A stretch of DNA of 64,000 nt, from contig QHVT01000007.1 in NCBI GenBank assembly GCA_003223645.1, positions 106,531-170,530 on the forward strand, in the 5' to 3' direction. The notes beneath the pieces were generated by a model. The model did not search any database, was not told the DNA's origin, and worked only from the letters and a program-made list of their open reading frames with translations. The stretch comes from Acidobacteriota bacterium (GTDB taxonomy: Bacteria > Acidobacteriota > Thermoanaerobaculia > Gp7-AA8). Every line of letters begins with the position of its first letter. Positions within the stretch are counted from its first letter, which is position 1. Both the position numbers and the translations under genes were made by a program. This document shows positions 1 through 64,000 of this stretch, in pieces.

Positions 1-1508
1 CGCTGCTGCCGTCCGCGGACCGCGATGATCTGCGCATCGGGCGACGGACCTTCGGCGCCGGAATTCCAGGAGCGGTTGTCGTCCGCGCCGTCGTGGTTGT
101 TCTCGCCGTTGGCTTCGTTGTGTTTCTCGTTGTACGACACGAGATCGCGCAGCGTGAAGCCGTCGTGCGACGTGATGAAGTTGATGCTCGCGTACGGCTT
201 GCGTCCGTTGTCGGCGTAGAGATCGGAGCTGCCGGTGAGCCGCGTCGCGAGGTCATCGATCATCTGATCGGAGCCGCGCCAATAGTCGCGGATCGCGTCG
301 CGATACTTGCCGTTCCACTCCGACCAGAGCGAAGGAAAGTTTCCGACCTGATATCCCCCTTCGCCGACGTCCCACGGTTCGGCGATCAGCTTCACCTGCG
401 AGATGACCGGGTCCTGCTGGATGACGTCGAAGAATGCGGAGAGGCGGTCGACGTCGTGCAGCTCGCGCGCGAGCGTGGCCGCGAGATCGAAGCGGAACCC
501 GTCGACGTGCATCTCCAGCAGCCAGTAGCGCAGCGAGTCCATGATCAGCTGCAGCACGTGCGGGTGACGCATGTTCAGGCTGTTGCCGGTGCCGGTGTAG
601 TCCATGTAGTACCGCCCCTCGTGCGTGCGGTAGTACGCGGAGTTGTCGATGCCTTTCATCGACAGCATCGGACCGAGGTGATTGCCTTCGGCGGTGTGGT
701 TGTACACGACGTCGAGGATCACCTCGATGCCGGCGTCGTGCAGCGCCTTCACCATCTGCTTGAATTCCGTCACCTGCTGCCCGGCCTGACCGCTGGCGGC
801 GTATTCGTTGTGGGGCGCGAGGAACGAGACCGAGTCGTAGCCCCAATAGTTGCGCAGTCCCTTGTCGAGCAAATGCTTCGCGTGGATGAACTGATGCACC
901 GGCATCAGCTCGACCGCGGTGACGCCGAGCTGCTGCAAGTACTTGATCGCCGCCGGATGCGCGAGTCCCGCGTAGGTGCCGCGCAGATTTTCGGGGATGC
1001 CGGGATGCAGCTTCGTGAATCCCTTCACGTGCACTTCGTAGATGATCGTGCGGTGCCACGGCGTGCGCGGACGCCGGTCCCATTGCCAGTCGAAGTACGG
1101 ACTGATGACGACCGACTTCGGCATGAACGGCCCGCTGTCGGCGTCGTTCGACTGGTCGGGATCATCGAAGCGGTGTCCGAACACCGCGTCGTCCCATTGC
1201 ACCTGGCCTTCGACTGATTTTCCGTAGGGATCGAGCAGCAGCTTCGCCGGATTGCATCGATGTCCGTTCGCCGGATCCCACGGTCCGTACACGCGAAAGC
1301 CGTAGCGCTGTCCCGGTCCGATGTTCGGAAGGTAGCCGTGAAAAATGAGTGCGGTGGTCTCCGGCAATTCGACGCGCGTCTCCGCGCCATTCGCGTCGTA
1401 GAGACAAAGCTCGACGCGATCCGCGACTTCGGAGAAGACGGAGAAATTCGTCCCGACGCCGTCGAACGTCGCGCCGAGCGGGTACGGCTTCCCTGGCCAG
1501 ATTTTCAT
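1..1508 (-). CDS. glgX: glycogen debranching enzyme GlgX (GH13 isoamylase type), N-terminal ~500 aa; 3' end runs off left edge
   Basis: Minus-strand translation from ATG (complement of 1506-1508) reads [27 protein letters not shown]... followed by GH13 motifs ([41 protein letters not shown]). Absent from ORF track because edge-truncated. Confidence 0.85.
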
Positions 1509-1569
1509 GTGGCGAAAAGCGACCGCAAGAGTTTTGCCATGGCATTCGTTTCGCTCATGGATCGAAGCG

Positions 1570-2460
1570 ATGCGCCGCGCGCCGAGAGACTACAAATGCA
1601 GTTACGTCGTCGTCCTGAACCGGACCGACGACCTTCGCGAACTGGCGCGCTACCTCTCGACAGTCGGCCTCGACTGTGAAGTGGTGATCCTCGATCCGTC
1701 GCCGCGGTTTCTCTTCGCGACGAACGCGCGCACGCTGCGCTGGGTCGGGCGGCACTTGCACATGCCGGGCGGTCCGTCCGATCTCACGCGCGCGGCGACG
1801 GCGGTCGCATCGTGCGAGAAGGTGATCGTCGCGGCGGACGACATTCGCTACACGCCGGATGCGATCACGCGGATGTGCGCGCTGCTCGAGCTGCACGACG
1901 TCGTCGAGCCGCAGGATTATCTCGATCCGCTTCCGTGGTGGAGCGGACTCGACGCCGGACGGATTCTCATTCACCGCGGCATCGAGCCGCAGCCCGATCA
2001 CGGCGAGACGTTCGCGTTCCGCCGCAACCCGCGCCACGCGCGGAGCGACACCTATCCCGCGGCCGATCTCTTCGTGCGCCGCGCGCCGCGCACATTTTCC
2101 GAGTGGCTCGCGCTGCGGCCGAAGCTCGCCGGCGACGACTTCGCGCTGCCGGTCAAGACCGCGTTCTTCATGTCGCTGATCCCGCTCCTGATCCTGTTCG
2201 CGGTCTCGGGAGGTTTGCAACTCGCGACCGGCTACGCCGGCACGATCGCATTCACGTCGATCGCGCTGGCCGTCCGCGGCCGCCTCGGCGCCGCGCCGTT
2301 TTTCCCGCTGCGCACATGCCTCTTCGCGCCGCTGTGGGTCCTCGAGCGCAGCGTCAGTGTGTATTGGGCGCTCTTCCGCAAATTGAGCGGAGGCGAAGGC
2401 GAGCCGCCGCACACGGCGGCGCCGGACCGCGCCGGGCAGAGGGTGGCGAGTGGGGAGTAG
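1570..2460 (+). CDS. GT2-like glycosyltransferase with C-terminal transmembrane segments (start uncertain: track ORF begins 1507)
   Basis: [22 protein letters not shown]...[10 protein letters not shown] (GT2-like N-terminal beta-strand/acidic patch), [15 protein letters not shown] (DxD-like), hydrophobic C-terminus; divergent from glgX. Confidence 0.5.
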
Positions 2461-2484
2461 TCGACTTCAATCCGCGCAGGCGCG

Positions 2485-2796
2485 CTATAACGGAGGCCCG
2501 CTGCCGCGCCGTGCATGCCAGAAGGCAACGACTTCGACAATGCGGGATTCGCTATTCGGTCTGTAGTAGAGGAAGTAGTTGACTCGATTGAGAAGAATCC
2601 GCCGCACTCCCGCTAGCGCAACGTTCCGGGCAATCGCGCCGATGCTGGGTGTTGTTGCGATCAAATCCAGCGTAGTGCGAAGCTCCTCCTCGAGCGCATC
2701 CGGTGCCTTTGTACGGTTCGTGCGCCACCAACGCTTCGCCTGATCCACTTGACGCGATGCTCGCGGCGTAAAGGCAACCGCGAATCGCTCGTTCAA
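2485..2796 (-). CDS. type II toxin, ParE/RelE family
   Basis: 103 aa; ...RILLNRVNYFLYYRPNSESRIVEVVAFWHARRG typical ParE C-terminus; 4-nt overlap with upstream small gene. Confidence 0.8.
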   Translation of the reverse strand: MNERFAVAFTPRASRQVDQAKRWWRTNRTKAPDALEEELRTTLDLIATTPSIGAIARNVALAGVRRILLNRVNYFLYYRPNSESRIVEVVAFWHARRGSGPPL

Positions 2797-3023
2797 TCCG
2801 GATCTCGAAACGAGCGCAGAACTTCGTCAGCCGGAATCAGTTCGCCTCGATCTGCCTCAGCCAAAGAGAGCAACAGTTCGGCTTCGGTAGCCGCATCGAG
2901 CTCGAAGCTTTCGTCGGGATCGCGGGCGAGCACGGTCACGACCGAGCCGTCGACGAGAGGCTCACCTTCGATCTCGATGTGCCCGGATACAACCTTTCCA
3001 GATGTCACTCGCATGAATCTCAT
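2793..3023 (-). CDS. putative antitoxin (ParD/RelB-like) partner of ParE toxin
   Basis: 76-aa acidic protein immediately upstream and overlapping toxin gene (ATGA-type overlap); ELLLSLAEADRGELIPADEVL C-terminal region. Confidence 0.55.
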   Translation of the reverse strand: MRFMRVTSGKVVSGHIEIEGEPLVDGSVVTVLARDPDESFELDAATEAELLLSLAEADRGELIPADEVLRSFRDPD

Positions 3024-3041
3024 TTTACGCCGCGCCGGCGA

Positions 3042-5033
3042 TCAAGTGACGTCGACTTCGATCCGCGCGGGCGTCGATCCCGTTTGCGCGAACCACGTCA
3101 CTTTGTTAGCGACGCAGTCGAGCTCGATGATGTAGCGGCCGGGATCGAGCGGCGCGAGGTCGAACGAGATGGTCGTCTCTTCCTGCGGCGCGAGCGCGCG
3201 ATCGAGCGGCTGCCACGCGTAGTCGAAGCGGATCAGCCGTCCGTTTTCGGCGTACAGGTGCGCGCCGAGGACGACGCCGCCGTAGAGAACGTCGGAGGGG
3301 AGCCACTTTGCACGGCCGATATTGCGCACGGTCGCGCGCACCGTCATGCCGGTGATCGATGCGTCGATCGATGCGCGCAGGCCCGCGGGATGACGACTGT
3401 CGATTTCTTCCGCGCCCGCCTTTGTCAGAAAGAAGTCGCGGACGTTGTGGAGAAACGCGCGGGTCGACTCGGCCCAGCGCGCGTACGTTGCGCCGGCGGC
3501 GAGGAGGTCGTCGAACTCGGCGAGCGAGACGTGGAAGGGCGGGACGTTGTAGGCGGCAATTTTCAGATCGGCGAAGCCGAGGCGCTGCGCGGCGTCCCAG
3601 ATCGCGTGAATGTCGACGTCGTTCTCGACGACGCCATACGTGCGCATCTCGTACTGCGACTGCGCGGTCGTCGAATGCAGCGGCCCCGGCTCTGCGAATG
3701 CGGCGATGCCGCCGGGCTTCAGCACGCGTCCGAACTCGCGCAGCACTTCTTCCGGATTCGGCGCGTGATGAAACGCGTCGAAGCAGACGATGCGATCGAC
3801 GCTCGCGTCGGGAAGGTCAATGTGTTGTCCATCGAAGACGAGGAAGCGCGGCTCGGGACGCGTGCCGATCGGCGGCTGCCGCGCGAACAATTCACGCGCG
3901 ATGTTCAGCGCGGTGGGGGAGACGTCGAGCAGGATCGTGTTGCATCCGAGCTGCGCGAGGAAGCGCGAGAGCCATCCCGTGCCCGCGCCGTATTCGAGCA
4001 CGGTCATTCCGGGAGTGAGGTTCAGTCCCTGGATCGTGACGCCGAGGTTGATCAGCAACTGCGGCGCATCCTCGGCGCGCGAGAACGGCTTGGCGAGGTG
4101 ATCTTCCCAGTCGCTGAGCGAAGCGAAATACGCCTCGGCGGTCCGGTTGAGTTCTTCGATCGACGTGGTGGCGATCATCTGTTTTACGTCGATTACTTGT
4201 GGAGCGGCGGCCGCCCCCGGCCGCCGAAACGGAACGGCGTCGATCGCTGGGACGTTTGTTTTTTCGGCGGCCGAGGGCGGCCGCCGCTCCACAGACTCGA
4301 GCTGCGCCCGACGTTGCGCGTAAACGATCACCGAATCCAGATCCCCATGCTTCGAGAAAACCACGTGCGGCGAGTCGAATCCCGCGTCCTGCAGAATCGC
4401 GAATACCTCGTTGATGTCGTAGGTGTTGCTCTCAATGAACGGCTCCGCCGCCGGTTTTCGTCGCAACACGTTGATCGCGGCGTTCACGCCCGGCACGCGT
4501 GCGCGCGCCTTGCGTGAGACGGAAACGAGCGGCGAGAGCTCCGCGCGATACGGAAACTGGAACACGCCGGTGCCGCCTTCGCGCACGCGCTTCGTCAGCG
4601 TGCGCAGCAGGTCGACGCCTTCGCCTCGCGGCAGTCGCTGCAGGACAAGAAAGCAGTTGACGAGATCGAACGTCCGCTCATGGAGCTCGCGTTGCAGCTC
4701 GACGTTCGTCACGCCCGCTTTCGCGATGTGCGTGCGCGCGGTGTCGAGCATCGACTGCGAGATGTCGACGCCGGTGACGTTCGCCGCGCGGCGTGCAAAC
4801 GGAATGAGCAATCGTCCGACGCCGCATCCGTACTCCAGCACCGTCTCCGGAGCGAAGTGCGGCGCGACGCGCGCACGCACGATGCCGTACAGCTCCGACA
4901 CGTACGCTTCTCCGCTGTCGAAGAACTCCGCCTCGGCCGCGGCATCGAAATGTTCGCGCAGGTAGCGCGCGTGTGTGAGGACCGCGAAGTACGGCTCGCG
5001 CGCGGCGAACGCGTCCCACGCGGCGATGTTCAT
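3042..5033 (-). CDS. fused tandem class I SAM-dependent methyltransferase (two MTase domains plus ~170-aa C-terminal domain); linker encoded by a palindromic repeat element
   Basis: Two glycine-rich SAM motifs (VLEYGCGVGRLL and VLEYGAGTGWLSRFL; DRIVCFDAFHH...LKPGGIAAFAEP); continuous 663-aa ORF; residues ~246-280 (ERRPPSAAEKTNVPAIDAVPFRRPGAAAAPQ) are encoded by repeat at 4198-4293. Confidence 0.7.
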   Translation of the reverse strand: MNIAAWDAFAAREPYFAVLTHARYLREHFDAAAEAEFFDSGEAYVSELYGIVRARVAPHFAPETVLEYGCGVGRLLIPFARRAANVTGVDISQSMLDTARTHIAKAGVTNVELQRELHERTFDLVNCFLVLQRLPRGEGVDLLRTLTKRVREGGTGVFQFPYRAELSPLVSVSRKARARVPGVNAAINVLRRKPAAEPFIESNTYDINEVFAILQDAGFDSPHVVFSKHGDLDSVIVYAQRRAQLESVERRPPSAAEKTNVPAIDAVPFRRPGAAAAPQVIDVKQMIATTSIEELNRTAEAYFASLSDWEDHLAKPFSRAEDAPQLLINLGVTIQGLNLTPGMTVLEYGAGTGWLSRFLAQLGCNTILLDVSPTALNIARELFARQPPIGTRPEPRFLVFDGQHIDLPDASVDRIVCFDAFHHAPNPEEVLREFGRVLKPGGIAAFAEPGPLHSTTAQSQYEMRTYGVVENDVDIHAIWDAAQRLGFADLKIAAYNVPPFHVSLAEFDDLLAAGATYARWAESTRAFLHNVRDFFLTKAGAEEIDSRHPAGLRASIDASITGMTVRATVRNIGRAKWLPSDVLYGGVVLGAHLYAENGRLIRFDYAWQPLDRALAPQEETTISFDLAPLDPGRYIIELDCVANKVTWFAQTGSTPARIEVDVT
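4198..4293. repeat. palindromic element family B, copy 1 (inside dual-MTase CDS); copy 2 at 16172-16244
   Basis: tgtggagcggcggccgcc-cccggccgccga ... cggcggccgagggcggccgccgctccaca with ~30-bp arms; second copy has a shorter centre. Confidence 0.8.
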
Positions 5034-5377
5034 GCCTTCGCTGCGAACGCCGTCATCGCCTCGTCTTCACTCTCGTAGACCTGAAACATCGGAAGGAGAT
5101 TGGTGAGGCGGAGGGTCTTGGTCACGCGGTCCTGCGGCTTGAGCAGGCGCAGCGAAGCGCCGCGGCGTTGCGAGTCGCGGAACGCCTGCACCAGCTCGCC
5201 GAGGCCGTTGCTGTCGATGTAATCCATCTCGGAGAGATTGAGGAGAATCTTCTTCCCGCCGGAGTCGAGAATCTCGGCGATGATCTGCGGCAGCACCGAG
5301 TCGCCCACCCCGATCGCGAGCCTCCCGCGAAAGTCGACGATCGTCACATCCTTTGATTTGCGTACGGCAATGTCCAT
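5030..5377 (-). CDS. STAS-domain anti-sigma-factor antagonist (SpoIIAA/RsbV-like)
   Basis: 115 aa; IVDFRGRL...LNLSEMDYIDSNGLGELV STAS signature with conserved Ser; stop overlaps start of downstream dual MTase. Confidence 0.8.
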   Translation of the reverse strand: MDIAVRKSKDVTIVDFRGRLAIGVGDSVLPQIIAEILDSGGKKILLNLSEMDYIDSNGLGELVQAFRDSQRRGASLRLLKPQDRVTKTLRLTNLLPMFQVYESEDEAMTAFAAKA

Positions 5378-5396
5378 GGGGCGGGATCATATGCGC

Positions 5397-5507
5397 AGAG
5401 GCTCACAGGCTCAAAGGCGCATGGGCTCAAAGGCGCAGAGGCTCAAAGGCTCATGGGCGCATAGCGGTTTCTCTCTGAGCCTATGCGCCTGTGAGCCTAT
5501 GCGCCTG
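5397..5507. repeat. octamer tandem array (GGCKCANN x8) followed by inverted octamers (TGAGCCTA/TGCGCCTG x2 each) in divergent promoter region of STAS gene and response-regulator operon
   Basis: ggctcaca ggctcaaa ggcgcatg ggctcaaa ggcgcaga ggctcaaa ggctcatg ggcgcata ... tgagccta tgcgcctg tgagccta tgcgcctg. Confidence 0.8.
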
Positions 5508-5547
5508 TCTTCACAACTTCTTCACGAATCTGACTACCATCGATCAG

Positions 5548-6206
5548 TGCGCAGGAAAGTTCTCCTCGTCGAAGACGACCCGAAGATTCGCGGGACGGTC
5601 GAGTTGTACCTGCAGCGCGAGGGCTACGACGTGGCGATTGCGGATGACGGCGTGCGCGCGCTGGAAGTCGCGCGTGATGTGAAGCCGCATCTCGTCTTGC
5701 TCGATCTGATGTTGCCGCGGATGGATGGACTCGAAGTCTGTCGCGCGCTGCGCGCGAACGGCGACGCGGCGATCATCATGGTGACGGCGCGGTCGACCGA
5801 GGACGACAAGCTGACGGGACTCGACCTCGGCGCGGACGACTATGTGACCAAACCGTTCAGTCCCCGCGAGCTGATGGCGCGCATTCGCGCGGTGCTGCGG
5901 CGCGTTGCGGACGATGACGTGATCGAAGTGAGCGGGATGGTGATCGATCGAGCGCAACGCGAGATCCTCGTGGGCGGCGAAGCGATCGGCGTGACGCCGA
6001 CGGAGTATCGCCTGCTGGAGACGCTCGCGCGCGCGGCGGGGCGGACGTTCACGCGGCAGGAGCTGGTCGAGCGCGCGCTCGGCGAGGACTACGACGGGCT
6101 CGATCGCACGGTCGACGTCCACATCATGAATCTGCGCCGCAAGCTGGGCGATGCCGGCAAGGCGATCGTCACCGTCTTCGGCGTCGGCTACCGGTTCGCG
6201 AAATGA
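5548..6206 (+). CDS. OmpR-family response regulator (REC + winged-helix); start uncertain (GTG ~5548, or ATG 5494 inside repeat array)
   Basis: KVLLVEDDPKIRG...LDLMLPRMDGLEV...DDYVTKPFSPREL...TVFGVGYRF; ATGA overlap with downstream kinase. Confidence 0.85.
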
Positions 6207-7474
6207 TCCTGCGCTCGCTTCGCTGGCGTCTCGCGATCGCGATGGCGCTGATCATCGCCGCGGTCTTCGCGGCGGCGGGCGTGTTCTCGAGCCTCACCGT
6301 CAGGCGCGAGTTCGATCAGTTTCTCGTCACGCAGCGAAAGAGCGACATGCGACCCGCCGCGCGCGTCGTCTTCAACGCGCGCGGCGAGATCGTCGAGCGC
6401 TTTCCGCCGGAGTTATCGCAGTTCGACATCCACCGCGACGCGGACGGCACGCTGCATCTCACGCGTCGCAACGGCGGAGGCGCCGAGTCGCTCGTGGTGA
6501 AGACGAGGCCGCTGCGGATCGGAGATGCGAGCGTGTACTTTCTCCCGCGGCCCCAGACGCACGACGCCGTTTTCAAGACGAGCGTGAATCGATCGCTCAT
6601 CGCCGGAGTCGCGATCGCCGCGCTGCTCGCGATCGCGGTGATGATGACGCTGTTTCGCCGCGTGTTCGCGCCCGTCGAAGAGCTGACGCGGGGCGCGCGT
6701 GCGCTCGCCGATGGAAAGCTCGATGCGCGCGTCGACGTGCGGGGACGCGACGAAGTCGCGGAGCTGGCGACGGCGTTCAACGGCATGGCCGAGGCGCTGG
6801 AGCGGAACGAGAAGGCGCGGAGAAACATGGTGAGCGACGTCGCGCATGAATTGCGCACGCCGCTCACGAACATCCGCGCGCAGATCGAGGCCGTGCAGGA
6901 CGGCGTGATGGTCGCGGATGAGAAGTGGCTCGCGTCGATCGAGGAAGACGCGGCGCTGCTCGCGCGGCTCGTCGACGACCTGCAGCAGCTCTCGCTCGCC
7001 GAGGCGGGGCAGTTGCGATTGGAGATCGAAGAGATCGAGATCGCGGAGCTCGTGGAGCGTGCGGTGAGCGGACTCGATGCGCGTGTAGAGGAGAGCGGGC
7101 GTCCCGCCCGCCCCCGGGAGGCGGGCAAGATGCCCGCGCTCCTCCACGATGTCCCGCAAGGTTTGATCGTGCGCGTCGACGCGCAGCGGATGGTGCAGGT
7201 GCTGCGCAATCTGCTCGTGAACGCGATCGCGCATGCGAAGTCGACGGTCGAGATTCGCGCGACGGCGAACGAGATTCGCGTCATCGACGACGGTCCCGGC
7301 GTGCCGCCCGAGCACGCGGAAAAAATCTTCGATCGCTTCTATCGCGCCGATGCCTCGCGCTCGCGCGCAACCGGCGGCACAGGCCTCGGCCTCGCGATCG
7401 CAAAAGAGCTCGTCGAACTGCACGGCGGAAAGATTTGGTATGAAAGGCCGACGTTCGTGATCCGCTTGCCATAG
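6203..7474 (+). CDS. sensor histidine kinase (TM-HAMP-HisKA-HATPase_c) carrying an in-frame palindromic-repeat insertion
   Basis: AHELRTPLTNI H-box, NLLVNAIAHA N-box, DDGPGVPPE, GGTGLGLAIAKELVELHGG; residues ESGRPARPREAGKMPALL encoded by repeat 7089-7145. Confidence 0.85.
   Translation: MILRSLRWRLAIAMALIIAAVFAAAGVFSSLTVRREFDQFLVTQRKSDMRPAARVVFNARGEIVERFPPELSQFDIHRDADGTLHLTRRNGGGAESLVVKTRPLRIGDASVYFLPRPQTHDAVFKTSVNRSLIAGVAIAALLAIAVMMTLFRRVFAPVEELTRGARALADGKLDARVDVRGRDEVAELATAFNGMAEALERNEKARRNMVSDVAHELRTPLTNIRAQIEAVQDGVMVADEKWLASIEEDAALLARLVDDLQQLSLAEAGQLRLEIEEIEIAELVERAVSGLDARVEESGRPARPREAGKMPALLHDVPQGLIVRVDAQRMVQVLRNLLVNAIAHAKSTVEIRATANEIRVIDDGPGVPPEHAEKIFDRFYRADASRSRATGGTGLGLAIAKELVELHGGKIWYERPTFVIRLP
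7089..7145. repeat. REP/MITE-like palindromic element family A, copy 1 (inside histidine kinase CDS)
   Basis: aggagagcgggcgtcccgcccgcc-cccgggag-gcgggcaagatgcccgcgctcctc; further copies 45045-45095 (partial), 54908-54950 (partial), 59578-59635 (full). Confidence 0.8.
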
Positions 7475-7498
7475 GGTCTCGTGCGCATTCGCGATACG

Positions 7499-7582
7499 TT
7501 TGTGGGTGCCGCTGCCCTCAGCGGCACCGCGACCGCTGAGGGCAGCGGTCGCCACAGCTGAGGGCAGCGGTCGCCACAAAGG
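7499..7582. repeat. palindromic element family D, copy 1; copy 2 at 12664-12764
   Basis: tttgtgggtgccgctgccctcagcggcaccgcgaccgctgagggcagcggtcgccaca(gctgagggcagcggtcgccaca)aa; both copies in 3' intergenic gaps. Confidence 0.8.
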
Positions 7583-7588
7583 TTACGC

Positions 7589-8293
7589 ATGAATCTCATT
7601 CTTCTTTTCGAGGACGACTTTGTCTCCGACGACGAAGTGCGGCTCAGCGGCCGCCGGCTCGAGCACGTGATGAATGTGCATCGCGCAAACGCCGGCGACG
7701 AATTAAAGGTCGGCGTGTGCGGCGGCCGCATTGGAAGCGGTATAGTCACGCGACTCGATGACGCGCTCGAAATGCGCGTCACGCTCGACCGCGATCCACC
7801 GCCGCCCATCCCGCTGACGCTCATCCTCGCGCTGCCGCGTCCGAAAGTGCTCAACCGCGTGATCGCATCCGCGACGTCGCTCGGCGTGAAGCGCATCCAT
7901 CTCGTCAACGCCTGGCGCGTCGAGAAGAGTTACTGGAAGTCGCCGAAGCTCTCGCACGAGAACCTCCTCTTGCAACGAACGCTGGGGCTCGAACAGGCGA
8001 AAGACACGATCCTGCCGGACATTTCGTTGCACCGCCTCTTCCGTCCGTTCGTCGAAAACGAACTGCCATCGATCGCGAACGGCTCGCTCGCGCTCGTCGC
8101 GCATCCGCACGCGCAGGCCGAATGTCCGCGCGCCGTCGAAGGCGCGGTCATGCTCGCGATCGGCCCCGAGGGAGGATTCATCGCGGAAGAAATCGCGTCG
8201 CTCGAGAGAATCGGATTTCAGGCGGTCAGCATCGGCGCGCGCGTGTTGCGCGTGGAGACGGCGGTGGCGGCGTTGATCGGGAGGCTGTATTGA
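7589..8293 (+). CDS. rsmE: 16S rRNA (uracil1498-N3)-methyltransferase RsmE
   Basis: 234 aa; LALPRPKVLNRVIASATSLGV, C-terminal AIGPEGGFIAEE motif characteristic of RsmE/SPOUT. Confidence 0.75.
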   Translation: MNLILLFEDDFVSDDEVRLSGRRLEHVMNVHRANAGDELKVGVCGGRIGSGIVTRLDDALEMRVTLDRDPPPPIPLTLILALPRPKVLNRVIASATSLGVKRIHLVNAWRVEKSYWKSPKLSHENLLLQRTLGLEQAKDTILPDISLHRLFRPFVENELPSIANGSLALVAHPHAQAECPRAVEGAVMLAIGPEGGFIAEEIASLERIGFQAVSIGARVLRVETAVAALIGRLY

Positions 8294-8302
8294 CGCGCTT
8301 TT

Positions 8303-8364
8303 GGTGTGGGGCAGGCTTTCCAGCCTGCCTCCCGGGGCACAGGCTGGAAAGCCTGTGCCACACC
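8303..8364. repeat. palindromic element family C, copy 1; copy 2 at 33206-33265 flanked by 20-bp direct repeats
   Basis: ggtgtggggcaggctttccagcctgcc-tcccgggg-cacaggctggaaagcctgtgccacacc; shares CCCGGGRG centre with family A. Confidence 0.8.
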
Positions 8365-8377
8365 AGCGCGGCCTATA

Positions 8378-8893
8378 ATGCGCGCGCCCATGCAACGGCC
8401 CCAGGTCCTCTTCCTCGTCAAATTCTTCGTCATCCTCATCGCCGCGTATCTGCTGATCGCGTGGAATCCCGTGAACGACAACGTCATCGTTCCGTTCACC
8501 GCGTGGATCGCGCGGACGTCGGGATGGCTGCTGAACCTGATGGGGCAGGGCGTCACGATGAACGGCACAATCATCGCGTCATCGAAATTCGCGGTGAATA
8601 TCAACAACGGCTGCAACGGCGTGGAGGCGATGCTGATCCTGCTCGCGTCGATCGGCGCATTTCCCGCTCCGATCAAGTCGCGCGGGATCGGTCTCCTTCT
8701 CGGCGCGCTCGCGATTCAGGTGCTGAACGCGGTCCGCATCATCACGCTCTTTCTCATCGGCGCGCATTACCCGAAGTACTTCGACTCTTTTCACACCGCG
8801 GTCTGGCAGGTCATCATCATCCTCGCCGCGATCGTTTTCTTTTTGATCTGGAGCAGCCGCGTTGCCCGCACTCGATTGGCGACTAGTAGTTAA
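8378..8893 (+). CDS. exosortase/archaeosortase-family-like polytopic membrane protein (putative)
   Basis: Multi-TM; NINNGCNGVEAM (Cys motif resembling exosortase active-site ACSG) and LNAVRIITLFL (N..R motif); track ORF starts 8306 inside a REP element, first ATG at 8378. Confidence 0.4.
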   Translation: MRAPMQRPQVLFLVKFFVILIAAYLLIAWNPVNDNVIVPFTAWIARTSGWLLNLMGQGVTMNGTIIASSKFAVNINNGCNGVEAMLILLASIGAFPAPIKSRGIGLLLGALAIQVLNAVRIITLFLIGAHYPKYFDSFHTAVWQVIIILAAIVFFLIWSSRVARTRLATSS

Positions 8894-9437
8894 GGCGCTC
8901 GCCGGCTTCGTCGCCGGCCTCGCGGTGTGGCTGCTGCTCTCGCCGCAGTACGACCGGCTCATTGCGCGCTGCGCGGAAGCGACGCTGCGCACGTTCGAAA
9001 AACCGCCGGTCACGCGTCTACGTCCTGGAGAAGATCAGTACGTGACGGTCGATCGCACCGACTTCGGTTCCGGTTCGCAACGTCCCGCGATTCCGCTGCG
9101 CGACCTCACGTTCAACTTCGTCCTCCTGACCGCGTTGTTCGCGACCGGAAAGCGTCCATTCTCCGATCGCAACATCGCCGGCTTTCTCATCGCCTCCGTG
9201 CTCCTCGGCCTCACGCACATCGGCGCTGCAATCACCGAGGTGATGTCGATTTACGTCGCGAAACTCGGATTGTGGAGCAACGTTCACTACGGCTCGTTCG
9301 CGCGCAACTTCTGGGGAGTCGCGAATCACTTCTACCGCCTCGTGCTGATGTACGCGATCGCGTTTGCGCTCTGGTGGATTTTTCGCGGGAATGACGGAGA
9401 CGAGCGCACAAAAACGAGAGGTAGACGGCGACGCTAG
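8862..9437 (+). CDS. hypothetical 4-TM membrane protein, overlapping and probably co-transcribed with exosortase-like gene
   Basis: 191 aa, four hydrophobic segments, basic C-terminus; 32-nt overlap with upstream gene. Confidence 0.4.
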   Translation: MPALDWRLVVKALAGFVAGLAVWLLLSPQYDRLIARCAEATLRTFEKPPVTRLRPGEDQYVTVDRTDFGSGSQRPAIPLRDLTFNFVLLTALFATGKRPFSDRNIAGFLIASVLLGLTHIGAAITEVMSIYVAKLGLWSNVHYGSFARNFWGVANHFYRLVLMYAIAFALWWIFRGNDGDERTKTRGRRRR

Positions 9438-9476
9438 CGGCGATGTAAAACAGTCCTTTCGGAGGGCACTCGACGC

Positions 9477-10382
9477 ATGCGGCTGGTCACCCGCGGTGAC
9501 CTCGACGGACTCACGGGCGCCGTCATCATCACGATGAAGGAGCCGGTGGACGAAATCCTGCTCGTACACCCGCAGGACATCACCGACAAGCGCGTCGACA
9601 TTCGCCCGGACGATATTCTCGTGAACCTGCCGTACGACCCGCGCTGCGGCATGTGGTTCGATCACCATCTCCTCACCGACAGCAACGAGAAGCCGCCAGC
9701 CGATTACAAGGGACGGTACGGACTCGCGCCGTCGGCCGCGCGTCTCGTGTACGACTACTACATCGAGCGCGATCCCGATGACGCGGCGCTGAAGAGATTC
9801 GCGCCGCTGGTGGATGAAACGGATCGACTCGACGCCGCGCTCCTCACTCCCGACGATGTCGAGAATCCGCGCGAGTACATCCTCCTCGGATACACGATCG
9901 ACAGCCGCACCGGCTTCGGTCAGTTCGAGGATTACTTTCACAAGCTCATCGAGGCGCTGAAGACGAAGAGCATTCAGGAAGTGCTGGCGATGCCGGAGGT
10001 GCGCGAGCGCATCGACCGCCTGCGCGCCGACCAGTCGAATTTCAAGACCCTGCTCTCGCGCAACAGCTTCCAGTTGAACAACGTCGTCGTGACGGATTTG
10101 CGCGAGATCGAACAGCTTCCGGCCGGCAACCGCTTTCTCGTCTACACGCTCTTCCCCGACGCCAATGTGTCGCTGCGCGTGCACTGGGGACCGCGCCACG
10201 GCAGCGTGATCGCGGCGGTGGGACACAGCATCTTCAACCGCACGTGCAACACGTCGGTGGGCGAGCTGATGTCGCGCTTCGGCGGCGGCGGACATCGCGG
10301 CGCGGGGACGTGCGTGCTGCCGATCGACTCGGCTGCCGACGCGATCGACGAGATCCTGTTCGAGCTGCAGGCGAACGGGTGA
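9477..10382 (+). CDS. DHH/DHHA1-family phosphoesterase (NrnA-like nanoRNase/pAp phosphatase)
   Basis: RGDLDGLTGAVII (DxDG), MWFDHH (DHH motif), C-terminal GGGGHRGAGTC (DHHA1 GGGH..AG). Confidence 0.7.
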   Translation: MRLVTRGDLDGLTGAVIITMKEPVDEILLVHPQDITDKRVDIRPDDILVNLPYDPRCGMWFDHHLLTDSNEKPPADYKGRYGLAPSAARLVYDYYIERDPDDAALKRFAPLVDETDRLDAALLTPDDVENPREYILLGYTIDSRTGFGQFEDYFHKLIEALKTKSIQEVLAMPEVRERIDRLRADQSNFKTLLSRNSFQLNNVVVTDLREIEQLPAGNRFLVYTLFPDANVSLRVHWGPRHGSVIAAVGHSIFNRTCNTSVGELMSRFGGGGHRGAGTCVLPIDSAADAIDEILFELQANG

Positions 10383-10825
10383 AGCTGCGCGTCGCGACCG
10401 CGGACGACGCGCGTTGGATCAACGAGCGCTACGCCGAGGTGCGATTCCTCCCGTCCGATCTCTCGCACGAAGTCATCGTGATCGCGTCGATCGACGACGA
10501 GCCCGCAGGCCTCGGACGCATCGTCGACGTCGACGAACACTCGTGCGAGCTGGGAGGCATGCTCGTGTTCGAGCGGTTCCGCGGCCGCGGCGTCGCGCGC
10601 GCGATCATCGACGAGCTCCTCCGCCACGCGCGCGGACGCGACGTGTACTGCATCCCGTTCGCGGAGTTGGAAGCGCTCTACGCAAGCGCGGGATTCACGC
10701 GCGCAAGCGAAGCGCCGCGCGAGGTGCGGGAGAAGTTCGAATGGTGTCAGCGGACGTATGAGAAGCCGGTGATCCTCACCGTCATCCTGAGGCGCAAAGA
10801 CGCCGAAGGATCTCAGGATACGTAG
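10379..10825 (+). CDS. GNAT-family N-acetyltransferase
   Basis: GLGRIVDVDEHSCELGGMLVFERFRGRGVARAIIDELL acetyl-CoA-binding R/Q-x-x-G-x-G/A motif; GTG start overlapping upstream stop (GTGA). Confidence 0.7.
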   Translation: MKLRVATADDARWINERYAEVRFLPSDLSHEVIVIASIDDEPAGLGRIVDVDEHSCELGGMLVFERFRGRGVARAIIDELLRHARGRDVYCIPFAELEALYASAGFTRASEAPREVREKFEWCQRTYEKPVILTVILRRKDAEGSQDT

Positions 10826-10857
10826 CTTGAGATCCTTCGCCGTCTGCGCGGCTCAGG
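10783..10857. terminator. ~31-bp imperfect inverted repeat between convergent genes; putative bidirectional terminator hairpin
   Basis: cctgaggcgcaaagacgccgaaggatctcag ... cttgagatccttcgccgtctgcgcggctcagg; spans GNAT stop (10825) and thioesterase stop (10868); no clear U-tract. Confidence 0.4.
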
Positions 10858-10867
10858 ATGACGAGAG

Positions 10868-11347
10868 TCACCACCGGAAAAACGCCGGATGCCCTTCCTT
10901 CACCGCCACGAACGTTCCGCGACACGTAGCCGTCACTTTTCCGTTCGCTTCCAGCGTCGCCTCGACGGTCGCGCGGTCTTCACTCGCCTCGACCACGTGT
11001 GCGCGGAGGTGCAGCGTCGCGTCCATCGGCGTCGGGCGTTTCAACGTCACGTGAAAGTCGAGCGTGACCGTGGCCGGCAACTCGGAGGCGCCGCGCTTCT
11101 TCATCAGATACACGGCCGCGGTCCAGTTGCTGTGGCAGTCGAGGAGCGATCCGATGATGCCGCCGTTGACGATGTTGTTGAAGGCGAGATGGTGCGGCTC
11201 GGGGCGCCAGTCGCACACAAGCTCGTCGCCCTCTTCGAAACTGCGGATGCGCAGTCCCTTCTCATTCGCCGGTCCGCAGCCGAAGCAGCGGTTGTTCGGC
11301 GCAAAAGTCTCCTGCAACGACTTCACGGCCGGCATCGTATAACGCAC
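10868..11347 (-). CDS. PaaI/YbgC-type hotdog-fold thioesterase
   Basis: 159 aa; FGCGPANEKGLRIRSF...HHLAFNNIVNGGIIGSLLD typical PaaI thioesterase pattern. Confidence 0.7.
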   Translation of the reverse strand: MRYTMPAVKSLQETFAPNNRCFGCGPANEKGLRIRSFEEGDELVCDWRPEPHHLAFNNIVNGGIIGSLLDCHSNWTAAVYLMKKRGASELPATVTLDFHVTLKRPTPMDATLHLRAHVVEASEDRATVEATLEANGKVTATCRGTFVAVKEGHPAFFRW

Positions 11348-11352
11348 CTGAC

Positions 11353-12663
11353 ATGATCGCGATCCTCCTCGCTACCGCGCTCACCGTGCACGTACCGGAG
11401 AAGCCGGGCGGCCGCACGATCAACCTCAATGTCTCGGTCATCGAGTCGAAAGAGAAGCACGACGACGCGATCTTCGCGCTCGCCGGCGGCCCCGGCGTCG
11501 CCGCGACCGGCATGGCCGGCTACATGACGCGCACGTTCGCCGGATCGGGACGCGACATCGTGCTCATCGACGCGCGCGGCACCGGCAAATCGAATCCGCT
11601 GCACTGCGACTTCGGCGGCAGCGACAAAGACCTGCAGGGGTACTTCAACGACTTCCTGCCGCTCGACAAAGTGACGGAGTGCCGCGACCAGCTCGCGAAG
11701 CGCGCCGATCTGACGCAGTACACGACGTCGCGCATCGTCGACGACGTCGAAGCCGTCCGCAAGAAGCTCGGCTACAAACAGATCGATCTCTACGGCACGT
11801 CGTACGGCACGCGCGTCGCCATCGAGTACATGCGCCGCTATCCGAAGAACGTGCGCGCGGCGATCCTCGACGGCGTCGTGCCGCCGTCGCTGCACATATC
11901 CGAGACGTTCGCCGCCGACGCGCAAAGCTCGCTGGATCGCGTGATCGATCTCTGCCTCGCCGACGCGGATTGCGGAGAGACCTATCCGCGACTGCGCGAC
12001 GACTATGCGACGGTGATGGACCGTGTCGCCGACGAAGGCATCGACGTCGCGCTGGAAGGGAAGAGCGTGCACATCAACCGCGGATTGTTCGGCGAAGTGC
12101 TGCGCAATTTCCTCTACTCACCCGAGGTCTACAAGAAAGTGCCGCAGGTGATCTACAACGCGGCGCGCGGCAACTGGGTCCTGTTCGGTGACATGGCGCT
12201 GAAGTACGTGCGCGGCATCCGCGAAGGAGTCGACGTCGGATTGTTTCTCTCCGTCAGCTGCACCGAGGACGTGCCGTCGATGGAGATCGCCAAAGCGCGC
12301 TTGGCCGCGAAGGGCACGTTCCTCGGCACCTACCGCGTCAATCAGCAATACGAGGCGTGCAAGATCTGGCCGCACGGAAGCGCCGTCGACAACTCGACGA
12401 TCCATCAGCCGCTCGTGTCCGCGATCCCGACGCTGCTGGTGTCGGGCGAGCTCGATCCCGCGACGCCGCCGCGCTTCGGAGACGAAGTCGCGCGCGGTCT
12501 CAAAAACTCGCTGCACGCCGTCATCAAGTACGGCAGCCACTCCGGCGACACGGGCGGATGTCAGGAAAAGGTGATGAGCGAGTTCGTGCGCGAAGGATCG
12601 GCGGCGAACCTCGAGCACGACTGCTTCGAGTCGCAGAAGAAGCCGTCGTTCACCGGCAAATGA
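11353..12663 (+). CDS. alpha/beta-hydrolase (peptidase S33-like)
   Basis: 436 aa; nucleophile elbow GTSYG, ALAGGPGVAATG oxyanion region. Confidence 0.65.
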   Translation: MIAILLATALTVHVPEKPGGRTINLNVSVIESKEKHDDAIFALAGGPGVAATGMAGYMTRTFAGSGRDIVLIDARGTGKSNPLHCDFGGSDKDLQGYFNDFLPLDKVTECRDQLAKRADLTQYTTSRIVDDVEAVRKKLGYKQIDLYGTSYGTRVAIEYMRRYPKNVRAAILDGVVPPSLHISETFAADAQSSLDRVIDLCLADADCGETYPRLRDDYATVMDRVADEGIDVALEGKSVHINRGLFGEVLRNFLYSPEVYKKVPQVIYNAARGNWVLFGDMALKYVRGIREGVDVGLFLSVSCTEDVPSMEIAKARLAAKGTFLGTYRVNQQYEACKIWPHGSAVDNSTIHQPLVSAIPTLLVSGELDPATPPRFGDEVARGLKNSLHAVIKYGSHSGDTGGCQEKVMSEFVREGSAANLEHDCFESQKKPSFTGK

Positions 12664-12765
12664 TTTGTGGTGACCGCTGCCCCAGCGGTCACACCGCCGC
12701 CATTGGCGGCGGCTCAGCGGCGCGTTGCGCCGCGCGACCGCTGAGGGCAGCGGCCGCCACAAGAA

Positions 12766-13341
12766 TCACCACAAAGTCCGCGCGTACTCCATCACGTCAG
12801 GAAAAAAGATCTCGAATCGTCGCTCCAGCTCCGCGCGCGCGTCGACGAGCAGATGCGTGGCCGGCGCGAGCTTCGGCTGTCGCGAGAACCTTCGCGAGAT
12901 GCCTCGCAGCGCGGTCTCGATGCCTTCGAGCGTGCGATACGACAGCAGCCACTGCTGATCGCGCATGCGCGGATAGACGACGCGCAGCATTCCGGGAAGC
13001 GTCGCCTCGTGCGGATCGAGCCGCGCGTACGTGCGCGAGAGAAAACTCTCGAGGGACTCGCCGGCGAACTCGTCGAAGCGAGAGGCGAGGAAGTGATCGA
13101 TGAAGATGTCGGCGATGACGCGTGCGTAGTGGCCGTGCTCGGCGGCGATGACGCGGCGGAAGTCGCCGACGTGCGGATGCGCGTCGGTGTACGCGTCGAT
13201 CTTTCGATGCTGCACGACGCCGGCGCGGATCGCGGGCGGCAGCTCGTCGCCGAGAACGCCCTTCACGAAATCGCCGGACAAGTTACCAATCAGCGAATCT
13301 GTGGACGAACCGGCCAGAAAAAGATGAGCCAGGTGATTCAC
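12766..13341 (-). CDS. acpH: acyl carrier protein phosphodiesterase AcpH
   Basis: MNHLAHLFLAG N-terminus and overall AcpH-like HD-related pattern (HRKIDAYTDAHPHV). Confidence 0.75.
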   Translation of the reverse strand: MNHLAHLFLAGSSTDSLIGNLSGDFVKGVLGDELPPAIRAGVVQHRKIDAYTDAHPHVGDFRRVIAAEHGHYARVIADIFIDHFLASRFDEFAGESLESFLSRTYARLDPHEATLPGMLRVVYPRMRDQQWLLSYRTLEGIETALRGISRRFSRQPKLAPATHLLVDARAELERRFEIFFPDVMEYARTLW

Positions 13342-13433
13342 CTGAAAATAATCTTGCCTTCATCCGGCTTTTCCTGCACAGTAATTTCGCGTCTCGTCCA
13401 AAGACGTCCAAAAATTTCAGGGGAGCGTCCCGG

Positions 13434-14693
13434 TTGCCACGAGTCTTCGTCCGATTTGCGGTCGTGCTCATCGTCGTGGTTGGTTCTCTCCGCGCACGCG
13501 CGGAAGTGATCTCGACTCACTGCAGTGAATCGGAGGTGGCGATCGACGCGACGCACAACGTCGCGCGGCTCGATCGCTGCGGCGCGGACGCCGAGGGCGA
13601 GCTGCTCTGGTACCTCGACCGCATCGACCAGATCGGCGGCGTGCTCGACGGAGCGTTCGACCGCACGAGCGGCGGCGCCGGCAGCGTCATCTACGTGATG
13701 GACACCGGCGTGATGGCGTCGCACGGCGAGTTCGCGCGCGCCGGCGGCAGCCGCGTGATCGCCGGCATCGACACGACGTCGTCGGTCGACATCGGACGCT
13801 CGCGCTGCACGAGCGGAAACAAGGCGACCGCGCCGTGCTTCGAAGGATTCGAAGAGTTGTCTTCGGCGTCGCACGGCACGAGCGTCGCGTCGATCGCGGC
13901 CGGCAACCACATCGGCGTCGCGCCCGGCGCGTCGATCGTGAGCGTGAGGATCATGAACGAGCGCGGTCTCGCCACGACGCGCACGTATCTCGACGGACTC
14001 GACGGCATCATCAAGCACGCATGGAATCCGTCGACGCCTGCGTTCCGCACCGCGGTCGTGAACATCAGCGGATGGGTGCTCGAGCGGCTGGCCGGCACGA
14101 GCCAGAGCGGTCCCGTCGTTTCGTACGCGGCGGTCGAGAAGAAAATCCGCGACATGATCGGCGGCGTCGACGCGAACGGCAATCCCGATCCGAACGGCAA
14201 GCGCTTCTTCTTCGTCGTCGCCGCGAACAACGTCGACGGCGGCTGCGGCTCCTCCGGCGTCATCGATCGTTTCCCCGCAACCCTCGGCACCGCGATCAAC
14301 GGCGTCATCACCGTCGGCGGCATGACCGCGAGCAACACCGCGTGGAACGGCTCCTGCCGCGGCGGCGTGGAAGTGCTCGCGCCCGCGCAGTCGATCTTTT
14401 CCGCGACCATCACCGGCCCGCAGGATTATCGCGGCCGCCGCCCATTCCAACGCTCCGGCACTTCATTCGCCGCGCCGATCATCTCCGGCATCGCCGCGCG
14501 TCTCCTCGGCGAGCGTCCCGACCTCACGCCGCAGCAGCTCGAGTCGTGGATCGAAGCGACGCCGTCACGCGTCGTGAATCCCGACGCGACGCTCGCGAAC
14601 GGCAAGGTCGCATACGTTCGCTCGATCGCGGCGCCGGTTGCGCCCGCGGCGCCGACGCTCGCGAGCGCCATGCGCGCGGCGCTCGAGCCGTAG
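13434..14693 (+). CDS. secreted subtilisin-like serine peptidase (S8 family)
   Basis: Signal peptide; catalytic triad motifs VIYVMDTGV (Asp), HGTSVASIAAG (His), GTSFAAPIISG (Ser). Confidence 0.85.
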   Translation: MPRVFVRFAVVLIVVVGSLRARAEVISTHCSESEVAIDATHNVARLDRCGADAEGELLWYLDRIDQIGGVLDGAFDRTSGGAGSVIYVMDTGVMASHGEFARAGGSRVIAGIDTTSSVDIGRSRCTSGNKATAPCFEGFEELSSASHGTSVASIAAGNHIGVAPGASIVSVRIMNERGLATTRTYLDGLDGIIKHAWNPSTPAFRTAVVNISGWVLERLAGTSQSGPVVSYAAVEKKIRDMIGGVDANGNPDPNGKRFFFVVAANNVDGGCGSSGVIDRFPATLGTAINGVITVGGMTASNTAWNGSCRGGVEVLAPAQSIFSATITGPQDYRGRRPFQRSGTSFAAPIISGIAARLLGERPDLTPQQLESWIEATPSRVVNPDATLANGKVAYVRSIAAPVAPAAPTLASAMRAALEP

Positions 14694-14752
14694 TACGCGG
14701 TTACGCCGTCGCGCGGTCTGTGCTTCGCTTCTCCCGCGTAACCGCGCAACTG

Positions 14753-16159
14753 TCAGTTCCAAACCCCGACCAATCTTCGGTTCCACCAGTTGCCCGTGCG
14801 CGCGCGCTCTTCGCGCGTCGTGAACCAGTACTGCCACAGCACCGCGCGCACCTCGCGCGGCGGTTGCTTCGCGAACGGATTGCCGCGAAACAGACGCAAC
14901 ACGTCGGGATCGTTTTCGATGAGGCGCTGCTCGACCGCGAGCACCCACGGATTGTCGGATGGCGTGCCGAGCGACGCGAACCAGAGGTTCCAGTCGAAGC
15001 GCGGCTGATACGGCGCGTAAATGCCGGGCGCGCGGCGCGGGTCCTGCGGTTTGAAGCGGAACGGATAGGCGATCCAGGTTCGTCCGTCGCGCGTGCCCTG
15101 AAACTCAATTTCGTAACGCTGCCGCGTCATCACCGCGAAGAGGCCGTAGTTGTTGACGATGCGGAACTGCGCGATCGGATCGAAGCGCGTGAAAAACATC
15201 GCGATCGAGAGGGTGAAGATCAGCGGCAGGACGATCAGCTGCGGGATCGCGAAGCGGCGTTGCGGCATCTCGACGGGCGCGCGGTCTTCGAGCAACAGGA
15301 TGCCGAGGGCGAGGACGAGATAGTTGAGAAACGCGTAGTTTGCGGTGAGGATGATGCCGATCTGCAGCGGAGTCGTGATCGCGAACGCGACGAGGCGCGC
15401 GCGTTTCGACGGAATGAACAGCAACCAGCAGACGAACAGCTCGGCGAGCAACGTCACCAGTGCGGTCGCGGCGTGGAACCAGTGCGGGAAGTGCTGCACG
15501 TGCCACGCGATCCACGTCGGCAGCGGACCGTTCTCGTAGTACTTGTCCATCGCCGTGAGATTGCGCCACTGCTCATCGCCGCTGAGGATCTTCACGACGC
15601 CGGACTCGAAGTAGATGCGAAACCACTCCCACTGCAGAAGAAAAACGGCGGCGCGCGTCGGCGGATCATGCGCGCCGATGCGCGGCAGAAATCCGCGCGG
15701 CGCGAGAAAGAGCGAAAGGAACGCCGCCTCGAGCAGCATCCCGTCCGATTGATATCCCGAGAAATCCTGCGCCGCGCTGACGAACGAGAGGAAGCAAATC
15801 AGCGCGACGCCGATCGACACTCGCGGCCACAAGTTGAAGATGATGGCGAGCGACGCCGCGAGTCCCGCGACGACGAGCAGCGTCAGCGCCGTCCGGCTCG
15901 CATCGATCCAGAGCACCGAAGGAATCAGCCAATACGCACGCGCGCCGACGACCTGCTTCGCGTACAAGAGGTAGTCGCGCGCCGGCAGAATCCCGCGCGG
16001 CCCGATCAGTCCGTGAATCTGAAACCAGAGTGCGTAAAACGCGGAAAAGAAAATCGCGCCCAGCGCGCGCAGCCATAACCAGCGCGCGGTGAGAAACGGT
16101 GCCGCGTCGCGAAACCAGCGCGCGAGGAAGGGGCGGTCGGAGGGGACGCTTTCGAACAC
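14753..16159 (-). CDS. lipase maturation factor (LMF/DUF1222) family polytopic membrane protein; start uncertain (GTG 16159 or 16147; track start 16243 lies inside REP)
   Basis: Multi-TM body and C-terminal VLWQYWFTTREERARTGNWWNRR typical of LMF family. Confidence 0.65.
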   Translation of the reverse strand: MFESVPSDRPFLARWFRDAAPFLTARWLWLRALGAIFFSAFYALWFQIHGLIGPRGILPARDYLLYAKQVVGARAYWLIPSVLWIDASRTALTLLVVAGLAASLAIIFNLWPRVSIGVALICFLSFVSAAQDFSGYQSDGMLLEAAFLSLFLAPRGFLPRIGAHDPPTRAAVFLLQWEWFRIYFESGVVKILSGDEQWRNLTAMDKYYENGPLPTWIAWHVQHFPHWFHAATALVTLLAELFVCWLLFIPSKRARLVAFAITTPLQIGIILTANYAFLNYLVLALGILLLEDRAPVEMPQRRFAIPQLIVLPLIFTLSIAMFFTRFDPIAQFRIVNNYGLFAVMTRQRYEIEFQGTRDGRTWIAYPFRFKPQDPRRAPGIYAPYQPRFDWNLWFASLGTPSDNPWVLAVEQRLIENDPDVLRLFRGNPFAKQPPREVRAVLWQYWFTTREERARTGNWWNRRLVGVWN

Positions 16160-16252
16160 GCTCGATTGTAGTGTGGAGCGGCGGCCGCCTCGGCCGCCGA
16201 CTTCTCGCGAGAAACCGGCGGCTGAGGGCGGCCGCCGCTCCACAATTCTTCG

Positions 16253-18463
16253 TTACGCCGCCGCCGCCACCGTCCCGATCGCCGCGAGCAGCTCCGTCAG
16301 CTCGTACGGCTTCATCAGCGCGAGGATCCGTTTCTTCGCGCAGCCGATCGTCAGCTCGACGTGTCCCGTCGACAGAACGATCGGCAGGTCCTCGTGCTCG
16401 ACGCGCAGCAGTCCCACGAGATCGATTCCGTTTCCATCCGGCAGGTTCACGTCGATGATCGCGACCTCGGGTTGAATGCGGCGTGCGGCCTCGCACACTT
16501 CGGCCGCGCAGCGCACCCACGTCGTCTCGTATCCCTCCGCCGTCAGCAGCGCTTCGAGCCCGGCGCCGACGGAGTGATCGTCTTCGACGAGGAGGATGCG
16601 TTTCACTCCCGTGGTCGTGCAACCGAGCGGTTGCACGACCGGAGTCGCGGACTCCGCGGCCGGGACGAGCGCGTGAAATGCGGCTCCGCCTTCCGGCCGG
16701 TTCTCGACCGTCAGCGCGCCGCCCTGCCGCTCCATGAGGCGCCGCGCGATGGCGAGACCGAGTCCCGTGCCGTTGCGCTTCGTCGTGTACAGCGGCTCGA
16801 AGATGCGGTCCATCATCTGCGGCGCGATGCCGGAGCCGCTGTCGGCGACGGTGATGCGCAGGAACTCGCCGTCCGCGCCGAGGGAGACGCCGACGTCGAT
16901 CGTGCCCGCAACGGTGATCGCTTCGCGCGCGTTGAAGACGAGATTCGTGATGACCTGCTCGAGATGTTCGCGGTCGCCGCGCAGGAATCGCACGCGCGAC
17001 TCGATCGAGCTGCTGAGCAAGATCGACGGCGGCAGCGCTGCGCCGAGCTGTGCGAGAAATGCCGGCAGCCAGCGCCGCACGTCGACGGTGAAAAGCTGCG
17101 GCTCTTTCGGATTGGCGAAGCGCAGGATCTCCTGCGACGCGCGCTTGCCGCGGCTGATCGCGCGGCGGATGTGGTCGAGCGCGTCGTCGACGCCGTGGGC
17201 GGCGGGAACGTTGCGCGCGATGACTTCGACGAACGGCTGGATGCCCATCAGCACGTTGTTGAATTCGTGCGCGAGCGACGCCGCGACCTGCCCGAGGCTG
17301 TTGAGCTGCTTCGCCTGTTCGAGCTTGCGCGCGATGTTGCGCTGCTCCGTAACGTCGCGCGCCATGCCGATCGTGCCGGACATCACGCCGTCGACGAAGC
17401 GCGGCTGCAGCGACACTTCGACCGTGACGACTTCTCCCGATCGCGCGGGCAAGTCGTACTCGCGGATGACCCGCGAGTCGTTGGGCGCGTGTTGCAGCGC
17501 GGGCGGCATCGCATGCGGCGTGAACAGCTCCGTGAACGGACGGCCGATCCATTCTTCGATGCCATATCCGGTGCTGCGCTCGAAGCTGCGGCTCAGCGAA
17601 ACGAAGCGGCCTTCGCGATCGAGCGTGAAGAGGATGTCGGTGACGTCTTCGACGAGCTCGCGGTAGCGCTGCTCGGATGCTTCCAAGGCCTGCTGCGCGC
17701 GCACCTTCTCGGTGATGTCGCGCGCGATGACCTGCACGGCGTCGCGATTGCCGTAGCGAAGCGGCAGCGCGGCGACTTCGACGTCCAGCAGCGATCCGTC
17801 GACGCGAACGATGCGCTCGCGAATGTACGGAACGCTCTCGCCGGCATTGAGCTGTCCGAAGCGATCGCGTACATCCTGCTGATTGCTCGGATCGACGAAC
17901 GACAGGACGGTCCGGCCGATGATCTCCGATTCGCTCTTCGCGCCGAGCAGCTGCACGAACGCCTGATTGACATAGGCGAACGTTCCGTCGACGTGGACGC
18001 CGATGCAGTCGGGCGACAGCTCGACCATCCGCCGGAAGTTCTCGCGGCTCTCCCGCGACGCCTCCTCGGCCGCATGCTCGCGCGTGATGTCGACCATCAC
18101 GCCGAACAATTCGACCGCCACTCCGTCCACGGAATGCACGTTCACGTAGTCGCGCAGCCACACGTCGTGGCCGTCGGCGGCGACCATGCGATAGACGAGC
18201 TCGTGATCGCGGCAGGCCAGCGTCTCGTTGTGGCAGAGCATGGCGACGTGCTCGTCCTCAGGGTGAAGATGCGAGACCCAGAACTGTGGCTCGTTCAGCC
18301 AGCGCTCGACCGGATATCCGAGAAGCGTCTCGGCTGCCGGGCTCACGTACGTGAACTTGAAATTTTTTGCGGACGCGGACCAGGCAATGGCCGGCATCGC
18401 ATCGAGCAGACGCGAGCGGCGCTCCTCCGGGCAGTTTGTGGACTGGTGCATAGCAGTAACCAT
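16253..18463 (-). CDS. hybrid sensor histidine kinase: 3x PAS - HisKA - HATPase_c - C-terminal receiver
   Basis: 736 aa; repeated PAS cores, SLAHEFNNVLMGI H-box, NLVFNAREA, DSGSGIAP, GTGLGLAIARRL, then RILLVEDD...DVNLPDGNGIDL receiver. Confidence 0.85.
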   Translation of the reverse strand: MVTAMHQSTNCPEERRSRLLDAMPAIAWSASAKNFKFTYVSPAAETLLGYPVERWLNEPQFWVSHLHPEDEHVAMLCHNETLACRDHELVYRMVAADGHDVWLRDYVNVHSVDGVAVELFGVMVDITREHAAEEASRESRENFRRMVELSPDCIGVHVDGTFAYVNQAFVQLLGAKSESEIIGRTVLSFVDPSNQQDVRDRFGQLNAGESVPYIRERIVRVDGSLLDVEVAALPLRYGNRDAVQVIARDITEKVRAQQALEASEQRYRELVEDVTDILFTLDREGRFVSLSRSFERSTGYGIEEWIGRPFTELFTPHAMPPALQHAPNDSRVIREYDLPARSGEVVTVEVSLQPRFVDGVMSGTIGMARDVTEQRNIARKLEQAKQLNSLGQVAASLAHEFNNVLMGIQPFVEVIARNVPAAHGVDDALDHIRRAISRGKRASQEILRFANPKEPQLFTVDVRRWLPAFLAQLGAALPPSILLSSSIESRVRFLRGDREHLEQVITNLVFNAREAITVAGTIDVGVSLGADGEFLRITVADSGSGIAPQMMDRIFEPLYTTKRNGTGLGLAIARRLMERQGGALTVENRPEGGAAFHALVPAAESATPVVQPLGCTTTGVKRILLVEDDHSVGAGLEALLTAEGYETTWVRCAAEVCEAARRIQPEVAIIDVNLPDGNGIDLVGLLRVEHEDLPIVLSTGHVELTIGCAKKRILALMKPYELTELLAAIGTVAAAA

Positions 18464-18534
18464 GTAATTCCTTAGTGATTGATTGTCGTAGTCGAGCGCC
18501 TAATCAGGAGAGACGCGCATAAATTCCGTTCGCA

Positions 18535-18563
18535 TCGCAATGTTGCAAACCGCATTGCACGAG
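18535..18563. promoter_or_regulatory. inverted repeat GCAATG-N11-CATTGC (contains TTGCAA), candidate enhancer/UAS upstream of sigma54-type promoter
   Basis: cGCAATGttgcaaaccgCATTGCac located ~50-75 bp upstream of the -24 element. Confidence 0.3.
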
Positions 18564-18608
18564 TCTGCCGAACGGCAGGAAGCTCGTCCGGAAGAGTGCA
18601 CATCCATC

Positions 18609-18624
18609 TGGCATTTTTGGTGCT
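18609..18624 (+). promoter_or_regulatory. sigma54 (RpoN)-type -24/-12 promoter
   Basis: TGGCATttttgGTGCT: GG and GC spaced exactly as in consensus TGGCACG-N4-TTGCW; followed by strong SD AGGAGGAGG (18661-18669) and ATG 18676. Confidence 0.5.
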
Positions 18625-18675
18625 TCTCCTTCCAGCAGTAGTTGCAGACGTTGTTGTTGTAGGAGGAGGCTCGAG

Positions 18676-19134
18676 ATGCCATACGTCGCATTGGAATGGG
18701 ACCACAAGATTGCGAAACCGGTCGTGAAATGGCTGGTCGTGAAATGCAAGAGTGTCGGGCGGAAATTCGGAGGTCCTCAGGCGCTGCCGCCGCGCCGCGA
18801 CATCGCGTATTTCGTCGATCCGCACACGGCTGAGCGCGATGCCAAGGCGTTCGCCGAGTACAAAGCGCGTCAGGAAAAAGGCGAGAGCGAGGAGAGTCTC
18901 GGCACGTCCGAGGCGTATAGCAAACGCCACGCGGCGTTCGGTTGGGACCACAACATTTTCAATCCGCTGATTCAGTGGGCCGTCCTCGAATGGAACGGCG
19001 AGAACCCGGCCGGCGAGAGCGTGCGCAACGATGTCGCGTACTTCCTCGATCCCGAGACCGCGGAAGCGGACGCGAAAGCGTTCCGTGTGCTGCGGGACCG
19101 GTTGATGATGGAGCAGTTCGCGGCGGCGAGTTGA
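18676..19134 (+). CDS. hypothetical small protein composed of two tandem homologous halves
   Basis: Half 1 EWDHKIAKPVVKWLVVKC...DIAYFVDPHTAERDAKAF versus half 2 GWDHNIFNPLIQWAVLEWNG...DVAYFLDPETAEADAKAF; strong SD; lower G+C than neighbours. Confidence 0.6.
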   Translation: MPYVALEWDHKIAKPVVKWLVVKCKSVGRKFGGPQALPPRRDIAYFVDPHTAERDAKAFAEYKARQEKGESEESLGTSEAYSKRHAAFGWDHNIFNPLIQWAVLEWNGENPAGESVRNDVAYFLDPETAEADAKAFRVLRDRLMMEQFAAAS

Positions 19135-19192
19135 GTTCTCGTGACGTTCCGAGCCGTCTCGTGCGACTCGGACCGTCACGTGCCGAATAAAG

Positions 19193-21310
19193 CTACTTAT
19201 CGGTCCGCGGCGCGAGCAGGTTCTTGATCTGATCCGCGCCGACGCCGAGCGCAAACAGCGCGACGAGGCCTGTTACGAAATCCAGCTTTGCCAGTTGTTC
19301 CTTTGCGCCCGCGAGCAGGCCGAGGAGGACGACGAACAGGGCGACCATGAGCCGGATCCACTCGATCCGCGTGCGCGCGCCGATCAGATCGCCGCCGGCT
19401 TTCTCCACGGTCACGGTGACGGGATCGATGGGGAACTGATGATTGTCCCGGTCCGTCAACGTCGGCGTTACGCTGAATTTGCCGGACCGCGCGAAATAGT
19501 GCGACACGCGCCAGCCGTCCGCGTGGTAGCCGTCGCCGAAAGACCAGTGGCAGGAAATCGTCTGGATGGCCGCCGAGGCGTTCAGCGCCGGGTCGGTGAC
19601 ATCCAATTCGAAGGTGACGAGTGAATTCAGAGCCGGCCGTATCGGATGAAACGACAGGCGCACCTTCTTGTCCTTGAATGCCTGCTCCAATTGTCCGGGG
19701 ACTCCGGGATCTTCGCGCAACTGGCGCGCCAGCCGGACTGCTTCGAGGTATGCATCGAGCGAATGCGTGCGCAGCAGCTTGACGAGCTCCGGCTGCGCGG
19801 ACACCGGCACGCTCACGGCGACTTCCATTTTCGTCACGGCGTAGTCGAGCTTCCAGAACCCAACCGGCCATCCGACGTCTTCGATCTTCGTGACCTCCAA
19901 CGCGGGCGCCATCACTACCGCGGACTCGACAAGCTCGTCGAGCTTGAGGGCCGTCTTCCGCTTCTGTAGGTTCTGTGCGCGCGTGAACACTTCCTGCGTG
20001 AGCTTCGGATCTTCCGCGGCCGCGCCCAGGCTTTGTTTCGCCTGATCGACCGCGGTCTCGACGGCGCGCAGCTCATCTTCCGTGAGCTGCCCCTGCTCGA
20101 GCCGCTCGACCGATTTCTGCAACAGCCTTCTGTTGCGCTGCAGGATCGTCGGCCCCAGTCTCATCGCTCCGCTTTCCCATTCGCGCTCGATGTCGATCAG
20201 GAGGAATTCGATTCGTTGTGTCAGCTCGATGAGGCGCTCCAGCGTCTTCACCTGTTGCAGGCACTCCGCTGCCAACGGCGGAAAATCGAGACTCGTCACG
20301 GCGCGCGAGTCGAGCAGCGCCCGCAATTGGTTGCGCCGGACGCTGAGCAGGACGCGCAGGGTCGAAGGCGTGAGGCGCAGCTGATGAATCTTCTGCGTGA
20401 GGTCCTCGATTTCCCCTCGGACGTCGTTCTTCTTGAGCATGTTCGGGACCCAGTAGGTGAGGTAGAGCGAGGTGATGCCGCCGAGGAACAGGAAAATGAG
20501 AATCAATCCCATTTGCGGGAAGTCGCGGCGCGCTCCTTCACCCGTCGTGCGCTGCAGTTGCACCGGAATCTCTTTCGAGACCCAGTATTCTCCGATTCCG
20601 GCAGGCCCCCGCGGGACTGCGCGCAGGAGCAGAGTGCCCGGCGCCTGCGGCGCCTGCAGCGTCCCTTCGAGCCACCCGAGGACACCGTCGCCCGGCTCGC
20701 GCGGGATGTCGATGTCGACCGTGGCATTCGGACGAAGCAGCGGTACGCGCCCGCGCGCGAGCTCGCGGCTTCCCTCGCGAAGCGACCAGACGAACGAGTG
20801 CGTCATCGGATCCGGGTTCAGGAGCGTGACGCTGCTCCGTTGGCCCTGGATCTGGTGAATCAGGAACGGTTGCTTCCCATCGAACCCGAGCGGCGCGACG
20901 TTGAAGGCAAACACTCGCTTCAGCACGTGCAGTTCGCCGATCGGTGCCGCGTCGTTCCGGATCTCCGCCTTCGCGCGGCCCGGCTCGGTGACGTTCGACA
21001 GCTCTACGGCGATGAGCTCGGTCATCCCTTTTTTGATCAGCTTCGCCGTGGGCTTGGCGACGATCGGCAGCGGCTCCCCGCCCGGATCCGCGAAGAACGG
21101 TCCAATCGTGAGCTGAGGCGTAATGTCTTTCTTGCTGTTGTTCTGGAGAGTGATCGTTCCTGTCGCGGCCGGCGTATCGGACGCGATGACGATTTCGGAT
21201 GTGATGACGATGAGCGGTTGCGGCGGCGTGGCCGCCCGGTTGGTCGCCGCGGCCGCGTGGACAGCGCTGCTCAGCACTGCGATGCACAAGCTCGCACGGA
21301 ATCGGTTCAT
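19193..21310 (-). CDS. large hypothetical envelope protein: signal peptide, long helical/coiled-coil region, PKD-like module, C-terminal TM
   Basis: Start at MNRFRASLCIAVLSSAVHAAAAT (second Met of track ORF); heptad-like charged segment (EIEDLTQKIHQLRL...), CHWSFGDGYHADGWRVSHYF resembles PKD WxFGDG motif; C-terminal hydrophobic helix. Confidence 0.55.
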   Translation of the reverse strand: MNRFRASLCIAVLSSAVHAAAATNRAATPPQPLIVITSEIVIASDTPAATGTITLQNNSKKDITPQLTIGPFFADPGGEPLPIVAKPTAKLIKKGMTELIAVELSNVTEPGRAKAEIRNDAAPIGELHVLKRVFAFNVAPLGFDGKQPFLIHQIQGQRSSVTLLNPDPMTHSFVWSLREGSRELARGRVPLLRPNATVDIDIPREPGDGVLGWLEGTLQAPQAPGTLLLRAVPRGPAGIGEYWVSKEIPVQLQRTTGEGARRDFPQMGLILIFLFLGGITSLYLTYWVPNMLKKNDVRGEIEDLTQKIHQLRLTPSTLRVLLSVRRNQLRALLDSRAVTSLDFPPLAAECLQQVKTLERLIELTQRIEFLLIDIEREWESGAMRLGPTILQRNRRLLQKSVERLEQGQLTEDELRAVETAVDQAKQSLGAAAEDPKLTQEVFTRAQNLQKRKTALKLDELVESAVVMAPALEVTKIEDVGWPVGFWKLDYAVTKMEVAVSVPVSAQPELVKLLRTHSLDAYLEAVRLARQLREDPGVPGQLEQAFKDKKVRLSFHPIRPALNSLVTFELDVTDPALNASAAIQTISCHWSFGDGYHADGWRVSHYFARSGKFSVTPTLTDRDNHQFPIDPVTVTVEKAGGDLIGARTRIEWIRLMVALFVVLLGLLAGAKEQLAKLDFVTGLVALFALGVGADQIKNLLAPRTDK

Positions 21311-21411
21311 GTCGAGGCCTCTATCAATGGGAGAGACACTCCCGTCGTTCTTCCCTGTCAAAATTCGCGTTCGGCTAGAATCGCATTGCTCGCGAGGAAC
21401 GGAAAGCGTGA

Positions 21412-23334
<1,923 letters not shown>

Positions 23335-23362
23335 CCCACTGTGCCAGTGCTACACTGAAACT

Positions 23363-23644
23363 GTGAAGCGGTCATCCAAACCTGTCGCGGCTTCCGCGGC
23401 TCGCCGCCGCAATGTGACCTTGACGATCTCCGAGGAGGTTTTCCGCCGCGCGCGGCATCTTGCGGTCGAGCGAGGTGTGTCCTTATCGAAGCTCTTGTCC
23501 GAGGAACTGGAAAGCCTGGCCGTCCGAGACGAACAGTACGAAACCTCGCGGAAGCGTCTCCTTGCCCGCATGAAGAAGGGATTTGACCTGGGCATTCGCG
23601 ACCGGCGGGTTTCCTGGTCACGTGACGATCTGCATGGGCGCTGA
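23363..23644 (+). CDS. ribbon-helix-helix (CopG/antitoxin-like) DNA-binding protein
   Basis: 93 aa; RRNVTLTISEEVFRRARHLAVERGVSLSKLLSEELESL = beta-strand + two helices of RHH fold; no obvious toxin partner. Confidence 0.45.
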   Translation: MKRSSKPVAASAARRRNVTLTISEEVFRRARHLAVERGVSLSKLLSEELESLAVRDEQYETSRKRLLARMKKGFDLGIRDRRVSWSRDDLHGR

Positions 23645-23897
23645 GTCTGGGATGCGCTGATTGTTTGGTCAGCACTCGGTTCGCGTTGCACGACTGTCTG
23701 GACTGAGGGATCAAAACTCGCGAAGGCATCGCTGTGGCGATCGCCGCGCTACGCGCTCGGAAACGCTAGCACTTCTGGGTGCCGCGGCTACAGAACGCAC
23801 CATCCGCAAAACCGCGATCTGCTACGCGTACGCGAACCGTTTCACTTCCACCGCGCGGTCGCCGCAGCGCGTAGCGCATCAGTTCTGTTCGCCACGA

Positions 23898-25064
23898 TCA
23901 CGACACTTTCTCGCTGATCGGCTCGTACGATATCAGGAGATCGCTAAGAATTTTTCTGGCTGCGTCCGCGTCGATTTTCTTGAGTTTCCGTTGCGCAGCT
24001 TCAGCCAGCACGACTCCGCAGATCTCGATGATCTGTCGCGGTAACCCCTGGCTCAGTTGATAGGCGTAATCGACATAATCATCAGTAAACGGGATGATCT
24101 CGTCCCTCTTTTGCCCATCTCGCGCTTCGGACATACGACTCACGATAAGCCGTCTAGCTTCGTCGGGAGCCAACTCTGCCGGCATTTCGACCACCTCGGA
24201 CGCCCGAATGCGTGCAAAGAAAGGGGTTATTCCGACTCCAGATTCCCCCCGGCCGCCTTCCATCATGACCTGCTGCCTCAGTCGATGCCAGTAGTCTGGA
24301 GTGGCGGCCATGAGAATCAACAATGTCGCAGCATTCGCGCCTTTTGAGAAGAAATCCACTTGCTGGTCCCAAAGATGCTTCAGGCTGTCGAGTACCGCCA
24401 CTCGTTGCGCCCTGGGAAGGGCGTCAACGTACTCGACTTCGTCGATGAACATCGCGATTGCTGTGACGCCGGCGGCATGTAACACCAGTTGAAGCGCCTG
24501 GATCACCGCAATGGCATCGTCCGACGTCCTAATTTGAAGCGTTTCGGCGATACCTGCCGCTTCAGCCTCTCTGCGAAGAATGCGGCTGCCGATCAACACT
24601 TTCCGAGCGACGGCCGCGGCATCAGGGCGCGTCAACGCAAGCAGCAAACCAACAAAGGGGCGAAGAGCGGACGGCCACCCAGCCTTAGGCGCCGCTACAT
24701 TTCGCAAGATCGGAACCAACTCGTTTTCGATATCCATGCCTCGGACGAAGAGGCGCAAAACGAGGCTGCGAGTAAAATCCCTCTTCTGTTCTGGGTCAAC
24801 GAGACGTATTGGCCCCAACCCCAACACTCGTGATTTCGTAGCTGGTTGAAGCGACCGGGCTAGCTGCCACAAGAGAAAGCTCTTGCCTGAGCCGTACGTT
24901 CCCAAGAGCACAGCATTTACTGGAGATCGCGACTGTTGCGCAAAGTTCACGATCTGCCGCAACCGCGTCCACTCAACATCGCGGCCAATTCGCTGTACGT
25001 CATAACGACCCAGCTCGAAAGGTTGCCCCTTAAGTCGATAGAGATCGAATGCTTTTGTAGACAT
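23898..25064 (-). CDS. P-loop NTPase (AAA/ORC-like ATPase), terminal gene of block 1
   Basis: Start MSTKAFDLYRLKG (ATG 25064, GGAGG 13 nt upstream; track ORF extends further 5' by overlap with next gene); Walker A LLGTYGSGKS, Walker B AMFIDEVEYVD. Confidence 0.6.
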   Translation of the reverse strand: MSTKAFDLYRLKGQPFELGRYDVQRIGRDVEWTRLRQIVNFAQQSRSPVNAVLLGTYGSGKSFLLWQLARSLQPATKSRVLGLGPIRLVDPEQKRDFTRSLVLRLFVRGMDIENELVPILRNVAAPKAGWPSALRPFVGLLLALTRPDAAAVARKVLIGSRILRREAEAAGIAETLQIRTSDDAIAVIQALQLVLHAAGVTAIAMFIDEVEYVDALPRAQRVAVLDSLKHLWDQQVDFFSKGANAATLLILMAATPDYWHRLRQQVMMEGGRGESGVGITPFFARIRASEVVEMPAELAPDEARRLIVSRMSEARDGQKRDEIIPFTDDYVDYAYQLSQGLPRQIIEICGVVLAEAAQRKLKKIDADAARKILSDLLISYEPISEKVS

Positions 25065-25080
25065 TGGCGAGGCCGCCTCC

Positions 25081-26019
25081 TTAGTGTTTACTAGTACTCT
25101 GCTTATCTGTAGTGGGCTTGAAGCGCACCGACACGAAGCCGGCGTACATATTTCCGAGCTGCAGGCCGTCGCGAGCAGGACCGCTAAATGGCGAGAATGA
25201 AACAAAATGCTCCGTAAGGAGCGTAGGTGCCTGCCGAATGATCTCGTCAAGTTGGGTATCAGATAGGAGAGTGCCGCAGTGTTGAAAGATGCGCCCAAGA
25301 TCGTCACGCAGCACGTTGATAGGCAGATACAGTTGCGTCCCAATCCTGCGAGTTGCCTTTGAATATGCTTCGAGAAGGGCTTCGCGCCGTGCTTGATTGG
25401 ATAGCGACGCAGCCGATAAGTTCGTACCTGGTGTTCTGAGAGCTTCAACGTGGCGACGATTAGCAGTCCAGATTACACCTCTATCCGTCGGGTTTTCCCT
25501 AATTACCCCAAAGAAGATCAAGTAACCGCCCCATTTCCCAAGCCGGTCAAGCGTACTGATAGCTTCGTCTCCAGTCAGGCCGAGCCTCTGCTCGATGAAT
25601 CGTCTCAACATAGTTTTGCGCCTCTCAGCCTTATGGGATGCCTCAGCAAGCCAGCCGACCAAACCGACGCGAGCCGCGTCCAGCTCGAGGAGATGCCGCG
25701 CCATGAGTTGACGTGCGTTCTCATCGTCTGCGGTTGCTATCGCTTCGGCGTAGCGTGTGACCTGTCCAGATCGAAGTGTGCCCTTAAAAAGCCGCAATTC
25801 GACAAGGCTCGGAAGCACGTACGCATTCAGGAGTGTTCTCGGCGGAATGTCTGGACGTAAGGCGACAAGTGCTGTACGGCGCCCTTCTGGCGTGCGGTGG
25901 TCCAGCAGTACGCGCAACGCCGGCAGAGTCAGGTCCGGTGGCATCTTCAAAACGGGGACCGTGAGAGGCGTCTTCGGCGGCCGACGTTTTGGCTTCGCTT
26001 TGCTTGCACTCTTCATGGC
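25081..26019 (-). CDS. hypothetical protein (block 1, gene 3)
   Basis: Start MKSASKAKPKRRPPK; no recognised motif; 7-nt overlap with upstream gene. Confidence 0.4.
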   Translation of the reverse strand, partial: AMKSASKAKPKRRPPKTPLTVPVLKMPPDLTLPALRVLLDHRTPEGRRTALVALRPDIPPRTLLNAYVLPSLVELRLFKGTLRSGQVTRYAEAIATADDENARQLMARHLLELDAARVGLVGWLAEASHKAERRKTMLRRFIEQRLGLTGDEAISTLDRLGKWGGYLIFFGVIRENPTDRGVIWTANRRHVEALRTPGTNLSAASLSNQARREALLEAYSKATRRIGTQLYLPINVLRDDLGRIFQHCGTLLSDTQLDEIIRQAPTLLTEHFVSFSPFSGPARDGLQLGNMYAGFVSVRFKPTTDKQSTSKH

Positions 26020-27152
26020 AGGCCTGCAGTTGAAGCTGCCGGAGAATGTGGCGCGGGCAATAACGGTGTGGTGCCCGGATAGCCACCCTCCCAGCAATGA
26101 TGACTATATGGGCAACGGCTACACCGCTGAAGGTCGCTGGGATGCGGTGGCACAGAGCCTGACCGAAGTATTGTCAGAGCGGAGTCTCGCTGGGTAATCC
26201 AGCGTTGGCGCTGTTGATCATCGGCCCGTATCCGATAAATTCGGTGCGACCGTAGTTTCCCTGCGGTCAAGTCGAGATCGATCGACAGTATGAATGCAGT
26301 GTTGATGCGCCGAGCCAAGGCAAATTCAGCAAAAATTGCATAACCAATCGCGACGCCCTCGTGAAACTGTTCATACGGGCCAGTCTTTAGGTCTCCGACT
26401 AACGTGACTGCGTAAAGGAAATCCGGGCACACACCGTTCCGTACGCCGAACACTCGGGCAGGGTACCTTTTGTTATCGAGGGTCACCCCAGTCTGAAGCC
26501 TTGTCAGGGCTGCCCGGGCCTCAGCCATCCAGTTGCTTGACGGCGTGAAATAGCCGAGCCCGAATCGGCCGCGGCGGCAGCGACGAAGATAGGCAATTAG
26601 AAGCTTCGTTTCGTGCCGGATTAAATCAACGATCGCCGCGAGGGTATTTGCAATCAGGTCTGCGCCACCCTCGCCGGCCATGCGCTCGGCGAAGTCATCA
26701 AGTGTGAGGTTTCGGAAATCAGGATGCTTTCCCGGGTATGTCCATTCAGAAAGAAGCCGTCGCCGTGCCGCGTCCTCCGCGGCAGTGATGATATTTGTTT
26801 CAAGATCCCTGAAGCTGACGGCTCGCCCGGTTCGGACGGACTTTTCGAATGCGTCATCCAGTTGGTCCATGCCGATCGTGTGAAGATCGACCAAAACCGG
26901 ATCGACAACTTTGCCGATTACTGAACGCGGCCATGAAGGTGTTTCGAGCTTGAGAACCTTTTCGAGGTAGATATCACGACCAGTCGGACAATATCTGGCC
27001 GACAAGCCTGTAATCGACACACCCTCGGTTCCGACCGCGGCCCGGATCTGCGATTGCTCGCCTGCATAACCGCGAAGATCCGGGGAAACTGGCAGCGGTC
27101 GATAATGCCTAAGCGTGCCGACAGCTCCGAGTTCGATTGCGACGCTAAACAT
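26013..27152 (-). CDS. putative PD-(D/E)xK nuclease of Cas4/RecB-like type with C-terminal C-x2-C-x5-C (Fe-S-like) cluster
   Basis: CPDFLYAVTLVGDLKTGPYEQF (D...D-L-K core), C-terminal CSRCPYSHHC plus N-terminal Cys (RYCPTG); 9 nt downstream of MTase stop. Confidence 0.45.
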   Translation of the reverse strand: MFSVAIELGAVGTLRHYRPLPVSPDLRGYAGEQSQIRAAVGTEGVSITGLSARYCPTGRDIYLEKVLKLETPSWPRSVIGKVVDPVLVDLHTIGMDQLDDAFEKSVRTGRAVSFRDLETNIITAAEDAARRRLLSEWTYPGKHPDFRNLTLDDFAERMAGEGGADLIANTLAAIVDLIRHETKLLIAYLRRCRRGRFGLGYFTPSSNWMAEARAALTRLQTGVTLDNKRYPARVFGVRNGVCPDFLYAVTLVGDLKTGPYEQFHEGVAIGYAIFAEFALARRINTAFILSIDLDLTAGKLRSHRIYRIRADDQQRQRWITQRDSALTILRSGSVPPHPSDLQRCSRCPYSHHCWEGGYPGTTPLLPAPHSPAASTAGLP

Positions 27153-27161
27153 CTAAGCCTT

Positions 27162-28628
27162 CTAGCTCACAGCCGGCGGCTTCCGGAGTACCAGAACGTG
27201 TTCGTGGGTGATAACGCCGGCGGTTGGATGCCGTTTTGTAAGTAAGCCACGTGACGGAATTTTGTTGCGAATACGCAGAGTTTGGGCGAAACCTAGCTTC
27301 GAGGCTAGTTCGGCGAGAATCGCCGCGTTATCAAGGAGGTGTCCCCGTACGTGATTGTTGCCGATGACAAAAACTACGTGCCCTCCTGGCTTAAGCGCCG
27401 CGTAGCAGTTGCTAACCACGACGTTCATGTCGCGGACATACTTGCTTATAATAGCGGCACGATACCGATCCTGCCGGAGTACTGACGTGATAGTTTCGTC
27501 GGCGCTCGGTGCGCCGGTCGGTTCCAACAGACTCGCCCATTCACGCTCAGGAACGCGCTCTGTGCCTATCTGCAGACGGTCGAGAGCAGACTCGTCCTGA
27601 CCATTGGCTGTATATCCAAGCACGAAAAGCTCTAGCCTGAGAGATCGAGTGTAGCGCTGAGCGTTAGCGTAGGGCGGAGAAGTAAGTATCAGGTCGATTC
27701 CGGAGACGGAGTCACCTGTTGGGTGGCCTAGGCGGCCAGCGCCGATGTAAGGGGCCGTGGCAAAAGTCCGTGCGTCCGCACCGTGGATGGTGTCGTTGGT
27801 CACGGGAATGGTTGTCGCATCGACCCAGGCCCGCAGTCGCGAAGCGTTGCTTCGGACCACGGTGTCGAGGATCGTCAAGACATCGGCGTCTTGGCGCTCT
27901 CGAAGATTTGCACGAAGCTCCCTTCGGACTGCAGCATCGCGGAATCTTCTCGGGTCGATTTTCACGGGAACGCTCACGCCAGGGTCGGCAAGAGCCACTT
28001 GCCTGACAACTGACGATGCGGCAACCAGGAAGAAGTCGCGGAGATTAGGGTCGCGTAAGCCTTCCATTGCGCGGAGCACGCGAGCGAGACGCCGCTCCAC
28101 CGATGGCGTAAACCAATGGCGTTTGTTTGGGAAATCTGGCAAGCCAAGTCGAGAAGTATCGGCGTTAAAACGGGCGACGATCCGCAGCCAAGAATCGAGA
28201 ATCGCGCGGCTTTCCAGCGGTGAAGTCTTCACCTTCGCGATGAGGCGCGCGAGCGGATTGATTTCGAGACCGACCGGGTGCATCGGGTGCACCGGGTGGA
28301 TCGGTGCCTCCACGAGAACGGTTCCACAGCCCGCAAAGGGGTCCAATAGCCGACCGAAAGGAACGGCGACGCCTCGCACCGCCAAGAAAAATAGTGGGAT
28401 ATACGGGGTCAGCCGACCAGGGTACCGGTGGAGCCGGTGAGTCATATGGTCGCCGCGCGCGGTCCAATCAGCACAATGGCGCCGGAAGTCGAAGTTTAGT
28501 GACCTTCCCGTTGCTTCGAAGCGGTCGCAGAGTCTACCGTACGCATCGGTCGCACGATCAGCGATCTCTTCTGGCTGTAAGCTCGAGCGAGTCATCCGAA
28601 ACGCCCCTTTTGAGGCTGAAGTCAGCAT
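27162..28628 (-). CDS. SAM-dependent amino-methyltransferase, probably DNA N6A/N4C MTase (motif I before motif IV)
   Basis: LLDPFAGCGTVLVEA (motif I) and LILTSPPYANAQRY (motif IV S-P-P-Y); paralog of 36580..37851; resemblance to RlmL/Trm11 m2G RNA MTases means DNA versus RNA target is unresolved. Confidence 0.6.
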   Translation of the reverse strand: MLTSASKGAFRMTRSSLQPEEIADRATDAYGRLCDRFEATGRSLNFDFRRHCADWTARGDHMTHRLHRYPGRLTPYIPLFFLAVRGVAVPFGRLLDPFAGCGTVLVEAPIHPVHPMHPVGLEINPLARLIAKVKTSPLESRAILDSWLRIVARFNADTSRLGLPDFPNKRHWFTPSVERRLARVLRAMEGLRDPNLRDFFLVAASSVVRQVALADPGVSVPVKIDPRRFRDAAVRRELRANLRERQDADVLTILDTVVRSNASRLRAWVDATTIPVTNDTIHGADARTFATAPYIGAGRLGHPTGDSVSGIDLILTSPPYANAQRYTRSLRLELFVLGYTANGQDESALDRLQIGTERVPEREWASLLEPTGAPSADETITSVLRQDRYRAAIISKYVRDMNVVVSNCYAALKPGGHVVFVIGNNHVRGHLLDNAAILAELASKLGFAQTLRIRNKIPSRGLLTKRHPTAGVITHEHVLVLRKPPAVS

Positions 28629-29072
28629 CTGTATTGGTCCGCCGCTCGCTCATTGTCGCTCGCATCCCTCGAACGGCAAAGACTCCTGGATATCACCACG
28701 GGTAGGGACGACCAGCCCAGCCGCGGCGGTCGACGCACCACGGTACAACATCATGGCCCTGCCGCGCGCAGCGTTCGCGTCCGCCGCTTTTGCGGTTGCC
28801 TCGCGGTCGAGGAGCGCGATCGCGCGCTACGCGAGCTGCGGCTCTCAGCAACGGCGACGACCAGGCGATGATCTGCCGCGCGACATCCGGTTTGTGGTGG
28901 ACCTCTTCCGCGACGGCGTGCGTGTCGGCACGCCGCGGACGGTGCTTACTTGCAGGCGCCCATACCGAGGCCGAGGAGGAGGACGAGGAAGGTTCCCTTC
29001 ATGGCCTGATTCCTTCCAGCCGCCGGCGCTTCGCAGGCGCCGGGTTCGAGGGTCCTCGCCGACGAACGAGAA

Positions 29073-29094
29073 CCATGTCCAGTATTGGACATGG
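29073..29094. promoter_or_regulatory. perfect 22-bp palindrome CCATGTCCAGTATTGGACATGG in ~800-bp non-coding region
   Basis: Exact dyad symmetry, operator-like. Confidence 0.3.
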
Positions 29095-29427
29095 CTCTAC
29101 CAGTCGCGGATTCGCCCGTCGCCCCCGGCCACGACGGTACGATCACCTCGTGACACGCGACGAATACCGGCGTCGCATCGCGGAGTCGCAAAGTGCCCCG
29201 TTTTTGTGCGTGGAACACATACGTAAATCCGTGGAACATTCTGTTATTAGCTCGCTATGCCCGACTCTCGGCGAGCGTGGCCGCTTCTCCGTTAGTAAGT
29301 ACACCAGTGACCTGTGCCGGCTCGATGTCGGAGACTACCCCCGGCGACCTCCGGCCGGTGCTCCATTGGCTCGACGACAGGCCATGTGGCGGTGCGGAGA
29401 GTCCGCACCGCCGCGCGGGCAAGGAGC

Positions 29428-31311
29428 TCAGCGGCCCATCTTCGTGAGCGCCGCTTCCATCTCGTCCATGATGCGATTCATCTTTTTCATCGTGAGATCG
29501 AGCGGTTCGGACGTCGTCATGTCGACGCCGGCGTCTTTGAGGAGGTCGATCGGGTACTTCGATCCGCCGGCCGACAGGAATGCGAGGTATTTCGCGGTCG
29601 CACCCTTTTTGTCCTGTCCATTGAGGACTTTCTCGGACAACGCGGCCGACGCGGTGAAGGACGTTGCGTACTGGTAGACGTAGTAGGTCCGGTAGAAGTG
29701 GGGGATGTAGGCCCACTCGTGCTTGACCACGTCGTCGACAATGCACACGCCCTTGTCGTGTCCGTAGTATTTGCGCGTCATTTCGAGATACAGCTTGTCG
29801 AGGGCGTCGCCGGTGATCGGCTCGCCCTTCTCGGCCATGTCGTGGATGGCCTTCTCGAAATCGGCGAACTGGGTCTGACGGAAGACGGTGCCTTTGAACC
29901 CTTCGAGATAGTTGCCGAGGAGCGCGAGACGGGTCGCCGGATCCGTGATCTGTTTCAGCATCGAGTCGATCAGCAGCGACTCGTTGAACGTCGAGGCCAC
30001 CTCGGCCACGAAGATCGGATAGCCGGCCGTGATGTAGGGCTGGTTCTTGTTCGAGAGATAGGTCTGCATCGTGTGCCCGAGCTCGTGGGCCACGGTGCTC
30101 ATGTCGTTGTACTGACCGTTGTAGTTGATGAGCATGTAGGGATGGACGTCGTACGCGCCGCCGCTCGAGTAGGCGCCGGAGCGCTTCCCGGGCGTGGGAT
30201 AGAGGTCGATCCAGCGGTCCCTGAATGCGCGGTCGATCACGGCGGTGTAGTCCGTGCCGAGCGGAGCGAGCGCCGTGGCGATGTTCTTGCGCGCCTCCTC
30301 CGCGGTGTACTTGAGGTCGACGCTGGAGACGAGCGGTGCATAGAGATCGTAGTAGTGAAGCTCGTCGAGCCCCATCATCCGCTTGCGAAGCTCGAGATAG
30401 CGGTGAAACGTCGGCAGGTTCGCGTTCACGCCGTCGACGAGACTGGTATAGACGCTGGTCGGGATGTCGTCGGTGTCGAGCGCCGCGTCGAGCGTCGTCG
30501 GATACTTGCGAGCCCGGATCGTGAACATGTCCGCCTGCAGGTTCGCGTTCATCGTCGATCCGAGAGTGTTGCGGTACTGTCCGAGAGCGCCGAAGAAGGC
30601 CTCGAAGACCTTCTTGCGGTCTTCTCGATTCGGAAGCGAGCGTGAGACCGCGAAGGTCGAGGCGTCGAGCCGGCGCGTCGTTCCGTCGGCGAGCGTCACC
30701 GTCGGGAACGGGAAGTCGGAGTTCACGAAGATTCCGTAGATGTCGCTTCCGGCCGGCGACATGAGACTCGCGTCGGCGATCAGCTTCTCCTCTGCTTCCG
30801 AAAGCGTGTGCGCCTTCCTGCGCTGCAGGTCCTGGAGGAAGAACCGGTAGGGCTTCAGCTTCGGCTCCGCGGCGAGGAACTTGTCGACGGCCGCCGCGTC
30901 CATCTTCAGGATCTCCGGCTGCAGCCAGGCCGTTGCCGCGGCAAACGTCGACCCCAGCTGGGACATCTCCTGCTTCATTGCCTGATACGTCGAGTTTCGG
31001 GTGTCCGTGTCGGAATTCAGCGACGCGTAGACGAAGAGCCGCCCGTACTCCTTGTTGAGATTCGTGATCGCCTCGGCCGCCGCGAGCATCCTGGCCGGCG
31101 ATTCCGCGATCGTTCCCTTGTACGACCCGACCTTCTCCATCTTCGCGACGAAGTCCTCTTTGGCAGCCCTCCAGGCGTCGTCGGACGCGTAGATGTCGGC
31201 GAGATTCCACTTGTATTGATCCGGGATCGTGCTGCGTTCCCGTGTCTGGCTCGCCGCCGTGAGCCCCACGAGAAGCAGGAGAGCAAGCGCCTTCGCGCGA
31301 AATACGTGCAT
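29428..31311 (-). CDS. secreted M3-family oligoendopeptidase (PepF-like)
   Basis: 627 aa; signal peptide; zinc motif HELGH...E. Confidence 0.85.
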   Translation of the reverse strand: MHVFRAKALALLLLVGLTAASQTRERSTIPDQYKWNLADIYASDDAWRAAKEDFVAKMEKVGSYKGTIAESPARMLAAAEAITNLNKEYGRLFVYASLNSDTDTRNSTYQAMKQEMSQLGSTFAAATAWLQPEILKMDAAAVDKFLAAEPKLKPYRFFLQDLQRRKAHTLSEAEEKLIADASLMSPAGSDIYGIFVNSDFPFPTVTLADGTTRRLDASTFAVSRSLPNREDRKKVFEAFFGALGQYRNTLGSTMNANLQADMFTIRARKYPTTLDAALDTDDIPTSVYTSLVDGVNANLPTFHRYLELRKRMMGLDELHYYDLYAPLVSSVDLKYTAEEARKNIATALAPLGTDYTAVIDRAFRDRWIDLYPTPGKRSGAYSSGGAYDVHPYMLINYNGQYNDMSTVAHELGHTMQTYLSNKNQPYITAGYPIFVAEVASTFNESLLIDSMLKQITDPATRLALLGNYLEGFKGTVFRQTQFADFEKAIHDMAEKGEPITGDALDKLYLEMTRKYYGHDKGVCIVDDVVKHEWAYIPHFYRTYYVYQYATSFTASAALSEKVLNGQDKKGATAKYLAFLSAGGSKYPIDLLKDAGVDMTTSEPLDLTMKKMNRIMDEMEAALTKMGR

Positions 31312-31403
31312 AGACCTCTTCCTTCCGAACGAGATTGTTCTGGATTGTCATACGCGAAAATAGAGCGGCGGGTTGGTTACGAAGGGGTGAAGGATCTTCT
31401 CTG

Positions 31404-32228
31404 TCACCCTATTGCCGCAACGTCCTCGTCCGACAGCCGGATTTTCCGCGCGGCCATGTTCTCTTCGAGATGCTCGACGCTCGCCGTTCCGGGAATCGGC
31501 AACAGGACGGGTGAGTGCTCGAGCAGCCAGGCGAGCGCGATCTGCGCGGGCGTGGCGTCGTGTTTCTGCGCGATGCGCGCGAGCGCGCCTTTCGGCGCGG
31601 CGAGCTTGCCGACCTGCAGCGGGTACCACGGAATGAATCCGATGTTCTCTCGCGTGCAGTAGTCGAGGACGGGCTCCCATTCGCGGTCGGCGAGGTTGTA
31701 GCGGTTCTGCACGGAGACGACGGGAAAGAATTTGCGCGCGCGCTCGATCGCGTCCGCGTCGACTTCCGACAATCCGATGTGCCGCACTTTTCCTTCGCGC
31801 TGAAACGCGGCGAGCGTCTCGAACTGATCTTCTTCCGGCACTTTCGGATCGATGCGATGCAGTTGATAGAGATCGATGCGCTCGACGCGCAGCCGGCGGA
31901 GGCTTCCTTCCAATTCTTCGCGCAATCGCTCCGGCTTCGCGTTCTCGACCCATGCACCGGCAGAGGGGCGGTCGAAGCCGCCTTTCGTCGCGATGACGAG
32001 ATCGTTCGGATACGGATGGAGCGCCTTCGCGATCAGCGCCTCACTCGTATGCGGTCCGTACGACTCCGCCGTGTCGATGAAATTCACGCCGAGCTCGATC
32101 GCGCGTCGCAGCACGGCGAGCGCTGCTGCTTCGTCGGACGGCGGCCCCCACACACCCTTGCCGGTGATGCGCATCGCGCCGAAGCCGAGCCGGTGAACGG
32201 AGAGATCGCCGCCGAGTTGAAACGTCAT
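31404..32228 (-). CDS. aldo/keto reductase
   Basis: Start MTFQLGGDL; GFGAMRITG, IDTAESYG, LYQLHRIDP, IGLSEV AKR signatures. Confidence 0.8.
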   Translation of the reverse strand: MTFQLGGDLSVHRLGFGAMRITGKGVWGPPSDEAAALAVLRRAIELGVNFIDTAESYGPHTSEALIAKALHPYPNDLVIATKGGFDRPSAGAWVENAKPERLREELEGSLRRLRVERIDLYQLHRIDPKVPEEDQFETLAAFQREGKVRHIGLSEVDADAIERARKFFPVVSVQNRYNLADREWEPVLDYCTRENIGFIPWYPLQVGKLAAPKGALARIAQKHDATPAQIALAWLLEHSPVLLPIPGTASVEHLEENMAARKIRLSDEDVAAIG

Positions 32229-32382
32229 GGGCGCATCGTACTGCGGAGCCCGTGCCCGCGCCTGCTTCCGCGCCCCAGGGTGGAGCATGAGCTGAGAAGC
32301 CGCCCACCCCGGGCGCGGGAGCGGGCACGGGCGCGGGCGCGGGAATCCGAAATCGTGACCACCAATCCGGCGACGGCGTGCG

Positions 32383-33183
32383 TTAAAACCACAAGCGAAT
32401 CGGTCTCACCCCTTCGCGCTCGAAGAACGGATCGAGTCTGCGCGCGAGCGCGGGCCAGTTGTGATGCGGGACTTGCGGGTAGAGGTGATGCTCGAGGTGG
32501 TAGAGGTGCTCGAGCGCGACGAGCGAGAGCACGCGGCCGCGGAAGAGTCTCGTCTGCTGCAACTCGGTGCCGCCGCGCGGATCGTGCGGAATGAAGGCGG
32601 TGACGAGCGGAAAGATCCAGCTGCCCGCGATCATCAGCGCGGCGTACGCGAACGGGAGCGGGGTGATCGGGATGATCGCGATGCAGATCCCGAGTCCGAT
32701 TACGACCGCCGACGCCTCGGCGATCATCCACGTGCGATCGCGTCCGTTCTTCTTCATCGCGAAGATCCAGAGCCGCGGCTGCAGCGTGATGCCTTCGAAC
32801 AGCGCGCGCACGAACGACATCCGCGACGCAGCGCCTTCGAGATCGTCCTCGGCGGGGAAGCGCGCGTGGTGATGAAGATGCACGGTGCGATAGGCGTGGC
32901 CGCTGCGGAACGAGAGCAGCTCAATCGCGCTGAGCAGCGACTCGTTCAGCCATCGCGGAATGCCGAGGTTGCGGTGAACGAGATCGTGCGAAATCGAGCC
33001 GTAGGTGAGGAAGCTGAGGAGCACCGGACACGCGAGCGCTGCGACGTACCACTGCCGCGACGCGAAGACGAAGAAGAGCGCGACGAGCGCGAACGGCGTG
33101 GCGAGCGTCAGCGCGAGGCGCCAGCGCGGAACGACCAGCAGGTCGCGTCCGATCTCATTCAGCGACGGCTGCATCGGCGTCAT
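32383..33183 (-). CDS. membrane fatty-acid desaturase family protein
   Basis: Three His boxes: HDLVHR, HLHHH, HLEHHLYP; multiple TM segments. Confidence 0.8.
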   Translation of the reverse strand: MTPMQPSLNEIGRDLLVVPRWRLALTLATPFALVALFFVFASRQWYVAALACPVLLSFLTYGSISHDLVHRNLGIPRWLNESLLSAIELLSFRSGHAYRTVHLHHHARFPAEDDLEGAASRMSFVRALFEGITLQPRLWIFAMKKNGRDRTWMIAEASAVVIGLGICIAIIPITPLPFAYAALMIAGSWIFPLVTAFIPHDPRGGTELQQTRLFRGRVLSLVALEHLYHLEHHLYPQVPHHNWPALARRLDPFFEREGVRPIRLWF

Positions 33184-33285
33184 TGTTAACCAAATCCCGT
33201 CTCATGGTGGTGTAGGACAGGCTTTCCAGCCTGTCCCCCCGGAGGCGGGCTGGAAAGCCCGCACTACGCCGGGGCTGTTAACCAA
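33184..33285. mobile_element. family C palindromic element bounded by exact 20-bp direct duplication TGTTAACCAAATCCCGTCTC (MITE-like insertion with target-site duplication)
   Basis: tgttaaccaaatcccgtctc at 33184-33203 and again at 33266-33285, bracketing the 60-bp palindrome in the desaturase / beta-lactamase-family divergent intergenic region. Confidence 0.6.
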
Positions 33286-33312
33286 ATCCCGTCTCGCGGG
33301 TTGAAACGACAT

Positions 33313-34980
33313 ATGAGACGGCTCCTCTTCCTTCTTTTTCTTGCGCGCGTCGTGTCCGCGGACGCGGCGTCATCGATCGACGAATACTTCACACGCCTGG
33401 CCGCGCACGGATTTTCCGGCGCGGTGCTGGTCGCGCGCGGCGAGGACGTATTGCTGCGCAAAGGCTACGGACTCGCCGACAAGAAGCGCGGCATCGTCAA
33501 TCGCAGCGACACGGCGTTCAACATCGCGTCGCTCGACAAGCAGTTCATCGCCGCCGGAATCCTGCGGCTCGAGGAGATGGGAAAGCTGCGCGTGAGCGAT
33601 CCGATCTCGCGCTTCTTCGACTTCATCCCCGACGACAAGAAGAACATCACGCTGCATCAGGTGCTGACGCACACGGCCGGCTTCAGCGACGAGTATTGGG
33701 ACGAGCATCCCGAGCTCACGCGCGCGGAGTTCATCCGCTGGGTCGTCACCGAGCGCAAGCTGCTTGCGCCGCCGGGAAAGGAGTGGTCGTACGCGAGCTT
33801 CGACTACTGGCTGCTCGAGGAAGTGATCGAGCGCGCGTCGGGAATGCCGTTCGAAGAGTTTCTGAATCGCGAGCTGTTCGCGCCGACGGGCATGCGCTTC
33901 ACCGGCTTCGCGATTCCGAAGTGGGACCGCGACAATGTTGCGCACACGAGTCTCTGGACGGTTCCGTCGTCGGCGCTGCCGGGCGAGATGAAGTTCGAGA
34001 ATCCGCTCGATCGTCCGGCCGCATGGCGCGTAATGCTGTCGACGCCGGAGGATTTGTATCGCTGGTATCTCGCGCTGCGCGCGGGACGCGTGCTCACGCC
34101 GGACTCGCGCAGGAGACTCTTCACGCCGGTGATGGAGAACTACGCGTACGGCTGGTACGTCGCGCCGACGATTCGCGGCACGAAGCTGATTCATCACGGC
34201 GGTGGCGGAAGCGGTGTCGGGACAGTCGTGACGTTCGACTGGTTCGTCGACGAAGACACGCTCGTCGTCATCACGAACAACTCGATCATGAGCGGCTTCG
34301 GCGCCGACTTCATCATCGCGGACGTCGAGGCGATGCTGTTCAGCGGCGCGGCGATGATGCCGCCGCCGTCGATCGCGCGCAAAGAGCCGGCGAGCGTCGG
34401 CGGCACGTATCGACTTCCGCGCGGCGGCACATTCGACGTCGTGCAAACGACAGGTCCGCTCGTCGCCGTGAGCCGCGACGCCGAAGCGATCTCCGCACTG
34501 CTCCTCGGCGGCACGGACGCCGGCAGTCTCTCGCAGGACACGCTCGCGCGAGACGTGCTCCTCGCGGCGAGCCGCGGCGAATTCGCGGCATTCGATGCCG
34601 TCAGCGCCGACGATCATCAATGGATCGCGTCCGTGTTCGAGCGCGCGAAAATGCATGGCGCGCTGCAGGACATCACGACGATGCACTATCGCTCCTTCAT
34701 CCGCGACGGCGTTCCCGAGCTGCAGTCGTTCGTGAAGCTGCGTTTCGAGAAAAGGGATTTGTATCTGCGCGTCATGCATCACGCATCGGGAAAAGTGCAG
34801 ATCGATCGTCTCAGTCCGCCCGAAGGAATCGAAGCGGCGCTCGCACCCTCGCCGCAAGGCGGCTACACGACCTGGGAGCCGCGCCTCGGCTCGTCGGTGC
34901 GCGTAGACTTCGCCGAGAAATCCGTCCGGCTGCAAGGGAGCGCCGGCACCGTGATCGCGTCCCGAGTCGCAAAGCCATGA
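33313..34980 (+). CDS. secreted serine hydrolase, beta-lactamase/PBP-like family, long C-terminal extension
   Basis: Signal peptide MRRLLFLLFLARVVSADAAS; S-x-x-K motif (SLDKQF); track ORF uses TTG at 33301. Confidence 0.8.
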   Translation: MRRLLFLLFLARVVSADAASSIDEYFTRLAAHGFSGAVLVARGEDVLLRKGYGLADKKRGIVNRSDTAFNIASLDKQFIAAGILRLEEMGKLRVSDPISRFFDFIPDDKKNITLHQVLTHTAGFSDEYWDEHPELTRAEFIRWVVTERKLLAPPGKEWSYASFDYWLLEEVIERASGMPFEEFLNRELFAPTGMRFTGFAIPKWDRDNVAHTSLWTVPSSALPGEMKFENPLDRPAAWRVMLSTPEDLYRWYLALRAGRVLTPDSRRRLFTPVMENYAYGWYVAPTIRGTKLIHHGGGGSGVGTVVTFDWFVDEDTLVVITNNSIMSGFGADFIIADVEAMLFSGAAMMPPPSIARKEPASVGGTYRLPRGGTFDVVQTTGPLVAVSRDAEAISALLLGGTDAGSLSQDTLARDVLLAASRGEFAAFDAVSADDHQWIASVFERAKMHGALQDITTMHYRSFIRDGVPELQSFVKLRFEKRDLYLRVMHHASGKVQIDRLSPPEGIEAALAPSPQGGYTTWEPRLGSSVRVDFAEKSVRLQGSAGTVIASRVAKP

Positions 34981-35390
34981 TTCCCGACTATCGAATCGAC
35001 AACCTGATCGCCGTCGCCACGTCGATCCTGTTCCTGGTCCTGACGGGCGGCGGACTGCTGTTCGTCATCCGCCGCCGGATGAAAGAACAGCACGAGCTGC
35101 GGCGGGCGCTCATCGAGAAGTTGTCGGCCGAGGAGTTGATCCGGCTGGCGGAAAGCGAGGGGGGAAGGGGATGGCTGCGCGACGTGCTCGTCGGCGTGCG
35201 CGATCGCCACGCCGCGGTCGAGCGCGCGCTGCAGGTGATCTTCGCGGGCGTCGCGTGCGGGATCGCGAGCGGCTATCTCCATCAGAAGCCGCTCGGCGCG
35301 GCGGGGATGATTCTCGTCGCGGCCGGACTCGGACAACTCGTGGCGACGCTGATCTTCAACCGCCGCGACAAGGCGAGCGATGAGAAGTGA
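34976..35390 (+). CDS. small hypothetical membrane protein
   Basis: MIPDYRIDNLIAVATSILFLVLTGGGLLFVI...; ATGA overlap with upstream gene and GTGA overlap with downstream sigma factor. Confidence 0.4.
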
Positions 35391-35842
35391 TCGGCGCCGG
35401 CGACTTCGAGCGCTTCTATCGCGACACGCTGCCGCGGCTCGAGAAGTTCGTCGCGCGACTCGCGGGCTCGCGTGCGGCGGCCGAGGAGATCGTCCAGGAG
35501 ACGTACTACCGGTTTCTGCGGTCGCGATTCGAAGGCGGGTCGGACGAAGAGCGGCGGCGGTATTTGTATCGGATCGCGGTGAACCTCGCGAAGAACCTCT
35601 GGTCGCGGCAGCGGAGCGAAGAAACGATCGAGCTCGTCGCGCATGCAGACGCGTCAAACTCGATCGACGTGAACGGCGTGCTCGCGCGCATGGCGCCGCG
35701 CGAGCGCGCGCTGCTGTGGCTCGCGTACGCGGAAGGGTGTTCGCATCGCGAGATCGCTGAGGTGATGGACGTGAGCGCGCTGAGCGTGCGCGTATTGCTC
35801 TCTCGCGCACGGAAGCGATTCGTGGAGTTGATGGATCGATGA
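35387..35842 (+). CDS. ECF-type sigma-70 family sigma factor
   Basis: Region 2 (YRFLRSRF..., RYLYRIAVNLAKNLWSRQR) and region 4 HTH (CSHREIAEVMDVSALSVRVLLSRARKRF). Confidence 0.8.
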   Translation: MIGAGDFERFYRDTLPRLEKFVARLAGSRAAAEEIVQETYYRFLRSRFEGGSDEERRRYLYRIAVNLAKNLWSRQRSEETIELVAHADASNSIDVNGVLARMAPRERALLWLAYAEGCSHREIAEVMDVSALSVRVLLSRARKRFVELMDR

Positions 35843-36138
35843 ATGACGATCAACTGAAAGCCGCATTCACCGCGGAGCTGCAACGCGACGTGCAACTGAC
35901 GCGCGCCAGCGCGGCCGATCTCTGGAATCGCGCGCGCCGCGACGAGATCGTCGAGCAATACGCGCGCGACGCCCGCTCGCGCCGCATCGCCGATCGCGTG
36001 TTCGGCGTTGTCGAATTGTTCGCAGCCGACGTCGCGGCCGCGGCGCTGATCCTGCCGGCGGGAGGACTCGTGATTGCCGTCATCGGCGCCGCGATCATCC
36101 ACATGGCGGGAACGCTGGCGTTGATGGTGCGCGCGTGA
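35839..36138 (+). CDS. putative anti-sigma factor / small membrane protein downstream of ECF sigma
   Basis: 99 aa, 4-nt overlap with sigma gene, C-terminal TM segment. Confidence 0.35.
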   Translation: MNDDQLKAAFTAELQRDVQLTRASAADLWNRARRDEIVEQYARDARSRRIADRVFGVVELFAADVAAAALILPAGGLVIAVIGAAIIHMAGTLALMVRA

Positions 36139-36165
36139 GATTCATCGCGTGGACATCAGCAGGGC

Positions 36166-36483
36166 TTGGACCGTGCGGCGGAACACTTCCTGCGGGATTG
36201 CTATCGGCGGAAGAAGCCGGCGCGTGGGAAAGACTTCGCGCAGTCGCTGGACCTGACGCCGGAGTACTTCAGCTGGTTGGCGGCGCAAGCTCTCGGCGAG
36301 TCGCTGCACGTGTTCCTGCGCAAGAAGCAGGTTGAGTACGCGGCGCGGCTGCTCCGAAGGACGCCGCTATCCGTCGAAGAGATCGCCGTGCGCAGCGGAT
36401 TCGGGACGCGATCGGCAATGCACCGCTGGTTCGTGAAGGTCCACGGGATCGGTCCAGCAGCATTTCGGGAGCGGAAGAAATGA
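36166..36483 (+). CDS. AraC-type HTH domain protein (only C-terminal DNA-binding domain; possibly truncated regulator)
   Basis: EEIAVRSGFGTRSAMHRWFVKVHGIGPAAFR second-HTH signature of AraC/XylS family; only 105 aa. Confidence 0.5.
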   Translation: MDRAAEHFLRDCYRRKKPARGKDFAQSLDLTPEYFSWLAAQALGESLHVFLRKKQVEYAARLLRRTPLSVEEIAVRSGFGTRSAMHRWFVKVHGIGPAAFRERKK

Positions 36484-36657
36484 GATCGGCCGCGATCCGC
36501 TGTTCGACGTGATGACGATGTTAGCGCGCTTCGCGGAATGGGATGAACTGGCCGGTGCTTGCGTCACGAGCGATTTTGAGTGTCGGCATCGCGCGATGTG
36601 ATCGCGAGAGCGGCACGATACAATCCGCTCGCGCGATCTCTTTCTGCGCGACGAGCG

Positions 36658-37851
36658 ATGAAGAACGAAGCGATGACATCCGATCACCGGACCGTTGGAG
36701 CTTCTGGCTCCATGCCGCCGACCATGGCGAAAGTCAACGGGTTGCCACCATGGGCTGGCAGTGCGTGGCCCACCGAGAGTACGTTTCATCAACTGGCGCC
36801 CTACATCGGCAAGACGAAATCCACCATGGCTGCGGCGCTCATCCGAGAGTACGCGAAGCCTGGGGACGTTGTGTGCGACCCGTTTTCCGGCTGCGGCACT
36901 TTCGCGCTCGAGGCGTGGATAGCTGGGTGCCATGTAGTAGCGAATGATCTAAGCCCCTACGCGCACCTTCTGACGCGCGCGAAGCTCTTCCCCTATGAAT
37001 CTTCGGATGATGCACTTACAGATCTCGCCGCCGTCGCGAAATCGGTGGCACGTCGCCGCGCTCGGCCTGACCTCCGAACAGTTCCGCGTTGGATTCGTGA
37101 CTTCTTTCATCCCGACACACTGAAAGAAATTCTTGTGTGGACCGATGTCTTGCTGACGCAGGAGCGGTGGTTTTTGCTTGCCTGCCTCATGGGTATCCTT
37201 CATCATCAGCGACCGGGGTTTCTTTCTTTCCCCAGTAGTCACACCGTTCCTTACCTGCGCGTGAAGAAATTCCCGCGGCAACAATTTCCCAACCTCTATG
37301 CGTATCGTTCTATCCTTGATCGCCTGGAAGCGAAAGTCACGCGAGCGTTCAGGCGAGAGCCGAAGCTGAAGTTTGCGCTTCAGCGGCACTGTTTTTCAAC
37401 GCCGGCCCAGAAGCTGAAGCTCGCACGAAGCGTTGATCTAATCATCACCAGTCCGCCTTACATGCGTCAACTCGACTACGGGAGAGACAATCGCCTGCGA
37501 CTGTGGTTTCTGGGCTGCAAGGATTGGCATTCTCTCGATGACGTAGTATCGCCCGATCAGGAATCTTTTCTTGCGCTAATGGACCGATGCTTCGCGCGCT
37601 GGCATAAGTCCCTAAAGCCTCGCGGCCACTGTGTACTCGTGATCGGCGATCAATGCAGTCGTGAAGACCGAAGCGATCTACCCGATGCCGTCACTCAAAT
37701 TGCTCTGAAAGAGCGTCGCTTTTCTCTCGTTTCTTCGTACGCGGACACGATCCCAAACGAGCGGCGCGTTCGACGAGGAATCACCGGCAGCACCTCAGAG
37801 ACCGTATTGGTGCTTCGCCGAGCTCCGGAACGCGGAACGCGGCGAGCATGA
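36658..37851 (+). CDS. SAM-dependent amino-methyltransferase, paralog of 27162..28628 (alternative GTG start 36580)
   Basis: VVCDPFSGCGTFALEA (motif I), LIITSPPYMRQLDY (motif IV). Confidence 0.6.
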   Translation: MKNEAMTSDHRTVGASGSMPPTMAKVNGLPPWAGSAWPTESTFHQLAPYIGKTKSTMAAALIREYAKPGDVVCDPFSGCGTFALEAWIAGCHVVANDLSPYAHLLTRAKLFPYESSDDALTDLAAVAKSVARRRARPDLRTVPRWIRDFFHPDTLKEILVWTDVLLTQERWFLLACLMGILHHQRPGFLSFPSSHTVPYLRVKKFPRQQFPNLYAYRSILDRLEAKVTRAFRREPKLKFALQRHCFSTPAQKLKLARSVDLIITSPPYMRQLDYGRDNRLRLWFLGCKDWHSLDDVVSPDQESFLALMDRCFARWHKSLKPRGHCVLVIGDQCSREDRSDLPDAVTQIALKERRFSLVSSYADTIPNERRVRRGITGSTSETVLVLRRAPERGTRRA

Positions 37852-38263
37852 GATCTGGAAAACGGCGTGAGAAGTATGCAAACGCGACGAGCATTTCCCA
37901 GTCGAATGGATCGTGCGGCACGGTCGATGATGATACGTGGTGTTTCGAGCAGTGTGAAGGAAGCCATGGGTAGTGGCCGCGCGGCGAGGCTGTAACGGGA
38001 CGATTGCGGCACCGCGCGCGGCGTGGGCCGACGGCCAGCCGGCGTGATTGCAGACAGCCGCTGATTGCTTTCCTTGGGATATTCAGTATTCTTGATCTGC
38101 GGTCGCATGACCAACTCGAGCGATCTCACCGCGGAATGCGAACCCATGCGCGATGCGAGTTTGCCAAGGCGCTGACCGGCGGCATGCGCTTCTCACCGCG
38201 ACTGGCCGTGGTTGTTGTTCCGGGGCACTCGCTGAATAAACTTTTGGGACGGACACCTAGCGC

Positions 38264-41023
38264 ATGAATCGGCGTAACGACGACCAGTGGTGTCGAAGCT
38301 TGGCGGGCAAGATCGTTGGTAAATACAAGCTCCTTGAGTTTGTCGGTGCGGGACGCATCGGTTACGTATATCGCAGCCAACTCACTGACTTGGCCGAGTC
38401 AATGCCCGGAGTGAATCGCGCGGTTAAACTCGTGTTCGACGAGCTCCGACCTGGATGGGAAGTCGAAGTCAAGAAAGTGATGAGCCTCGAACTGATCGAG
38501 GGTGTGGTCCACTTCCACGAGTTAGGCACAGCGAGGATCGATCACAGTGGTGTCACTCACCTGTGCCAGTATACGGTATGGGACTATATTGCGCCGGGCG
38601 AAAATCTACATCAGTACTTAGCCCGTGTAGAGAGGGTTCCGGCTAGCTTTCTCATTGCACTTGTCGAGTCTGTCCTGCGTGTGTTACATGCGTGCGAAGC
38701 GCATGGCGTTGTCCGCCACGGTGATCTTCATGCCGGCAATATCCTGATCGGCGATGAGAAGACGGCACGGCTTGACGATTCTCTGCAACCGCGTGCGCCC
38801 GTTTACGTCTCCGATTTCGGTTATGGTGCCACCGGGGGGACTAAAACGCCGAAGGATGACTATGATGGGCTCGCGAACATCATCAACACGATGATTTCGC
38901 ATGTCGATCATGCGACGGCTACTTCGACTCACCGTCAGATCTTGCGAGCAATGCAGCGTGATCTCGGGAAGCTGCTTAGAGAGCGCGCGGGAGCCGAGCG
39001 CCGTACACCGCTTGAGATCCTTCGAGTTTTAGCCGACATCAGGAAGAGCGCTCAGACAAGCGAGGCTCGCGCGTCGCTTTCGCCAATCAGTTCGACGCGG
39101 CCTACCGGCCCAGTCCCCATTGACGCGCCCTCGGTCGGTCAATTTCAGGTGAGCGAAATGATCGGCGATCGCTGGGAGTGGTGGCAACGACTGTTTGTCC
39201 CCACCGTTCCGGCACGGTCGAAAATCCTCGCGCTCGACATTCCAACCGTCGTTACTGGGCCGCGTGGTTGTGGCAAGACGATGCTCTTCCGACGTCTTAG
39301 CGAGCGGCTGGTGGTGGAATGTGGTGAAGTGCCAGGCCTTCCGATTCAAAGTCGTTTTGTGGCGTTGTATGTGAACGCGAACGACTTCGCGGATGCGTTC
39401 GCCCATTTCCCGGACGCCCCATCATCGGACGACGAACAGCGACTGATTTGTTACGCGAACCTATGCATATTGGCAGATCTCCTTGCTGTACAGTCGGCCC
39501 GCGCCGGCCGGCTCAACGATCCCGCTCCAGACAGTTTGCTCGCTCTAGTGCAACGGTGGCTCATTCCGGATACGTACAACACGCTACTAGTCGGCGAAGA
39601 CCGTTTGGAGCGATACCGCGCTGTACTTGAGCAAATTAAGTGGACCTTCGGCGGTGGTGGCGGAAAGAATTCGTTCCCTGGCTATGCGGAGCTTTCACAG
39701 CATCGATGGCTGACGCGTTTGGTGCAGCAGGCCCGTGGTGCATGCGAATGGATTGGAGATCGTTCGGTGCTCCTCTTTGTGGATGATTTCTCCACGCCGC
39801 GTGTGTCTATTTCAATGCAGCGCGTGCTGAACCGCCTACTATTGCAGCGTTCACCCGACTTCCTGACAAAGGTTGCGACCGAAGCGTGGACAACGTTTGT
39901 CCCAGAAGACTCAACCGGCAAGAATCTCCAAGACGGAGACGACTATCAGCTCGTCGATATGGGCGAGGAATCGCTGTTCCTACCTGACGCAGAACGTCTC
40001 GCTTTTCTGGAGGCAGTGTTCTCGCGGCGTTTGCAGGTCGACCGCCGTGTGCCTGAAGGTGGGGCGTCACTTTCGACCTTCCTTGGACGTAACGGTCTGT
40101 CGAAAGCGGAGTTCGCGCGACGCCTGCGCGTGTCAGTTCACGACCAGGCAGAGTCCGAGCAACCAGCGGTCAGCGGAGTTTCTCAGAGACGAGGCCGTTC
40201 ACGCGGACGAGTTCGGTATTTTGGCGAGGACGTGTTTTCGAACCTGTGGTCTGGCGATACGCGAACGATGATTCAATTGGTCACCGATGTTATCGATCAA
40301 GCGTCGCAGCTGAAGGCGACGCCTGCGACTGACCCAGTGTTACGGCTTCCTGTCGATCCGTCACTTCAAGACCGAGCATTTCGGAATCGGGGCGGCGAAT
40401 GGCTGAATTCGCATACGCGAAATGAACCGACAGATCCTGAGAAGATGAAGAAGGAGCTCGCTCGCGTTCAGGCGGTTCGTCCCGGTTACAAACTGTGCGG
40501 AGAATACGGCGATCATCTAAAAGCGATCGTCGAGGCGTTCGCCGCGGCAGCGACGCAGTTGCTTCTGGGCCCAATGTACAAGATCACCGAGGGCAACACG
40601 ACCCGTGAAGTGCCGCGTATGGCGTTTCGGGTGGAGATCGTCGATGAGTTCCGGATCGACGGGTTAGCGCTGGAGATCTATCGCGACCTTATCCGGTATG
40701 GTCTTTTCATGCGCGACAACCGTGGCAAGAGCGTGCGAGGCACCTTTGTCCCACGCCTGTACCTTCGCCGGTTACTTCTGCCCTACTGCACTCTTGCACT
40801 ATCGAAACGAGACAGCGTCCCCCTTACGTCTGATTCGTTCACACAGCTTCTGTTATCTCCCGATGGTTTTAAATCGTCGTTCGTCGGTCGACGAGCTACC
40901 GGCGACCAAATGACGATGCCCTTTGTTGAACGCTACGAGGAAGAGATCGATCCCGAGTACGATGACTTGGATGACAGCGATTCGGTCGACGACACAGGAT
41001 CGGGACCTGACGATGATGAGTGA
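38264..41023 (+). CDS. fusion protein: N-terminal eukaryotic-like kinase-fold domain + central P-loop NTPase (STAND/NLR-like) + C-terminal acidic-tailed region
   Basis: Gly-rich loop FVGAGRIGYVYRS, VKLV lysine, Brenner motif VVRHGDLHAGNILIG (HGDxxxxN, lacks the canonical STK Lys), VSDFGYG (DFG); Walker A TGPRGCGKTM, Walker B LLFVDDF; terminal DDLDDSDSVDDTGSGPDDDE. Confidence 0.6.
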   Translation: MNRRNDDQWCRSLAGKIVGKYKLLEFVGAGRIGYVYRSQLTDLAESMPGVNRAVKLVFDELRPGWEVEVKKVMSLELIEGVVHFHELGTARIDHSGVTHLCQYTVWDYIAPGENLHQYLARVERVPASFLIALVESVLRVLHACEAHGVVRHGDLHAGNILIGDEKTARLDDSLQPRAPVYVSDFGYGATGGTKTPKDDYDGLANIINTMISHVDHATATSTHRQILRAMQRDLGKLLRERAGAERRTPLEILRVLADIRKSAQTSEARASLSPISSTRPTGPVPIDAPSVGQFQVSEMIGDRWEWWQRLFVPTVPARSKILALDIPTVVTGPRGCGKTMLFRRLSERLVVECGEVPGLPIQSRFVALYVNANDFADAFAHFPDAPSSDDEQRLICYANLCILADLLAVQSARAGRLNDPAPDSLLALVQRWLIPDTYNTLLVGEDRLERYRAVLEQIKWTFGGGGGKNSFPGYAELSQHRWLTRLVQQARGACEWIGDRSVLLFVDDFSTPRVSISMQRVLNRLLLQRSPDFLTKVATEAWTTFVPEDSTGKNLQDGDDYQLVDMGEESLFLPDAERLAFLEAVFSRRLQVDRRVPEGGASLSTFLGRNGLSKAEFARRLRVSVHDQAESEQPAVSGVSQRRGRSRGRVRYFGEDVFSNLWSGDTRTMIQLVTDVIDQASQLKATPATDPVLRLPVDPSLQDRAFRNRGGEWLNSHTRNEPTDPEKMKKELARVQAVRPGYKLCGEYGDHLKAIVEAFAAAATQLLLGPMYKITEGNTTREVPRMAFRVEIVDEFRIDGLALEIYRDLIRYGLFMRDNRGKSVRGTFVPRLYLRRLLLPYCTLALSKRDSVPLTSDSFTQLLLSPDGFKSSFVGRRATGDQMTMPFVERYEEEIDPEYDDLDDSDSVDDTGSGPDDDE

Positions 41024-42152
41024 CACAATGCAGCCGCTTTCCGCGGAACATGCTGAGAGCCGAGGCATTGTCTTCGGTCGACTGCCAGTGATGTCGCGTT
41101 GCGACACCCTGACGCTTCACGGCCGCGACCTTATAATCCATGCTCCCGGTTTTGAGGATCGCACGATGGCGATCGCCGGGCTGATCACTGACTCGGCGGC
41201 AGGGCGCGGTATTCTGCTCGATTATCGGCCACTCAATCTCACAAACCGGCTCACGGACGTGCGCGCCGTACTCTCCGGTAAGGGAGTCAGTATCGATGAT
41301 ACCGATATTCTGATCTACGACCGATTCAGCCCGGGAGATTTCGAGAGGCGCTTGGCTGAACGGCTCGCGGTTTGCGATGCCGAGCGCGTGTTCGTTGATA
41401 TTTCGAGTATGTCGAAGTTGGCAATATTGCTTGTTCTGGATGTGTGTCGACGCCTCGGTTTACACATCGTCGTGCTCTATGCTGAGGCTGAACGATACCG
41501 CCCGACGAAAGAAGAGTTTGAGCAGGCTCGACTAGCGAATGAGATTCATCAACCAAGCCTGCAAGTCTTCACTGGTGTGCATGGTGTGGTGAGGGTTGAC
41601 TCTCTGGCCAGCGTGGCGATGCAGGGACAGCCTACGGCGGCATTGGTCTTCATGTCTTTCAACGATGTACTAACACAGGTTCTGCTGAACACCGTTTTCC
41701 CCGGTCGCCTCTTTTTGATTAACGGTCGACCGCCAGTGCATTCATGGCGAGAGGCTGCGACGGCGTGGATCCATGCTCAGGTTCGCTCGGAATGGGACGA
41801 AGACAACCCCCAGAGTTCGGAGTCCGATAGTTTGTTGCCGCTGCGAACCACATCGACCTTGGACTACCGTGAGTCCGTGCAACTACTCGTGGAGCTTTAT
41901 TGGAGCCTATCCGCGAATCACCGCATCTTACTGGCCCCTTCAGGAAGCAAGATGCAGGCTGTGGCTTGTCATGTCGTGAAATCTCTGCATCCCGACATAC
42001 ACATCGAATATCCGTCGCCAGAGGGTTTCGTGCCGGAGTACAGCACTGGTGTGGCGGCCGTCTGGTCGCTGGATCTGGGACGATGGCCCGATACGTTGGC
42101 GTCGATCGCGGAAGCTGAACGGCAAACATACCTAGAGATTCCCCCATGCTAG
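41012..42152 (+). CDS. hypothetical protein (block 2, gene 3), translationally coupled on both sides
   Basis: ~380 aa from MSDTMQPLSAEH; no motif recognised by eye. Confidence 0.45.
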
Positions 42153-43183
42153 GCAAGGGTTCATCACGTGGACGGACCCCCGGCACGAAGCGCGCGCGCG
42201 CGACGCGTGGTGAGCGTACAGGCCAACCTAACGGTGCGAAAGAATCGACCGACACTGACCGGGATTCTCCATCAGCTCTCACACGGCCGAACCAACCCGC
42301 AATAGATGTCATTTTAGGGCGGCCTTTTCGCGTGCTCGATGACGGTTTCGCTCGCGTAATTGATTACATGGGCGATGATGCCGCTATCGTTCAGGCGGCC
42401 CGAGTGTCATATGGTCGGGGTACGAAGCGCGTGCACGACGACCGGGGGTTGATCAGGTATCTAATGCGACACTGGCACACGACGCCGTTCGAGATGTGCG
42501 AACTCAAGCTTCACGTGCGAGTCCCGATGGACACCTGGCGGCAGTGGATCAGGCACCGGACGGCGAATGTGAATGAGTACTCGACACGGTATTCTGTTGC
42601 GATTGACGCGGCGCAACGCACAGCACCGGATGCTTGGCGACTGCAAGCACCGGGAAACCGCCAAGGAAGTGCGGGCCGCGTAGCGTCTGCCGTTGGTCAA
42701 CGCCTAACGGAGTCGGAGCGACGTGTACAGAAGCAATCGCGCAGCGTGTACGAGGAGCGGCTGGCGGCTGGCGTTGCACGTGAGCAGGCACGGAAGGATC
42801 TTCCGCTATCCACGTACACGGAAGCATACTGGAAAGTGGATTTGCATAACCTGTTGCATTTTCTCCGGCTCCGTATGGATCCCAATGCGCAGGAGGAAAT
42901 CCGTGCATACGCGAACGTGATCGCGGAGGAGATCGTCGCGAAATGGGTTCCACTCACATGGGAAGCGTTTCTAGACTATCGGCTCAACGCGTTGCAGTTG
43001 TCGAGCATCGCGGCGGCGATAGTCAATGCGCTGTCTGTTCCGGATCGAGAGCTTGCGTGCCGGATCGCGTCCGAACATGGGCTCCTTCAATCAGATAGTG
43101 AAGGGCACCTTCGGCCGAATCGAGAGAGAACTGAGCTTGAGGCGACACTGTTAAAGCTCGGCATTGACTTGCCATGGCGGTAA
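42146..43183 (+). CDS. thyX: flavin-dependent thymidylate synthase ThyX with ~55-aa Arg/Lys-rich N-terminal extension
   Basis: ThyX signature RHRTANVNEYSTRY (RHR-x7-S-x-RY); N-terminal MLGKGSSRGRTPGTKRARATRGERTGQ... tail; no alternative in-frame start before the catalytic core. Confidence 0.75.
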   Translation: MLGKGSSRGRTPGTKRARATRGERTGQPNGAKESTDTDRDSPSALTRPNQPAIDVILGRPFRVLDDGFARVIDYMGDDAAIVQAARVSYGRGTKRVHDDRGLIRYLMRHWHTTPFEMCELKLHVRVPMDTWRQWIRHRTANVNEYSTRYSVAIDAAQRTAPDAWRLQAPGNRQGSAGRVASAVGQRLTESERRVQKQSRSVYEERLAAGVAREQARKDLPLSTYTEAYWKVDLHNLLHFLRLRMDPNAQEEIRAYANVIAEEIVAKWVPLTWEAFLDYRLNALQLSSIAAAIVNALSVPDRELACRIASEHGLLQSDSEGHLRPNRERTELEATLLKLGIDLPWR

Positions 43184-43189
43184 ACCCGC

Positions 43190-43430
43190 GGTCGTCCACG
43201 ATGCCGGCTTGCTCACCGCGGCCGCGGAAGGTGCGATCGGCCTGCGTACGATCGGTGGCGCCGCCGCCGTGCGCGATCCACGTCCCGCCGCACGCGCGCA
43301 GGATCGGTTCGATGCCGGTCACGTGACCGCTGGCCGGCCGCTGCACGACGACGTTGCCTTCGGCATCCCATTCATGCGAGTACGGTTCGTGCTTCCGCAG
43401 ATCGACCGACAAGCGCAGGCGCCAGGACAT
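43190..43430 (-). pseudogene. 5' fragment (~80 codons) of a high-G+C host gene apparently truncated at the block 2 boundary
   Basis: MSWRLRLSVDLRKHEPYSHEWDAEGNVVVQRPASGHVTGIEPILRACGGTWIAHGGGATDRT... with strong GC3 bias for ~80 codons; track ORF (43023..43430) then continues without stop into lower-G+C DNA antisense to thyX. Confidence 0.3.
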
Positions 43431-43462
43431 CCGCGAGCGATTGTGTGGCTTAGACTCGCCGC

Positions 43463-44020
43463 ATGGGACTCTTGACCTTCAGCATCAACGTCACCCTGGA
43501 CGGCTGCGTCGATCACCAGGAGGGAATCGCCGACGACGAGACACACGCCTTCTTCACGCGCCTCATGGACGAGGGCGGGGCGATGCTGTGGGGCCGCGTC
43601 ACCTACGAGATGATGGAGAGCTACTGGCCGGCGGTCGCCCGCGGCGACGAGGAGGCGCCGCCGGCGATGCGCGAGTGGGCGGTCAAGCTGGAGGCCAAGC
43701 CGAAGTACGTGGTGTCATCGACGCGAAAGGACTTCCCGTGGACCAACAGCCACCACATCGCCGGCGACCTGCGCACGGGCGTGCAGAAGCTCAAGGACGC
43801 GACCCCGGCCGGCGTGCTCCTCGGTAGCGGCAAGCTCGCGACCGAGCTGGACCGGCTGGATCTGATCGACGAGTACAAGTTCCTCGTCCACCCCAGGATC
43901 GCTGGCCACGGCCCGACTCTGTACCAGAGCGGACTGCCCAGCACGCGACGGCTCGAGCTGGTCTCGGCGAAGCCGCTCCGCAGCGGCGCGGTCGCCATGC
44001 ACTACCGGCGCGCGCGCTGA
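43463..44020 (+). CDS. dihydrofolate reductase-family protein (RibD C-terminal domain type)
   Basis: 185 aa; MGLLTFSINVTLDGCVD...MLWGRVTYEMM...GVLLGSGKLATEL pattern of RibD_C/YwjB-like reductases. Confidence 0.65.
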   Translation: MGLLTFSINVTLDGCVDHQEGIADDETHAFFTRLMDEGGAMLWGRVTYEMMESYWPAVARGDEEAPPAMREWAVKLEAKPKYVVSSTRKDFPWTNSHHIAGDLRTGVQKLKDATPAGVLLGSGKLATELDRLDLIDEYKFLVHPRIAGHGPTLYQSGLPSTRRLELVSAKPLRSGAVAMHYRRAR

Positions 44021-44285
44021 CTCAGAGCAGCCCCATCGCGCCCAGCTCGCGGGCCAGCGCGTCGGTTGAAGCTGGATGGGTTCTGCGGAACGTTATCCGT
44101 CGAAGGACATCGCGGACGTTTCCTCTCGAAGACGAAGAAGCCGGTGAGACGTTTCGATCCGCTCGCGAACGCGATCGCGCAGGACGGCTAACTCCGCGCT
44201 TCGATCCCATTGATCACGCACAGCCCTTTTTCAAAACTCCAGCCGCAGCCCCAGCCGCGTTCGTAACCCGCGGCACAAGTAGTCT

Positions 44286-44315
44286 GGACCGGGCGCACTT
44301 CGGTGCGCCCGGTCC
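44286..44315 (+). other. perfect 13-bp stem with UUCG tetraloop
   Basis: ggaccgggcgcac-ttcg-gtgcgcccggtcc; 18 nt upstream of a 47-codon ORF with AGGAAA RBS. Confidence 0.4.
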
Positions 44316-44484
44316 CTTGAAAGGAAAACGCCCATGTCCAGGACGATGTTCACGAAAAAGCTGAAGGCGGAGCCGATCCTTCGCAAACTCGCCGAAACCG
44401 CTCAATGTCCTGCGACCCTCACTGAAACGAGACCGCCGCCTTGCCCAATCAGTTCGGCATCAACTCGGGTGCTATGATCGAGGC

Positions 44485-45039
44485 ATGGTCCGCGATCGCG
44501 CGCGCATTCCTCTTTCTTTCCTCGTCTTTCTAATCATTACTGCACCCGTTCAGGCGAAAGAAAAACCGCAAGCCACGATCCCCCTTTGTCCCGGCCAGAC
44601 GATGTCGCGGCTGGAGCTGACCGCGCCGGCACAGGCGACTTTCGGCCCTGACGAGAACGCAAGACTCAACCCCGGAAAAATGCGCGCGATGATCGTGGTC
44701 ATTCCCGCGGGCCGGTTTGCAAACTTCACGTTCTCGGCCGTGAAGCCGAAGGACGAAAACGCCGCGATTCTTTACGACTCGGAGTTTCATCAACTCGCCG
44801 TGCGCGGTACTGACCCTGCGAAAGGCTTCGAGCCGTTTCGCTATCCGGCAACGGCCCAGCCGACAGACACGATCGTCATCGTCTCGACGTGGGACAAGTG
44901 GCATAACAGGTGGAGCCAGTCCTTCGTGCGCATCGACTCACCGGCAGAAGGTGGCGGGATGTGGACGATTCGGGCAGAGGAAGCGGCGATCCTCTCCGGG
45001 GATTATCGGGACATGATCGTCAACATCACCTGCGAATAG
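44485..45039 (+). CDS. hypothetical secreted protein
   Basis: Signal peptide MVRDRARIPLSFLVFLIITAPVQA; no recognised domain. Confidence 0.5.
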   Translation: MVRDRARIPLSFLVFLIITAPVQAKEKPQATIPLCPGQTMSRLELTAPAQATFGPDENARLNPGKMRAMIVVIPAGRFANFTFSAVKPKDENAAILYDSEFHQLAVRGTDPAKGFEPFRYPATAQPTDTIVIVSTWDKWHNRWSQSFVRIDSPAEGGGMWTIRAEEAAILSGDYRDMIVNITCE

Positions 45040-45092
45040 CGGTGATCGCGGAGCGAGACGCTCCGCGATGGCGGGCGGGACGCCCGCGCTCC

Positions 45093-46445
45093 TCAGGACA
45101 GTTTGGCTACAACCACCGTCACGTCATCGTCCTGCAGCTCGCTCCCGCGAAAACACTCGACGTCTTTGAGGATCGCGTCGCGCAGCGACTCCGCGCTGCC
45201 GTCGTGTTGTTGCACGAGCGCGGCGAGACGTTCGAGTCCGTACGTTTCACCCGCCTCGTTGCGCGTCTCGTAGACGCCGTCGCTGTGCAGCACGAAGACG
45301 TCGCCGGGGAGGAGGTCGATCGTGCGCTGCGGAATCGTGACTGGGAGGCGCACGCCGAGGGGCGGCGCGAAGAGATCGATCGATGCGACGGAGCCGTCGG
45401 CGCGGCGAAGGATGACGGGTGGATGTCCGGCGCTGGCGATGATCGCGCGACGTTTCGCGCGATCGAGCAGCACGACGGTGACGGTGACGAGCATGCGCCT
45501 GCGGCTCGTCTCCGCGACGAGATCGTGCAGGCGGCGCAACACCACGCCCGGATTGTCGAGCGCGTCGCGCAGCAGGGTGAATCCGCTGCGGATCGCGGAG
45601 AGTACGAGGCCGCTGGCCATTCCGTGTCCGGCGACGTCGCCGCAGACGAGGGCGACGCGATCGCCGTCGACGAAGTAGTCGTAGTAATCGCCGCCGACTT
45701 CCGTCGCCGGGATCGAGATCGCGGCGAGGTCGACCCAGTCGAGCGCCGGCGCGAACTCGGGGAGCATGCTGAGCTGCAGCTCGCGCGCGTAGCGCAGCTC
45801 GTCGCGCATGCGGATCTGCTCGCGCGCGCCGGTGCGGCGCTCGGTCCACTCCGATCGCAGCTGGCGGCGCAGACGCCACGCGCCCCACAGCTCGATCGCC
45901 AGCGCGATCGCGTTGATCACGCCGACGCCAACGTAGTAGCCGATGTCGTCGTCGCGCTTGAAGGGATTGCCGACGATCGACGGCATGAGCAGCGCGCCGC
46001 CCGCGATCACCGCGTGCAGCAGCACGTGCTCGGCGACGTGCATCCGGATCGCGACGACGATCCACGGAAACGCGAACGCCCAGCCCATCCAGTTCTGTCC
46101 CGTGCGCGCGTAGACGAGCAGCAGGACGTATTGCGTGATCGTGAACGAGACGACGGTCGCGGTGACGTGATTGCTCAGCCAGCGGCCCGCGAAGGAGGGA
46201 TGCGCGCGATACGAGTTGCGCACGACCCAGAACACGATCGCGATGAGCGCGAGATTCGCGGTGCCGAGGAGGACGTCGAAGATCGTGTTCGTGCGGGGAT
46301 GCGCGACGGTGTGAATGAACGCGACGATCGCGAAGATGATGAGGAAAATCTGGAGCCAGAAGCGGTTCCGTTGATCGAAGCGGCGGCGGACCACCATCTC
46401 GTCGGTGGTGCGCGCGATCTCGTCGAGGGTGTACGGCACGGTCAT
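45093..46445 (-). CDS. membrane-anchored PP2C-family (SpoIIE/RsbU-like) protein phosphatase
   Basis: N-terminal multi-TM region; EVGGDYYDYF, VCGDVAGHGMASGLV, LHSDGVYE, DDVTVVV PP2C metal-binding motifs. Confidence 0.8.
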   Translation of the reverse strand: MTVPYTLDEIARTTDEMVVRRRFDQRNRFWLQIFLIIFAIVAFIHTVAHPRTNTIFDVLLGTANLALIAIVFWVVRNSYRAHPSFAGRWLSNHVTATVVSFTITQYVLLLVYARTGQNWMGWAFAFPWIVVAIRMHVAEHVLLHAVIAGGALLMPSIVGNPFKRDDDIGYYVGVGVINAIALAIELWGAWRLRRQLRSEWTERRTGAREQIRMRDELRYARELQLSMLPEFAPALDWVDLAAISIPATEVGGDYYDYFVDGDRVALVCGDVAGHGMASGLVLSAIRSGFTLLRDALDNPGVVLRRLHDLVAETSRRRMLVTVTVVLLDRAKRRAIIASAGHPPVILRRADGSVASIDLFAPPLGVRLPVTIPQRTIDLLPGDVFVLHSDGVYETRNEAGETYGLERLAALVQQHDGSAESLRDAILKDVECFRGSELQDDDVTVVVAKLS

Positions 46446-46525
46446 CGTTCCGGATGGTAGTTCGAAAATCCGTCGTTTGGAGTTTTGTCACCGGCGTACT
46501 ACGAAGACTTACGTATAAGGCGGAC

Positions 46526-47896
46526 ATGCGAACGTTGCTCGCCGTCCTCCTCGCTCTTCCGCTCGCGGCACAGACGATTCCCGATCGCCTCGATGAATAC
46601 CTGACCGCGCGCACGCGGCTCGGGCAGTTCAGCGGCGCGGTGCTCGTCGCGCACGAGGGAAAGGTGCTGCTGCGCAAAGGCTACGGCTACGCGAACCTCG
46701 AGCATCTCGTGCCGGTGACGCCGGAGACGAAGTTCGAGATCGCGTCGCTGACGAAGGCGTTCACGGCGTTCGCCGTTCACGATCTCGCGCGGCAGCAGAA
46801 ACTCAAGCTCGACGATCCGTTTTGCCATTACTTCGATGGCTGTCCGGACGCGTGGAAGGCGATCACGATCGCACAGCTCATTCATCACACCTCCGGCATT
46901 CCCGATTACGAGGAAAACCTGGAGATGGGCTCGGAGAAGTATTACTCCGCGCTCGCGCACGACGACTCGGCGAAGACGAACATCGAGTGGGCGCGCACGA
47001 AGCCGCTCGACTTCGCGCCCGGCACGAAATTCAAGTACAGCAACACCGCCTACCTGATCCTCGGCTTCCTCATCGAGAGAGTCTCCGGCAAGTCGTACGA
47101 AGACTTCCTGCGCGAGCGCATCTTCACGCCGCTGAAGATGACGTCGACGATGCACATCGACCGGACGCGCGTGCAGCGGAATCGCGCTGAGGCGTACACG
47201 CATCAGGCGCCGTTGTACGACGTCGTCGGCGGAATCGAGCTCACGTCCGATCATCTGCGGCGCGTCCCCGAGCTGCGGCAGCTGCCGCCGCAGGCCGACG
47301 GCGGTCTCCTCTCGACGATCGACGATCTTCACCAATGGACGCGCGCACTCCTCGGCGACGGCACGCTCGACGCCGCGTTCGTGCGCGAGCTGCTGACGCC
47401 GAACCAGCCCGGCGGCTACGCGTCGGGATGGCTCATCAACAAGCGCTTCGAGCGCGACCGCATCACGCACACCGGCGTCCTGCCGGGCATGGTGTCGGAG
47501 ATCGATCTCTATCCGCATTCGCAGACGATCGTGATCCTGCTCTCGAATCTCGACCGCATTCGCATCGCGAACATCATGCGTGACCTGACGTCGATCGTGT
47601 TCGGAATGCCGTACGACGTCGCGCGCGCACACAAGGTCTCGCACATCGATGCCGCGCATGCCGCGAAATATCTCGGGACGTACAAACTCGACGACGGCCG
47701 CGTGATGGAGATCAAACACGACGCGGAGAACGGCCGGCTCGAGGCGTCGGTGAAGGATCAATTCGTAGCCGGACTGTTGCCGGAGTCGGAGACGCTGTAC
47801 TACGCGCCGATGTGGGAGGGCACGATCTCGTTCGTGAACGGCGCGCTGATCATGCGGCAGGCGGGGAAGGACATTCGAGGGGAGCGGGTGAAGTGA
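46526..47896 (+). CDS. secreted serine hydrolase, beta-lactamase family (paralog-type of 33313..34980)
   Basis: Signal peptide MRTLLAVLLALPLAAQ; SLTKAF (S-x-x-K), YSNTAY (Y-x-N), HTG. Confidence 0.75.
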   Translation: MRTLLAVLLALPLAAQTIPDRLDEYLTARTRLGQFSGAVLVAHEGKVLLRKGYGYANLEHLVPVTPETKFEIASLTKAFTAFAVHDLARQQKLKLDDPFCHYFDGCPDAWKAITIAQLIHHTSGIPDYEENLEMGSEKYYSALAHDDSAKTNIEWARTKPLDFAPGTKFKYSNTAYLILGFLIERVSGKSYEDFLRERIFTPLKMTSTMHIDRTRVQRNRAEAYTHQAPLYDVVGGIELTSDHLRRVPELRQLPPQADGGLLSTIDDLHQWTRALLGDGTLDAAFVRELLTPNQPGGYASGWLINKRFERDRITHTGVLPGMVSEIDLYPHSQTIVILLSNLDRIRIANIMRDLTSIVFGMPYDVARAHKVSHIDAAHAAKYLGTYKLDDGRVMEIKHDAENGRLEASVKDQFVAGLLPESETLYYAPMWEGTISFVNGALIMRQAGKDIRGERVK

Positions 47897-47899
47897 TTT

Positions 47900-48030
47900 G
47901 CTCGCGCGCCCGCGTGATTACTGCCCAGCCCGGGCGCGGGCGCGGGCGCGGGCTCGGGCAGTGACGTGATTTTGCCCGCCCACCCCGGGCGCGGGCTCGG
48001 GCGCGGGCTCGGGCAGGGGCTCGGGAAGTT
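47900..48030. repeat. GC-rich palindromic/microsatellite-like element family E (CGGGCGCGGGCKCGGGC runs), copy 2; copy 1 at 32248-32343
   Basis: Shared core gcccgcccaccccgggcgcggg(c/a)(t/g)cgggc...; inverted arms ctgcccagcccgggcgcgggcgcgggcgcgggctcgggcag. Confidence 0.7.
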
Positions 48031-48086
48031 AGCGCGGAGAGAGCGGATGAAGTGGGGGCGGCTTTGGACTGCGGCAGTCCAAAGAA

Positions 48087-48738
48087 TTACTTGCCGGTGG
48101 CGAGCGCGCCGGTGCGACCGACGACGATGCCGATCAACTCGAATCGACTCGCTTCGACGTCGATCGGCGCGAAGCGGTCGTTGCGGCTGAGGAGGCGCAC
48201 GCGTCCCGCACGCACGTCCAGCACGCGAATGTATTCGACGTCGTCGACGCGGCAGACGACGACGCGGCTGTTTGCTTCGCGTGTTCCGCGCATCGGGCGC
48301 ACGTAGACGACGTCGCCGTCCAGGATTCCGGCTCCGCTCATCGCGTCGCCGGAGGTTTCGTACGCGAGCCGCGCGCCGCGGACGTGATACGCGCGTGGGA
48401 TTTCCGCGCTCGCGGCGAGCGCGTTGGACTCAGGGCGCTCGCGATGCGGCGTCGCGCCGGCGAGCATGTCGTCGAGGAAGCGGACGACTTCGCGCAGCTG
48501 CTTTTGCTCGTCCGTGGAAAGTGAGAAGCCGCGCTCGTCGAGCAGCCATCCGACGCTCTCGTTCAACGCGCGCGCGATGCGGATGACGACGTCGAAGCTC
48601 GGATTCGAAAGCGATGACGTGAGGACGCGGCTGAGGGTCTCCGGCGCGATGCCGGCTTCCTTCGCGATCCAGCTTTGTTTTCGCCCGCTGCGCACGACGG
48701 CATCGCGCAGACGCTTCCGCCAGTCGACCTCTTTCACC
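48087..48738 (-). CDS. LexA-like repressor (XRE-type HTH + S24 peptidase domain); start uncertain (GTG/TTG near 48738)
   Basis: HTH QSWIAKEAGIAPETLSRVL; S24 motifs TSGDAMSGAGILDGD (Ser nucleophile) and downstream Lys; divergent from parC. Confidence 0.6.
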
Positions 48739-48891
48739 AAAAACAATACTGGCGTCGCGGGGAAATGCCAGCTCAGCGTCGCTTTGACCTCCACCCGGGC
48801 AACGTACCTCGGTTCTGCCAAATCGATCAACGCAAACAACCGATTCTTGACGCGTCGAAAGTCTAGTAACGTATAGGAGTCAAAGGACGCG

Positions 48892-51201
48892 ATGGCCACC
48901 CGCAGATCGAAAGACCAGCTTCCCCTCACTCCACCACCGCCGCCCACCATCCCCGACGTCGAAACGCTGGCCGTCGGCGACTTCGCGCGCAAGGCGTACC
49001 TCGACTATTCGATGTACGTCATTCTCGATCGCGCGCTGCCGCACCTCGCGGACGGATTGAAACCGGTGCAGCGGCGCATCATCTACGCGATGTCCGAGCT
49101 CGGCCTCGGGTACACGTCGAAGCCGAAGAAATCCGCGCGCACGGTCGGCGACGTGATCGGCAAGTTTCATCCGCACGGCGACACGGCGTGCTACGACGCG
49201 ATGGTGTTGATGGCGCAGTCGTTCTCGATGCGCTATCCGTTGATCGAAGGACAGGGAAACTGGGGCTCGCCGGACGATCCGAAATCGTTCGCGGCGATGC
49301 GGTACACCGAGGCGAAGCTCGCGAAGTTCGCGCAATCGCTGCTCTCGGAGTTGGAGCAAGGGACGGTCGAGTGGGGACAGAACTTCGACGGCACGCTGAA
49401 AGAGCCGAAGCTGTTGCCGTCGCGACTGCCGCACGTGCTGCTCAACGGCGCGGCCGGCATCGCCGTCGGAATGGCGACCGACATTCCGTCGCACAACCTG
49501 CGCGAGGTCGTCAACGCGTGCATCGAGCTGCTCGACAATCCCGACGCGACGATCGCGCAGCTGACGAAACACATCAAGGGTCCCGACTTTCCGACCGCCG
49601 CCGAGATCATCACGCCGCTGGCGGAGATCCGCGAAATGTACAAGACCGGCCTCGGCTCGATTCGCCAGCGTGCGAAGTGGGACGAAGAAGACGGCAAGAT
49701 CGTGATCTCGGCGCTGCCCGCGGGCGTGTCGGGCGCGAAGGTACAGCAGCAGATCGCGGCGCAGCTGGCGGCGAAGAAGTTGCCGATGGTCGAGGATGTT
49801 CAGGACGAATCGGACCGCGAGGATCCGACGCGTCTCGTCATTTTTCCGCGCTCGAACCGCATCGATCTCAACGAGCTGATGACGCACCTCTTCGCGACGA
49901 CGGACCTGGAGAAGTCGTACCGCGTGAACATGAACATGATCGGCCTCGACGGCCGGCCGCGTCTGTACGCGCTGAAGGATCTGCTGCAGGAATGGCTCGA
50001 GTTCCGGATCGAGACGGTCCGGCGCCGCCTGCAGTATCGCTACGATCAGGTCAACGCGCGGCTGCATCTCCTCGAAGGGTTGATGGTCGCGTACCTCAAC
50101 ATCGACGAGGTGATCCGCATCATCCGCACGGCCGACGATCCGAAGGCCGAGCTGATGAGCCGGTTCAAGCTCACCGAGGCGCAGACCGAGTACATCCTCG
50201 AGCTGAGGCTGCGCTACCTCAACAAGCTGCAGGAGATGGAGATCCGCGGCGAGCAGAAGAAGCTGGAGGACGAGCGCGCGGAGCTCGAGAAAATCCTCGG
50301 GTCGAAAGCGCGTTTGCGCAAGCAGGTGCGCGACGAGCTGCTGCGCGACGTGGAAGAATTCGGCGACAAGCGAGTGTCGCCGATCGTCGAGCGCGAGGCG
50401 GCGAAGGCGATGGACGCGACGGCGCTCATTCCGTCCGAGTCGGTGACGGTGGTGTTGTCGGAGCGCGGATGGGTGCGCGCGGGGAAGGGTCACGACCTCG
50501 ATCCGACCGCGCTGCAATATCGATCGGGCGACGCGTTCCTGCACGCGGCGAAAGGGCGCAGCAACCAGCTCGCGGTCTTCATCGACTCGACGGGACGCAC
50601 GTATTCACTCCCCGCGCACGAATTGCCGTCGGCGAAGAGTCACGGCGAGCCGCTCACGTCGTCGCTCGCGCCTCCCGGCGGCGCGACGTTCATCGGCGTG
50701 ATGATGGGCGAGGCGGATGACTTGTGGCTGCTCACGACCGACGACGGCTACGGATTCGTCGCGCGCCTCGAAGACATGATGACGCGACTGAAGGCAGGCA
50801 AAGCCGTCGTGAACGTCGGCAAAGGGGCGAGCGTGCTGCGGCCGCAGCGCGTTCTCAATTACGAGACGGATTTCATCGCCGCGGCGTCGACGGAAGGGAA
50901 GCTGCTGTTGTTCGAAGCCGCGGAGCTGCCCGTGCTCGCGCGCGGCAAAGGCGTGCAGACGATCAAACTGCACCGCACGCCGATCGCGCCGGAGAAAGTC
51001 GTCGGCACCGCGGTCGTCCCGGCCGGCGGCACACTCGTCGTCCACGCCGGCAAGCGCTACACGAACCTCAAGGGCGGCGATGACCTCGACAGCTACATCG
51101 GCAAACGCGCGCAGCGCGGACTGAAACTGCCGCGCGGGTTCCAGAACGTGAATTTGATTCGCACGTGGAGCGAGCGGGATCGGGCGGAGCCGGTGAATTG
51201 A
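48892..51201 (+). CDS. parC: DNA topoisomerase IV subunit A
   Basis: 769 aa; [44 protein letters not shown], catalytic-Tyr region [10 protein letters not shown]. Confidence 0.9.
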
Positions 51202-51297
51202 CGTGTCATTCCGAGCCGCGCAGACGGCGAGGAATCTCCCGCCTCGCGAGCTGCAGGGGATTCCTCGCCGTCGTTGCGGCTCGGAATGACACGGTGA

Positions 51298-54033
51298 TTA
51301 CAGCTTCTCCGGATCTACCTTCGCGATCTCGCCGAGGTTCAACTCGCGAATCCCTGCCTCCACCTTCTTCAAATCGCCGACGATGATCCAAATCACTTCG
51401 TCGGGATGCACAACTTTTTTCGCGGCGTCGTTCAGATTCGTCTCGGTCAGCGCGCGGATGTTGTTCGCGTATTGGGCGTAGTACTCCTCGGGGCGGCCGG
51501 TGGTGAGCATGCCGATGGCGGCGGCGTTGAGCGAGCCGAGTGTCTCGTACGCGCCGGGGAGCCGCATCACCTGGCTGCGCATGATGCTCGTGAATTCTTC
51601 GCCCTCGATCGGGCGCGCGCCGGCGACGCCGGCGATTTCCTTTTGCACTTCGAGGATCGACTCTTTCGTCTTGTCGGTCTGCACCGGCGCGATCACGAGG
51701 AACGGGCGCGGTCCGCGCGTCGTGTTCAGCGCGCCGCTCGTTCCGTAGCTCCAGTGTTTGTCGAGGCGCAGGTTACGATTGAGGCGCGACGTCGACATGC
51801 CTCCGAAGTTGCGCAGCACGGTTTCAATCGCGAGGTCTTCCGGCAGTCCTCCCGCCTCGGAGACATGCGCCGCGACGACGACGGATTGCGGCGCGTCCGG
51901 CTTGTCGATGAGATACACCTTCTTGCCGGTCGAGCGCGGCACCGCGTCGATCTTCTTCGCCGGCGCCTGTCCCGATTTCCACGACGCGAATGCTTTCTCG
52001 AGCTCGGGCACGAGCTTCTCCATCGTGGTGTCGCCGACGACGACGAGCGTGCTGTTGTTCGGATGGAACCACGCGCGATGCCACGCGACGAGATCGCTGC
52101 GCGTCATCTTCGCGAGCGTCGACGCGTAGCCGGTGCCGGTGAACGGAGTGCCGTACGCGTGGTTCTCGCCGTACAGCAGCAGCGGCGCGATACGCAGTGC
52201 GGCGGTCTGCGGCTGCACCTGTTCCTGCTTGATGCGTGTGATGTGCTGTTGCCGCAGCAGCGACACCTGATCTTCGGGGAATGCCGGATGCAGAACGACG
52301 TCCGAGTAGATCGCGAGCGACGGACCGAGGTTCGTCGATAGCGCGGAGAGGGACACGAACGACAGATCGAGTGAGTTGCTGGTGAAGACCCGCGCGCCGA
52401 TCGCGTCGAGCTCGTCCTGAATCTTGAAAGCGTCGCGCGTATCGGTGCCTTCGTCGAGCACGTCCATCGCGAGACCCGCGAGTCCGGCAGTCTTCGCGCT
52501 GTCCGACGCCGAGCCCGCGTCGACGGTGAGCGTCGCGTTGACGAGCGGCACGTTGTGACGCTCCATCAGCATCACCTTGAGTCCGTTCGACAGCGTGGCG
52601 CGCTGCACTTTCGGGAACTTCACTTCGGGCGCGTCGCCGAGGATGGGGAGGGCTTTGCGATCGAGGCTCGTGCTGCCGGCGCTCAGTTGCGGGAACGGCT
52701 GCACGACCATCGTGTAGTGATTTGTGTCGAGCCACTGCTTCGCGGCCTTCGTCACTTCGGCCGGCGTCGCCGTCGCCATCGTCTGCAGGCGATCGAGGTA
52801 GTAGTTCGGATTGCCGCCGTAGGTCATGCTCTCCGCGAGGACGTCGGCACGGCCGCCGAATGCGCCGAGGCGCTCGGTGCCGCGAACGTAGGCGGCGAGA
52901 TTGCGCGACTGCGCGCGTTTCAGCTCCTCGTCGGTCGGACCGTTTTTTACGAGCTCCGCGACGACCGCGTCGATTTCTTTCTCCACTTCGGCCGGCCGCA
53001 CGCCCGGCTTCACCGTCGCCTGGATGATGAGACCACTCGCGATCTCGCCGTCGGAGATGAACGCGGCGACGTCGGTGGCGAGGTTCTTGTCGTAGATCAG
53101 CCGGCGATCGAGTCGCGCGCTCTTCGATCCGCTCAGCACATCGGCGATGAGCGACACGTATTGCAGCTGCAGGTCCTTCCACGCCGGCGCGTGGTAGAAG
53201 CGATAGACGCGAGCCTGCGGGACGCGGTCGAACATCGAGTCGCGCAGGTTGTGATCGAATTTCGGGATCCACGTTTCGGCTCGCGTGAGTGGCGGTCCGG
53301 GCGCGACGCCGTTAAAGTATTTCTTCACCACCTCGAGCGCGTGCTGCGGGGTGATGTCGCCGGAGAGGACGAGCACGCAGTTGTTCGGACCGTAGTAGGT
53401 CTTGTACCAGTCGCGCACGTCGTCGAGTTGCGCGGCGTTGAGGTCCTCCATGCTGCCGATCGTCGACCATGAATACGGATGCGAGTACGGGTAGACGATC
53501 TCGCTGATGCGATCGTAGACCTTGCCATACGGCTGGTTCTCGCCCTGCCGCTTCTCGTTCTGCACGACGCCGCGCTCGCGCTCGAGCATCTCCTTCGAGA
53601 TCTGTGCGGCGAGGAAGCCCATGCGATCGGCTTCGAGATAGAGCGTGCGTTCGAGCGCGGAGACCGGGACATCCTCGAAGAAATTCGTGCGATCGGTGTT
53701 GGTCGTGCCGTTGCGATTGTTCGCGCCGAGGTCGTCCATCGCCTCGCGAAAGCCGTGCGGATAGTTCTCGCTGCCGTTGAAGAAGAAGTGCTCGAACAAA
53801 TGCGCGAAGCCCGTCTTCCCGCGCTTCTCGTTGCGCGAGCCGACGTGATACCAGAGATTGACCGCGACGATCGGCACGCTGTGGTCCTCGTGCACGAGCA
53901 GCGTGAGCCCGTTGTCGAGCACGAACTTCTCATGCTTTATCTCAAACTGACTGCGGTTGAAGGAGGGCTTCGCCTCCGGAGCAGCGAGCGTCGGGAAGGC
54001 AAGCGTCAGCGCGAGAAAGGCCGCGAATTTCAT
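51298..54033 (-). CDS. secreted M16-family (pitrilysin-like) zinc peptidase, tandem M16 halves
   Basis: Signal peptide MKFAAFLALTLAFPTLA; inverted zinc motif HLFEHFFF (HxxEH); ~910 aa. Confidence 0.85.
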   Translation of the reverse strand: MKFAAFLALTLAFPTLAAPEAKPSFNRSQFEIKHEKFVLDNGLTLLVHEDHSVPIVAVNLWYHVGSRNEKRGKTGFAHLFEHFFFNGSENYPHGFREAMDDLGANNRNGTTNTDRTNFFEDVPVSALERTLYLEADRMGFLAAQISKEMLERERGVVQNEKRQGENQPYGKVYDRISEIVYPYSHPYSWSTIGSMEDLNAAQLDDVRDWYKTYYGPNNCVLVLSGDITPQHALEVVKKYFNGVAPGPPLTRAETWIPKFDHNLRDSMFDRVPQARVYRFYHAPAWKDLQLQYVSLIADVLSGSKSARLDRRLIYDKNLATDVAAFISDGEIASGLIIQATVKPGVRPAEVEKEIDAVVAELVKNGPTDEELKRAQSRNLAAYVRGTERLGAFGGRADVLAESMTYGGNPNYYLDRLQTMATATPAEVTKAAKQWLDTNHYTMVVQPFPQLSAGSTSLDRKALPILGDAPEVKFPKVQRATLSNGLKVMLMERHNVPLVNATLTVDAGSASDSAKTAGLAGLAMDVLDEGTDTRDAFKIQDELDAIGARVFTSNSLDLSFVSLSALSTNLGPSLAIYSDVVLHPAFPEDQVSLLRQQHITRIKQEQVQPQTAALRIAPLLLYGENHAYGTPFTGTGYASTLAKMTRSDLVAWHRAWFHPNNSTLVVVGDTTMEKLVPELEKAFASWKSGQAPAKKIDAVPRSTGKKVYLIDKPDAPQSVVVAAHVSEAGGLPEDLAIETVLRNFGGMSTSRLNRNLRLDKHWSYGTSGALNTTRGPRPFLVIAPVQTDKTKESILEVQKEIAGVAGARPIEGEEFTSIMRSQVMRLPGAYETLGSLNAAAIGMLTTGRPEEYYAQYANNIRALTETNLNDAAKKVVHPDEVIWIIVGDLKKVEAGIRELNLGEIAKVDPEKL

Positions 54034-54087
54034 GCGCGGCATTGTAGGGCGGGGACTTTGGATTGCGGTGACAACGTCACCGCTTTC

Positions 54088-54543
54088 TCACAGCGATTTC
54101 TTGTCCCTCAACTCTTCGAGGCGGCGCACGTCTGGAAGGTCCTTCTCAGCGTTTCCGGTGGCGCGTTTCATCTTGATCAGTTCGTCCACGCCGGCAAATG
54201 CAGTCGGGACACCGAGCAACTCGCTTTCCAGTCGCCCATTCCAGACCTCGTCCCAGGTGACGCCTGGGACGCGACTGTGAACGTCGATGCGCATGAGACC
54301 ACCGAAGGACAGGATGTCTCCGGAGATGAAATCGCGAGGGTCGTATGTCTCTTCGAACGAACCCCACGCGGCAACCGCGCGACGCACTTTTTCCGCGTTC
54401 TCGATCGTCGGTTCGATCAGCACATCAATGTCGCGAGTCGTCCGATACGGGACATGCGCGATCACCGCTATCCCGCCAATCACTACATAGGCCGCGCCTT
54501 CTCTGTTGAGTAGGGTGAGGAAATCGGCAAAGTCCTTCGTCAC
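54088..54543 (-). CDS. minimal nucleotidyltransferase (MNT)-fold protein
   Basis: VVIGGIAVIAHVPYRTTRDIDVLI = hG[GS]-x(n)-D-h-D NTase signature. Confidence 0.55.
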   Translation of the reverse strand: MTKDFADFLTLLNREGAAYVVIGGIAVIAHVPYRTTRDIDVLIEPTIENAEKVRRAVAAWGSFEETYDPRDFISGDILSFGGLMRIDVHSRVPGVTWDEVWNGRLESELLGVPTAFAGVDELIKMKRATGNAEKDLPDVRRLEELRDKKSL

Positions 54544-54948
54544 GTCCGAATCCTCTCACAGCCCACAACGCGTACGCCGTATCCAGCAGCGCCACCATCG
54601 CCTCGATGCGCTCCTCCTGCGTCGCCGCGAGCGCATCCTCGACGTCCTGCCGGACGATCTCCTCCTCGGAGCGAACGAGCGGCATACGGCGAGACTTTGC
54701 GCGTTGATTCGTCATTTGTCCGCCGCGTACGCCAACCCGTCCGGCTCCGTCCCCGTCTCTACTTCTCCGGCGAAAAACGCCGCGGCGAATTTCATGCACG
54801 GCATTGTAGGGCGGGGGCTTTGGACTGCGGTGACAACGTCACCGCTTTTTTGATAGGGCTCCGTGCATGCTCTTGAAAGCGGCGGCGTAGCCGCCGCAGT
54901 CCAAAGGACCCGCCCGCCCCACGGGAGGCGGGCAGGATGCCCGCTCTC

Positions 54949-55734
54949 CTATGAGCTCGGGCGCGTGGTGAAGTAGCGTTTGAGCCACTTCGACAAGCCG
55001 TCGAGTCCGGGGAAGAGCACGCGCTCGGTGATGTTGGCCTGATCGAGTTTGTCGCGGATCTCCCACTTCAATGCCGCGGGGACGATGATGCGCCGGTGGG
55101 TGTCGTCGTGCTGTGCGAGGAGGTCTTCCAGTCGCAGGGAGGCGCTCGACGGCAATGAGAAGAGCGCGAACTGGTTGACGATGCGCTCGTCGAGCGACGG
55201 CGGCTCGAAGAAGAGGACGAAGTCTTCGCGCGCCAGCGCATCGAACGACTCGAGGGTCGTGGCAACGCTGTTCAACAAGTCGGTGGTAAAGATGTTGACG
55301 TCCTCGGCGTCGAGGACTTTGCGCAGCGGGCGGGGGAGGAGGTCGTTGGTCTTGCGATAGTCGACGCACCAGATCGTTGCGTCTTCGTTGAAGTGCGCGA
55401 GCTCGTTGGTCGCGAAGTGCAGCGCGACGTACGGCGAGTACGTCCAGTCGAGAAGCCGCGTCGGCAGTCCGTGATGTTTGGCGAGCGAGAGCCAGTTCCA
55501 CACGAAGTCGCCGTGGACGGCGTTGCGCGCCGCGTATTTGCGGAAGCTCGTGAGGAGGTGCCGTTCGTGCGCCACGAAGTTGCCGGTCTGCAGACTCGTG
55601 TCGAGTCCGTGGCTCGCACGCGGGGCTCCGCGAAACACGAAGTTCGAGCGATGGCGCGAGAGCGAGTCCTGCCAGGAATTGTCGAACAGGGCCTCCTGCA
55701 GCTCGATCCACGTCGATACGCGCGTCTCTCTCAC
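54949..55734 (-). CDS. FRG-domain protein; start uncertain (GTG 55734; track ORF extends to 56064 through antisense of neighbouring gene)
   Basis: NFVFRGAPRASHGL (FRG motif) and downstream WTYSPYVALHFA. Confidence 0.5.
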   Translation of the reverse strand: MRETRVSTWIELQEALFDNSWQDSLSRHRSNFVFRGAPRASHGLDTSLQTGNFVAHERHLLTSFRKYAARNAVHGDFVWNWLSLAKHHGLPTRLLDWTYSPYVALHFATNELAHFNEDATIWCVDYRKTNDLLPRPLRKVLDAEDVNIFTTDLLNSVATTLESFDALAREDFVLFFEPPSLDERIVNQFALFSLPSSASLRLEDLLAQHDDTHRRIIVPAALKWEIRDKLDQANITERVLFPGLDGLSKWLKRYFTTRPSS

Positions 55735-55810
55735 GCCGCCGTCGGCTGCAAGGGGACTGCCGATGTGACGTGGATCACAAAATCGTTGGATTACACTGTT
55801 CGGTACGCCT

Positions 55811-56749
55811 ATGCTCGAACGAATCCGGAACGCGGTGCGTGCGAGCGCAGATGAGAAACCTCTTCCGCGCAAGACGACCGAGGTGCGCTTCGACGGCCTC
55901 GGCCTCCAGGATCCGATCGAGCGCGCGCAGACGCACGAGCCCGCGCTGATCCTCCTCGAGGGCGACTTTCCGGGACAGGTGTTTCGCCTGCGGCAGGGAC
56001 GGCAGATCATCGGACGCCGACCGGAGTGCGACATCCGCCTGCGCGAGCGCGCGGTCAGCGGCATTCACGCGGAGGTCGTGCGTATGCGCGACACCGTCAC
56101 GATCAACGACCTCGCCAGCACCAACGGCACGCTCGTCAACGGCATGCGCATCCGCCATCCGGTTCCGCTGGTCGGCGGCAATCTGCTGAAGGTCGGCAAC
56201 TGCGTGTTCAAGTACGTCGACTCGCTGCTCGACGTCGAGTTCACCGAGGCGCTGCATTCGCGCGGCATCACCGACCAGCTCACCGGCGCTTACAACAAGG
56301 CCTACATCGTCGCGCGGCTCGCGTTTCTGATCGACACGGCCTCGGACACGAAGCCGATGAGTTTGATCACGTTCGACTTCGACAACTTCAAACAGGTGAA
56401 CGATCAGTTCGGACACGCGGCCGGCGACTACGTGCTGCGCGCGACGTCGTCGCTGATCGTCTCGCAGTTCGTGCGGCCGCAGGACGTGTTCGCGCGGACG
56501 GGCGGCGAAGAGTTCGTGATCGTGCTGCCGGAGACGCCGCTCGACGTCGCGACGAAAGTGGCGGAGCGCATCCGGCAGATGTTCGAAGAGAAGACGTTCG
56601 AGTTCGAGGGACAGGAGATCCGGCTCACGTCTTCGTTCGGCGTCTGCAGCCTGACGAGCGCGGTGGAACCGCCGGAGGCGCTGCTCGAGCGCGTCGACGA
56701 TCTGCTGTACCGCTCCAAGCGCGAAGGCCGCAATCGCGTGACGGCGTAG
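55811..56749 (+). CDS. FHA-domain-containing diguanylate cyclase (FHA + GGDEF)
   Basis: FHA core (QIIGRRPECDIRLRERAVSGIHAEV...TNGTLVNG); GGDEF domain with RTGGEEF active site and RxxD-like region. Confidence 0.8.
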   Translation: MLERIRNAVRASADEKPLPRKTTEVRFDGLGLQDPIERAQTHEPALILLEGDFPGQVFRLRQGRQIIGRRPECDIRLRERAVSGIHAEVVRMRDTVTINDLASTNGTLVNGMRIRHPVPLVGGNLLKVGNCVFKYVDSLLDVEFTEALHSRGITDQLTGAYNKAYIVARLAFLIDTASDTKPMSLITFDFDNFKQVNDQFGHAAGDYVLRATSSLIVSQFVRPQDVFARTGGEEFVIVLPETPLDVATKVAERIRQMFEEKTFEFEGQEIRLTSSFGVCSLTSAVEPPEALLERVDDLLYRSKREGRNRVTA

Positions 56750-56950
56750 CGCCTTCCTCGGTCACGCAGTTGCGCGGTCACTCGGTTGCGCGGGGAAGCA
56801 GCGCCGCGCAACCGAGCGACTACGCAACCGAGCAACCGGGTGAGGGCGTAGCGCCTTCCTCGGTTACGCAGTTGCGCGGTCACTCGGTTGCGCGGGGAAG
56901 CAGCGCCGGGCAACTGAGCGACTGCGCAACCGAGCAACCGGGTGAGGGCG
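56747..56950. repeat. 2 x 102-bp tandem direct repeat, each unit with internal dyads
   Basis: Unit agcgccttcctcggtcacgcagttgcgcggtcactcggttgcgcggggaagcagcgccgcgcaaccgagcgactacgcaaccgagcaaccgggtgagggcgt repeated with few mismatches; contains ctcggttgcgcgg...ccgcgcaaccgag 13-bp inverted repeat; fills the whole gap between convergent genes. Confidence 0.85.
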
Positions 56951-56952
56951 AG

Positions 56953-58182
56953 CTACGCGAACGATTTCGGCCGGTCGTCCAACCTCGTGGCCAGGTCCGT
57001 CATCGCGCCGAGATAGATCGGCTCGCCGGCGACGAAGTCGATCGGCGTTTTCGTCCCGGACGCGCGGATCGTGACGCGGTTGGCGTCGGCGTCGACCAGG
57101 ATGTCGTCGATGGCCGGCACTTTCACTTCGAAGTGTTTCGGCCCGTCCATCATCACGCGCTTGTTCGTCACGTAAAGGTTCGTCGTCGACTGGCTTCCCG
57201 TCGGACGGATCTCCGCGCTGTACATGCAGTACTCGTGGAGTCCGAGCGGGATCTTCGACTCGCAGCGCGGCGCGTTGCGATGGTCGATGCCTCGTAGTCG
57301 AATGAACTGTGCCTCGGACGACGTGTCGATCGGAACGTCGTCTGGTTTGATCTTGAATCCTTCCTGAATCGCACGGACGACTTTCAGCTGTTGTTCGCCG
57401 AGACGATCGTCGGCGAGGAAGTGCCAGAGGATCGTCGAATAGACGGCCTGTTTCACGGCCAGCGCATCCTCGGCGATGAGGCCCGCGGCATCGCTGGCGC
57501 GGTCCATCAGCGCGGCGATCTCGGCGGCGCGGTCGGCGCCGATGCGCGCGAGAGTCGAGAAGCCGACGTGCAGCACGGTGCCGATGGCGGTGTCGGCCCA
57601 GATCGCGTAGGGGAGATCGAGTTTTTCGTTCTCGCGCTGGACGTACGCGAGCACTTCGTCGCTCGGATCGTCGCGCAGTTTCTCGAGCGCGGCGGTGTAC
57701 GCGGAGAGAAGCTCGCGGTTGCGCGCGTCGCGCTCCTCGCGCTCCTTGCGGATGCGCGTGTCGTGCGCGCGCACCACGCGGCGCTTCTGCAGGGTGATGA
57801 CAAACGGGATCGCGATCAGCACGAGGCCGAGGATGATCCAGAAGACGCCGGCGGCGCCTTTGCTCGACACGACGGCGAGGCCTAACAGCAGGAGCAGCGC
57901 GCCGAGCGCGATCAGGCCGAGCATGATGTAGCCGCGGCGCGTGCCGTCGACCATCGTGCTCCAGAACGGCTGCGTCGCGATGGACCGCGGCGGCGGCACC
58001 TCGGGGGAGCGAATCGTGCGGACGTCGGCGGCGTAGAAAATCTCGGGCCGGTGGCGGATGAACTCGCCGTTCGATCCGGTGCTCAGCTCGGGATTCTCGT
58101 CGATCGATCGTGCGTCGCGGCGGCGGCCGACGGCAAAGCGGAAGAAGTTGTTACCCAGCGACTTCTGAACTATGAAACTCAC
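56953..58182 (-). CDS. hypothetical membrane protein
   Basis: 409 aa; central TM pair (LGLIALGALLLLLGLAVV / VFWIILGLVLIAIPFVI); no recognised domain. Confidence 0.45.
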   Translation of the reverse strand: MSFIVQKSLGNNFFRFAVGRRRDARSIDENPELSTGSNGEFIRHRPEIFYAADVRTIRSPEVPPPRSIATQPFWSTMVDGTRRGYIMLGLIALGALLLLLGLAVVSSKGAAGVFWIILGLVLIAIPFVITLQKRRVVRAHDTRIRKEREERDARNRELLSAYTAALEKLRDDPSDEVLAYVQRENEKLDLPYAIWADTAIGTVLHVGFSTLARIGADRAAEIAALMDRASDAAGLIAEDALAVKQAVYSTILWHFLADDRLGEQQLKVVRAIQEGFKIKPDDVPIDTSSEAQFIRLRGIDHRNAPRCESKIPLGLHEYCMYSAEIRPTGSQSTTNLYVTNKRVMMDGPKHFEVKVPAIDDILVDADANRVTIRASGTKTPIDFVAGEPIYLGAMTDLATRLDDRPKSFA

Positions 58183-58216
58183 GGCGTTCTCAGCCGATTG
58201 CGTAAGTCATGCCCGA

Positions 58217-58270
58217 AAAAGCAGAAAGCAAAAAGCAGAAAGCAGAAAGGGGGCGGCGGGACGCCGCCGC
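58217..58270 (-). terminator. intrinsic terminator: GC hairpin followed (on minus strand) by U-rich tract built from AGCAGAAAGC decamer repeats
   Basis: ggcggcg-gga-cgccgcc stem immediately downstream of minus-strand stop at 58276; plus strand shows aaagcagaaagcaaaaagcagaaagcagaaagg. Confidence 0.55.
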
Positions 58271-58275
58271 CGTGG

Positions 58276-59232
58276 CTAATGGCGCGCCAGTCCCCACGGT
58301 CCATCATCTGTTTTGATCGTGTTGACGACGCGATTTGCGGCCGTGTCGATGACCGTGATGGTGTTCGACAAACTGTTCGCGGCGTAGACCTTGCGGCCGT
58401 CGTGGGTCATCGCGATTCCCCAGACGCGATTGCCGGCGGGGATGGTGGCGATGATTTTTTTCGCGGCGGTGTCGATCACGGCGACGCTGTTGCCGCGGCC
58501 TGTCGCGACGTACAAACGTTTTTCGTCGGGCGTGAGCACGAGTCCGACGGGGCGCGTGTTCGGGAGTTTGATGCGTTGCACGAGGCGATGTTTCGTCACG
58601 TCGATCAGCATCACGCTCGCGCCGATCTCCGCGGTGGCCCACGCGCGTTTTGCGTCGCGCGTAAACACGGTCGCGCGCGGTCGCGGGTCGAGGAGGATGT
58701 TGGCGACGACCTGTTTCTTCGCCGTGTCGACGACGGAGATGGTGTTGCTCGACTCGCCGGTGACGTAGACCCATTTGCCGTCCGGACTCGCGGCGACGCC
58801 TTCCGGCTCGGTGCCGACGACGAGCGTGGCGACGGATTTTCCGTTCGCGACGTCGAGGATCGACGCGGTCGCGGCGTCTTCATTCGAGGTGAAGAGCCGT
58901 TTGCCGTCCGGCGAGACGGCGACGCATTCGGGATCGGTCGCGGCGACGTAGTCGCGAATCGTCTTCAACGTATTTGTGTCCAGCGCGACGATCGCCTCGC
59001 GTCCGCTGCGCGGATGTTTGCCGTCGCGCCACCAGCTCAGCGCGACGTAGAGGCGCTTGCCGTCGGGGGAGACGGCGAGTCCGCGCGGACGGTTGCCGAG
59101 GTTGCGCGACGCGATCACGCGATCGGTGGCGGTGTCGATGATTTGGATCGTGCCGGCGCGCTCGTTGGAAACATACAGATGATCGGCGAATGCACTGGCA
59201 GCGAAGAGGAGGACGAGGAGAAGGCGTTTCAT
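58276..59232 (-). CDS. secreted YncE/YVTN-type beta-propeller repeat protein
   Basis: Start MKRLLLVLLFAASAFA; repeated V..SPDGKRLYV / T...V.VIDTA blades; ATGA overlap with upstream cytochrome c gene; track ORF N-terminus runs through a REP. Confidence 0.7.
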   Translation of the reverse strand: MKRLLLVLLFAASAFADHLYVSNERAGTIQIIDTATDRVIASRNLGNRPRGLAVSPDGKRLYVALSWWRDGKHPRSGREAIVALDTNTLKTIRDYVAATDPECVAVSPDGKRLFTSNEDAATASILDVANGKSVATLVVGTEPEGVAASPDGKWVYVTGESSNTISVVDTAKKQVVANILLDPRPRATVFTRDAKRAWATAEIGASVMLIDVTKHRLVQRIKLPNTRPVGLVLTPDEKRLYVATGRGNSVAVIDTAAKKIIATIPAGNRVWGIAMTHDGRKVYAANSLSNTITVIDTAANRVVNTIKTDDGPWGLARH

Positions 59233-59549
59233 TTCAGCGTGCGCAGGTACTCCGCGATCTCCTGCGCGTCCGCGTCGGGGATGTTGAGCGCGGGCATGCT
59301 GCTGGACGGATTGAGCGACGCCGGCTCGTGGATGAACTTCGCCATGTTCTCCGGCGTGTTCGGGACTTTGCCGTTGCTGATCGCCGGCCGCGCGCCGATG
59401 CCTTCGAGCCTGGGACCGATCGCGCCATGGCCTTCGACGCCGGGAATCGTGTGGCAGGTCGTGCAGCCGTATTGCTCGATGAGCTGCGGACCGCGATTCG
59501 ATTTCTTGCACGCGGCGAGGAAGAGCAGTGTGATTCCGAGCGCCAGCAC
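59229..59549 (-). CDS. small c-type cytochrome, probable lipoprotein (start uncertain, possibly GTG 59549)
   Basis: LFLAAC lipobox; heme motif CTTCH; paralogous to C-terminal domain of upstream CtaG-like protein; REP copy immediately 5'. Confidence 0.45.
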   Translation of the reverse strand: MLALGITLLFLAACKKSNRGPQLIEQYGCTTCHTIPGVEGHGAIGPRLEGIGARPAISNGKVPNTPENMAKFIHEPASLNPSSSMPALNIPDADAQEIAEYLRTLK

Positions 59550-59677
59550 TGCGCGATGCCCGGATATCGATCGAAAAGAGGAGAGCGGGCATCCTGCCCG
59601 CCTTCCGCGGGCGGGCGGGACGCCCGCTCTCCTCGGTGCGGGGAGCAGGTGCCCCGTGTGATGCGAACATCTCATCA

Positions 59678-60802
59678 TCACTTCAGAGTGTACAAATACG
59701 CGGCGATGTCGCGGCCGTCGCGTTCGGTGACGAACATGTCCGGCATCGCGCTTTTCGGATCGATCGACTGCGGCGCGCGAATCCACTTCATGAGATTCGC
59801 CGGCGTGTTGATCAGGTGTCCGGCGAGATAAGTGCGCACGCCGATCTGATCGAGCGGCGGTCCGACGGTCGCTTTCGCGCCGGGTACTCCCGGAATCGTG
59901 TGACACGTTCCGCAGCCGTAGCGCTGGATCGCCGTTTTCCCTCTCTCCGGTTCTCCTCCCGTCAGCTGCCTCGCCTCGGCGATGCGATCGCCGCGATATT
60001 CGTTCGCGCACGCGCAGAAAAGCAGCAGCATCAGCAGCGTCGTGAATGACGACGCCTTTGCGCGCCGCTCCGACTCGCCGAGCCATGCGGCGAAGAGCGC
60101 GAGCCCGGCGACGATGAAGATCAGGCCCGACGGAATCCACATGATCAGTCCCGCGAGCTGCTGGTCTTCCATCGAGTGATAGCTCGGATACCAGCGGCCG
60201 TGCGCGAAAAAGAGCAGCGCGCCGAGGATGCTGGTGTGCATCGCGGTGGCGAAGACGAAGAAGACGGCGACGCCGTATCCGAGGCGGCCGTAGCGGCCCT
60301 GAATGATCGCCCACCAGAAGAGCGCGGCGGTGACGAAGAACATCAGGTGTTGCACCGCGTGGATGGTTTCGTTGTGCAGCGCGCCTTCGAACGCGAACGG
60401 GATGTGCCACGCCCAGAGCACGATGGCGTGCACGATGAGCACGACGACGGGGCCGGTGATCGCGCGCCACGTTTTCAACACGGCGGGCGCGCGCGTGATC
60501 GCGAGCACGTTCGCGCGCGCGCTCGGCGAGAGTCCCCACAATCCGTAAATCATCGGACGGCCGATGACGATGAGCGGCGCGGCGACGATCATCAGCAGCT
60601 CGTGCTGCGTCATGTGCACGGCGAAGAGGACGTCGGAGAGCGTGTCCATCGGACCGACGAGCGCGGCGAAGATGGTGAGCCAGCCGGCGGCGAATGCGAT
60701 TGGTTCGTAGACGCGCGCTTTCGTGGAACGGACGCCACGGAAATACAGCGTCAGCGACGCGATCATCGCCAGCGTGACGAGGATGTCAAACACTAATCGC
60801 AT
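59678..60802 (-). CDS. caa3-type cytochrome oxidase assembly factor CtaG-like membrane domain fused to C-terminal c-type cytochrome domain
   Basis: Start MRLVFDILVTLAMIA; HMTQHELLM motif and multi-TM body; C-terminal RYGCGTCHTIPGV heme-binding site. Confidence 0.55.
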   Translation of the reverse strand: MRLVFDILVTLAMIASLTLYFRGVRSTKARVYEPIAFAAGWLTIFAALVGPMDTLSDVLFAVHMTQHELLMIVAAPLIVIGRPMIYGLWGLSPSARANVLAITRAPAVLKTWRAITGPVVVLIVHAIVLWAWHIPFAFEGALHNETIHAVQHLMFFVTAALFWWAIIQGRYGRLGYGVAVFFVFATAMHTSILGALLFFAHGRWYPSYHSMEDQQLAGLIMWIPSGLIFIVAGLALFAAWLGESERRAKASSFTTLLMLLLFCACANEYRGDRIAEARQLTGGEPERGKTAIQRYGCGTCHTIPGVPGAKATVGPPLDQIGVRTYLAGHLINTPANLMKWIRAPQSIDPKSAMPDMFVTERDGRDIAAYLYTLK

Positions 60803-61152
60803 GGGTGCAGCATCACCGTGGGAATCGTTTGTCCGAGAATCAGCAGCGCGAAAAAGAGACTGCCGAAGAATGCCGACGCGGCCATGAATTTCGCGCGGCT
60901 CAACGGCCGCGGCTCTTCTTCCTCCGGGCCGCCCGCACCGCCGCCCGTGTACGGCTGCGGCATCGACTGCCAGGTGGTGTACGCGCGCACCGAGTTGAAC
61001 GCGACGATCGCGAACAGCAGCAGCGACACGCCCCACATCGTGACGCGCGTGTTCGATGCGCAGACTTCCGCGTGGAGCGAGTAGCAGGCCTGCAGATGGA
61101 TCGCCCAGGCGATCGGCGGCAGCAGCAGCAGAATCCAGAGTCTTCGATCCAT
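60793..61152 (-). CDS. small membrane protein, possible cytochrome oxidase subunit IV-like
   Basis: MDRRLWILLLLPPIAWAIH..., 2-3 TM; sits between ctaE and ctaG-like gene. Confidence 0.4.
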   Translation of the reverse strand: MDRRLWILLLLPPIAWAIHLQACYSLHAEVCASNTRVTMWGVSLLLFAIVAFNSVRAYTTWQSMPQPYTGGGAGGPEEEEPRPLSRAKFMAASAFFGSLFFALLILGQTIPTVMLHPCD

Positions 61153-61154
61153 CG

Positions 61155-61769
61155 TCAGCTCTTGTCGAACATGATCACGATCCAGAACGGAATCCACGAC
61201 ACGACGACGAACCACCAGTAGATGCAGCTCAGGCGGATGTCGGGCATCAGTTTTTTCTCGACCGGACCCTTGAACAGCAGCACCGTCATCACCGCGTTCT
61301 CGACCGTGCCGGACGTGAGGTGAAAAGTGTGCATGAAGTAGATCGCCCAGACGATCGAGCCGTAGGCGTGGCTGTTCCAGTTGTAGCCGATCGTCGCCAG
61401 CTCGTAGGCGCGCGTGACGCACGCGGCGGCGCTCGCGAGCGTGCCGAGGAGAAATCCGATTTGAATCGGACGCAATCGAAATTGAATTGCCGCGCGGAAC
61501 GCCCACCACGTCGGTATCACGCTGAGGAGCAACGCCACGACGGTCAACGCGGTGAGCCACAGCGGCGCCTGGTGCACGCCCGGCGGCGGCCACGTGCTCT
61601 CATTGCCGCGCAGATAAAAATACGACGAAGCGAGCAGCACGAACATCGTGCTCTCGATCGCCAGCAGCAGCCAGAGTCCCCACCAGATCGGATCGCGCGG
61701 ACCGAACGCGAACATCGGCAGCTCGGACACGTCGACGAAGCGGCGTCCGACCGGCGCGGTCTCGCTCAC
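61155..61769 (-). CDS. ctaE: cytochrome c oxidase subunit III
   Basis: WWGLWLLLAIESTMFVLLASSYFYLR, HAYGSIVWAIYFMHTFHLTSG typical CoxIII; GTG start overlapping ctaD stop. Confidence 0.75.
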   Translation of the reverse strand: MSETAPVGRRFVDVSELPMFAFGPRDPIWWGLWLLLAIESTMFVLLASSYFYLRGNESTWPPPGVHQAPLWLTALTVVALLLSVIPTWWAFRAAIQFRLRPIQIGFLLGTLASAAACVTRAYELATIGYNWNSHAYGSIVWAIYFMHTFHLTSGTVENAVMTVLLFKGPVEKKLMPDIRLSCIYWWFVVVSWIPFWIVIMFDKS

Positions 61770-63655
61770 GGCTGCTCCTCCAAGAGCTCGTGATGCGGCG
61801 GCTTCGGCCAGAACCAGCCCGTGAGCGCGATGCCGGCGAGCAGCATCCCGAGCGGCACGCCCCACGGGGTGAAGATCGCGGTGATCACGCCGATGCCGGT
61901 CGCCCCCGCGAGCAGCGTCGGCCAGATCGTCGGACGCGGCGTCTCGATCTTGTGATCGGGAAACGCGTCCATCAGTTTCGTGATCAGCACTTCGCGGCGA
62001 TCGGGGCGGAAGCCGGTGACGAGCGGCTGATCGTCCGCCATCGTCCAGATCTCATAGCGGTCGCGCGTCGTCGGCAGATAAAGAAAGTTGTAGGGCGGCG
62101 GCGGCGAGGACGTGAACCATTCGAGACTGAACGAGCCCCACGGATTGTCGCCGGCGATCGCTCCGCTGCGCAGGCTGATCACCGCATTCGCCATGAACAG
62201 CAGCACGCCCACCCCGAGGACGTACGCGCCGACCGTCGAGAGCATGTTCAGGTTGTTCCAGCCCATCGTCGGCAGGTACGTGTAGACGCGGCGCGGCATG
62301 CCGTGCAGCCCGAGGTTGTGCATCGGGAAGAATGTCAGATTGAAGCCGACGAAGAAGAACGCGAACGTCCAGCGGCCGAGCGTCTCGTTCATCATCTTGC
62401 CGGTGAATTTCGGGAACCAGTACGTCAGTGCGCCGATCAGCGGAAACAGCATTCCACCGATCAGCACGTAGTGCAGGTGCGCGACGACGAAGAAGGTGTC
62501 GTGCAGCTGCCAGTCGAGCGGCGTCGACGCGAGCATCACGCCGGAGAGGCCGCCCATCACGAAGATGAAGAGGAAGCCGAGGACGTACAGCATCGGCGTG
62601 CGGACGATGAACTTGCCGTGGAAGATGGTGATGATCCAGGAGAAGACCTGGAACGCGGTCGGAATCGTGATGAGCACACTCGACGCGGTGAAGAAGCTCA
62701 GTCCCAGTTCCGGCAGCCCCGTCGCGAACATGTGATGGACCCACACGCCGAAGCCGACGAATGCGGTCGCGACGAGCGAGAGCACCATCCCGACGTAGCC
62801 GAACACCGGACGCTTCGTAAACGCGGAGACGAGCGTCGACATCATCGTCGTCCCGGGGATGAAGATGATGTACACCTCGGGGTGCCCGAAGAACCAGAAC
62901 AGGTGCTGCCACAACAGCACGTCGCCGCCTTCGGCTTTGTTGAAGAACTGCGTGGCGATCAACCGGTCCGACGCGAGCATCGAGCTCGCGACCATCACCG
63001 CCGGCATCGCGAAGACGATCATGAACGACGTCACCAGCTCGCCCCACACGAACAGCGGCATGCGGTTGAGCGACATCCCCGGCGCGCGATGCTTGAAGAT
63101 CGTCGCGATCATGCTGACCGCGCCGCCGAGCGAGCCGATCTCCGTGAACGTGATCATCTGCGCCCAGATGTCGATCCGTTTTCCCGGCGCGAACTCGGGA
63201 CCGGAGAGCGGCACGTACGAGAACCAGCCGGCGTCGGGACCGAAGTTGAGGAAGAAGCCGGCGTAGAGCAGCAGTCCGCCGATGAGATAGCTGAAGTAGG
63301 AAAATTGATTGAGACGCGGGAACGACATCTGCCGCGTGCCGAGCATCAGCGGGACGATGTAGATGCCGAGGCCTTCGATCATCGGCACGGCGAACAGGAA
63401 CATCATGGTCGAGCCGTGCGTGGTGAACAGCTGGTTGTAGAAATCGTTCGTGACGAAATGATTTTCCGGACGCGCGAGCTGCGTCCGCATCAGGATCGCT
63501 TCGATTCCGCCGAGGAGGAAGAAGACGAACGACGTGACGATGAAATTCATCCCGATCGTCGTGTGATGGTTGTCGGTGAGCCAGCCCCACAGCCCGCGCG
63601 GCTTGCGCCACGTCTCGGCGAGTTGGACGTGCAGCTCGAGGTCGATCATCGCCAT
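61766..63655 (-). CDS. ctaD: cytochrome c oxidase subunit I
   Basis: 629 aa; WFFGHPEVYIIFIPG, HHMFATG, VVAHLHYVL heme-copper oxidase signatures. Confidence 0.9.
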   Translation of the reverse strand: MAMIDLELHVQLAETWRKPRGLWGWLTDNHHTTIGMNFIVTSFVFFLLGGIEAILMRTQLARPENHFVTNDFYNQLFTTHGSTMMFLFAVPMIEGLGIYIVPLMLGTRQMSFPRLNQFSYFSYLIGGLLLYAGFFLNFGPDAGWFSYVPLSGPEFAPGKRIDIWAQMITFTEIGSLGGAVSMIATIFKHRAPGMSLNRMPLFVWGELVTSFMIVFAMPAVMVASSMLASDRLIATQFFNKAEGGDVLLWQHLFWFFGHPEVYIIFIPGTTMMSTLVSAFTKRPVFGYVGMVLSLVATAFVGFGVWVHHMFATGLPELGLSFFTASSVLITIPTAFQVFSWIITIFHGKFIVRTPMLYVLGFLFIFVMGGLSGVMLASTPLDWQLHDTFFVVAHLHYVLIGGMLFPLIGALTYWFPKFTGKMMNETLGRWTFAFFFVGFNLTFFPMHNLGLHGMPRRVYTYLPTMGWNNLNMLSTVGAYVLGVGVLLFMANAVISLRSGAIAGDNPWGSFSLEWFTSSPPPPYNFLYLPTTRDRYEIWTMADDQPLVTGFRPDRREVLITKLMDAFPDHKIETPRPTIWPTLLAGATGIGVITAIFTPWGVPLGMLLAGIALTGWFWPKPPHHELLEEQP

Positions 63656-63750
63656 CCTCCCACCCGATGGCGGATCGCGGATGGCAGATGGCGGAGCGCA
63701 CGATCACGCGCATCGTTCTTCCGCCATCTGCCATCTGCCATCTGCCATCT
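63656..63750. repeat. heptamer tandem array (GATGGCR x5) and inverted array (CTGCCAT x4) forming a long hairpin in the ctaC-ctaD intergenic region
   Basis: gatggcggatcgcggatggcagatggcggagcgca ... ccgccatctgccatctgccatctgccatct. Confidence 0.8.
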
Positions 63751-64000
63751 CATTTGAGGCTCTCCAGATACGCGACCAGCGCATGCAGGTCGTCGGGATC
63801 GAGCGGATTCGGCGGCATGAGCACGCCCGGTTTCACGCCGCCGGCGTCGGCGATCCAGCCGGAGAGGTTGCCGCGATTGTTCGGGATCACGGCTGCGCCT
63901 AGCGTTCTCCGGCTGCCGACGTGCGTGAGGTCGGGACCGACGCGAGAGCCGGCGGACGTGCCTTTGATGGCGTGACACATGCCGCAGCTCGTCGAGAGGA
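63750..64000 (-). CDS. ctaC: cytochrome c oxidase subunit II C-terminal cytochrome c domain (caa3 type); 5' part beyond right edge
   Basis: Heme-binding SCGMCHAIKG (CxxCH) reading leftwards from window edge; upstream of ctaD. Confidence 0.65.
   Translation of the reverse strand, partial: LSTSCGMCHAIKGTSAGSRVGPDLTHVGSRRTLGAAVIPNNRGNLSGWIADAGGVKPGVLMPPNPLDPDDLHALVAYLESLK

What the first reader, a model, noticed from the sequence alone, without database searches (positions are those of the whole stretch)
4198..4293. Palindromic repeat (family B) forms the in-frame linker of a fused double methyltransferase
The 96-bp element with ~30-bp perfect arms lies between the two SAM-MTase domains of ORF 3042..5033 and is read through without a stop (ERRPPSAAEK...RRPGAAAAPQ).
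- A second copy sits intergenically at 16172-16244, where it produces a spurious N-terminal extension (MERRPPSAAG...) on the LMF gene ORF.
- This suggests the two MTase domains may once have been separate adjacent genes joined by read-through of a REP element (gene fusion by repeat insertion).
- Alternatively the second domain is translated independently from Met-286 (ATG 4178).
Basis: seen in the sequence. Interest (0 to 1): 0.6.

Follow-up and report, generated by a model that had tools for sequence, protein, structure and literature searches.

The report
Mobile palindrome translated as protein linker
A 96-base mobile palindromic repeat sits in frame in the floppy linker of an anciently fused two-domain methyltransferase; it did not cause the fusion, but close relatives carry different palindromes at this same spot.

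Summary
Window 4198-4293 is a 96-nt inverted repeat with 32-nt arms, 31/32 complementary. It is read without a stop inside ORF 3042..5033(-), between two SAM-methyltransferase domains. A second copy lies between genes at 16172-16244.

The interpretation, gene fusion caused by the repeat, is not supported.
- The fused ~650-aa architecture is conserved in more than 100 homologues down to 54% identity, and in metagenome loci down to about 45%.
- All 71 loci that could be checked have one open frame.
- The distant homologues (55% identity or less) have plain, non-palindromic linkers of about 21 aa.
- Met-286 is Leu in most homologues.

The element is a REP-doublet (REPIN-like) repeat dispersed in Thermoanaerobaculia genomes. 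It is tolerated because it encodes residues 247-279, which match the only disordered stretch of the AlphaFold model (pLDDT below 50 at 245-277).

Unexpectedly, orthologues of 74-92% identity carry at least three or four unrelated palindromes at this linker, and linker content does not follow the gene tree. Intragenic REPs and Rickettsia palindromic elements are already described, so this is a new member of a known kind. The recurrent turnover is a modestly novel twist.

The parts
4198..4293 (-). Family-B palindromic element (REP doublet, REPIN-like), in frame in the methyltransferase gene. It encodes the last base of codon 247 through codon 279 (VERRPPSAAEKTNVPAIDAVPFRRPGAAAAPQ).
   Evidence: (I6). 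Termini are shared with 16172-16244 and with dispersed copies in Thermoanaerobaculia MAGs.
4198..4229 (.). Left arm (32 nt), TGTGGAGCGGCGGCCGCCCCCGGCCGCCGAAA. It contains its own small palindrome GGCGGCCG-CCCC-CGGCCGCC, which is one REP unit.
   Evidence: internal palindrome read from the sequence.
4230..4261 (.). Loop or spacer of 32 nt, unrelated to the spacer of the second copy.
4262..4293 (.). Right arm (32 nt), 31/32 complementary to the left arm.
3042..5033 (-). Single 663-aa ORF: N-terminal class-I SAM-MTase domain, disordered linker, second SAM-MTase domain, then a C-terminal beta-sandwich. It is identical to a protein annotated in NCBI as a hypothetical protein of an Acidobacteria MAG (DMF56_10970).
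   Evidence: P0001, 100% identity; AlphaFold model.
4302..5033 (-). N-terminal MTase module (aa 1-244). It also exists widely as stand-alone proteins of about 250 aa.
3042..4193 (-). Second MTase domain plus C-terminal beta-sandwich (aa 281-663), beginning with the conserved IDVK(K/Q)(L/M)IA motif.
16172..16244 (.). Second family-B copy (73 nt). It is intergenic, lying 8 nt downstream of the stop of the sensor-kinase ORF (16253..18463, -) and upstream of the LMF1-family gene. It is immediately preceded by GTAG on the + strand.
   Evidence: (I14, I21).
14753..16243 (-). LMF1-family ORF whose longest reading starts inside the repeat (spurious N-terminal extension). The first start codon after the repeat is GTG 16159.
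   Evidence: and the sequence.
54809..54915 (.). Copy of a different palindromic family (C: TTTGGACTGCGG...GCCGCCGCAGTCCAAA). This family occupies the methyltransferase linker in homologues L082, L083 and, decayed, L081.
   Evidence: (I4).
5030..5377 (-). STAS-domain gene immediately upstream. Its stop overlaps the MTase start codon, and this arrangement is conserved in the nine homologous loci whose gene tables were shown.

Best explanation
The 96-nt sequence is a non-autonomous palindromic repeat of the REP-doublet (REPIN-like) type. It belongs to a family dispersed in Thermoanaerobaculia (Acidobacteriota) genomes.

It lies in frame in the pre-existing, intrinsically disordered inter-domain linker of an anciently fused two-methyltransferase protein. 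It is translated as a disordered insert of about 32 residues. It persists because it is G+C-rich and stop-free, its length keeps the frame, and the linker tolerates almost any sequence.

It did not create the fusion. The linker of this gene is a recurrent landing or replacement site. In orthologues of 74-92% identity, the whole stretch between the last conserved residue of domain 1 (..RRAQL) and the first of domain 2 (IDVK..) is filled by members of at least three or four different palindromic families. These are intact in some lineages and decaying in others.

Shown: the anatomy, the in-frame reading, the age of the fusion, the dispersal of the family, the disorder of the encoded segment, and the decoupling of linker content from the gene tree.

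Inferred: mobility through a RAYT-type (Y1/HUH) transposase, neutrality of the insert, and the mechanism of replacement.
For: Anatomy: 32-nt arms, each containing a small REP-like palindrome; hairpin of -83 kcal/mol.

Dispersed family: there is a second, intergenic copy in the window. Hits with the full conserved stem TGTGGAGCGGCGGCCGC(T/C)(T/C)CGGCCGCCG were confined to Thermoanaerobaculia MAGs, at about 16 loci. Complete elements are 62-116 nt with variable loops, and many lie at contig ends. Hits in other phyla were single-arm matches.

The fusion is older than the element. Fused forms still exist at 34-54% identity to the N-terminal domain, and stand-alone homologues of about 250 aa are common.

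A hairpin is present only in close relatives. Linker z-scores against same-length windows of the same gene are: WIN -5.4 to -5.9, L001 -5.4, L002 -4.7, L187 -6.4, L189 -5.7, L082 -3.7, L085 -3.6. Homologues of 55% identity or less run from about -2.7 to +2.7, mostly near 0.

Different families occupy the same site:
- B: WIN, L001, L002; variant B2 in L187.
- C: L082, and decayed in L081 and L083.
- D: L084, L003, L004.
- E: L189, L085, L186.
Families C and B2 also occur outside this gene.

Linker content is decoupled from phylogeny:
- L001 and P0005 are 96.5% identical outside the linker but have unrelated linkers.
- L001 and L002 are 80% identical outside the linker but have 95% identical elements.
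- WIN and its sister L081 are 92% identical outside the linker, with unalignable linkers.

Permissive site: in the AlphaFold2 model, pLDDT is below 50 only at residues 245-277, and the element encodes 247-279.

Generality: other B/B2 copies are in frame at inter-domain linkers. One lies between SBP_bac_3 and BPD_transp_1 in L033, and one between Pkinase and PEGA in L105.

Precedent: intragenic REPs, mostly dimers encoding 20-30 aa, and Rickettsia palindromic elements are documented (PMC3733652; PMC10969869).
Against:
- The GTAG or CGTC tag typical of described REP superfamilies flanks only 2 of about 19 complete B/B2 copies, and not the linker copy.
- Family E was seen only in linkers of this gene, so its status as a dispersed repeat is unproven.
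- Linker length stays at about 21-25 aa in most relatives despite different elements. This means replacement rather than simple insertion, for which I have no demonstrated mechanism.
- Relics of B2 arms occur in the 65-67% identity clade (L005, L006). Occupancy of this site is therefore older than the close clade, and some sharing may be vertical.
- Translation of the junction peptide is inferred from the open frame only.
Confidence: 0.8

Rival explanations
1. One reading: two adjacent methyltransferase genes were joined when a REP element in the intergenic spacer came to be read through, so the repeat created the fusion.
For: - The N-terminal module exists widely as a stand-alone protein of about 250 aa, so a fusion did occur at some time.
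- The element fills almost the whole linker.
- Elsewhere (L033), a B2 element forms the linker between a solute-binding domain and a permease domain that are usually separate genes.
Against: - The fusion is present in all 71 loci examined, and in proteins down to 34-54% identity.
- Distant fused homologues have ordinary linkers of the same length without any palindrome.
- The element differs between sisters that are 92-96% identical, so it is far younger than the fusion.
- An ancient fusion through a long-decayed REP cannot be excluded, but nothing supports it.
Confidence: 0.04
2. The ORF is functionally bicistronic. The second domain is translated independently from Met-286 (ATG 4178), and the hairpin acts as an intercistronic structure.
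For: An in-frame ATG lies 17 nt downstream of the hairpin on the mRNA. REP hairpins are known to act on mRNA stability between cistrons (established knowledge; PMC3733652).
Against: - There is no stop codon to end the first product.
- Met-286 is Leu in most homologues.
- No Shine-Dalgarno-like motif precedes it.
- No terminator-like or promoter-like site lies in the gene body.
- Relatives with decayed hairpins keep the same architecture.
Confidence: 0.04
3. A stable mRNA or DNA hairpin at the domain boundary is itself selected, for example to pause ribosomes for co-translational folding of domain 1 or to act as a processing or stability element. Any available REP would be recruited to provide it.
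For: - Several unrelated palindromes occupy exactly the domain boundary in different lineages. Some are perfect, such as the 26-bp stem in L187 and the roughly 24-bp stem in L189.
- The element in L001 and L002 is more conserved (95%) than flanking third codon positions (65-71%).
Against: - Close relatives carry clearly decayed elements or none: L081 z = -1.2, L083 z = -0.9, L003 z = -0.7, L188 z = -1.4.
- All homologues of 55% identity or less lack a hairpin, so the protein does not need one.
- High identity of intact copies is equally explained by recent arrival from a homogeneous genomic repeat pool.
Confidence: 0.1
4. The element is an assembly artefact: a repeat mis-joined into the gene in a metagenome-assembled genome.
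For: Family-B copies often lie at contig ends in MAGs, so they do disturb assembly.
Against: - The element is 96 nt. In my judgement that is short enough for ordinary sequencing reads to span it; this was not checked.
- The frame is preserved.
- The identical 663-aa protein is on record from several sources and on 6 contigs (P0001).
- Independent assemblies of relatives show palindromes at the same position.
Confidence: 0.02

Closest known systems
Intragenic GTAG/CGTC-tagged REPs (Di Nocera et al. 2013, BMC Genomics 14:522; PMC3733652)
   Same: Both are short G+C-rich palindromic repeats that are mostly extragenic, but some copies, mostly dimers, lie inside ORFs and encode 20-30 extra residues. 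The intergenic copy here sits just 3' of the upstream ORF between unidirectional genes, as that paper describes.
   Different: The head of this family is (T)GTGGAG, not a consistent GTAG or CGTC tag: GTAG is adjacent in only 2 of about 19 copies. The host is Thermoanaerobaculia. No RAYT was identified. Here several unrelated families alternate at one intragenic site among orthologues; I saw no such turnover in the passages I read of that paper or of the 2024 MITE review.
REPINs (REP doublets forming hairpins; Bertels and Rainey 2011, PLoS Genet 7:e1002132; PMC3116915)
   Same: [quoted passage not shown] They are multi-copy, with conserved arms and variable spacers.
   Different: REPINs are defined together with a cognate single-copy RAYT and are essentially extragenic. 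Neither the RAYT nor the per-genome population size could be examined here, and a sizeable share of the copies seen are in frame within genes.
Rickettsia palindromic elements (RPEs; Ogata et al. 2000, as summarised in PMC10969869)
   Same: Both are palindromic repeats inserted in frame into unrelated protein-coding genes, translated as extra peptide segments at positions compatible with the fold.
   Different: RPEs are about 100-150 bp, A+T-rich, restricted to Rickettsia, and not known to be sequence-related to this family. In my recollection (not checked here), RPE insertion sites are generally shared and old. Here the site shows rapid turnover between families.
Tandem two-domain SAM methyltransferases such as plant and nematode phosphoethanolamine N-methyltransferases (PDB 5wp4, 5wp5, 4krg)
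   Same: Both have two class-I MTase domains in one chain. These are the best Foldseek matches to the whole model.
   Different: Sequence identity is only 12-15% and TM-scores are low (0.22-0.36). There is no evidence of a shared substrate. This protein has an extra C-terminal beta-sandwich and a STAS-gene partner.

Membership tests
REP / REPIN (RAYT-associated palindromic repeats) | Unit is a short (20-40 bp) imperfect palindrome. | tested here: met
   Each arm contains GGCGGCCG-(3-4 nt)-CGGCCGCC behind a TGTGGAGC head (sequence).
REP / REPIN (RAYT-associated palindromic repeats) | Two units in inverted orientation with a spacer, able to fold into one long hairpin (REPIN). | tested here: met
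   32-nt arms, 97% complementary, 32-nt spacer; -83.1 kcal/mol, z = -11.5.
REP / REPIN (RAYT-associated palindromic repeats) | Many dispersed copies per genome. | tested here: inconclusive
   There are two copies in 64 kb and about 16 loci in six or more Thermoanaerobaculia MAGs.
REP / REPIN (RAYT-associated palindromic repeats) | Predominantly extragenic location. | tested here: inconclusive
   Of about 19 complete B/B2 copies seen, 4 are in linkers of this MTase family (WIN, L001, L002, L187). Two more have Pfam domains on both sides (L033, and L105 at 7513-7570). Up to 3 further copies lie in long ORFs without Pfam support. The sample is biased, because the MTase loci were fetched through the gene.
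REP / REPIN (RAYT-associated palindromic repeats) | Conserved GTAG or CGTC tetranucleotide at one end. | tested here: not met
   GTAG abuts the copy at 16172 and the one in L095 only. The linker copy and most others lack it. The conserved head is instead (T)GTGGAG.
REP / REPIN (RAYT-associated palindromic repeats) | Cognate RAYT (Y1/HUH transposase) gene flanked by the same repeats. | not tested
   The window's ORFs were not scanned for PF01797. A RAYT gene is typically single-copy per genome (abstract of PMC5581495), so it would usually lie outside a 64-kb window.
MITE (miniature inverted-repeat transposable element) | Terminal inverted repeats plus a target-site duplication. | tested here: not met
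   Terminal inverted repeats are present. The flanks of the linker copy (..CTCGAGTC | element | AGTAATC..) and of the copy at 16172 show no direct duplication.
Rickettsia palindromic elements | In-frame insertion in ORFs at structurally permissive positions. | tested here: met
   The frame is open, and the encoded residues 247-279 coincide with the only segment of pLDDT below 50, at 245-277.
Rickettsia palindromic elements | Sequence membership of an RPE family, and a Rickettsia host. | tested here: not met
   The host is an Acidobacteria/Thermoanaerobaculia MAG. Rfam found no match in the window. The composition is G+C-rich. The element works like an RPE but is not one.
Gene fusion created by read-through of an intergenic repeat | Relatives with two separate genes, or fused relatives all sharing the repeat-derived linker. 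| tested here: not met
   All loci have a single ORF. Fused homologues of 55% identity or less have non-palindromic linkers.

The most novel reading that the evidence does not exclude
The inter-domain linker of this methyltransferase is a site-specific hotspot at which REPIN-type elements of different families, sharing GTGGAG...CTCCAC ends, are repeatedly exchanged. The exchange would work like cassette replacement, catalysed by a transposase or driven by hairpin-mediated deletion followed by reinsertion. In this way selfish palindromes would continually rewrite a stretch of coding sequence while the frame and the linker length are kept. More generally, Thermoanaerobaculia REPINs would preferentially colonise disordered linkers and might occasionally weld neighbouring genes together, for example the solute-binding and permease ORF in L033.
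Probability: 0.25. Interest if true: 0.6.

Novelty: new member of a known kind. Interest (0 to 1): 0.35.

Why it matters
This gives a clear case, outside Rickettsia and the Proteobacteria, of selfish palindromic repeats being carried inside an open reading frame of a conserved enzyme gene.
- It suggests why they survive there: the encoded segment is a predicted disordered inter-domain linker.
- It shows that such a linker can turn over by element replacement much faster than the rest of the gene.

In practice it warns annotators about three things. Repeat-derived peptides and spurious N-terminal extensions occur, as in the LMF1-family gene at 14753-16243. The repeats break contigs in MAGs. Linkers that look merely hypervariable may really be successive mobile-element insertions.

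It does not reveal a new mechanism of gene fusion for this gene.

Tried and rejected
- Rfam scan of the whole window: no family reached its gathering score.
- Terminator and promoter scan of 3000-5500: no terminator-like site, and only one promoter-like site, upstream of the STAS gene. I therefore dropped the idea of an internal terminator or promoter.
It proves dispersal in Thermoanaerobaculia but gives no census.
- DNA for P0005, the 96.5%-identical sister of L001 with a different linker, could not be fetched because the sample file is too large. Its assignment to variant B2 rests on my back-translation of the peptide and is an inference only.
- Context of the stand-alone N-domain homologue P0122 could not be looked up because it is not on record. 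Whether any split two-gene version exists next to a C-domain gene remains untested.
- Family E (GGAGGGCGGACGTCTCGTCCGCC) was not found in the window or outside the linker in any fetched locus. I do not claim it is a dispersed repeat.
- GTAG tag: at first it looked promising, since it precedes the copies at 16172 and 54809. It is absent from most copies and was rejected as a family feature.
- My GC3-based screen for in-frame intragenic copies missed the window's own copy because this genome's GC3 is below the 0.8 threshold I set. That screen under-counts, and I relied only on hits confirmed by Pfam domains on both sides.
- Target-site duplication: none was seen at either window copy.
Full report
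1. OBSERVATION.

The sequence is as described. Window 4198-4293 is an inverted repeat with 32-nt arms (TGTGGAGCGGCGGCCGCCCCCGGCCGCCGAAA and its near-complement) around a 32-nt spacer. The arms are 97% complementary (I6), and the single mismatch gives a G-U pair in the mRNA. On the coding (-) strand it folds to -83.1 kcal/mol, z = -11.5 against dinucleotide shuffles.

The 18-nt terminus occurs four times in the window, as the two arms of two elements (4198-4293 and 16172-16244). Shuffles give 0.33 matches. The second copy folds to -67.6 kcal/mol.

ORF 3042..5033(-) is 663 aa and reads through the element as VERRPPSAAEKTNVPAIDAVPFRRPGAAAAPQ. Pfam finds two class-I SAM-methyltransferase domains, at about aa 63-155 and 339-488.

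The second copy begins 8 nt after the stop of a sensor-kinase ORF (16253..18463, -) and lies upstream of an LMF1-family gene. That gene's longest ORF starts at a GTG inside the repeat (MERRPPSAAG...), while the LMF1 domain starts only at aa 163. The extension is almost certainly spurious.

2. THE FUSION IS OLD AND WAS NOT MADE BY THIS ELEMENT.

A protein search returned more than 100 full-length homologues with 99-100% coverage, 54-88% identity and 640-677 aa. They come from Thermoanaerobaculia and other Acidobacteria MAGs. The query itself is recorded as a hypothetical protein of an Acidobacteria MAG.

A scan of metagenome contigs gave 80 loci down to about 45% identity. In the 62 loci where both domain boundaries could be anchored, the linker is always in frame and stop-free. 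It is 13-49 aa long, typically 21-23 aa. Nine further loci fetched by exact protein look-up behave the same way.

A search with the N-terminal module alone found fused forms at only 34-54% identity. It also found many stand-alone proteins of about 250 aa. A fusion did happen, but long ago.

I measured the folding energy of each linker against same-length windows of its own gene.
- The window scores z = -5.4 to -5.9.
- Several close relatives score -3.6 to -6.4.
- Homologues of 55% identity or less score from about -2.7 to +2.7, mostly near 0. They have plain acidic, Pro-rich linkers such as SFAPADRDDEPASIEP....

Met-286 is Leu in most homologues. No Shine-Dalgarno-like motif precedes ATG 4178. 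No terminator-like site lies in the gene. Independent translation of the second domain therefore has no support.

3. WHAT THE ELEMENT IS.

Each arm contains its own small palindrome (GGCGGCCG-loop-CGGCCGCC) behind a TGTGGAGC head. The element is thus two REP-like units in inverted orientation, which is the REPIN architecture.

Matches that continue into the conserved stem TGTGGAGCGGCGGCCGC(T/C)(T/C)CGGCCGCCG were confined to Thermoanaerobaculia MAGs. They occur at about 16 loci in at least six MAGs. Complete elements are 62-116 nt with variable spacers, and many sit at contig ends. Matches in other phyla were single-arm chance hits.

A variant, B2, has a different inner stem (GGCGGGCTTCAGCCCGCCG) and is likewise dispersed. 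Rfam has nothing matching. A target-site duplication is absent. The GTAG tag of the described REP superfamilies abuts only 2 of about 19 copies. No RAYT transposase was sought, since it would rarely lie within 64 kb. Mobility by such an enzyme is an inference from architecture, not a result.

4. WHY IT IS TOLERATED.

An AlphaFold2 model built on the 31-sequence alignment has mean pLDDT 81.8. It shows two Rossmann-type domains and a C-terminal beta-sandwich. The only segment with pLDDT below 50 is residues 245-277. The element encodes residues 247-279, so it lies exactly in the disordered inter-domain linker.

Both strands of the element are free of stops in all frames.

The best whole-chain structural matches are the two-domain phosphoethanolamine N-methyltransferases of plants and nematodes, at low TM-score. 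Tandem methyltransferases in one chain are therefore an established architecture.

5. THE UNEXPECTED PART: TURNOVER AT ONE SITE.

In the clade of 74-92% identity, the whole stretch between ..RRAQL and IDVK.. is occupied by different palindromes:
- Family B in the window (96 nt), and in L001 and L002 (about 60 nt).
- Variant B2 in L187, with a perfect 26-bp stem.
- Family C (GGACTGCGGCGGC...GCCGCCGCAGTCCAAA) in L082, and decayed in L081 and L083.
- Family D (GTGGAGGACAGGCA...TGCCTGTCCTCCAC) in L084, L003 and L004.
- Family E (GGAGGGCGGACGTCTCGTCCGCC...) in L189, L085 and L186.
- Nothing convincing in L188.

Family C has an independent copy in the window at 54809-54915, and B2 has copies elsewhere. 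E was seen only in this linker, so I count three or four families.

A neighbour-joining tree of the protein without the linker places different elements in well-supported sister groups.
- The window (B) and L081/P0003 (C relic) group with 100% bootstrap. They are 92% identical outside the linker, and their linkers cannot be aligned.
- L001 (B) and P0005 are 96.5% identical outside the linker but have unrelated linkers.
- L001 and L002 are only 80% identical outside the linker, with flanking third codon positions 65-71% identical. Yet their elements are 95% identical.

Linker content is thus decoupled from the gene's history. Intact copies must be recent arrivals or be kept uniform by the genomic repeat pool. 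Other lineages show elements in decay.

Arms of B2 survive as relics in the 65-67% identity clade (L005, L006). Colonisation of this site is therefore older than the close clade.

Linker length stays near 21-25 aa, except for 37 aa in the window. New elements therefore replace old ones rather than add to them. I have no demonstrated mechanism for this. Shared GTGGAG...CTCCAC ends in B, D and E are compatible with exchange at conserved ends. They are equally compatible with insertion followed by hairpin-mediated deletion.

6. GENERALITY.

Other B/B2 copies lie in frame at linkers of unrelated proteins.
- One lies between an SBP_bac_3 solute-binding domain and a BPD_transp_1 permease domain in a single 512-aa ORF (L033).
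- One lies between a protein-kinase domain and a PEGA domain (L105).
- Others lie inside two further long ORFs that have no Pfam match.

7. COMPARISON WITH WHAT IS KNOWN.

Intragenic REPs are already described. Di Nocera et al. 2013 report GTAG- and CGTC-tagged REPs inside genes of several species. More than half are dimers encoding 20-30 aa, and the authors argue against functional constraint (PMC3733652). Rickettsia palindromic elements are the classic case of in-frame palindromic repeats in genes (PMC10969869). REPINs supply the doublet architecture (PMC3116915).

The present element works like these. However, it fails the GTAG/CGTC-tag test, it is not an RPE by sequence or host, and its transposase is unknown. 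I file it as a new member of a known kind: an intragenic REP doublet in Acidobacteriota. The alternation of several families at one intragenic site among orthologues is the only aspect I did not find described.

8. VERDICT.
The proposed origin (fusion by repeat insertion) and the alternative (internal start) are not supported.
- Best explanation: a tolerated, translated selfish palindrome in a disordered linker that is a recurrent landing or replacement site. Confidence 0.8.
- Interest is moderate to low (0.35). The result is ordinary in kind, but the turnover phenomenon is tidy and testable.

Noticed in passing
window 10780-10863 and 51202-51293: Two copies of another palindromic family with about 41-nt arms beginning CGTCATCCTGAGG / CGTGTCATTCCGAGC. 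The head resembles the CGTC tag of described REPs (I2 and I3).
   Followed up: no
window 8302-8365 and 33209-33270: Palindromes of the type GG(G/A)CAGGCTTTCCAGCCTG(T)CC (I10 and I12). They resemble family D, which fills the methyltransferase linker in L084, L003 and L004. Only a weak match, with 3 mismatches, was found.
   Followed up: partly
window 54806-54915: Copy of family C (TTTGGACTGCGG...CCGCAGTCCAAA), immediately preceded by GTAG. The same family forms the linker of the orthologous methyltransferase in L082 and L083, and a decayed form occurs in L081.
   Followed up: yes
window 56752-56947, 63666-63749, 5393-5504, 7491-7588, 59578-59634: Further inverted or tandem-like repeats, including a pair of 94-nt arms at 72% complementarity and GATGGCA-type repeats. 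The window is unusually rich in palindromic repeats of several families.
   Followed up: no
L033 15-1550 (-), element at 671-723: A single 512-aa ORF joins an SBP_bac_3 solute-binding domain (aa 52-263) to a BPD_transp_1 permease domain (aa 327-508). A B2 palindrome encodes the linker (aa 276-294). This could be a real case of the repeat-as-fusion-linker idea. I did not check whether relatives have separate genes.
   Followed up: partly
L105 7077-8000 (-), element at 7513-7570; also L105 6279-6371 and L101 3285-3355: Family-B copies in frame between a protein-kinase domain and a PEGA domain, and inside two other long ORFs that have no Pfam match.
   Followed up: partly
window 5030-5377 (-) and 3042-5033 (-): A STAS-domain (anti-sigma-factor-antagonist type) gene overlaps the start codon of the methyltransferase gene. 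The pairing is conserved in the nine homologous loci whose gene tables were shown, often next to a two-component system. This suggests a functional link between the STAS protein and the double methyltransferase.
   Followed up: no
window 14753-16243 (-): The longest ORF of the LMF1-family gene starts inside the repeat. About 28 N-terminal residues are probably not real, and the first start codon after the repeat is GTG 16159.
   Followed up: partly
L086, L088, L115, L123, L127, L129, L165 (Thermoanaerobaculia MAG contigs): Family-B arms lie at or within a few bases of the ends of the fetched stretches. L115 is a whole 1,917-nt contig, so there the arm is at a true contig end. This suggests the repeats break short-read assemblies.
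   Followed up: no
window 3042-5033 (-), protein model md51f07cdcf9b: The best whole-chain structural matches are the two-domain phosphoethanolamine N-methyltransferases of plants and nematodes (PDB 5wp5, 5wp4, 4krh), at 12-15% identity and low TM-score. The substrate of this enzyme is unknown.
   Followed up: no

Follow-up and report, generated by a model that had tools for sequence, protein, structure and literature searches.

The repeats of the 64-kb window, the whole stretch of DNA that was analysed, are most probably REP/REPIN elements; they are ordinary biology, a known kind of element with new members. The window comes from an Acidobacteriota soil bacterium of the Thermoanaerobaculia group. 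It is very probable that the repeats are REPs arranged in REPINs, non-autonomous and spread in trans by RayT (HUH/Y1) transposases. The basis for this reading is their structure, their dispersal, their presence or absence in relatives, the lack of target duplications and, in other genomes, the physical linkage of identical or near-identical units with RayT genes. The preliminary description had listed at least 12 copies of at least five palindromic families, A–E, and had called them dispersed and REP/BIME-like. All listed copies were found at their positions, and none of the five families consists of sequences unique to this locality, the finding that would have spoken against dispersal. The list itself was an undercount, as four further repeat types (F, G, H and I) and an 8-nt tandem array are present in the window (Table 1).

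Table 1. Repeats in the window, with the z score of the fold.
Repeat	Position	Strand	Fold z	Arrangement and context
A1	7088-7144	.	-5.1 (DNA fold, -25.9 kcal/mol)	inverted doublet (REPIN), in frame within histidine kinase gene 6203-7474(+)
A2	45059-45094	+		single unit beside unrelated hairpin 45045-45069; between convergent genes
A3	54908-54951	+		left arm truncated, right unit full
A4	59578-59634	.	-7.4 (-31.2 kcal/mol)	doublet between cytochrome c and CtaG genes, same direction
B1	4198-4293	.	-9.2	doublet, in frame in two-domain methyltransferase gene 3042-5033(-)
B2	16172-16252	.	-9.5	doublet between LMF1-like and PAS-kinase genes
C1	8303-8365	.	-7.7	doublet between rsmE and exosortase-like gene
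C2	33208-33270	.		doublet between divergent desaturase and beta-lactamase-family genes
D1	7499-7588	.	-8.2	three units between histidine kinase gene and rsmE
D2	12664-12762	.	-8.8	doublet with two small hairpins in spacer
E1	32248-32343	.		palindrome between aldo-keto reductase and desaturase genes
E2	47921-48019	+		two E arms in direct orientation; neighbouring genes convergent
F1	10780-10863	.	-10.3	CGTC-tagged doublet at end of GNAT gene 10379-10825
F2	51202-51293	.	-11.1	TGTC-tagged doublet between convergent topoisomerase subunit A and M16 peptidase genes
G	54020-54086, 54782-54848			local 67-nt duplication
H	56752-56947	.		tandem duplication of a palindromic 102-nt copy; neighbouring genes convergent
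I	63666-63749	.	-7.4	palindrome, arms of GATGGCR heptamer repeats; upstream of COX1 gene
8-nt tandem array	5383-5470			

The units share one plan: a GC-rich stem of 7–11 bp with a loop of 3–6 nt, preceded by a short unpaired head. Those of families A–D are short imperfect palindromes of 24–30 nt with stems of 7–10 bp and loops of 3–4 nt. Units pair head-outward across a spacer of 7–35 nt, and this inverted doublet (REPIN) arrangement is found in A1, A4, B1, B2, C1, C2, D1, D2, F1 and F2. The heads of B, C and D are TGTGG or GTRG and carry the GTAG tag or one of its recorded variants (GTRG, GTGG), while F has CGTC or TGTC. B1 consists of the head TGTGGAG, a 9-bp stem and a CCCY loop; family C of the head GGTGTGG or GGTGTAG, the stem CAGGCT/AGCCTG and the loop TTCC; and family D of the head TTGTGG, the stem GACCGCTG/CAGCGGTC and the loop CCCT. 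Since the family A head, GGAG(A/C)GC (GGAGAGC or GGAGCGC), lacks a GTAG-type tag, A was not filed in the GTAG super-family. Its hairpin, GCGGGC-GTCCC-GCCCGC, is almost unchanged across several phyla, and the outer loop positions form Watson-Crick pairs (G..C or A..T) in 116/121 modules. Every element is more stable than all 200 of its dinucleotide shuffles (z -3.8 to -11). The window has six matches to the A half-site where shuffles would give 0.02, which is more than chance. Rfam 15 gave no matches for the repeats at gathering score, and a permissive pass returned only chance-level matches to miRNA hairpins (24–43 bits versus thresholds of 53–114).

Families A–E are dispersed and not local because the same units recur in other genome or metagenome loci. 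The D unit was found at no fewer than 116 soil-metagenome loci and at five or more sites on one 99.5-kb contig, the metagenome matches being mostly plus/minus pairs 32–72 nt apart. The A half-site is present at 93 or more genome loci in many phyla. Units were also counted in 880 kb of related loci selected by D, with the reversed sequence as control. This sample holds 16 units of A, 14 of B, 17 of C, 32 of F, 10 of H (H-related, in lineage-matched loci) and 43 of I, or about one non-D unit per 6.4 kb; the E architecture recurs six times in related loci. None of these seven families has a unit in the control. An F doublet is also present in a Thermoanaerobaculia locus (L062).

A1, C1 and D1 are missing at the orthologous sites of syntenic relatives. 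The histidine kinase that carries A1 has a 90%-identical homolog with the insertion and orthologs of 75–88% identity without it, A1 amounting to 51 extra nucleotides relative to the orthologs in relatives L094 and L095. D1 is missing in L095, where the histidine kinase gene and rsmE overlap by 4 nt. The same gap may hold different families in different relatives: the C1 site is empty in L095 and occupied by an I-type element in L094, a locus in which I-type copies are present, and a B unit stands in place of F1 in L094. At the B1 site, L095 carries a doublet that resembles B and has a covarying stem, and L094 a degenerate remnant.

Linkage to RayT comes entirely from other genomes, as the 64-kb window contains no RayT gene, and it is exact for D and A only, with near-matches for B and C. 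D units lie in inverted orientation on both sides of a Y1_Tnp gene in L213 and L214 and adjoin the 3' end of such a gene in L171 and L212. A modules flank Y1_Tnp genes in Armatimonadota (L007), Terriglobia (L223) and Binatia (L224), and in Gemmata (L220) a Y1_Tnp gene is flanked by a stem-covarying version of A, giving four phyla with A linkage. B-like units are found on either side of RayT in L215, and a C-like doublet follows RayT in L216. The Y1_Tnp homologs near units are labelled by their sources as "REP element-mobilizing transposase RayT".

Three of about 16 copies (A1, B1 and F1) are incorporated into conserved protein-coding genes, to which they add 15–32 residues in linkers or at the C-terminus. 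A1 is a 17-codon in-frame insertion between the HisKA and HATPase_c domains of the kinase. B1, 96 nt or 32 codons, lies in the inter-domain linker of the methyltransferase, whose homologs in relatives (645 and 658 aa) are likewise one two-domain gene. The GNAT gene ends within F1, which provides its final 15 codons together with its stop codon. The peptides ESGRPARP at A1 and ERRPPSAA at B1, previously dismissed as artefacts, lie in conserved genes, the first a true insert in a conserved histidine kinase and the second inside a conserved methyltransferase.

The earlier claim that the repeats seed false N-terminal extensions probably holds for the exosortase-like, LMF1-like and aldo-keto reductase genes and is not supported for A1, B1 and the ORFs encoding LWRPLPSAVA. 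ORFs with the peptide VERRPPSAA begin inside B1 and B2, and in B2 the result is a GTG-initiated extension of 28 aa (VERRPPSAAG...); the LMF1-like start at 16243, within B2, is probably a false N-terminal extension. The same is probable for the aldo-keto reductase start at 32288, within E1. The exosortase-like protein would have 195 aa from GTG 8306, within C1, whereas its orthologs have 171 and 167 aa. L095 has just 7 nt upstream of the gene; judged from these sequences, the extension from C1 looks false. ATG 8378 had been proposed as the start of this gene, but it is ATG 8390 that all three relatives share as a conserved start. The TATAAT-like box there, GCCTATAATGCGCGCGCCCATG, had been tied to C1; it is native sequence, being kept in L094, whose element at that site differs. 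The LWRPLPSAVA ORFs, which begin inside D1 and D2, are not extended genes but whole antisense shadow ORFs (6413-7579 and 12118-12762, minus strand).

Families E, H and I are dispersed palindromes, and no transposase link was found for them in the loci sampled. They could form a separate class unrelated to RayT, either palindromic arrays made by slippage or G-quadruplex elements that travel by some other route, and that simply co-occurs with the others. In all three the arms are built of short-period repeats whose number varies, GC-rich hexamers of the form (GGGCNC)n in E1, unlike the head and single stem-loop of A–D; the E arms fit a G3-N3 quadruplex motif, and no RayT gene was found beside E, H or I (nor beside F) in the few RayT loci sampled. 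That sample is small, however, and placement, size, inverted-arm design and dispersal are common to the other families. An I-type element even occupies the L094 gap equivalent to that of C1. A separate origin for E, H and I is possible but rather unlikely.

In a window with a coding fraction of 0.883, 12/14 A–F copies are intergenic (binomial estimate ~5e-10); six are uni-directional, five convergent, one divergent and two intragenic, in agreement with the mostly intergenic or convergent placement first described. Ten or more copies lie 0–43 nt from gene ends, chiefly between uni-directional or convergent neighbours. D2 takes up the whole space that separates the convergent genes for a hydrolase and AcpH, the final 2 nt of A2 overlap the stop codon of a SpoIIE-like gene, and the terminal CTA of A3 is the TAG stop of an FRG-domain gene, 54949-55734(-). 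Together with the great stability of the hairpins, and with secondary roles of this kind that PMC3733652 reports for REPs, such positions would suit immobile hairpins that evolved locally and arose in place for regulation, whether as terminators, as attenuators or as stem-loops that stabilise mRNA. But near-identical sequences occur at unrelated loci in unrelated genomes, orthologous gaps lack the copy or hold another family, three copies lie in coding sequence, and identical units flank RayT genes. No T-run follows the hairpin at any A–F copy, so none has the sequence of an intrinsic terminator; the G duplication does contain a hairpin with a T-run after it. Regulation is a possible function of the repeats, not their origin, and as an account of origin, which the dispersal data contradict, it is very unlikely.

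It is highly improbable that the repeats are MITEs. Such elements derive by deletion from insertion sequences of the DDE type, move by cut-and-paste, and have terminal inverted repeats and target-site duplications. Two features would fit: each element as a whole is a palindrome, so that its ends are inverted repeats, and C2 is bordered by a 20-nt direct repeat that the Y1 mechanism does not predict. But at 11/12 copies the flanking direct matches do not exceed 7 nt, the terminal CTCCTC of A1 already exists at the empty site (L094, L095) and is not duplicated, neither a DDE transposase nor a parent insertion sequence was seen in the window, and only Y1_Tnp transposase genes were found beside units.

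According to Bertels & Rainey 2011 (PMC3116915) and Di Nocera et al. 2013 (PMC3733652), GTAG-tagged REPs and REPINs with matching RAYTs (REPtrons) occur in Pseudomonas, Enterobacteria, Stenotrophomonas and Opitutus terrae. PMC3733652 documents GTGG and GTRG variants of the tag (O. terrae GTAG-20 is recorded with a variant) and notes that one genome may hold several REP families, each with its own REPtrons. It also describes uni-directional and convergent placement, REP ends that supply stop codons, and intragenic dimers of 20–30 aa. B, C and D resemble these elements in their unpaired tag, 7–10 bp stem and 4-nt loop; in inverted dimers with short and sometimes structured spacers; in mostly extragenic placement, the lack of target duplication and the presence of several families in one genome; and in RayT genes that have the matching units beside them (L213, L214, L215, L216). 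They differ in the tag, which is TGTGG or GTRG and not GTAG. With E. coli-type BIMEs there is only a general resemblance, that of clustered inverted REPs.

Family A calls for another comparison. In the 2013 survey (PMC3733652), RAYT-like genes of Acidobacteria are flanked by long terminal inverted repeats and not by REPs; these TIRYTs or TIRtrons, RAYT-like tyrosine transposases whose terminal inverted repeats are in some cases double palindromes, are reported from Acidobacteria and Accumulibacter. The A module likewise stands as inverted copies on both sides of Y1_Tnp genes of a distinct clade, belongs to a moderately abundant dispersed family and has Accumulibacter and Acidobacteria among its hosts, a likeness at the level of description. 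Unlike a long terminal inverted repeat, it is a short hairpin with a 7-bp stem, nearer to a REP, and the 24-nt half-site pattern used in the scan recurs in at least eight phyla, a spread beyond what the survey describes.

The same survey lists Rickettsia RPE-4/RPE-6 and Neisseria dRS3 among CGTC-tagged REPs, repeats without a dedicated transposase (PMC3733652). Family F shares with them the tag, CGTC in F1 and TGTC in F2, AT at stem positions 1–2 and the inverted dimer, and F1 adds coding sequence as the rickettsial elements do. It differs in its 11-bp stem with a conserved internal GA/GA mismatch (versus 8–9 bp), its 6-nt loop (versus 4–5 nt), the lack of a clear CCA tail and its host phylum. 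A1, B1 and F1 are kept in frame inside conserved genes as Rickettsia palindromic elements are, but the repeats of the window have no sequence relationship to RPE-1.

The window thus holds at least two systems, a variant of the GTAG super-family (B, C and D) and family A with a separate RayT clade; F is CGTC-tagged. The stem and loop sequences are new, and the host is a member of the Thermoanaerobaculia. A RayT (REP-associated tyrosine) transposase, predicted to be encoded elsewhere in the genome, would mobilise the units in trans. By analogy with published RayT and IS200/IS605 biochemistry, it would bind the folded hairpin on single-stranded DNA, cut at the head and then reinsert the doublet. 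Copies at operon ends may have a secondary role as RNA or DNA hairpins, and those inserted in frame where the protein tolerates them may be kept as extra peptide segments.

The repeat copies of palindromic families A to E listed in the preliminary description were all recovered by a repeat finder and by direct reading of the sequence, and types F to I were added to them. The half-site of family A, GGCGGGCRRGAYGCCCGCKCTCCT, matches six times in the window against 0.02 expected. When folded as single-stranded DNA, each element beat 200 of 200 shuffles, with z-scores from -3.8 (copy E2) to -11.1 (copy F2). Families A to D share a common design, in which an unpaired head is followed by a GC-rich stem with a small pyrimidine-rich loop, and a second, inverted unit is placed so that the heads face outward. 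The outer loop positions of module A covary (G..C or A..T in 116 of 121 modules), which argues that the true structure is a 7-bp stem with a 3-nt loop. Family F has a CGTC or TGTC tag and an 11-bp stem broken by a conserved GA/GA mismatch, and its stem halves covary between F1 and F2. The arms of E, H and I are short tandem repeats. Those of E carry a textbook G-quadruplex motif on one strand, the other arm being the C-rich complement. Direct reading found no T-runs after the A to F copies. No Rfam RNA family matched the repeats at gathering score, and a permissive pass returned only chance matches to miRNA-like hairpins.

Repeat types and neighboring features (window positions unless a related locus is named)
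Feature	Position	Head	Stem	Loop	Description
Family A		GAGGAGAGC	GGGC(R)	TCY	
Family B		TGTGGAG	CGGCGGCCG	CCCY	
Family C		GGTGTRG	(G)CAGGCT	TTCC	
Family D		TTGTGG	YGACCGCTG	CCCT	
Family E, arms	32300-32343, 47921-48019				(GGGCNC)n runs
Family F	10780-10863 (F1), 51202-51293				CGTC-tagged; beyond the preliminary list
Type G	54020-54086 and 54782-54848				local duplication, 67 nt; beyond the preliminary list
Family H	56752-56947				tandem palindrome, 102 nt; beyond the preliminary list
Family I	63666-63749				palindrome with heptamer arms; beyond the preliminary list
Copy C1	8303-8365				rsmE-exosortase gap
Direct repeat at C2	33184-33203 and 33277-33296				perfect, 20 nt, TGTTAACCAAATCCCGTCTC
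Tandem array	5383-5470				period 8 nt, GGCKCANA, about 11 copies, direct repeats only; beyond the preliminary list
Region of the exosortase-like gene	8378-9437; L095 11933-12980				short gene, 171 aa
Gap elements of L094	L094 14400-14580 and 16990-17083				
Lower-GC islands	23300-29400 and 36100-43400				GC 0.56-0.59 versus about 0.64 elsewhere
DUF6036 gene	54088-54543 (-)				nucleotidyltransferase-like
FRG-domain gene	54949-55734 (-)				matches PADLOC PDC-S15

The possibility that families A to E are unique local sequences was tested and fails, as all five recur in other loci. In 880 kb of soil-metagenome loci, picked by their D unit and not including the window's own contig, 16 A, 14 B, 17 C, 32 F, 10 H and 43 I units were counted against 0 in reversed-sequence controls. 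The first pattern used for E, GGGCGCGGGCKCGGGC, was unspecific (17 in the loci versus 19 in the control). Its replacement, a 20-nt E head, gave 6 matches versus 0, with the two-arm architecture every time. The D unit is present in at least 116 soil-metagenome stretches, mainly as doublets, and long contigs carry several sites. At least 93 stretches of a species-representative genome collection contain the A half-site, often in multiple copies per genome. Together these matches indicate that A to F, H and I are dispersed families. Hosts of the A half-site include Verrucomicrobiota, Armatimonadota, Acidobacteriota, Chloroflexota, Planctomycetota, Desulfobacterota and Alpha-, Beta- and Gammaproteobacteria, the proteobacterial ones including isolates of Methylovulum and Paramagnetospirillum. 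Full A doublets near-identical to A1 were found in two Thermoanaerobaculia MAG loci (L043 and L065). A search of viral contigs for phage carriage gave no matches to module A.

The 64-kb window encodes no Y1 or RayT (REP-associated Y1_Tnp transposase) gene, and such genes were found beside the repeats elsewhere. An E. coli YafM sequence was used as a tblastn query for leads only, and matches were then checked by Pfam. Y1-like ORFs were found near A modules and were identified by Pfam as Y1_Tnp. In the Armatimonadota locus L007, the Y1_Tnp gene lies between A-type modules of opposite orientation, and its homologs, annotated at source as RayT, are widespread. GGGAGC-GCGGGC-GTCCC-GCCCGC flanks the homologs of Terriglobia (L223) and Binatia (L224). 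Around the homolog of Gemmata obscuriglobus (L220) the arrangement is the same and the stem is compensated (GCGGCC-GTCCC-GGCCGC).

Other families are also found beside RayT genes. The stop codon of the L171 RayT falls in a D unit, and intact homologs in L213 and L214 have inverted D units on both sides. The L171 copy itself has an apparent frameshift. The two RayT genes of L215 have a GTAG-headed REP apiece, and one of these REPs, GTGTAGCGGCGGCCG-CTC-CGGCCGCCG, is closely related to B. Downstream of RayT lies a C-like doublet in L216 and a further TGTGG-headed family in L218. In three contigs (L171, L212 and L213) the D-type RayT adjoins the same genes, for an NrfD-like protein and a 4Fe-4S ferredoxin. 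This suggests that the D-type RayT occupies a fixed chromosomal position, and constant neighbors are what would be expected of a gene kept vertically in single copy. RayTs of the D type show no cross-match to those of the A type, so this lineage has at least two coexisting systems.

Metagenome contigs L094 and L095 are syntenic with positions 1-10.8 kb of the window, at nucleotide identities of 84-92% (L094, aligned blocks) and 75-84% (L095). In L095 the histidine kinase gene and rsmE overlap by 4 nt, and 7 nt separate rsmE from the exosortase-like gene. This tight spacing argues that D1 and C1, which occupy these two junctions in the window, are insertions in the window's lineage. Between rsmE and the exosortase-like gene, L095 is empty where the window has C1 and L094 has an I-type element. 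At the 3' end of the GNAT gene, L094 carries a B unit and the window carries F1. Such orthologous intergenic gaps behave as hot spots, filled by one family in one genome and by another in its sister. Eleven of the 12 copies lack a flanking direct repeat longer than 7 nt. C2, in the promoter region from which the desaturase and beta-lactamase genes diverge, has one copy of a perfect direct repeat on either side; the flanking match at other copies is at most 7 nt. This direct repeat may stem from duplication of an operator or may be the footprint of an atypical insertion.

Three copies lie within coding sequence. A1 adds 51 nt (17 codons) relative to orthologs, between the HisKA and HATPase_c domains of the histidine kinase. 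The insert is shared with a 90%-identical homolog and is missing from orthologs at 75-88% identity. The empty site already has the terminal CTCCTC of A1, as two leucine codons. In this single case the site resembles target-adjacent insertion by IS200/IS605-type elements. Three kinase orthologs (P0012, P0016 and P0024; 74-78% identical in alignment) have WGAGV(P/S)PA... at the A1 linker, and AGVPPA is the translation of GCGGGCGTCCCGCCCGC. Judged from sequence, this linker may be an independent A-type insertion. B1 sits in the linker between the two domains of a methyltransferase, which one gene encodes in all three relatives. At the B1 site, L095 has a B-like doublet whose stem differs and is still self-complementary, and L094 has a remnant. 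F1 supplies the 15 C-terminal residues of GNAT together with its stop codon, and the GNAT tail varies among relatives with the repeat present there.

Ortholog alignments rule out A1 and B1 as ORF artefacts or as fusions of separate genes. The preliminary claim that repeats produce ORF artefacts is half right: it fails for these two copies and holds for the exosortase-like gene, where orthologs confirm the false N-terminal extension. Similar extensions are probable in the LMF1-like and aldo-keto reductase genes, and the LWRPLPSAVA ORFs are antisense shadow ORFs. The exosortase-like start codon kept among relatives is ATG 8390, not 8378. C1 was rejected as the source of the TATAAT box, since the box is shared with L094, whose element at that site differs, and the preliminary promoter remark is not supported. 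The next gene after the exosortase-like one in L095 carries the annotation XrtH_assoc (PF28117), which makes an XrtH-type system the probable identity of the pair.

The gene map was based on codon statistics and Pfam, and gives a coding density of 88% at about 63% GC. Judged by how homologs are named, this high-GC chromosome segment comes from a Thermoanaerobaculia-like acidobacterium. Intergenic sites account for 12 of the 14 A to F copies, 0-43 nt from the flanking genes (6 same-direction, 5 convergent and 1 divergent). This is the placement published for REPs (PMC3733652). The ends of A2 and A3 overlap or provide stop codons, and A3 supplies that of the FRG-domain gene. The FRG-domain protein matches a candidate defence family at E 2e-43. 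The tandem array separates the divergent STAS and response-regulator genes. G consists of 94% identical direct repeats around the DUF6036 gene; the repeat includes a hairpin that resembles a terminator and has a T-run, as well as the 5' end of the M16 peptidase gene. It was rejected as a REP family, with no further copies in 880 kb of related DNA, and seems to be a local duplication that surrounds an inserted cassette. The lower-GC islands contain defence-type genes: those for type II methyltransferases, a Cas4-like nuclease, a BrxD-like ATPase, ThyX, and a kinase+AAA and a CARF-like protein (PADLOC CARF6 models). Neither island contains a repeat copy, which fits recent acquisition.

Dispersed inverted doublets, REP-type placement, and D units and A modules flanking RayT genes elsewhere support the REP-like interpretation first proposed. 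Known REPs have tag variants including GTGG, form dimers, and comprise several families with their own REPtrons (a RAYT with matching REPs); they show characteristic placement, provide stop codons, give misleading N-termini and include intragenic dimers that code for 20-30 residues (PMC3733652; PMC3116915; PMC5581495). All of these behaviors are thus already on record for REPs. Within the GTAG super-family, B, C and D are new families. Family A is the REP belonging to a separate RayT clade, and F is CGTC-like. No paper turned up in a full-text literature search for the A core in its two orientations, and descriptions of the specific repeat sequences, the host lineage and the near-invariance of the A hairpin across phyla were not found.

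REPINs, the inverted doublets of REP units, are usually lineage-specific, whereas the family A hairpin is near-invariant across phyla. Its 24-nt half-site pattern, with four degenerate positions, is a multi-copy repeat in at least 8 phyla. The RayT genes flanked by A (Armatimonadota, Terriglobia, Binatia and, with the compensated stem, Gemmata) are only 54-58% identical to one another. We tentatively propose, as a rather doubtful joint reading, that the A hairpin is matched with its RayT clade in a single REP-transposase pair of unusual conservation, and that A and GTGG-family REPINs in this lineage were repeatedly recruited as protein linkers and C-terminal tails. If this is true, either protein-DNA recognition is strict enough to have frozen the A REP through deep evolutionary time, or a "domesticated" transposase system, for which vertical inheritance is the usual description, crossed phyla fairly recently.

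With the consensus units, these repeats can be masked at once in Thermoanaerobaculia genomes and in those of related soil Acidobacteria. The units aid start-site correction, as in the exosortase-like, LMF1-like and aldo-keto reductase genes, and help to discard antisense shadow ORFs. They also guard against the opposite error, which would be to dismiss real in-frame insertions (histidine kinase, methyltransferase, GNAT tail) as artefacts. These repeats do not overturn current understanding. They extend GTGG-headed REP/RayT systems to a poorly studied, uncultured lineage, and the A-type RayT clade with its cross-phylum hairpin could be a tractable model of RayT-DNA recognition.

What the first reader, a model, noticed from the sequence alone, without database searches (positions are those of the whole stretch)
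7089..7145. Palindromic repeat (family A) inserted in-frame inside a sensor histidine kinase, between the DHp and ATPase domains
The 57-bp palindrome translates as ESGRPARPREAGKMPALL within the otherwise canonical kinase 6203..7474, just upstream of the N-box (LRNLLVNAIAHA).
- The same element occurs intergenically at 59578-59635 and as partial copies at 45045 and 54908, so the kinase copy is an insertion, not ancestral sequence.
- The ORF remains open, so the kinase is either tolerant of an ~18-residue loop insertion or inactivated at the protein level.
Basis: seen in the sequence. Interest (0 to 1): 0.65.

Follow-up and report, generated by a model that had tools for sequence, protein, structure and literature searches.

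The report
Mobile palindrome inserted in-frame in kinase
A 57-base mobile palindromic repeat has landed in-frame inside a bacterial sensor kinase gene, adding a 19-residue surface loop that the enzyme tolerates; this kind of event is already known from Rickettsia and other bacteria, so it is a good new example rather than a new phenomenon.

Summary
A 57-nt imperfect palindrome sits at window 7088-7144, one base off the reported coordinates. It is exactly 19 codons (EESGRPARPREAGKMPALL) inside an intact HAMP-HisKA-HATPase_c kinase (6203-7474).

- **Other copies:** a second full copy (59578-59634) and two partial copies lie in the window. More than 100 further copies occur in soil metagenomes.
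- **Derived insert:** close orthologues (74-88% identity) lack the segment, so it is not ancestral.
- **Tolerated:** one other lineage (90% identity) shares it. dN/dS between the two insert-bearing genes is 0.145, and 0.085 in the catalytic domain downstream. All catalytic motifs are intact.
- **Position:** AlphaFold places the insert as a low-confidence surface loop inside the ATP-binding domain, between helix α1 and the strand before the N-box. Solved kinases vary in length there.
- **Element type:** it looks like a REPIN, an inverted doublet of a 25-nt REP hairpin. It has no target-site duplication and is stop-free in all six frames.
- **General habit:** about one copy in five in my sample lies in-frame inside genuine genes (PBP1A, tricorn-like protease, E1 dehydrogenase and others).
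- **Repeated hit:** a related 48-51-nt subfamily hit the same kinase loop independently in other lineages.

This is a new member of a known kind (Rickettsia RPEs, intragenic REPs). Interest is moderate.

The parts
7088..7144 (+). 57-nt REPIN-like palindromic element (family A). It is 19 in-frame codons, EESGRPARPREAGKMPALL, residues 296-314 of the kinase.
   Evidence: It is absent from orthologues. An identical 57-mer lies at an unrelated locus, L085 4714-4770.
7088..7112 (+). Left REP unit: head GAGGAGA plus a mini-hairpin GCGGGC-GTCCC-GCCCGC(C).
   Evidence: Compensatory changes across 33 copies preserve the pairs within each arm (99% paired). They do not preserve pairs between the arms.
7113..7119 (+). 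Central spacer (CCCGGGA) between the two inverted REP units.
   Evidence: The spacer varies in length and sequence among copies.
7120..7144 (+). Right REP unit in inverted orientation (GGCGGGC-AAGAT-GCCCGC-GCTCCTC).
   Evidence: The same unit occurs alone at 45070-45094.
7076..7087 (+). Remodelled left junction (GAT GCG CGT GTA = DARV). It replaces the ancestral GYG TTC GCG AAT YTC (xFxNL).
   Evidence: DNA alignment with insert-free orthologues L001, L038, L039 and L041, and with insert-bearing L002, which has 21 nt here.
6203..7474 (+). Host gene: a membrane sensor histidine kinase (HAMP, HisKA, HATPase_c), 423 aa, with an intact ORF.
5547..6206 (+). Cognate OmpR-family response regulator. 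Its stop overlaps the kinase start. The start coordinate is approximate, inferred from 219-aa orthologues.
59578..59634 (-). Second full family A copy. It is intergenic, in the opposite orientation to the kinase copy, and is followed by TTTT on the minus strand.
45070..45094 (+). Single REP arm (singlet) of family A.
54909..54950 (+). Partial (42-nt) family A copy.

Best explanation
**What it is.** The 57-nt sequence is a copy of a short, non-autonomous, GC-rich palindromic repeat of the REP/REPIN type. It consists of two inverted 25-nt REP units, each a GAGGAGA head plus a hairpin with a 6-bp stem and 5-nt loop, around a 7-nt spacer.

**What happened (shown).** A copy entered the coding sequence of a two-component sensor kinase in an uncultured Acidobacteriota (Thermoanaerobaculia-like) lineage. 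The element is a multiple of three in length and has no stop codon in any of its six frames, so the reading frame survived. It now encodes 19 Gly/Pro/Arg/Ala-rich residues. The kinase has stayed under purifying selection, so it is most likely still functional.

**Where it sits (predicted).** The residues lengthen helix α1 of the catalytic ATP-binding domain and form a flexible surface loop before the strand that leads into the N-box helix. This segment naturally varies in length among histidine kinases.

**How it got there (inferred).** Transposition by a RAYT-type (IS200-like Y1) transposase acting on single-stranded hairpins is the likely route. Selection then removed insertions everywhere except in tolerant loops. 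The peptide itself probably has no specific function.
For: **Repeat family**
- Two full and two partial copies lie in the window.
- The consensus is 57 nt long.

**Derived state**
- Insert-free orthologues at 74-88% identity keep xFxNL, as do distant outgroups.

**Not an assembly artefact**
- Identical DNA sits on 14 contigs from several JGI and ENA samples.
- An independently assembled, diverged allele (L002) also carries the insert.

**Tolerance**
- dN/dS between the window and L002 is 0.145 for the whole gene and 0.085 after the insert. That matches the 0.137-0.144 seen against the insert-free L001.
- The two substitutions in the element between the window and L002 are both synonymous.
- The catalytic motifs are intact.

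**Structure**
- Insert-bearing AF2 model: helix 280-297, residues 299-305 below pLDDT 50, strand 312-316, N-box helix 327-344 with pLDDT above 90.
- Insert-free model: helix 280-288, then strands at 296-299 and 305-309, and the same fold otherwise.
- Solved WalK (4u7n, 5c93) aligns through the insert with only a 4-residue gap and VicK (4i5s) with a 6-residue gap, so this segment is normally long in histidine kinases.

**General habit of the family**
- 16 of 74 copies, in 13 distinct genes, lie in open frames with coding signal on both sides.
- The host ORFs carry real Pfam domains, on both sides of the element in several of them: PBP1A, tricorn-like protease, FAD oxidoreductase, E1 dehydrogenase, GH3, GT1, FtsX/MacB, DUF255.

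**REP/REPIN anatomy**
- Covariation supports an outer stem plus two mini-hairpins: 0 of 500 shuffles reach the observed values. One long hairpin is not supported above shuffles.
- A singlet arm exists at 45070.
- There are no target-site duplications.
- A family sharing the core flanks a Y1_Tnp gene in L016.
Against: - No RAYT gene was found in the 1.15 Mb of sequence held for family A genomes, so the mobilising enzyme is unproven for this lineage.
- The head is GAGG, not the canonical GTAG or GTGG.
- The left junction is remodelled. 12-21 nt replace 15 ancestral nt, so the event was not a simple cut-and-paste.
- The two insert-bearing genes are not sister lineages. P0002 groups with insert-free P0006 at 95.5% bootstrap, with 7.3% against 10.7% DNA distance. 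The time each lineage has carried the insert may therefore be shorter than the gene divergence, which weakens the dN/dS argument somewhat.
- Kinase activity and expression were not and cannot be tested here.
- The structure is a prediction (mean pLDDT 78).
Confidence: 0.85

Rival explanations
1. The insertion inactivated the kinase. The ORF is open only because the element has no stop codons and too little time has passed for decay.
For: The element is stop-free in all six frames and a multiple of 3 in length, so an open frame alone proves nothing (sequence). The insert allele may be younger than the gene divergence: 2/57 differences in the element against 10.7% across the gene.
Against: - dN/dS is 0.085-0.145 between the insert-bearing alleles, the same as against the insert-free allele.
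- No frameshift or stop is seen in either lineage, nor in the three lineages that carry the related 48-51-nt insert.
- All catalytic motifs are invariant.
- The predicted fold is undisturbed.
- Other genes that carry the element in frame also keep open reading frames, for example PBP1A and E1 dehydrogenase.
Confidence: 0.07
2. The insert has been exapted. Either the new loop or the strong mRNA hairpin modulates kinase activity or expression, and the allele spread because it is advantageous.
For: - Two independent insertions of related elements hit the same loop in orthologous kinases.
- Both insert alleles occur in non-sister lineages. Around family A there is a local patch of shared sites: 11:4 against 34:87 elsewhere, Fisher p = 0.0009, or p = 0.03 without the junction columns.
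- The element is more conserved (2/57) than synonymous sites of the gene (dS 0.35).
- The hairpin is about -51 kcal/mol in the mRNA.
Against: - The same element sits in many unrelated proteins, which argues against a specific role.
- The loop is predicted to be disordered.
- Most close orthologues do well without it.
- No terminator, promoter or Rfam family matches.
- Conservation of the element can come from its young age or from gene conversion with other copies.
Confidence: 0.08
3. The window lineage and the L002 lineage acquired the element independently at the same site (site-specific targeting). They did not inherit one insertion that later moved by homologous recombination.
For: - The gene tree separates the two insert-bearing genes.
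- The left junctions differ: 12 nt against 21 nt of non-homologous-looking sequence.
- The empty site of P0003 already ends in CTCCTC, the terminal hexamer of the element. This hints at microhomology-guided entry.
Against: - Position, orientation and frame are the same, the first junction codon (GAT) is shared, and the elements are 55/57 identical.
- About 45-90 nt of upstream host sequence also favours window = L002. That fits a transferred patch better than two separate hits.
Confidence: 0.2
4. It is a metagenome assembly artefact, with a repeat collapsed into the kinase gene.
For: The window comes from a metagenome-assembled genome, and repeats are classic sources of misassembly.
Against: The identical gene appears on 14 contigs from several samples and assemblers. 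A diverged allele with the same insert comes from another study. The insert is perfectly in frame.
Confidence: 0.01

Closest known systems
Rickettsia palindromic elements (RPE; Ogata et al. 2000/2002, as summarised in PMC10969869 and PMC3733652)
   Same: - A short palindromic repeat family with many copies inserted in-frame in unrelated, apparently functional genes.
- The inserted peptide lies at positions compatible with the fold.
- Intergenic copies also exist.
   Different: - RPEs are about 100-150 bp, AT-rich and restricted to Rickettsia. This element is 57 nt, about 80% G+C, and found in Acidobacteriota (Thermoanaerobaculia-like).
- No sequence relationship to RPEs is expected, and none was tested.
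- About 20% of copies are intragenic in my sample, against nearly half for some RPE families.
Intragenic GTAG/CGTC-tagged REPs (Di Nocera et al. 2013, PMC3733652: Opitutus terrae, Thauera, R. conorii and others)
   Same: - REP dimers encoding about 20-30 amino acids inside known genes.
- Most copies are intergenic, downstream of ORFs.
- The authors likewise argue that insertion into unrelated proteins speaks against a specific function.
   Different: - The head here is GAGGAGA, not GTAG or CGTC, although sister families with the same core carry GTGG or GTAG.
- That survey highlights DNA-repair genes. The hosts here are a kinase, PBP1A, proteases and oxidoreductases.
REPIN-RAYT systems (Bertels & Rainey 2011, PMC3116915; PMC3337134)
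   Same: - Two REP hairpins in inverted orientation around a short spacer.
- Singlets occur as remnants.
- High copy number and no target-site duplication.
- A Y1 (IS200-like) transposase flanked by REPs that share the core, seen in L016.
   Different: - No cognate RAYT was found for family A itself.
- REPINs are described as extragenic, whereas here a sizeable minority is intragenic.
Bacterial MITEs (Correia/NEMIS, Nezha, ERIC; PMC10969869)
   Same: Small non-autonomous repeats that fold into hairpins and can create in-frame fusions.
   Different: MITEs are 70-300 bp with terminal inverted repeats and target-site duplications. This element is 57 nt and shows no TSD.

Membership tests
REP/REPIN (RAYT-associated palindromic repeats) | The unit is a short (20-40 nt) imperfect palindrome that forms its own hairpin. 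| tested here: met
   The 25-nt arm has a 6-bp stem and a 5-nt loop. Pairs within each arm are 99% paired, with GC-to-CG compensatory changes. 0 of 500 shuffles reach the observed covariation.
REP/REPIN (RAYT-associated palindromic repeats) | Two units in inverted orientation separated by a short spacer (REPIN), with singlets also present. | tested here: met
   Arms at 7088-7112 and 7120-7144 with a 7-nt spacer. A singlet lies at 45070-45094.
REP/REPIN (RAYT-associated palindromic repeats) | Conserved GTAG or GTGG tetranucleotide head next to the hairpin. | tested here: inconclusive
   Family A has GAGGAGA. Some copies (L018, L082, L143) and sister families have GTGGAGA, GTAGA or GTGGG. The kinase copy happens to be preceded by GTA-G.
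REP/REPIN (RAYT-associated palindromic repeats) | A cognate RAYT (Y1_Tnp) gene flanked by the REPs in the same genome. | tested here: inconclusive
   tblastn with two RAYT probes found none in the window or in 117 family A loci, 1.15 Mb in all. RAYTs are usually single-copy, so they are easily missed. A Y1_Tnp (PF01797, 37.9 bits) flanked by REPs sharing the core was found in Victivallales locus L016.
REP/REPIN (RAYT-associated palindromic repeats) | High copy number, mostly extragenic, no target-site duplication. | tested here: met
About 80% of copies are not in CDS. No consistent flanking direct repeats were found.
In-frame intragenic palindromic elements (RPE-like behaviour) | Copies of one repeat family lie in-frame inside several unrelated genuine genes. 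| tested here: met
   13 distinct host genes. Pfam domains were found in 10 of the 12 host ORFs scanned, on both sides of the element in several.
In-frame intragenic palindromic elements (RPE-like behaviour) | Host genes remain functional or under selection. | tested here: met
   dN/dS is 0.145 for the whole gene and 0.085 after the insert, for the kinase only. Expression and activity are not testable here.
In-frame intragenic palindromic elements (RPE-like behaviour) | The insertion lies at a surface or loop position compatible with the fold. | tested here: met
   AF2 models with and without the insert. Solved kinases are long in this segment. This rests on prediction only.
Rickettsia RPE families proper | Sequence homology to RPE-1 to RPE-10 (about 100-150 bp, Rickettsia). 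| not tested
   No RPE sequences were at hand. Size (57 nt), G+C content and host phylum all differ, so membership is not claimed.
MITE | Terminal inverted repeats of an IS plus target-site duplications, length 70-300 bp. | tested here: not met
   No TSD in 72 flanks. The length is 57 nt.
HisKA-type sensor histidine kinase (host gene) | H-box histidine in the DHp domain, and N, G1, F and G2 boxes in the catalytic domain. | tested here: met
   Pfam HAMP, HisKA and HATPase_c. H215, N340, DDGPG, FDRFYR and GGTGLGLAI are invariant in 71 homologues. PDB hits WalK, VicK and HK853 score E = 1e-27 to 1e-34.

The most novel reading that the evidence does not exclude
The α1-β loop of the catalytic domain in this kinase family may be a preferred landing or retention site for REPIN-type elements, and the insert alleles may be exchanged between lineages because they are useful. 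The use could be a hairpin that tunes translation of the kinase relative to its co-transcribed regulator, or a flexible loop that shifts the kinase/phosphatase balance. That would make REPIN insertion a recurrent source of adaptive protein or mRNA variation, not only tolerated junk. A second, wider reading: the hairpin core GCGGGC-N5-GCCCGC, shared from Planctomycetota to Cyanobacteria, marks one ancient or horizontally spreading REP-RAYT superfamily.
Probability: 0.1. Interest if true: 0.7.

Novelty: new member of a known kind. Interest (0 to 1): 0.4.

Why it matters
- **Extends a known phenomenon.** In-frame palindromic insertion is best known from the AT-rich obligate intracellular Rickettsia. 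This case is in a free-living, GC-rich soil lineage (Acidobacteriota, Thermoanaerobaculia-like).
- **Gives a dated natural experiment.** Insert-free and insert-bearing orthologues and a second independent hit in the same loop are all available. A sensor kinase's catalytic domain accepts about 19 extra residues between helix α1 and the N-box strand, which is useful for engineering insertion-tolerant sites in histidine kinases.
- **Affects annotation.** Low-complexity G/P/R/A-rich stretches such as EESGRPARP…MPALL inside otherwise conserved proteins of these phyla are likely translated repeats, not domain linkers or errors.

Tried and rejected
- **Peptide census.** I tried to find all proteins carrying the element-encoded peptide in the 5.8-billion-protein index. 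A 57-aa concatenate found 1399 word-sharing candidates, but none scored E ≤ 10. I replaced this with a DNA scan plus my own coding-potential classifier.
- **Fuzzy-regex census of the window.** It timed out, so I used blastn-short instead.
- **Rfam.** Only sub-threshold microRNA and CRISPR-repeat look-alikes matched, which are generic hairpins. I rejected a known RNA family.
- **Intrinsic terminator or sigma-70 promoter in or near the kinase copy.** None was found.
- **RAYT search.** The window and all family A loci gave nothing.
- **One long 25-bp hairpin as the conserved structure.** Covariation was no better than shuffles. I rejected it in favour of an outer stem plus two mini-hairpins.
- **MITE with target-site duplication.** No TSD was found.
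- **Intein or other self-splicing element.** I did not pursue this. 19 residues with no conserved catalytic residues is far too small.
- **Literature search for the core sequence motif.** It returned no paper.
Full report
**1. The observation**

The 57-mer GAGGAGAGCGGGCGTCCCGCCCGCCCCCGGGAGGCGGGCAAGATGCCCGCGCTCCTC lies at window 7088-7144, one base left of the reported coordinates. It is an imperfect palindrome with 31-nt arms that are 81% complementary. As RNA it folds at -51 kcal/mol on the plus strand and -57 on the minus strand, 6.6-7.8 standard deviations below shuffled controls.

It begins on a codon boundary of ORF 6203..7474 and adds the 19 residues EESGRPARPREAGKMPALL. The ORF is a typical membrane sensor kinase with HAMP 151-200, HisKA 205-269 and HATPase_c 326-423. 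It follows, and overlaps by ATGA, an OmpR-type response regulator.

- a full copy at 59578-59634, 93% identical in the opposite orientation;
- a single 25-nt arm at 45070-45094;
- a 42-nt partial copy at 54909-54950.

The 59578 copy is intergenic. It lies just past the stop of a cytochrome-c-like gene on the minus strand and is followed there by TTTT.

**2. The segment is a derived insert**

A search of the protein collection found the identical protein (P0001, annotated as from an Acidobacteria MAG) and a graded series of orthologues, mostly labelled Thermoanaerobaculia.

- Orthologues at 74-88% identity (P0003-P0011) and more distant ones read …LVERAVSGL-xFxNL-xRDVPRGL… with no insert.
- Only P0002 (90% identity, a different study) has the same insert.
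- The empty site in DNA is GGACTC GYG TTC GCG AAT YTC STS CGC GAC.
- The window has GGACTC GAT GCG CGT GTA [57 nt] CAC GAT.
- L002 has GGGCTC GAT TCG ATG CTC TTT CTC GCC [57 nt, two synonymous differences] CGC GAT.

So about 15 ancestral nucleotides (xFxNL) were replaced at the left junction, and no target-site duplication is visible. Loss of the insert cannot regenerate xFxNL, so the insert-free state is ancestral.

The allele is not an assembly artefact. The identical gene sequence sits on 14 contigs from several JGI and ENA samples.

**3. Tolerated or inactivating?**

Nei-Gojobori estimates between the two insert-bearing genes:

| Comparison | dS | dN | dN/dS |
|---|---|---|---|
| Window vs L002, whole gene | 0.345 | 0.050 | 0.145 |
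| Window vs L002, HAMP + DHp | | | 0.074 |
| Window vs L002, catalytic domain after the insert | | | 0.085 |
| Against the insert-free L001 | | | 0.137-0.144 |

All catalytic motifs (H215, N-box, DDGPG, FDRFYR, GGTGLGLAI) are invariant.

AlphaFold2 with a 71-sequence alignment gave two comparable models:
- Insert-bearing protein: strand 276-279, helix 280-297, a loop with pLDDT below 50 at 299-305, strands 312-316 and 322-325, then the N-box helix 327-344 with pLDDT above 90.
- Insert-free P0003: the same fold with a shorter helix (280-288) and a short connection.

The insert is therefore inside the catalytic ATP-binding domain, after its first strand and helix. It is not between domains in the structural sense. 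It falls between the Pfam HisKA and HATPase_c models only because the Pfam HATPase_c model starts late.

Solved WalK (4u7n, 5c93) and VicK (4i5s) kinases align across the insert with only 4- and 6-residue gaps. This segment is normally long in histidine kinases, and the insert-free family is unusually short there. I conclude the insert is tolerated as a surface loop.

One caveat applies. The two insert-bearing genes are not sisters (section 5), so each may have carried the insert for less time than the gene divergence suggests.

**4. What the element is**

Many came from one set of large contigs (Ga0209468).
- The consensus is GAGGAGAGCGGGCGTCCCGCCCGCCCCCGGGAGGCGGGCAGGATGCCCGCTCTCCTC.
- The modal length is 57 nt (34 of 58 strict copies), with 51-59-nt variants.
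- One copy at an unrelated locus (L085) is identical to the kinase copy.

On 33 distinct 57-mers I compared two structures:
- One long hairpin shows no covariation above shuffles.
- An outer stem plus two 6-bp mini-hairpins (GCGGGC-N5-GCCCGC) is 99% paired within each arm, with GC-to-CG compensatory changes. It exceeds all 500 shuffles on every measure.

Each arm is therefore an autonomous hairpin unit, and the 57-mer is an inverted doublet. Together with the singlet at 45070, this is the anatomy of a REPIN (definition in PMC3337134 and PMC3116915).

There are no target-site duplications. Flanks favour CC…GG, and many intergenic copies carry a further outer inverted repeat, TCTCCCCGCA / TGCGGGGAGA.

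The mobilising enzyme is unproven for this lineage:
- I found no RAYT in the 1.15 Mb held for family A.
- A scan of species-representative genomes showed the same hairpin core, with different outer stems, in Planctomycetota, Binatia, Chloroflexota, Armatimonadota, Cyanobacteria, Victivallales and Thermoanaerobaculia.
- In the Victivallales locus L016 the core flanks a Y1_Tnp (IS200-like) gene, a REPtron-like arrangement.

**5. In-frame insertion is a habit of this family**

I trained a codon log-odds model on 175 long ORFs. I then looked for copies with an uninterrupted frame and coding signal on both flanks. This flagged 16 of 74 copies, in 13 distinct genes.

Hosts with Pfam support include PBP1A, a tricorn-like protease, an FtsX/MacB permease, a GT1 glycosyltransferase, an FAD-dependent oxidoreductase, a DUF255 thioredoxin-like protein, a GH3 hydrolase, a 2-oxoacid dehydrogenase E1 and YfhO-like membrane proteins. 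In PBP1A the element lies inside the region matched by the OB-like domain model. In the E1 dehydrogenase it lies inside the E1 domain.

The element has no stop codon in any of its six frames (read directly from the sequence). Nine of the 13 use the GAG-GAG phase (EE[S/G]GR…), which by my own estimate is more than the one third expected by chance.

The kinase loop was hit twice. P0012, P0016 and P0024 carry a 48-51-nt element in place of VSGLxFxN(LxxD), a few codons upstream of the family A site:
- Its sequence is TGGGGG-GCGGGCGTCCCGCCCGCC-TGG-CGGGCTGGAAGCCCGC-CCCCCA.
- It has the same core as family A but a different outer stem and loop.
- It belongs to the 51-nt subfamily seen elsewhere, for example at L055 and L080.

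Both insert types are scattered on the gene tree:
- P0002 groups with insert-free P0006 at 95.5% bootstrap.
- P0024 groups with insert-free P0008 and P0010 at 99%.
- P0002 differs from P0006 at 7.3% of DNA sites and from the window at 10.7%. Yet just upstream of the insert, the sites shared by window and L002 outnumber those shared by L002 and P0006 by 11:4, against 34:87 elsewhere. Fisher p = 0.0009, or 0.03 when the non-homologous junction columns are excluded.

The simplest reading is one family A insertion whose short tract later moved between related lineages by homologous recombination. Independent same-site insertion is not excluded.

**6. Comparison with what is known**

In-frame palindromic insertions are well documented:
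- Rickettsia palindromic elements are inserted in many unrelated genes (reviewed in PMC10969869 and in the background of PMC3733652).
- Di Nocera et al. (PMC3733652) list intragenic GTAG/CGTC REPs, often dimers encoding 20-30 residues, in Opitutus terrae, Thauera and other species. They argue, as I do, that decoration of unrelated proteins speaks against a specific function.

The present element behaves like these and is built like a REPIN. It is not a member of the Rickettsia RPE families, given its size, composition and host. It fails the MITE criteria because it has no target-site duplication. Its core motif does not appear in the searchable literature.

**7. Verdict**

The open alternative is resolved in favour of tolerance, and the domain position is refined. 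This is a new member of a known kind.

Four points go beyond the routine: the second independent hit in the same loop, the allele sharing across lineages, the high intragenic fraction in a free-living GC-rich bacterium, and the hairpin core shared across phyla. Interest is 0.4.

Noticed in passing
window 4198-4293 (minus-strand ORF 3042..5033): This is a second in-frame palindromic insertion in the same window. It is a 96-nt doublet of a different, GTGG-headed repeat (TGTGGAGCGGCGGCCGCC…, arms 97% complementary). It encodes SVERRPPSAAEK…PFRRPGAAAAPQ in the linker between the two methyltransferase domains of a 663-aa protein. Orthologues are shorter there: L001 has a single arm read in another frame, and L041 has yet another REPIN family at the same linker. 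Another copy lies at 16216-16252.
   Followed up: partly
L016 255-3851 (Victivallales MAG, CAZGBW010000017.1): A whole REPtron sits in the same open reading frame as a 1198-aa MmeI-family restriction-modification gene. The REPtron is a Y1_Tnp/RAYT-like gene flanked by GGGGGC-GCGGGCGTCTCGCCCGCC… repeats. The gene also carries at least two further in-frame REPIN-like inserts. It is unclear whether the host enzyme is still functional.
   Followed up: partly
L005-L037 (genome-contig hits): The hairpin core GCGGGC-GTCYC-GCCCGCC … GGCGGGC-GRGAC-GCCCGC recurs in at least eight phylum-level groups: Planctomycetota, Binatia, Chloroflexota, Armatimonadota, Cyanobacteria, Victivallales, Thermoanaerobaculia and unclassified bacteria. 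Only the outer stems are lineage-specific: GGGAGC, GTGGG, GGGGG, GTAGA, GAGGAGA. I could not tell convergence from a shared or horizontally spread REP-RAYT system.
   Followed up: partly
P0026 (orthologous kinase, alignment A1 columns about 388-400): Another orthologue carries a different extra peptide (RPSPWPSPRERGEG) in a loop after the N-box helix. It looks like a translated repeat of yet another family.
   Followed up: no
window 7491-7588, and 12731-12762: Another palindromic repeat family (TTGTGGGTGCCGCTGCCCTCAGCGGC…, with a tandem GCTGAGGGCAGCGGTCGCCACA) fills the spacer right after the kinase stop codon. In L001 a converging PPDK-like gene sits there instead.
   Followed up: no
window 8302-8369 and 33208-33275; 10780-10863 and 51202-51293; 54020-54086 and 54782-54848: At least three more palindromic or dispersed repeat families occur in the 64-kb window: TGGTGTGGGGCAGGCTTTCCAGCCTGCC…; CGTCATCCTGAGGCGCAAAGACGCCGAAGGATCTCAGGAT…; and a 67-nt repeat at 94% identity. 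The genome is unusually rich in repeats.
   Followed up: no
window 5383-5504: An 8-nt tandem array (AGGCTCAA/AGGCGCAG, about 10 units) is followed by its inverted complement, just upstream of the response-regulator gene (D1, I23). It may be a regulatory or slippage-prone tract.
   Followed up: no
window 56730-56947: A 102-nt tandem duplication (93% identity) is itself internally palindromic (94-nt arms, 72% complementary), with CCGCGCAACCGAG-type subrepeats (D4, I1, I8).
   Followed up: no
Family A copies in L051, L053, L054, L058, L096, L116, L131, L155 and others; window 59635-59648: Many intergenic family A copies are nested inside a longer palindrome with outer arms TCTCCCCGCA(nn)CC … GG(nn)TGCGGGGAGA. 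The full mobile unit may therefore be about 85-90 nt. The kinase and other intragenic copies have only the 57-nt centre.
   Followed up: partly

Follow-up and report, generated by a model that had tools for sequence, protein, structure and literature searches.

A predicted back-to-back pair of ECF-type promoters between a hybrid PAS kinase gene and a small tandem-repeat protein gene of Thermoanaerobaculia

On balance, we consider it probable that the 212-nt intergenic region between a kinase gene and a small gene carries two promoters of the ECF type (group 4 sigma70), predicted from sequence and standing back to back so that each faces outward. The region lies in a 64-kb stretch of Acidobacteriota DNA, the whole of which was analyzed and is called the window here. 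On the minus strand, GGAATT-N17-ATTAGG would drive the gene for a hybrid PAS kinase, and on the plus strand GGAAGA-N17-ATT (18590-18615) would drive the gene for a small tandem-repeat protein. One putative ECF-like sigma factor would read both promoters, so that the two genes would be induced together; that an alternative sigma factor reads the small-gene promoter is likely. A first-pass annotation had assigned a sigma54 (RpoN) promoter to the small gene. The sigma54-like string on which it drew would be a by-product of a conserved -10 (GCATT) and start region (TGGTGC), the GG-N10-GC arrangement arising in one lineage in which the distance from the -10 to the start region happens to fit. The features concerned are as follows.

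16253..18463, minus strand: hybrid sensor kinase gene, 736 aa, with three PAS, HisKA, HATPase_c and Response_reg domains (Pfam)
18499..18527, minus strand: candidate kinase-side ECF-type promoter, GGAATT (18527 to 18522), N17, ATTAGG (18504 to 18499)
18537..18558, no strand assigned: dyad GCAATG-N10-CATTGC, probably no functional unit
18565..18578, no strand assigned: GC-rich hairpin or dyad CTGCCG-AA-CGGCAG, between the two candidate promoters
18583..18616, plus strand: candidate small-gene ECF-type promoter, the window copy of a family-wide 34-nt motif
18609-18624, plus strand: sigma54-like string TGGCAT-TTTTG-GTGCT (TGGCATTTTTGGTGCT), 52 nt upstream of the ATG at 18676
18661-18669, plus strand: Shine-Dalgarno sequence AGGAGGAGG, 6 nt upstream of the ATG at 18676
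18676..19134, plus strand: small gene for a 152-aa protein of two homologous halves
35387-35842: ECF sigma factor gene, followed by a gene for a small putative membrane protein

The small gene had been described as encoding a duplicated domain behind a strong Shine-Dalgarno sequence, and both descriptions hold: the two halves of the 152-aa protein are 42% identical (E 5e-16), AGGAGGAGG is present before the ATG, and orthologues have AGGAG-type sequences at the same place. Sequence searches of Pfam, NCBIfam, and PDB with the protein gave no match. More than 500 homologues share 75-92% identity with it, all named ones coming from metagenome-assembled genomes of Thermoanaerobaculia or Acidobacteriota, and soil metagenome contigs carry the identical protein with the same neighbors. 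A profile of the family matches only 28 clusters (50% identity) among 1.84 billion representative proteins. Copies with 57-62% identity occur in Legionella quinlivanii and in two cyanobacteria; the surroundings of the Legionella locus give no regulatory hint, and the kinase and the small protein are paired in the cyanobacterial loci as well.

The gene on the other side is, as the earlier reading had it, a divergent hybrid PAS kinase/receiver gene without an AAA+ domain: its Pfam domains agree with that description, and the Pfam scan of 16253-18463 found no Sigma54_activat domain. Of 111 related loci, 110 have a kinase homologue upstream of the small gene and divergent from it.

This conserved gene pair is accompanied by bipartite motifs of fixed internal spacing, each oriented toward one of the genes. 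Our comparison covered 138 related loci, which gave 116-118 distinct upstream regions, and words were counted on 108 unique regions. The most strongly over-represented words were GAAATAA, present in 75 of the 108 regions (at most 11 in shuffles), and TATTCC, present in 64. GAAATAA stands 57-100 nt (median, 80) upstream of the small-gene ATG. When the loci are aligned on it, TT follows at +24/+25 in 79% and 85% of them (1.0-1.2 bits, with about 0.1 bit in background columns), A+9, T+12, and C+14 are conserved within the presumed spacer, and a CTCATCC flank is conserved upstream, making a block of about 20 nt. On the minus strand TATTCC reads GGAATA, found in 64-66 loci, and an equally distant TTA follows it toward the kinase. 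Superposed, the two motifs give G(G/A)AATA(A/C)-N16-17-nTT, outward-facing and one per gene; TT falls at positions 25-26 in 40 of 75 small-gene-side sites and 43 of 66 kinase-side sites, with most of the others within 1 nt. An unanchored EM motif search of 116 orthologous upstream regions recovered the same motif, at more than 10 bits in 93 of them; orthologous sequences being related, such counts overstate independence. Both motifs are present in 54 loci. They stand anywhere from 13 to 105 nt apart and are therefore two separate elements rather than one operator; a single palindromic operator made of both blocks was rejected on account of this variable distance. We infer that the motifs are -35 and -10 elements, that their reader is an ECF sigma factor, and that transcription starts at the positions predicted from them.

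On the small-gene side of the window, the motif comprises CTCGTCC, then GGAAGA (18590-18595) as predicted -35, N17, and ATT (18613-18615) as predicted -10. Transcription would start at about 18621-18625, giving a predicted leader of about 50-55 nt that ends in AGGAGGAGG. The EM search places the motif of the window exactly at 18583-18616 with 14.1 bits (family median, 20.2 bits), and when the whole window is scanned with the EM matrix the same site is the best plus-strand match, at 14.9 bits. The -35 of the window, GGAAGA, departs from the GAAATAA of the family, and the -35 boxes of the close relatives L131 and L135 are poor. On the kinase side, the site with its preceding base reads CGGAATT-N17-ATTAGG (18528 to 18499), and transcription is predicted to begin about 30 nt before the kinase ATG. 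A matrix built from 64 orthologous kinase-side sites scores it at 12.6 bits, the second-best match in the window and the best intergenic one, and both boxes are conserved in most close relatives. On both sides N17 follows the -35 hexamer and the base before TT is A (ATT). A scan of 18000-19600 found no sigma70-type pair of TTGACA-like and TATAAT-like boxes and no intrinsic terminator. A sigma32-type reading of TTGAAA...CCCCAT was discarded by eye, its -10 not fitting.

Promoters of the same ECF type are known for sigmaR of Streptomyces coelicolor and for sigmaH and sigmaE of Mycobacterium tuberculosis. In Corynebacterium glutamicum, the consensus is GGAAt-N18-19-GTT for sigmaH and GGAAC-N17-18-cGTT for sigmaH/E, and the validated sigmaH promoters include GGAATA-N17-GTT and, for rshA, GGAAGA-N17-GTT (PMC10012870). 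The motifs described here resemble these actinobacterial sigmaH/R/E promoters in a GGAAT(A) -35 with an AA core, in the 17-18 nt that lead to a short T-rich -10 trimer, and in the kind of gene that they would drive, signalling or stress genes. They differ from them in the -10, which is nTT(A) here and ATT in the window rather than GTT, in the preference of the small-gene side for GAAATAA over GGAATA, and in the extra conserved spacer positions. The consensus is an actinobacterial one set against a host in the Acidobacteriota, with no sigma/anti-sigma pair identified.

The sigma54-like element named in the first-pass annotation is real as a string: TGGCAT-N5-GTGCT is present on the plus strand at 18609-18624, and the GG and GC of TGGCATTTTTGGTGCT are 10 nt apart, the canonical -24/-12 spacing. 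The sigma54 consensus is TGGCAC-N5-TTGCW, for which a validated Salmonella set is available (PMC3844500). Like such promoters, the string has TGGCA and TGC, with the GG and GC 10 nt apart, and it stands upstream of a gene in the right orientation; unlike them, it continues after TGGCA(C/T) with T, against G or A in the 29 validated sites, it has G for T two bases before the GC, and it is accompanied by neither a nearby activator gene nor a conserved upstream activator site. The pattern TGGCAY-N5-KTGCW has one match in the 64-kb window against 0.11 expected (11 in 100 shuffles), an optimistic figure because the pattern was written around the site. A matrix scan divided the evidence. With a position-specific scoring matrix trained on 29 intergenic ChIP-chip-validated Salmonella sites (PMC3844500), and thus enterobacterial, the core positions of TGGCATTTTTGGTGCT scored 14.6-15.1 bits, rank 1 in the window and inside the validated range (training minimum, 12.5-12.9 bits), with 0.65-0.8 equally good sites expected by chance. 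When all 18 positions of this enterobacterial matrix were used, the score fell to 8.3-11.3 bits, below every validated site (training minimum, 16.3-16.9 bits; leave-one-out minimum, 14.2 bits), and about 4 chance sites are expected at that score. Counted from the second G of GGAAGA (18591), TGGCATTTTTGGTGCT occupies positions 19-34, that is, the -10 and the predicted start region of the ECF-type motif, and the starts predicted by the two readings are about 10-14 nt apart (about 18621-18625 for the ECF type and about 18635 for sigma54).

The window-type promoter is shared by a set of 11 loci (the window, L127, L131, L132, L133, and L135-L140), in which the fate of this string could be followed. 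TGGCAT-N5-GTGCT is identical in the window, L131, L133, L135, and L139 apart from two spacer positions that vary, and L127 has CGGCAC-TTCTC-ATGCA in the same register as TGGCATTTTTGGTGCT. The GG is gone from L132 (TAGCAT...TTGCAT) and L136 (TTGCAT...TTGCAT) with the rest of the block kept, L137 has the wrong spacing for the sigma54 pattern, and L138 and L140 have no GG. The bases kept in nearly all window-type loci are GCAT(T), whose counterpart in the wider family is GCnTT (GCGTT in L014, GCCTT in L017); the TG(G/A)TGC start region is also present in L014 and L017. In A-type loci such as L014 (CTGCGTTCTGGTGCG), TGGTGC follows the -10 two bases closer than it does in the window, and for this reason they lack GG-N10-GC. 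Since the GCnTT of the -10 and the TG(G/A)TGC of the start region are conserved across the family, most of the sigma54 core letters are conserved for another reason, and the part of the string that is specific to the clade is the extra G and the spacing only.

Across the orthologous upstream regions TGGCA...TTGC is not conserved, and GG-N10-GC occurs in none of the 75 orthologous loci with the family-wide GAAATAA motif. In nine loci the sigma54 core score reaches the training minimum, and all of these lack GAAATAA (9 versus 0, Fisher p = 6e-5), but they belong mostly to one clade, so that few independent events stand behind the test; on the reverse strand, no locus reaches that score. Sigma54-like strings were found in 6 of 108 loci, versus 1.64 in shuffles. 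A family-wide enrichment of such strings was nevertheless rejected: with one more mismatch allowed, the forward strand equals the reverse strand, and most matches come from one clade or are off-register. In the L111 group, in L015 and L018, and in L123, the strings stand in other registers relative to the conserved motif.

An inverted repeat upstream had been put forward as an enhancer-binding-protein site. The GCAATG and CATTGC arms do exist, with a spacer of N10 at 18537-18558 and not, as first given, of N11 at 18535-18563. For perfect 6-nt inverted repeats with loops of 3-20 nt, chance predicts 0.81 in the 212-nt intergenic region, where one is observed (P = 0.48), and in close relatives only AATGTTGCAA (18540-18549) is kept, the right arm not being conserved. 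On both counts, we do not accept the dyad as an activator site. Where the window has its GC-rich hairpin or dyad (18565-18578), relatives show a different self-complementary sequence in the alignment, as judged by eye.

No GAFTGA, ESELFG, Walker A, or RpoN-box signature occurs in the six reading frames of the 64-kb window, and none of the 33 window proteins scanned with Pfam has a Sigma54_activat domain. In L025, a Thermoanaerobaculia locus, a fragment of a bacterial enhancer-binding protein (ESELFGH...GAFTNA) adjoins the kinase gene, and the class therefore probably has sigma54 systems. ECF sigma factors usually have the motif that they read before their own genes as well, but no G(G/A)AATA-type motif was found near the ECF sigma gene of the window (35387-35842). 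A different gene, for a fusion of a receiver to an ECF sigma factor, provides the only direct link of the module to a sigma factor of this type. L029 has a further copy of the small gene, flanked by the fusion gene and a kinase paralogue, with the three genes on a single strand; in L098 the same fusion gene is encoded on the strand opposite the small gene, about 460 nt downstream of it. The L029 protein has its receiver at 4-114, followed by Sigma70_r2 and r4. Only 2 of about 130 loci have the fusion gene beside the module, and the window lacks it; the bipartite motif is absent from its upstream region, and no other ECF sigma genes were found in the loci collected.

The general stress response of alphaproteobacteria combines PhyR, NepR, and EcfG with PAS/HWE kinases and with promoters of the form GGAAC-N16-17-CGTT. 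The loci described here share with it an ECF-type motif, a PAS sensor kinase, receiver and sigma domains joined in one protein (in L029 and L098), and a small protein of unknown fold encoded alongside. They differ from it in the order of the L029 fusion, receiver and then sigma (r2 and r4), which is the reverse of PhyR, in the spacing and -10 of the promoters, and in that no NepR-like gene was seen. The PhyR family model matches only the receiver part of the L029 fusion protein.

How well, then, do other explanations account for these observations? A sigma54 promoter at the small gene would start transcription near 18635, about 12 nt downstream of the GC, and depend on an enhancer-binding protein encoded elsewhere; in a variant of this explanation, an ancestral ECF-type promoter may have been replaced or overlapped in the lineage of the window. 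The string recommends itself by its place and orientation, by its correct GG/GC spacing, by being the only match of its pattern in the 64 kb, by a core score that ranks first in the window and lies in the validated range, by its identity in four other loci and its register in L127, by the confinement of the high core scores to the forward strand of loci without GAAATAA, and by the enhancer-binding-protein fragment of L025. We nonetheless think a sigma54 promoter improbable, and the assignment made in the first-pass annotation is not supported: the 18-position score is below that of all 29 validated sites, with about 4 such sites expected by chance, GG-N10-GC is missing from all 75 GAAATAA-type loci, L132 and L136 have lost the near-invariant GG, and L137 and L138 do not fit. 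The invariant bases, GCAT(T), are those of the -10 of the family; the nine loci of the Fisher test are mostly one clade, strings in other lineages are off-register, the window has no enhancer-binding-protein or rpoN signature, and the dyad is a chance-level repeat that is not conserved.

Two further explanations keep the conserved blocks and give them another role. The G(G/A)AATA blocks might be sites for a transcription factor that brings RNA polymerase and its housekeeping sigma factor to a weak promoter on either side, a factor that could be a response regulator partnering the hybrid kinase. The conserved A+9, T+12, and C+14 of the spacer and the CTCATCC flank are not what a simple sigma-factor site usually shows, and they could mean that a regulator binds there; the block of about 20 nt that they form is longer than a -35 needs, and the two blocks are inverted relative to each other. 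We regard this explanation as unlikely, since the distance from block to TT is fixed at 17-18 nt for each gene while that from block to block ranges over 13-105 nt, since no TATAAT-like/TTGACA-like pair was found in 18000-19600, and since the motif closely matches the validated ECF consensus. Alternatively, transcription might begin further upstream, which would place the conserved block in the 5' leader RNA; there it could act through RNA structure and mask, for instance, the Shine-Dalgarno sequence or the start codon. The minimum-energy fold does pair CUUCUCCU with AGGAGGAG, and TGGCAT is complementary to ATGCCA at the start codon, but the fold is no stabler than those of shuffled sequences (z = 0.17), and for that reason we dropped the structured leader. 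It is very improbable on other grounds as well: matches to Rfam in 18300-19300 were all sub-threshold noise, no candidate promoter was found further upstream, and the twin motif on the other strand before the kinase gene would be left unexplained.

The predicted pair of ECF-type promoters invites a broader interpretation, which we offer tentatively as a possibility. The intergenic region may be the control hub of an undescribed Thermoanaerobaculia module, in which back-to-back ECF-type promoters would induce the hybrid PAS kinase together with the tandem-repeat protein, an orphan that is very strongly conserved. The sigma factor of such a module could be a receiver-fused ECF sigma factor, as in L029 and L098, that is phosphorylated by the kinase, and the small protein could represent a new partner, either for the kinase or for the sigma factor/RNA polymerase; if so, the pairing of kinase and small protein in cyanobacteria would reflect a direct physical interaction. 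In a weaker variant, an orthologous gene could be changing its class of promoter in the lineage of the window, with sigma54 taking over from the ECF type. One lesson of a general kind is that a good-looking -24/-12 match can arise within another conserved promoter. A lone sigma54 or ECF promoter before the small gene would be routine, and it is the wider pattern that matters more; of greater interest as leads are the conserved pairing of kinase and small protein and the fusion of receiver and sigma factor. We know of no mapped promoters in Thermoanaerobaculia. These bacteria are abundant in soil, and a motif common to more than 100 of their species offers a handle on an alternative sigma regulon, one that ties a sensor kinase to a protein family without Pfam, NCBIfam, or PDB relatives.

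The small gene (18676-19134, + strand), which encodes a 152-aa tandem-repeat protein, has a homologue of the hybrid sensor PAS kinase divergent from it in 110 of the 111 Thermoanaerobaculia loci. Two cyanobacterial loci also pair the small protein with a homologue of this kinase; there the kinase gene is convergent, and the N-terminal PAS region shows 42-45% identity.

L049: small gene, 3001-3450; kinase homologue, 3582-5350
L050: small gene, 666-1106; kinase homologue, 1441-2574

The small-protein family is tiny: among 1.84 billion representatives, it accounts for 28 clusters at 50% identity. These observations suggest that the small protein and the PAS kinase are direct functional partners.

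Two of the related loci encode a fusion of a receiver domain with ECF sigma regions 2 and 4, in which the receiver precedes the sigma regions, the reverse of the domain order in PhyR, the alphaproteobacterial general stress response protein.

L029, 564-1418: receiver-ECF sigma fusion gene
L098, 3446-4294, minus strand: receiver-ECF sigma fusion gene

The L029 fusion gene lies immediately upstream of a second small-gene copy and a kinase paralogue. The string TGGCAG-N5-TTGAA is kept upstream of the fusion gene in both loci; it is sigma54-like, but GA replaces GC.

Further sigma and activator genes are found in the window and in the Thermoanaerobaculia locus L025.

Window, within the 35387-36483 cluster: ECF sigma factor gene (151 aa), overlapping the last part of the membrane-protein ORF upstream of it
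L025, 67-930: sigma54 enhancer-binding protein fragment (ESELFGH...GAFTNA, C-terminal HTH)

Next after the window sigma gene, within the same cluster, comes a candidate anti-sigma factor (a 99-aa ORF with a hydrophobic tail), and then an AraC-type HTH gene. In L025, 7 nt separate the end of the fragment from the kinase gene's 3' end; such an enhancer-binding neighbor of the kinase gene was not seen in the window.

Genes of much reduced third-position GC (about 0.6, versus about 0.85 elsewhere) occupy about 23900-29240 and 36580-43480, which are probably horizontally acquired defense or restriction islands. Among these genes are the following three.

23898-25448: BrxC/D-like ATPase gene
27162-28628: DNA methylase gene
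36580-37851: DNA methylase gene

Separately, two identical 20-nt copies of TGTTAACCAAATCCCGTCTC, 92 nt apart (33184-33295), form a direct repeat on either side of a 30-nt imperfect palindrome, in the intergenic region that separates divergent genes.

Between the kinase and small genes, the dyad reported in the first-pass annotation is conserved only in its left part: AATGTTGCAA (18540-18549), which contains the palindrome TTGCAA, is kept in six close relatives, but the remainder is not. A GC-rich hairpin immediately precedes the proposed -35 box of the small gene. At the position of this hairpin, relatives carry other self-complementary sequences, as judged by eye; L133, L031 and L127 are examples.

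Window, 18565-18578: CTGCCG-AA-CGGCAG
L133: GCTCTT...AAGAGAGC
L031: CTGCC-GGAA-GGCAG
L127: GCTGAGC...GCTCAGC

The start codon and following Pro codon (ATGCCA, 18676-18681) form the exact reverse complement of TGGCAT at 18609-18614, probably by coincidence.

A third window match to the family promoter motif, the proposed ECF-type bipartite element, lies at 13337-13374 on the + strand (TGAAAATAA...CTTTT, 11.8-13.0 bits), in the 92-nt gap before a subtilase (Peptidase_S8) gene at 13434-14693. The subtilase gene may belong to the regulon that would include the small gene and the kinase.
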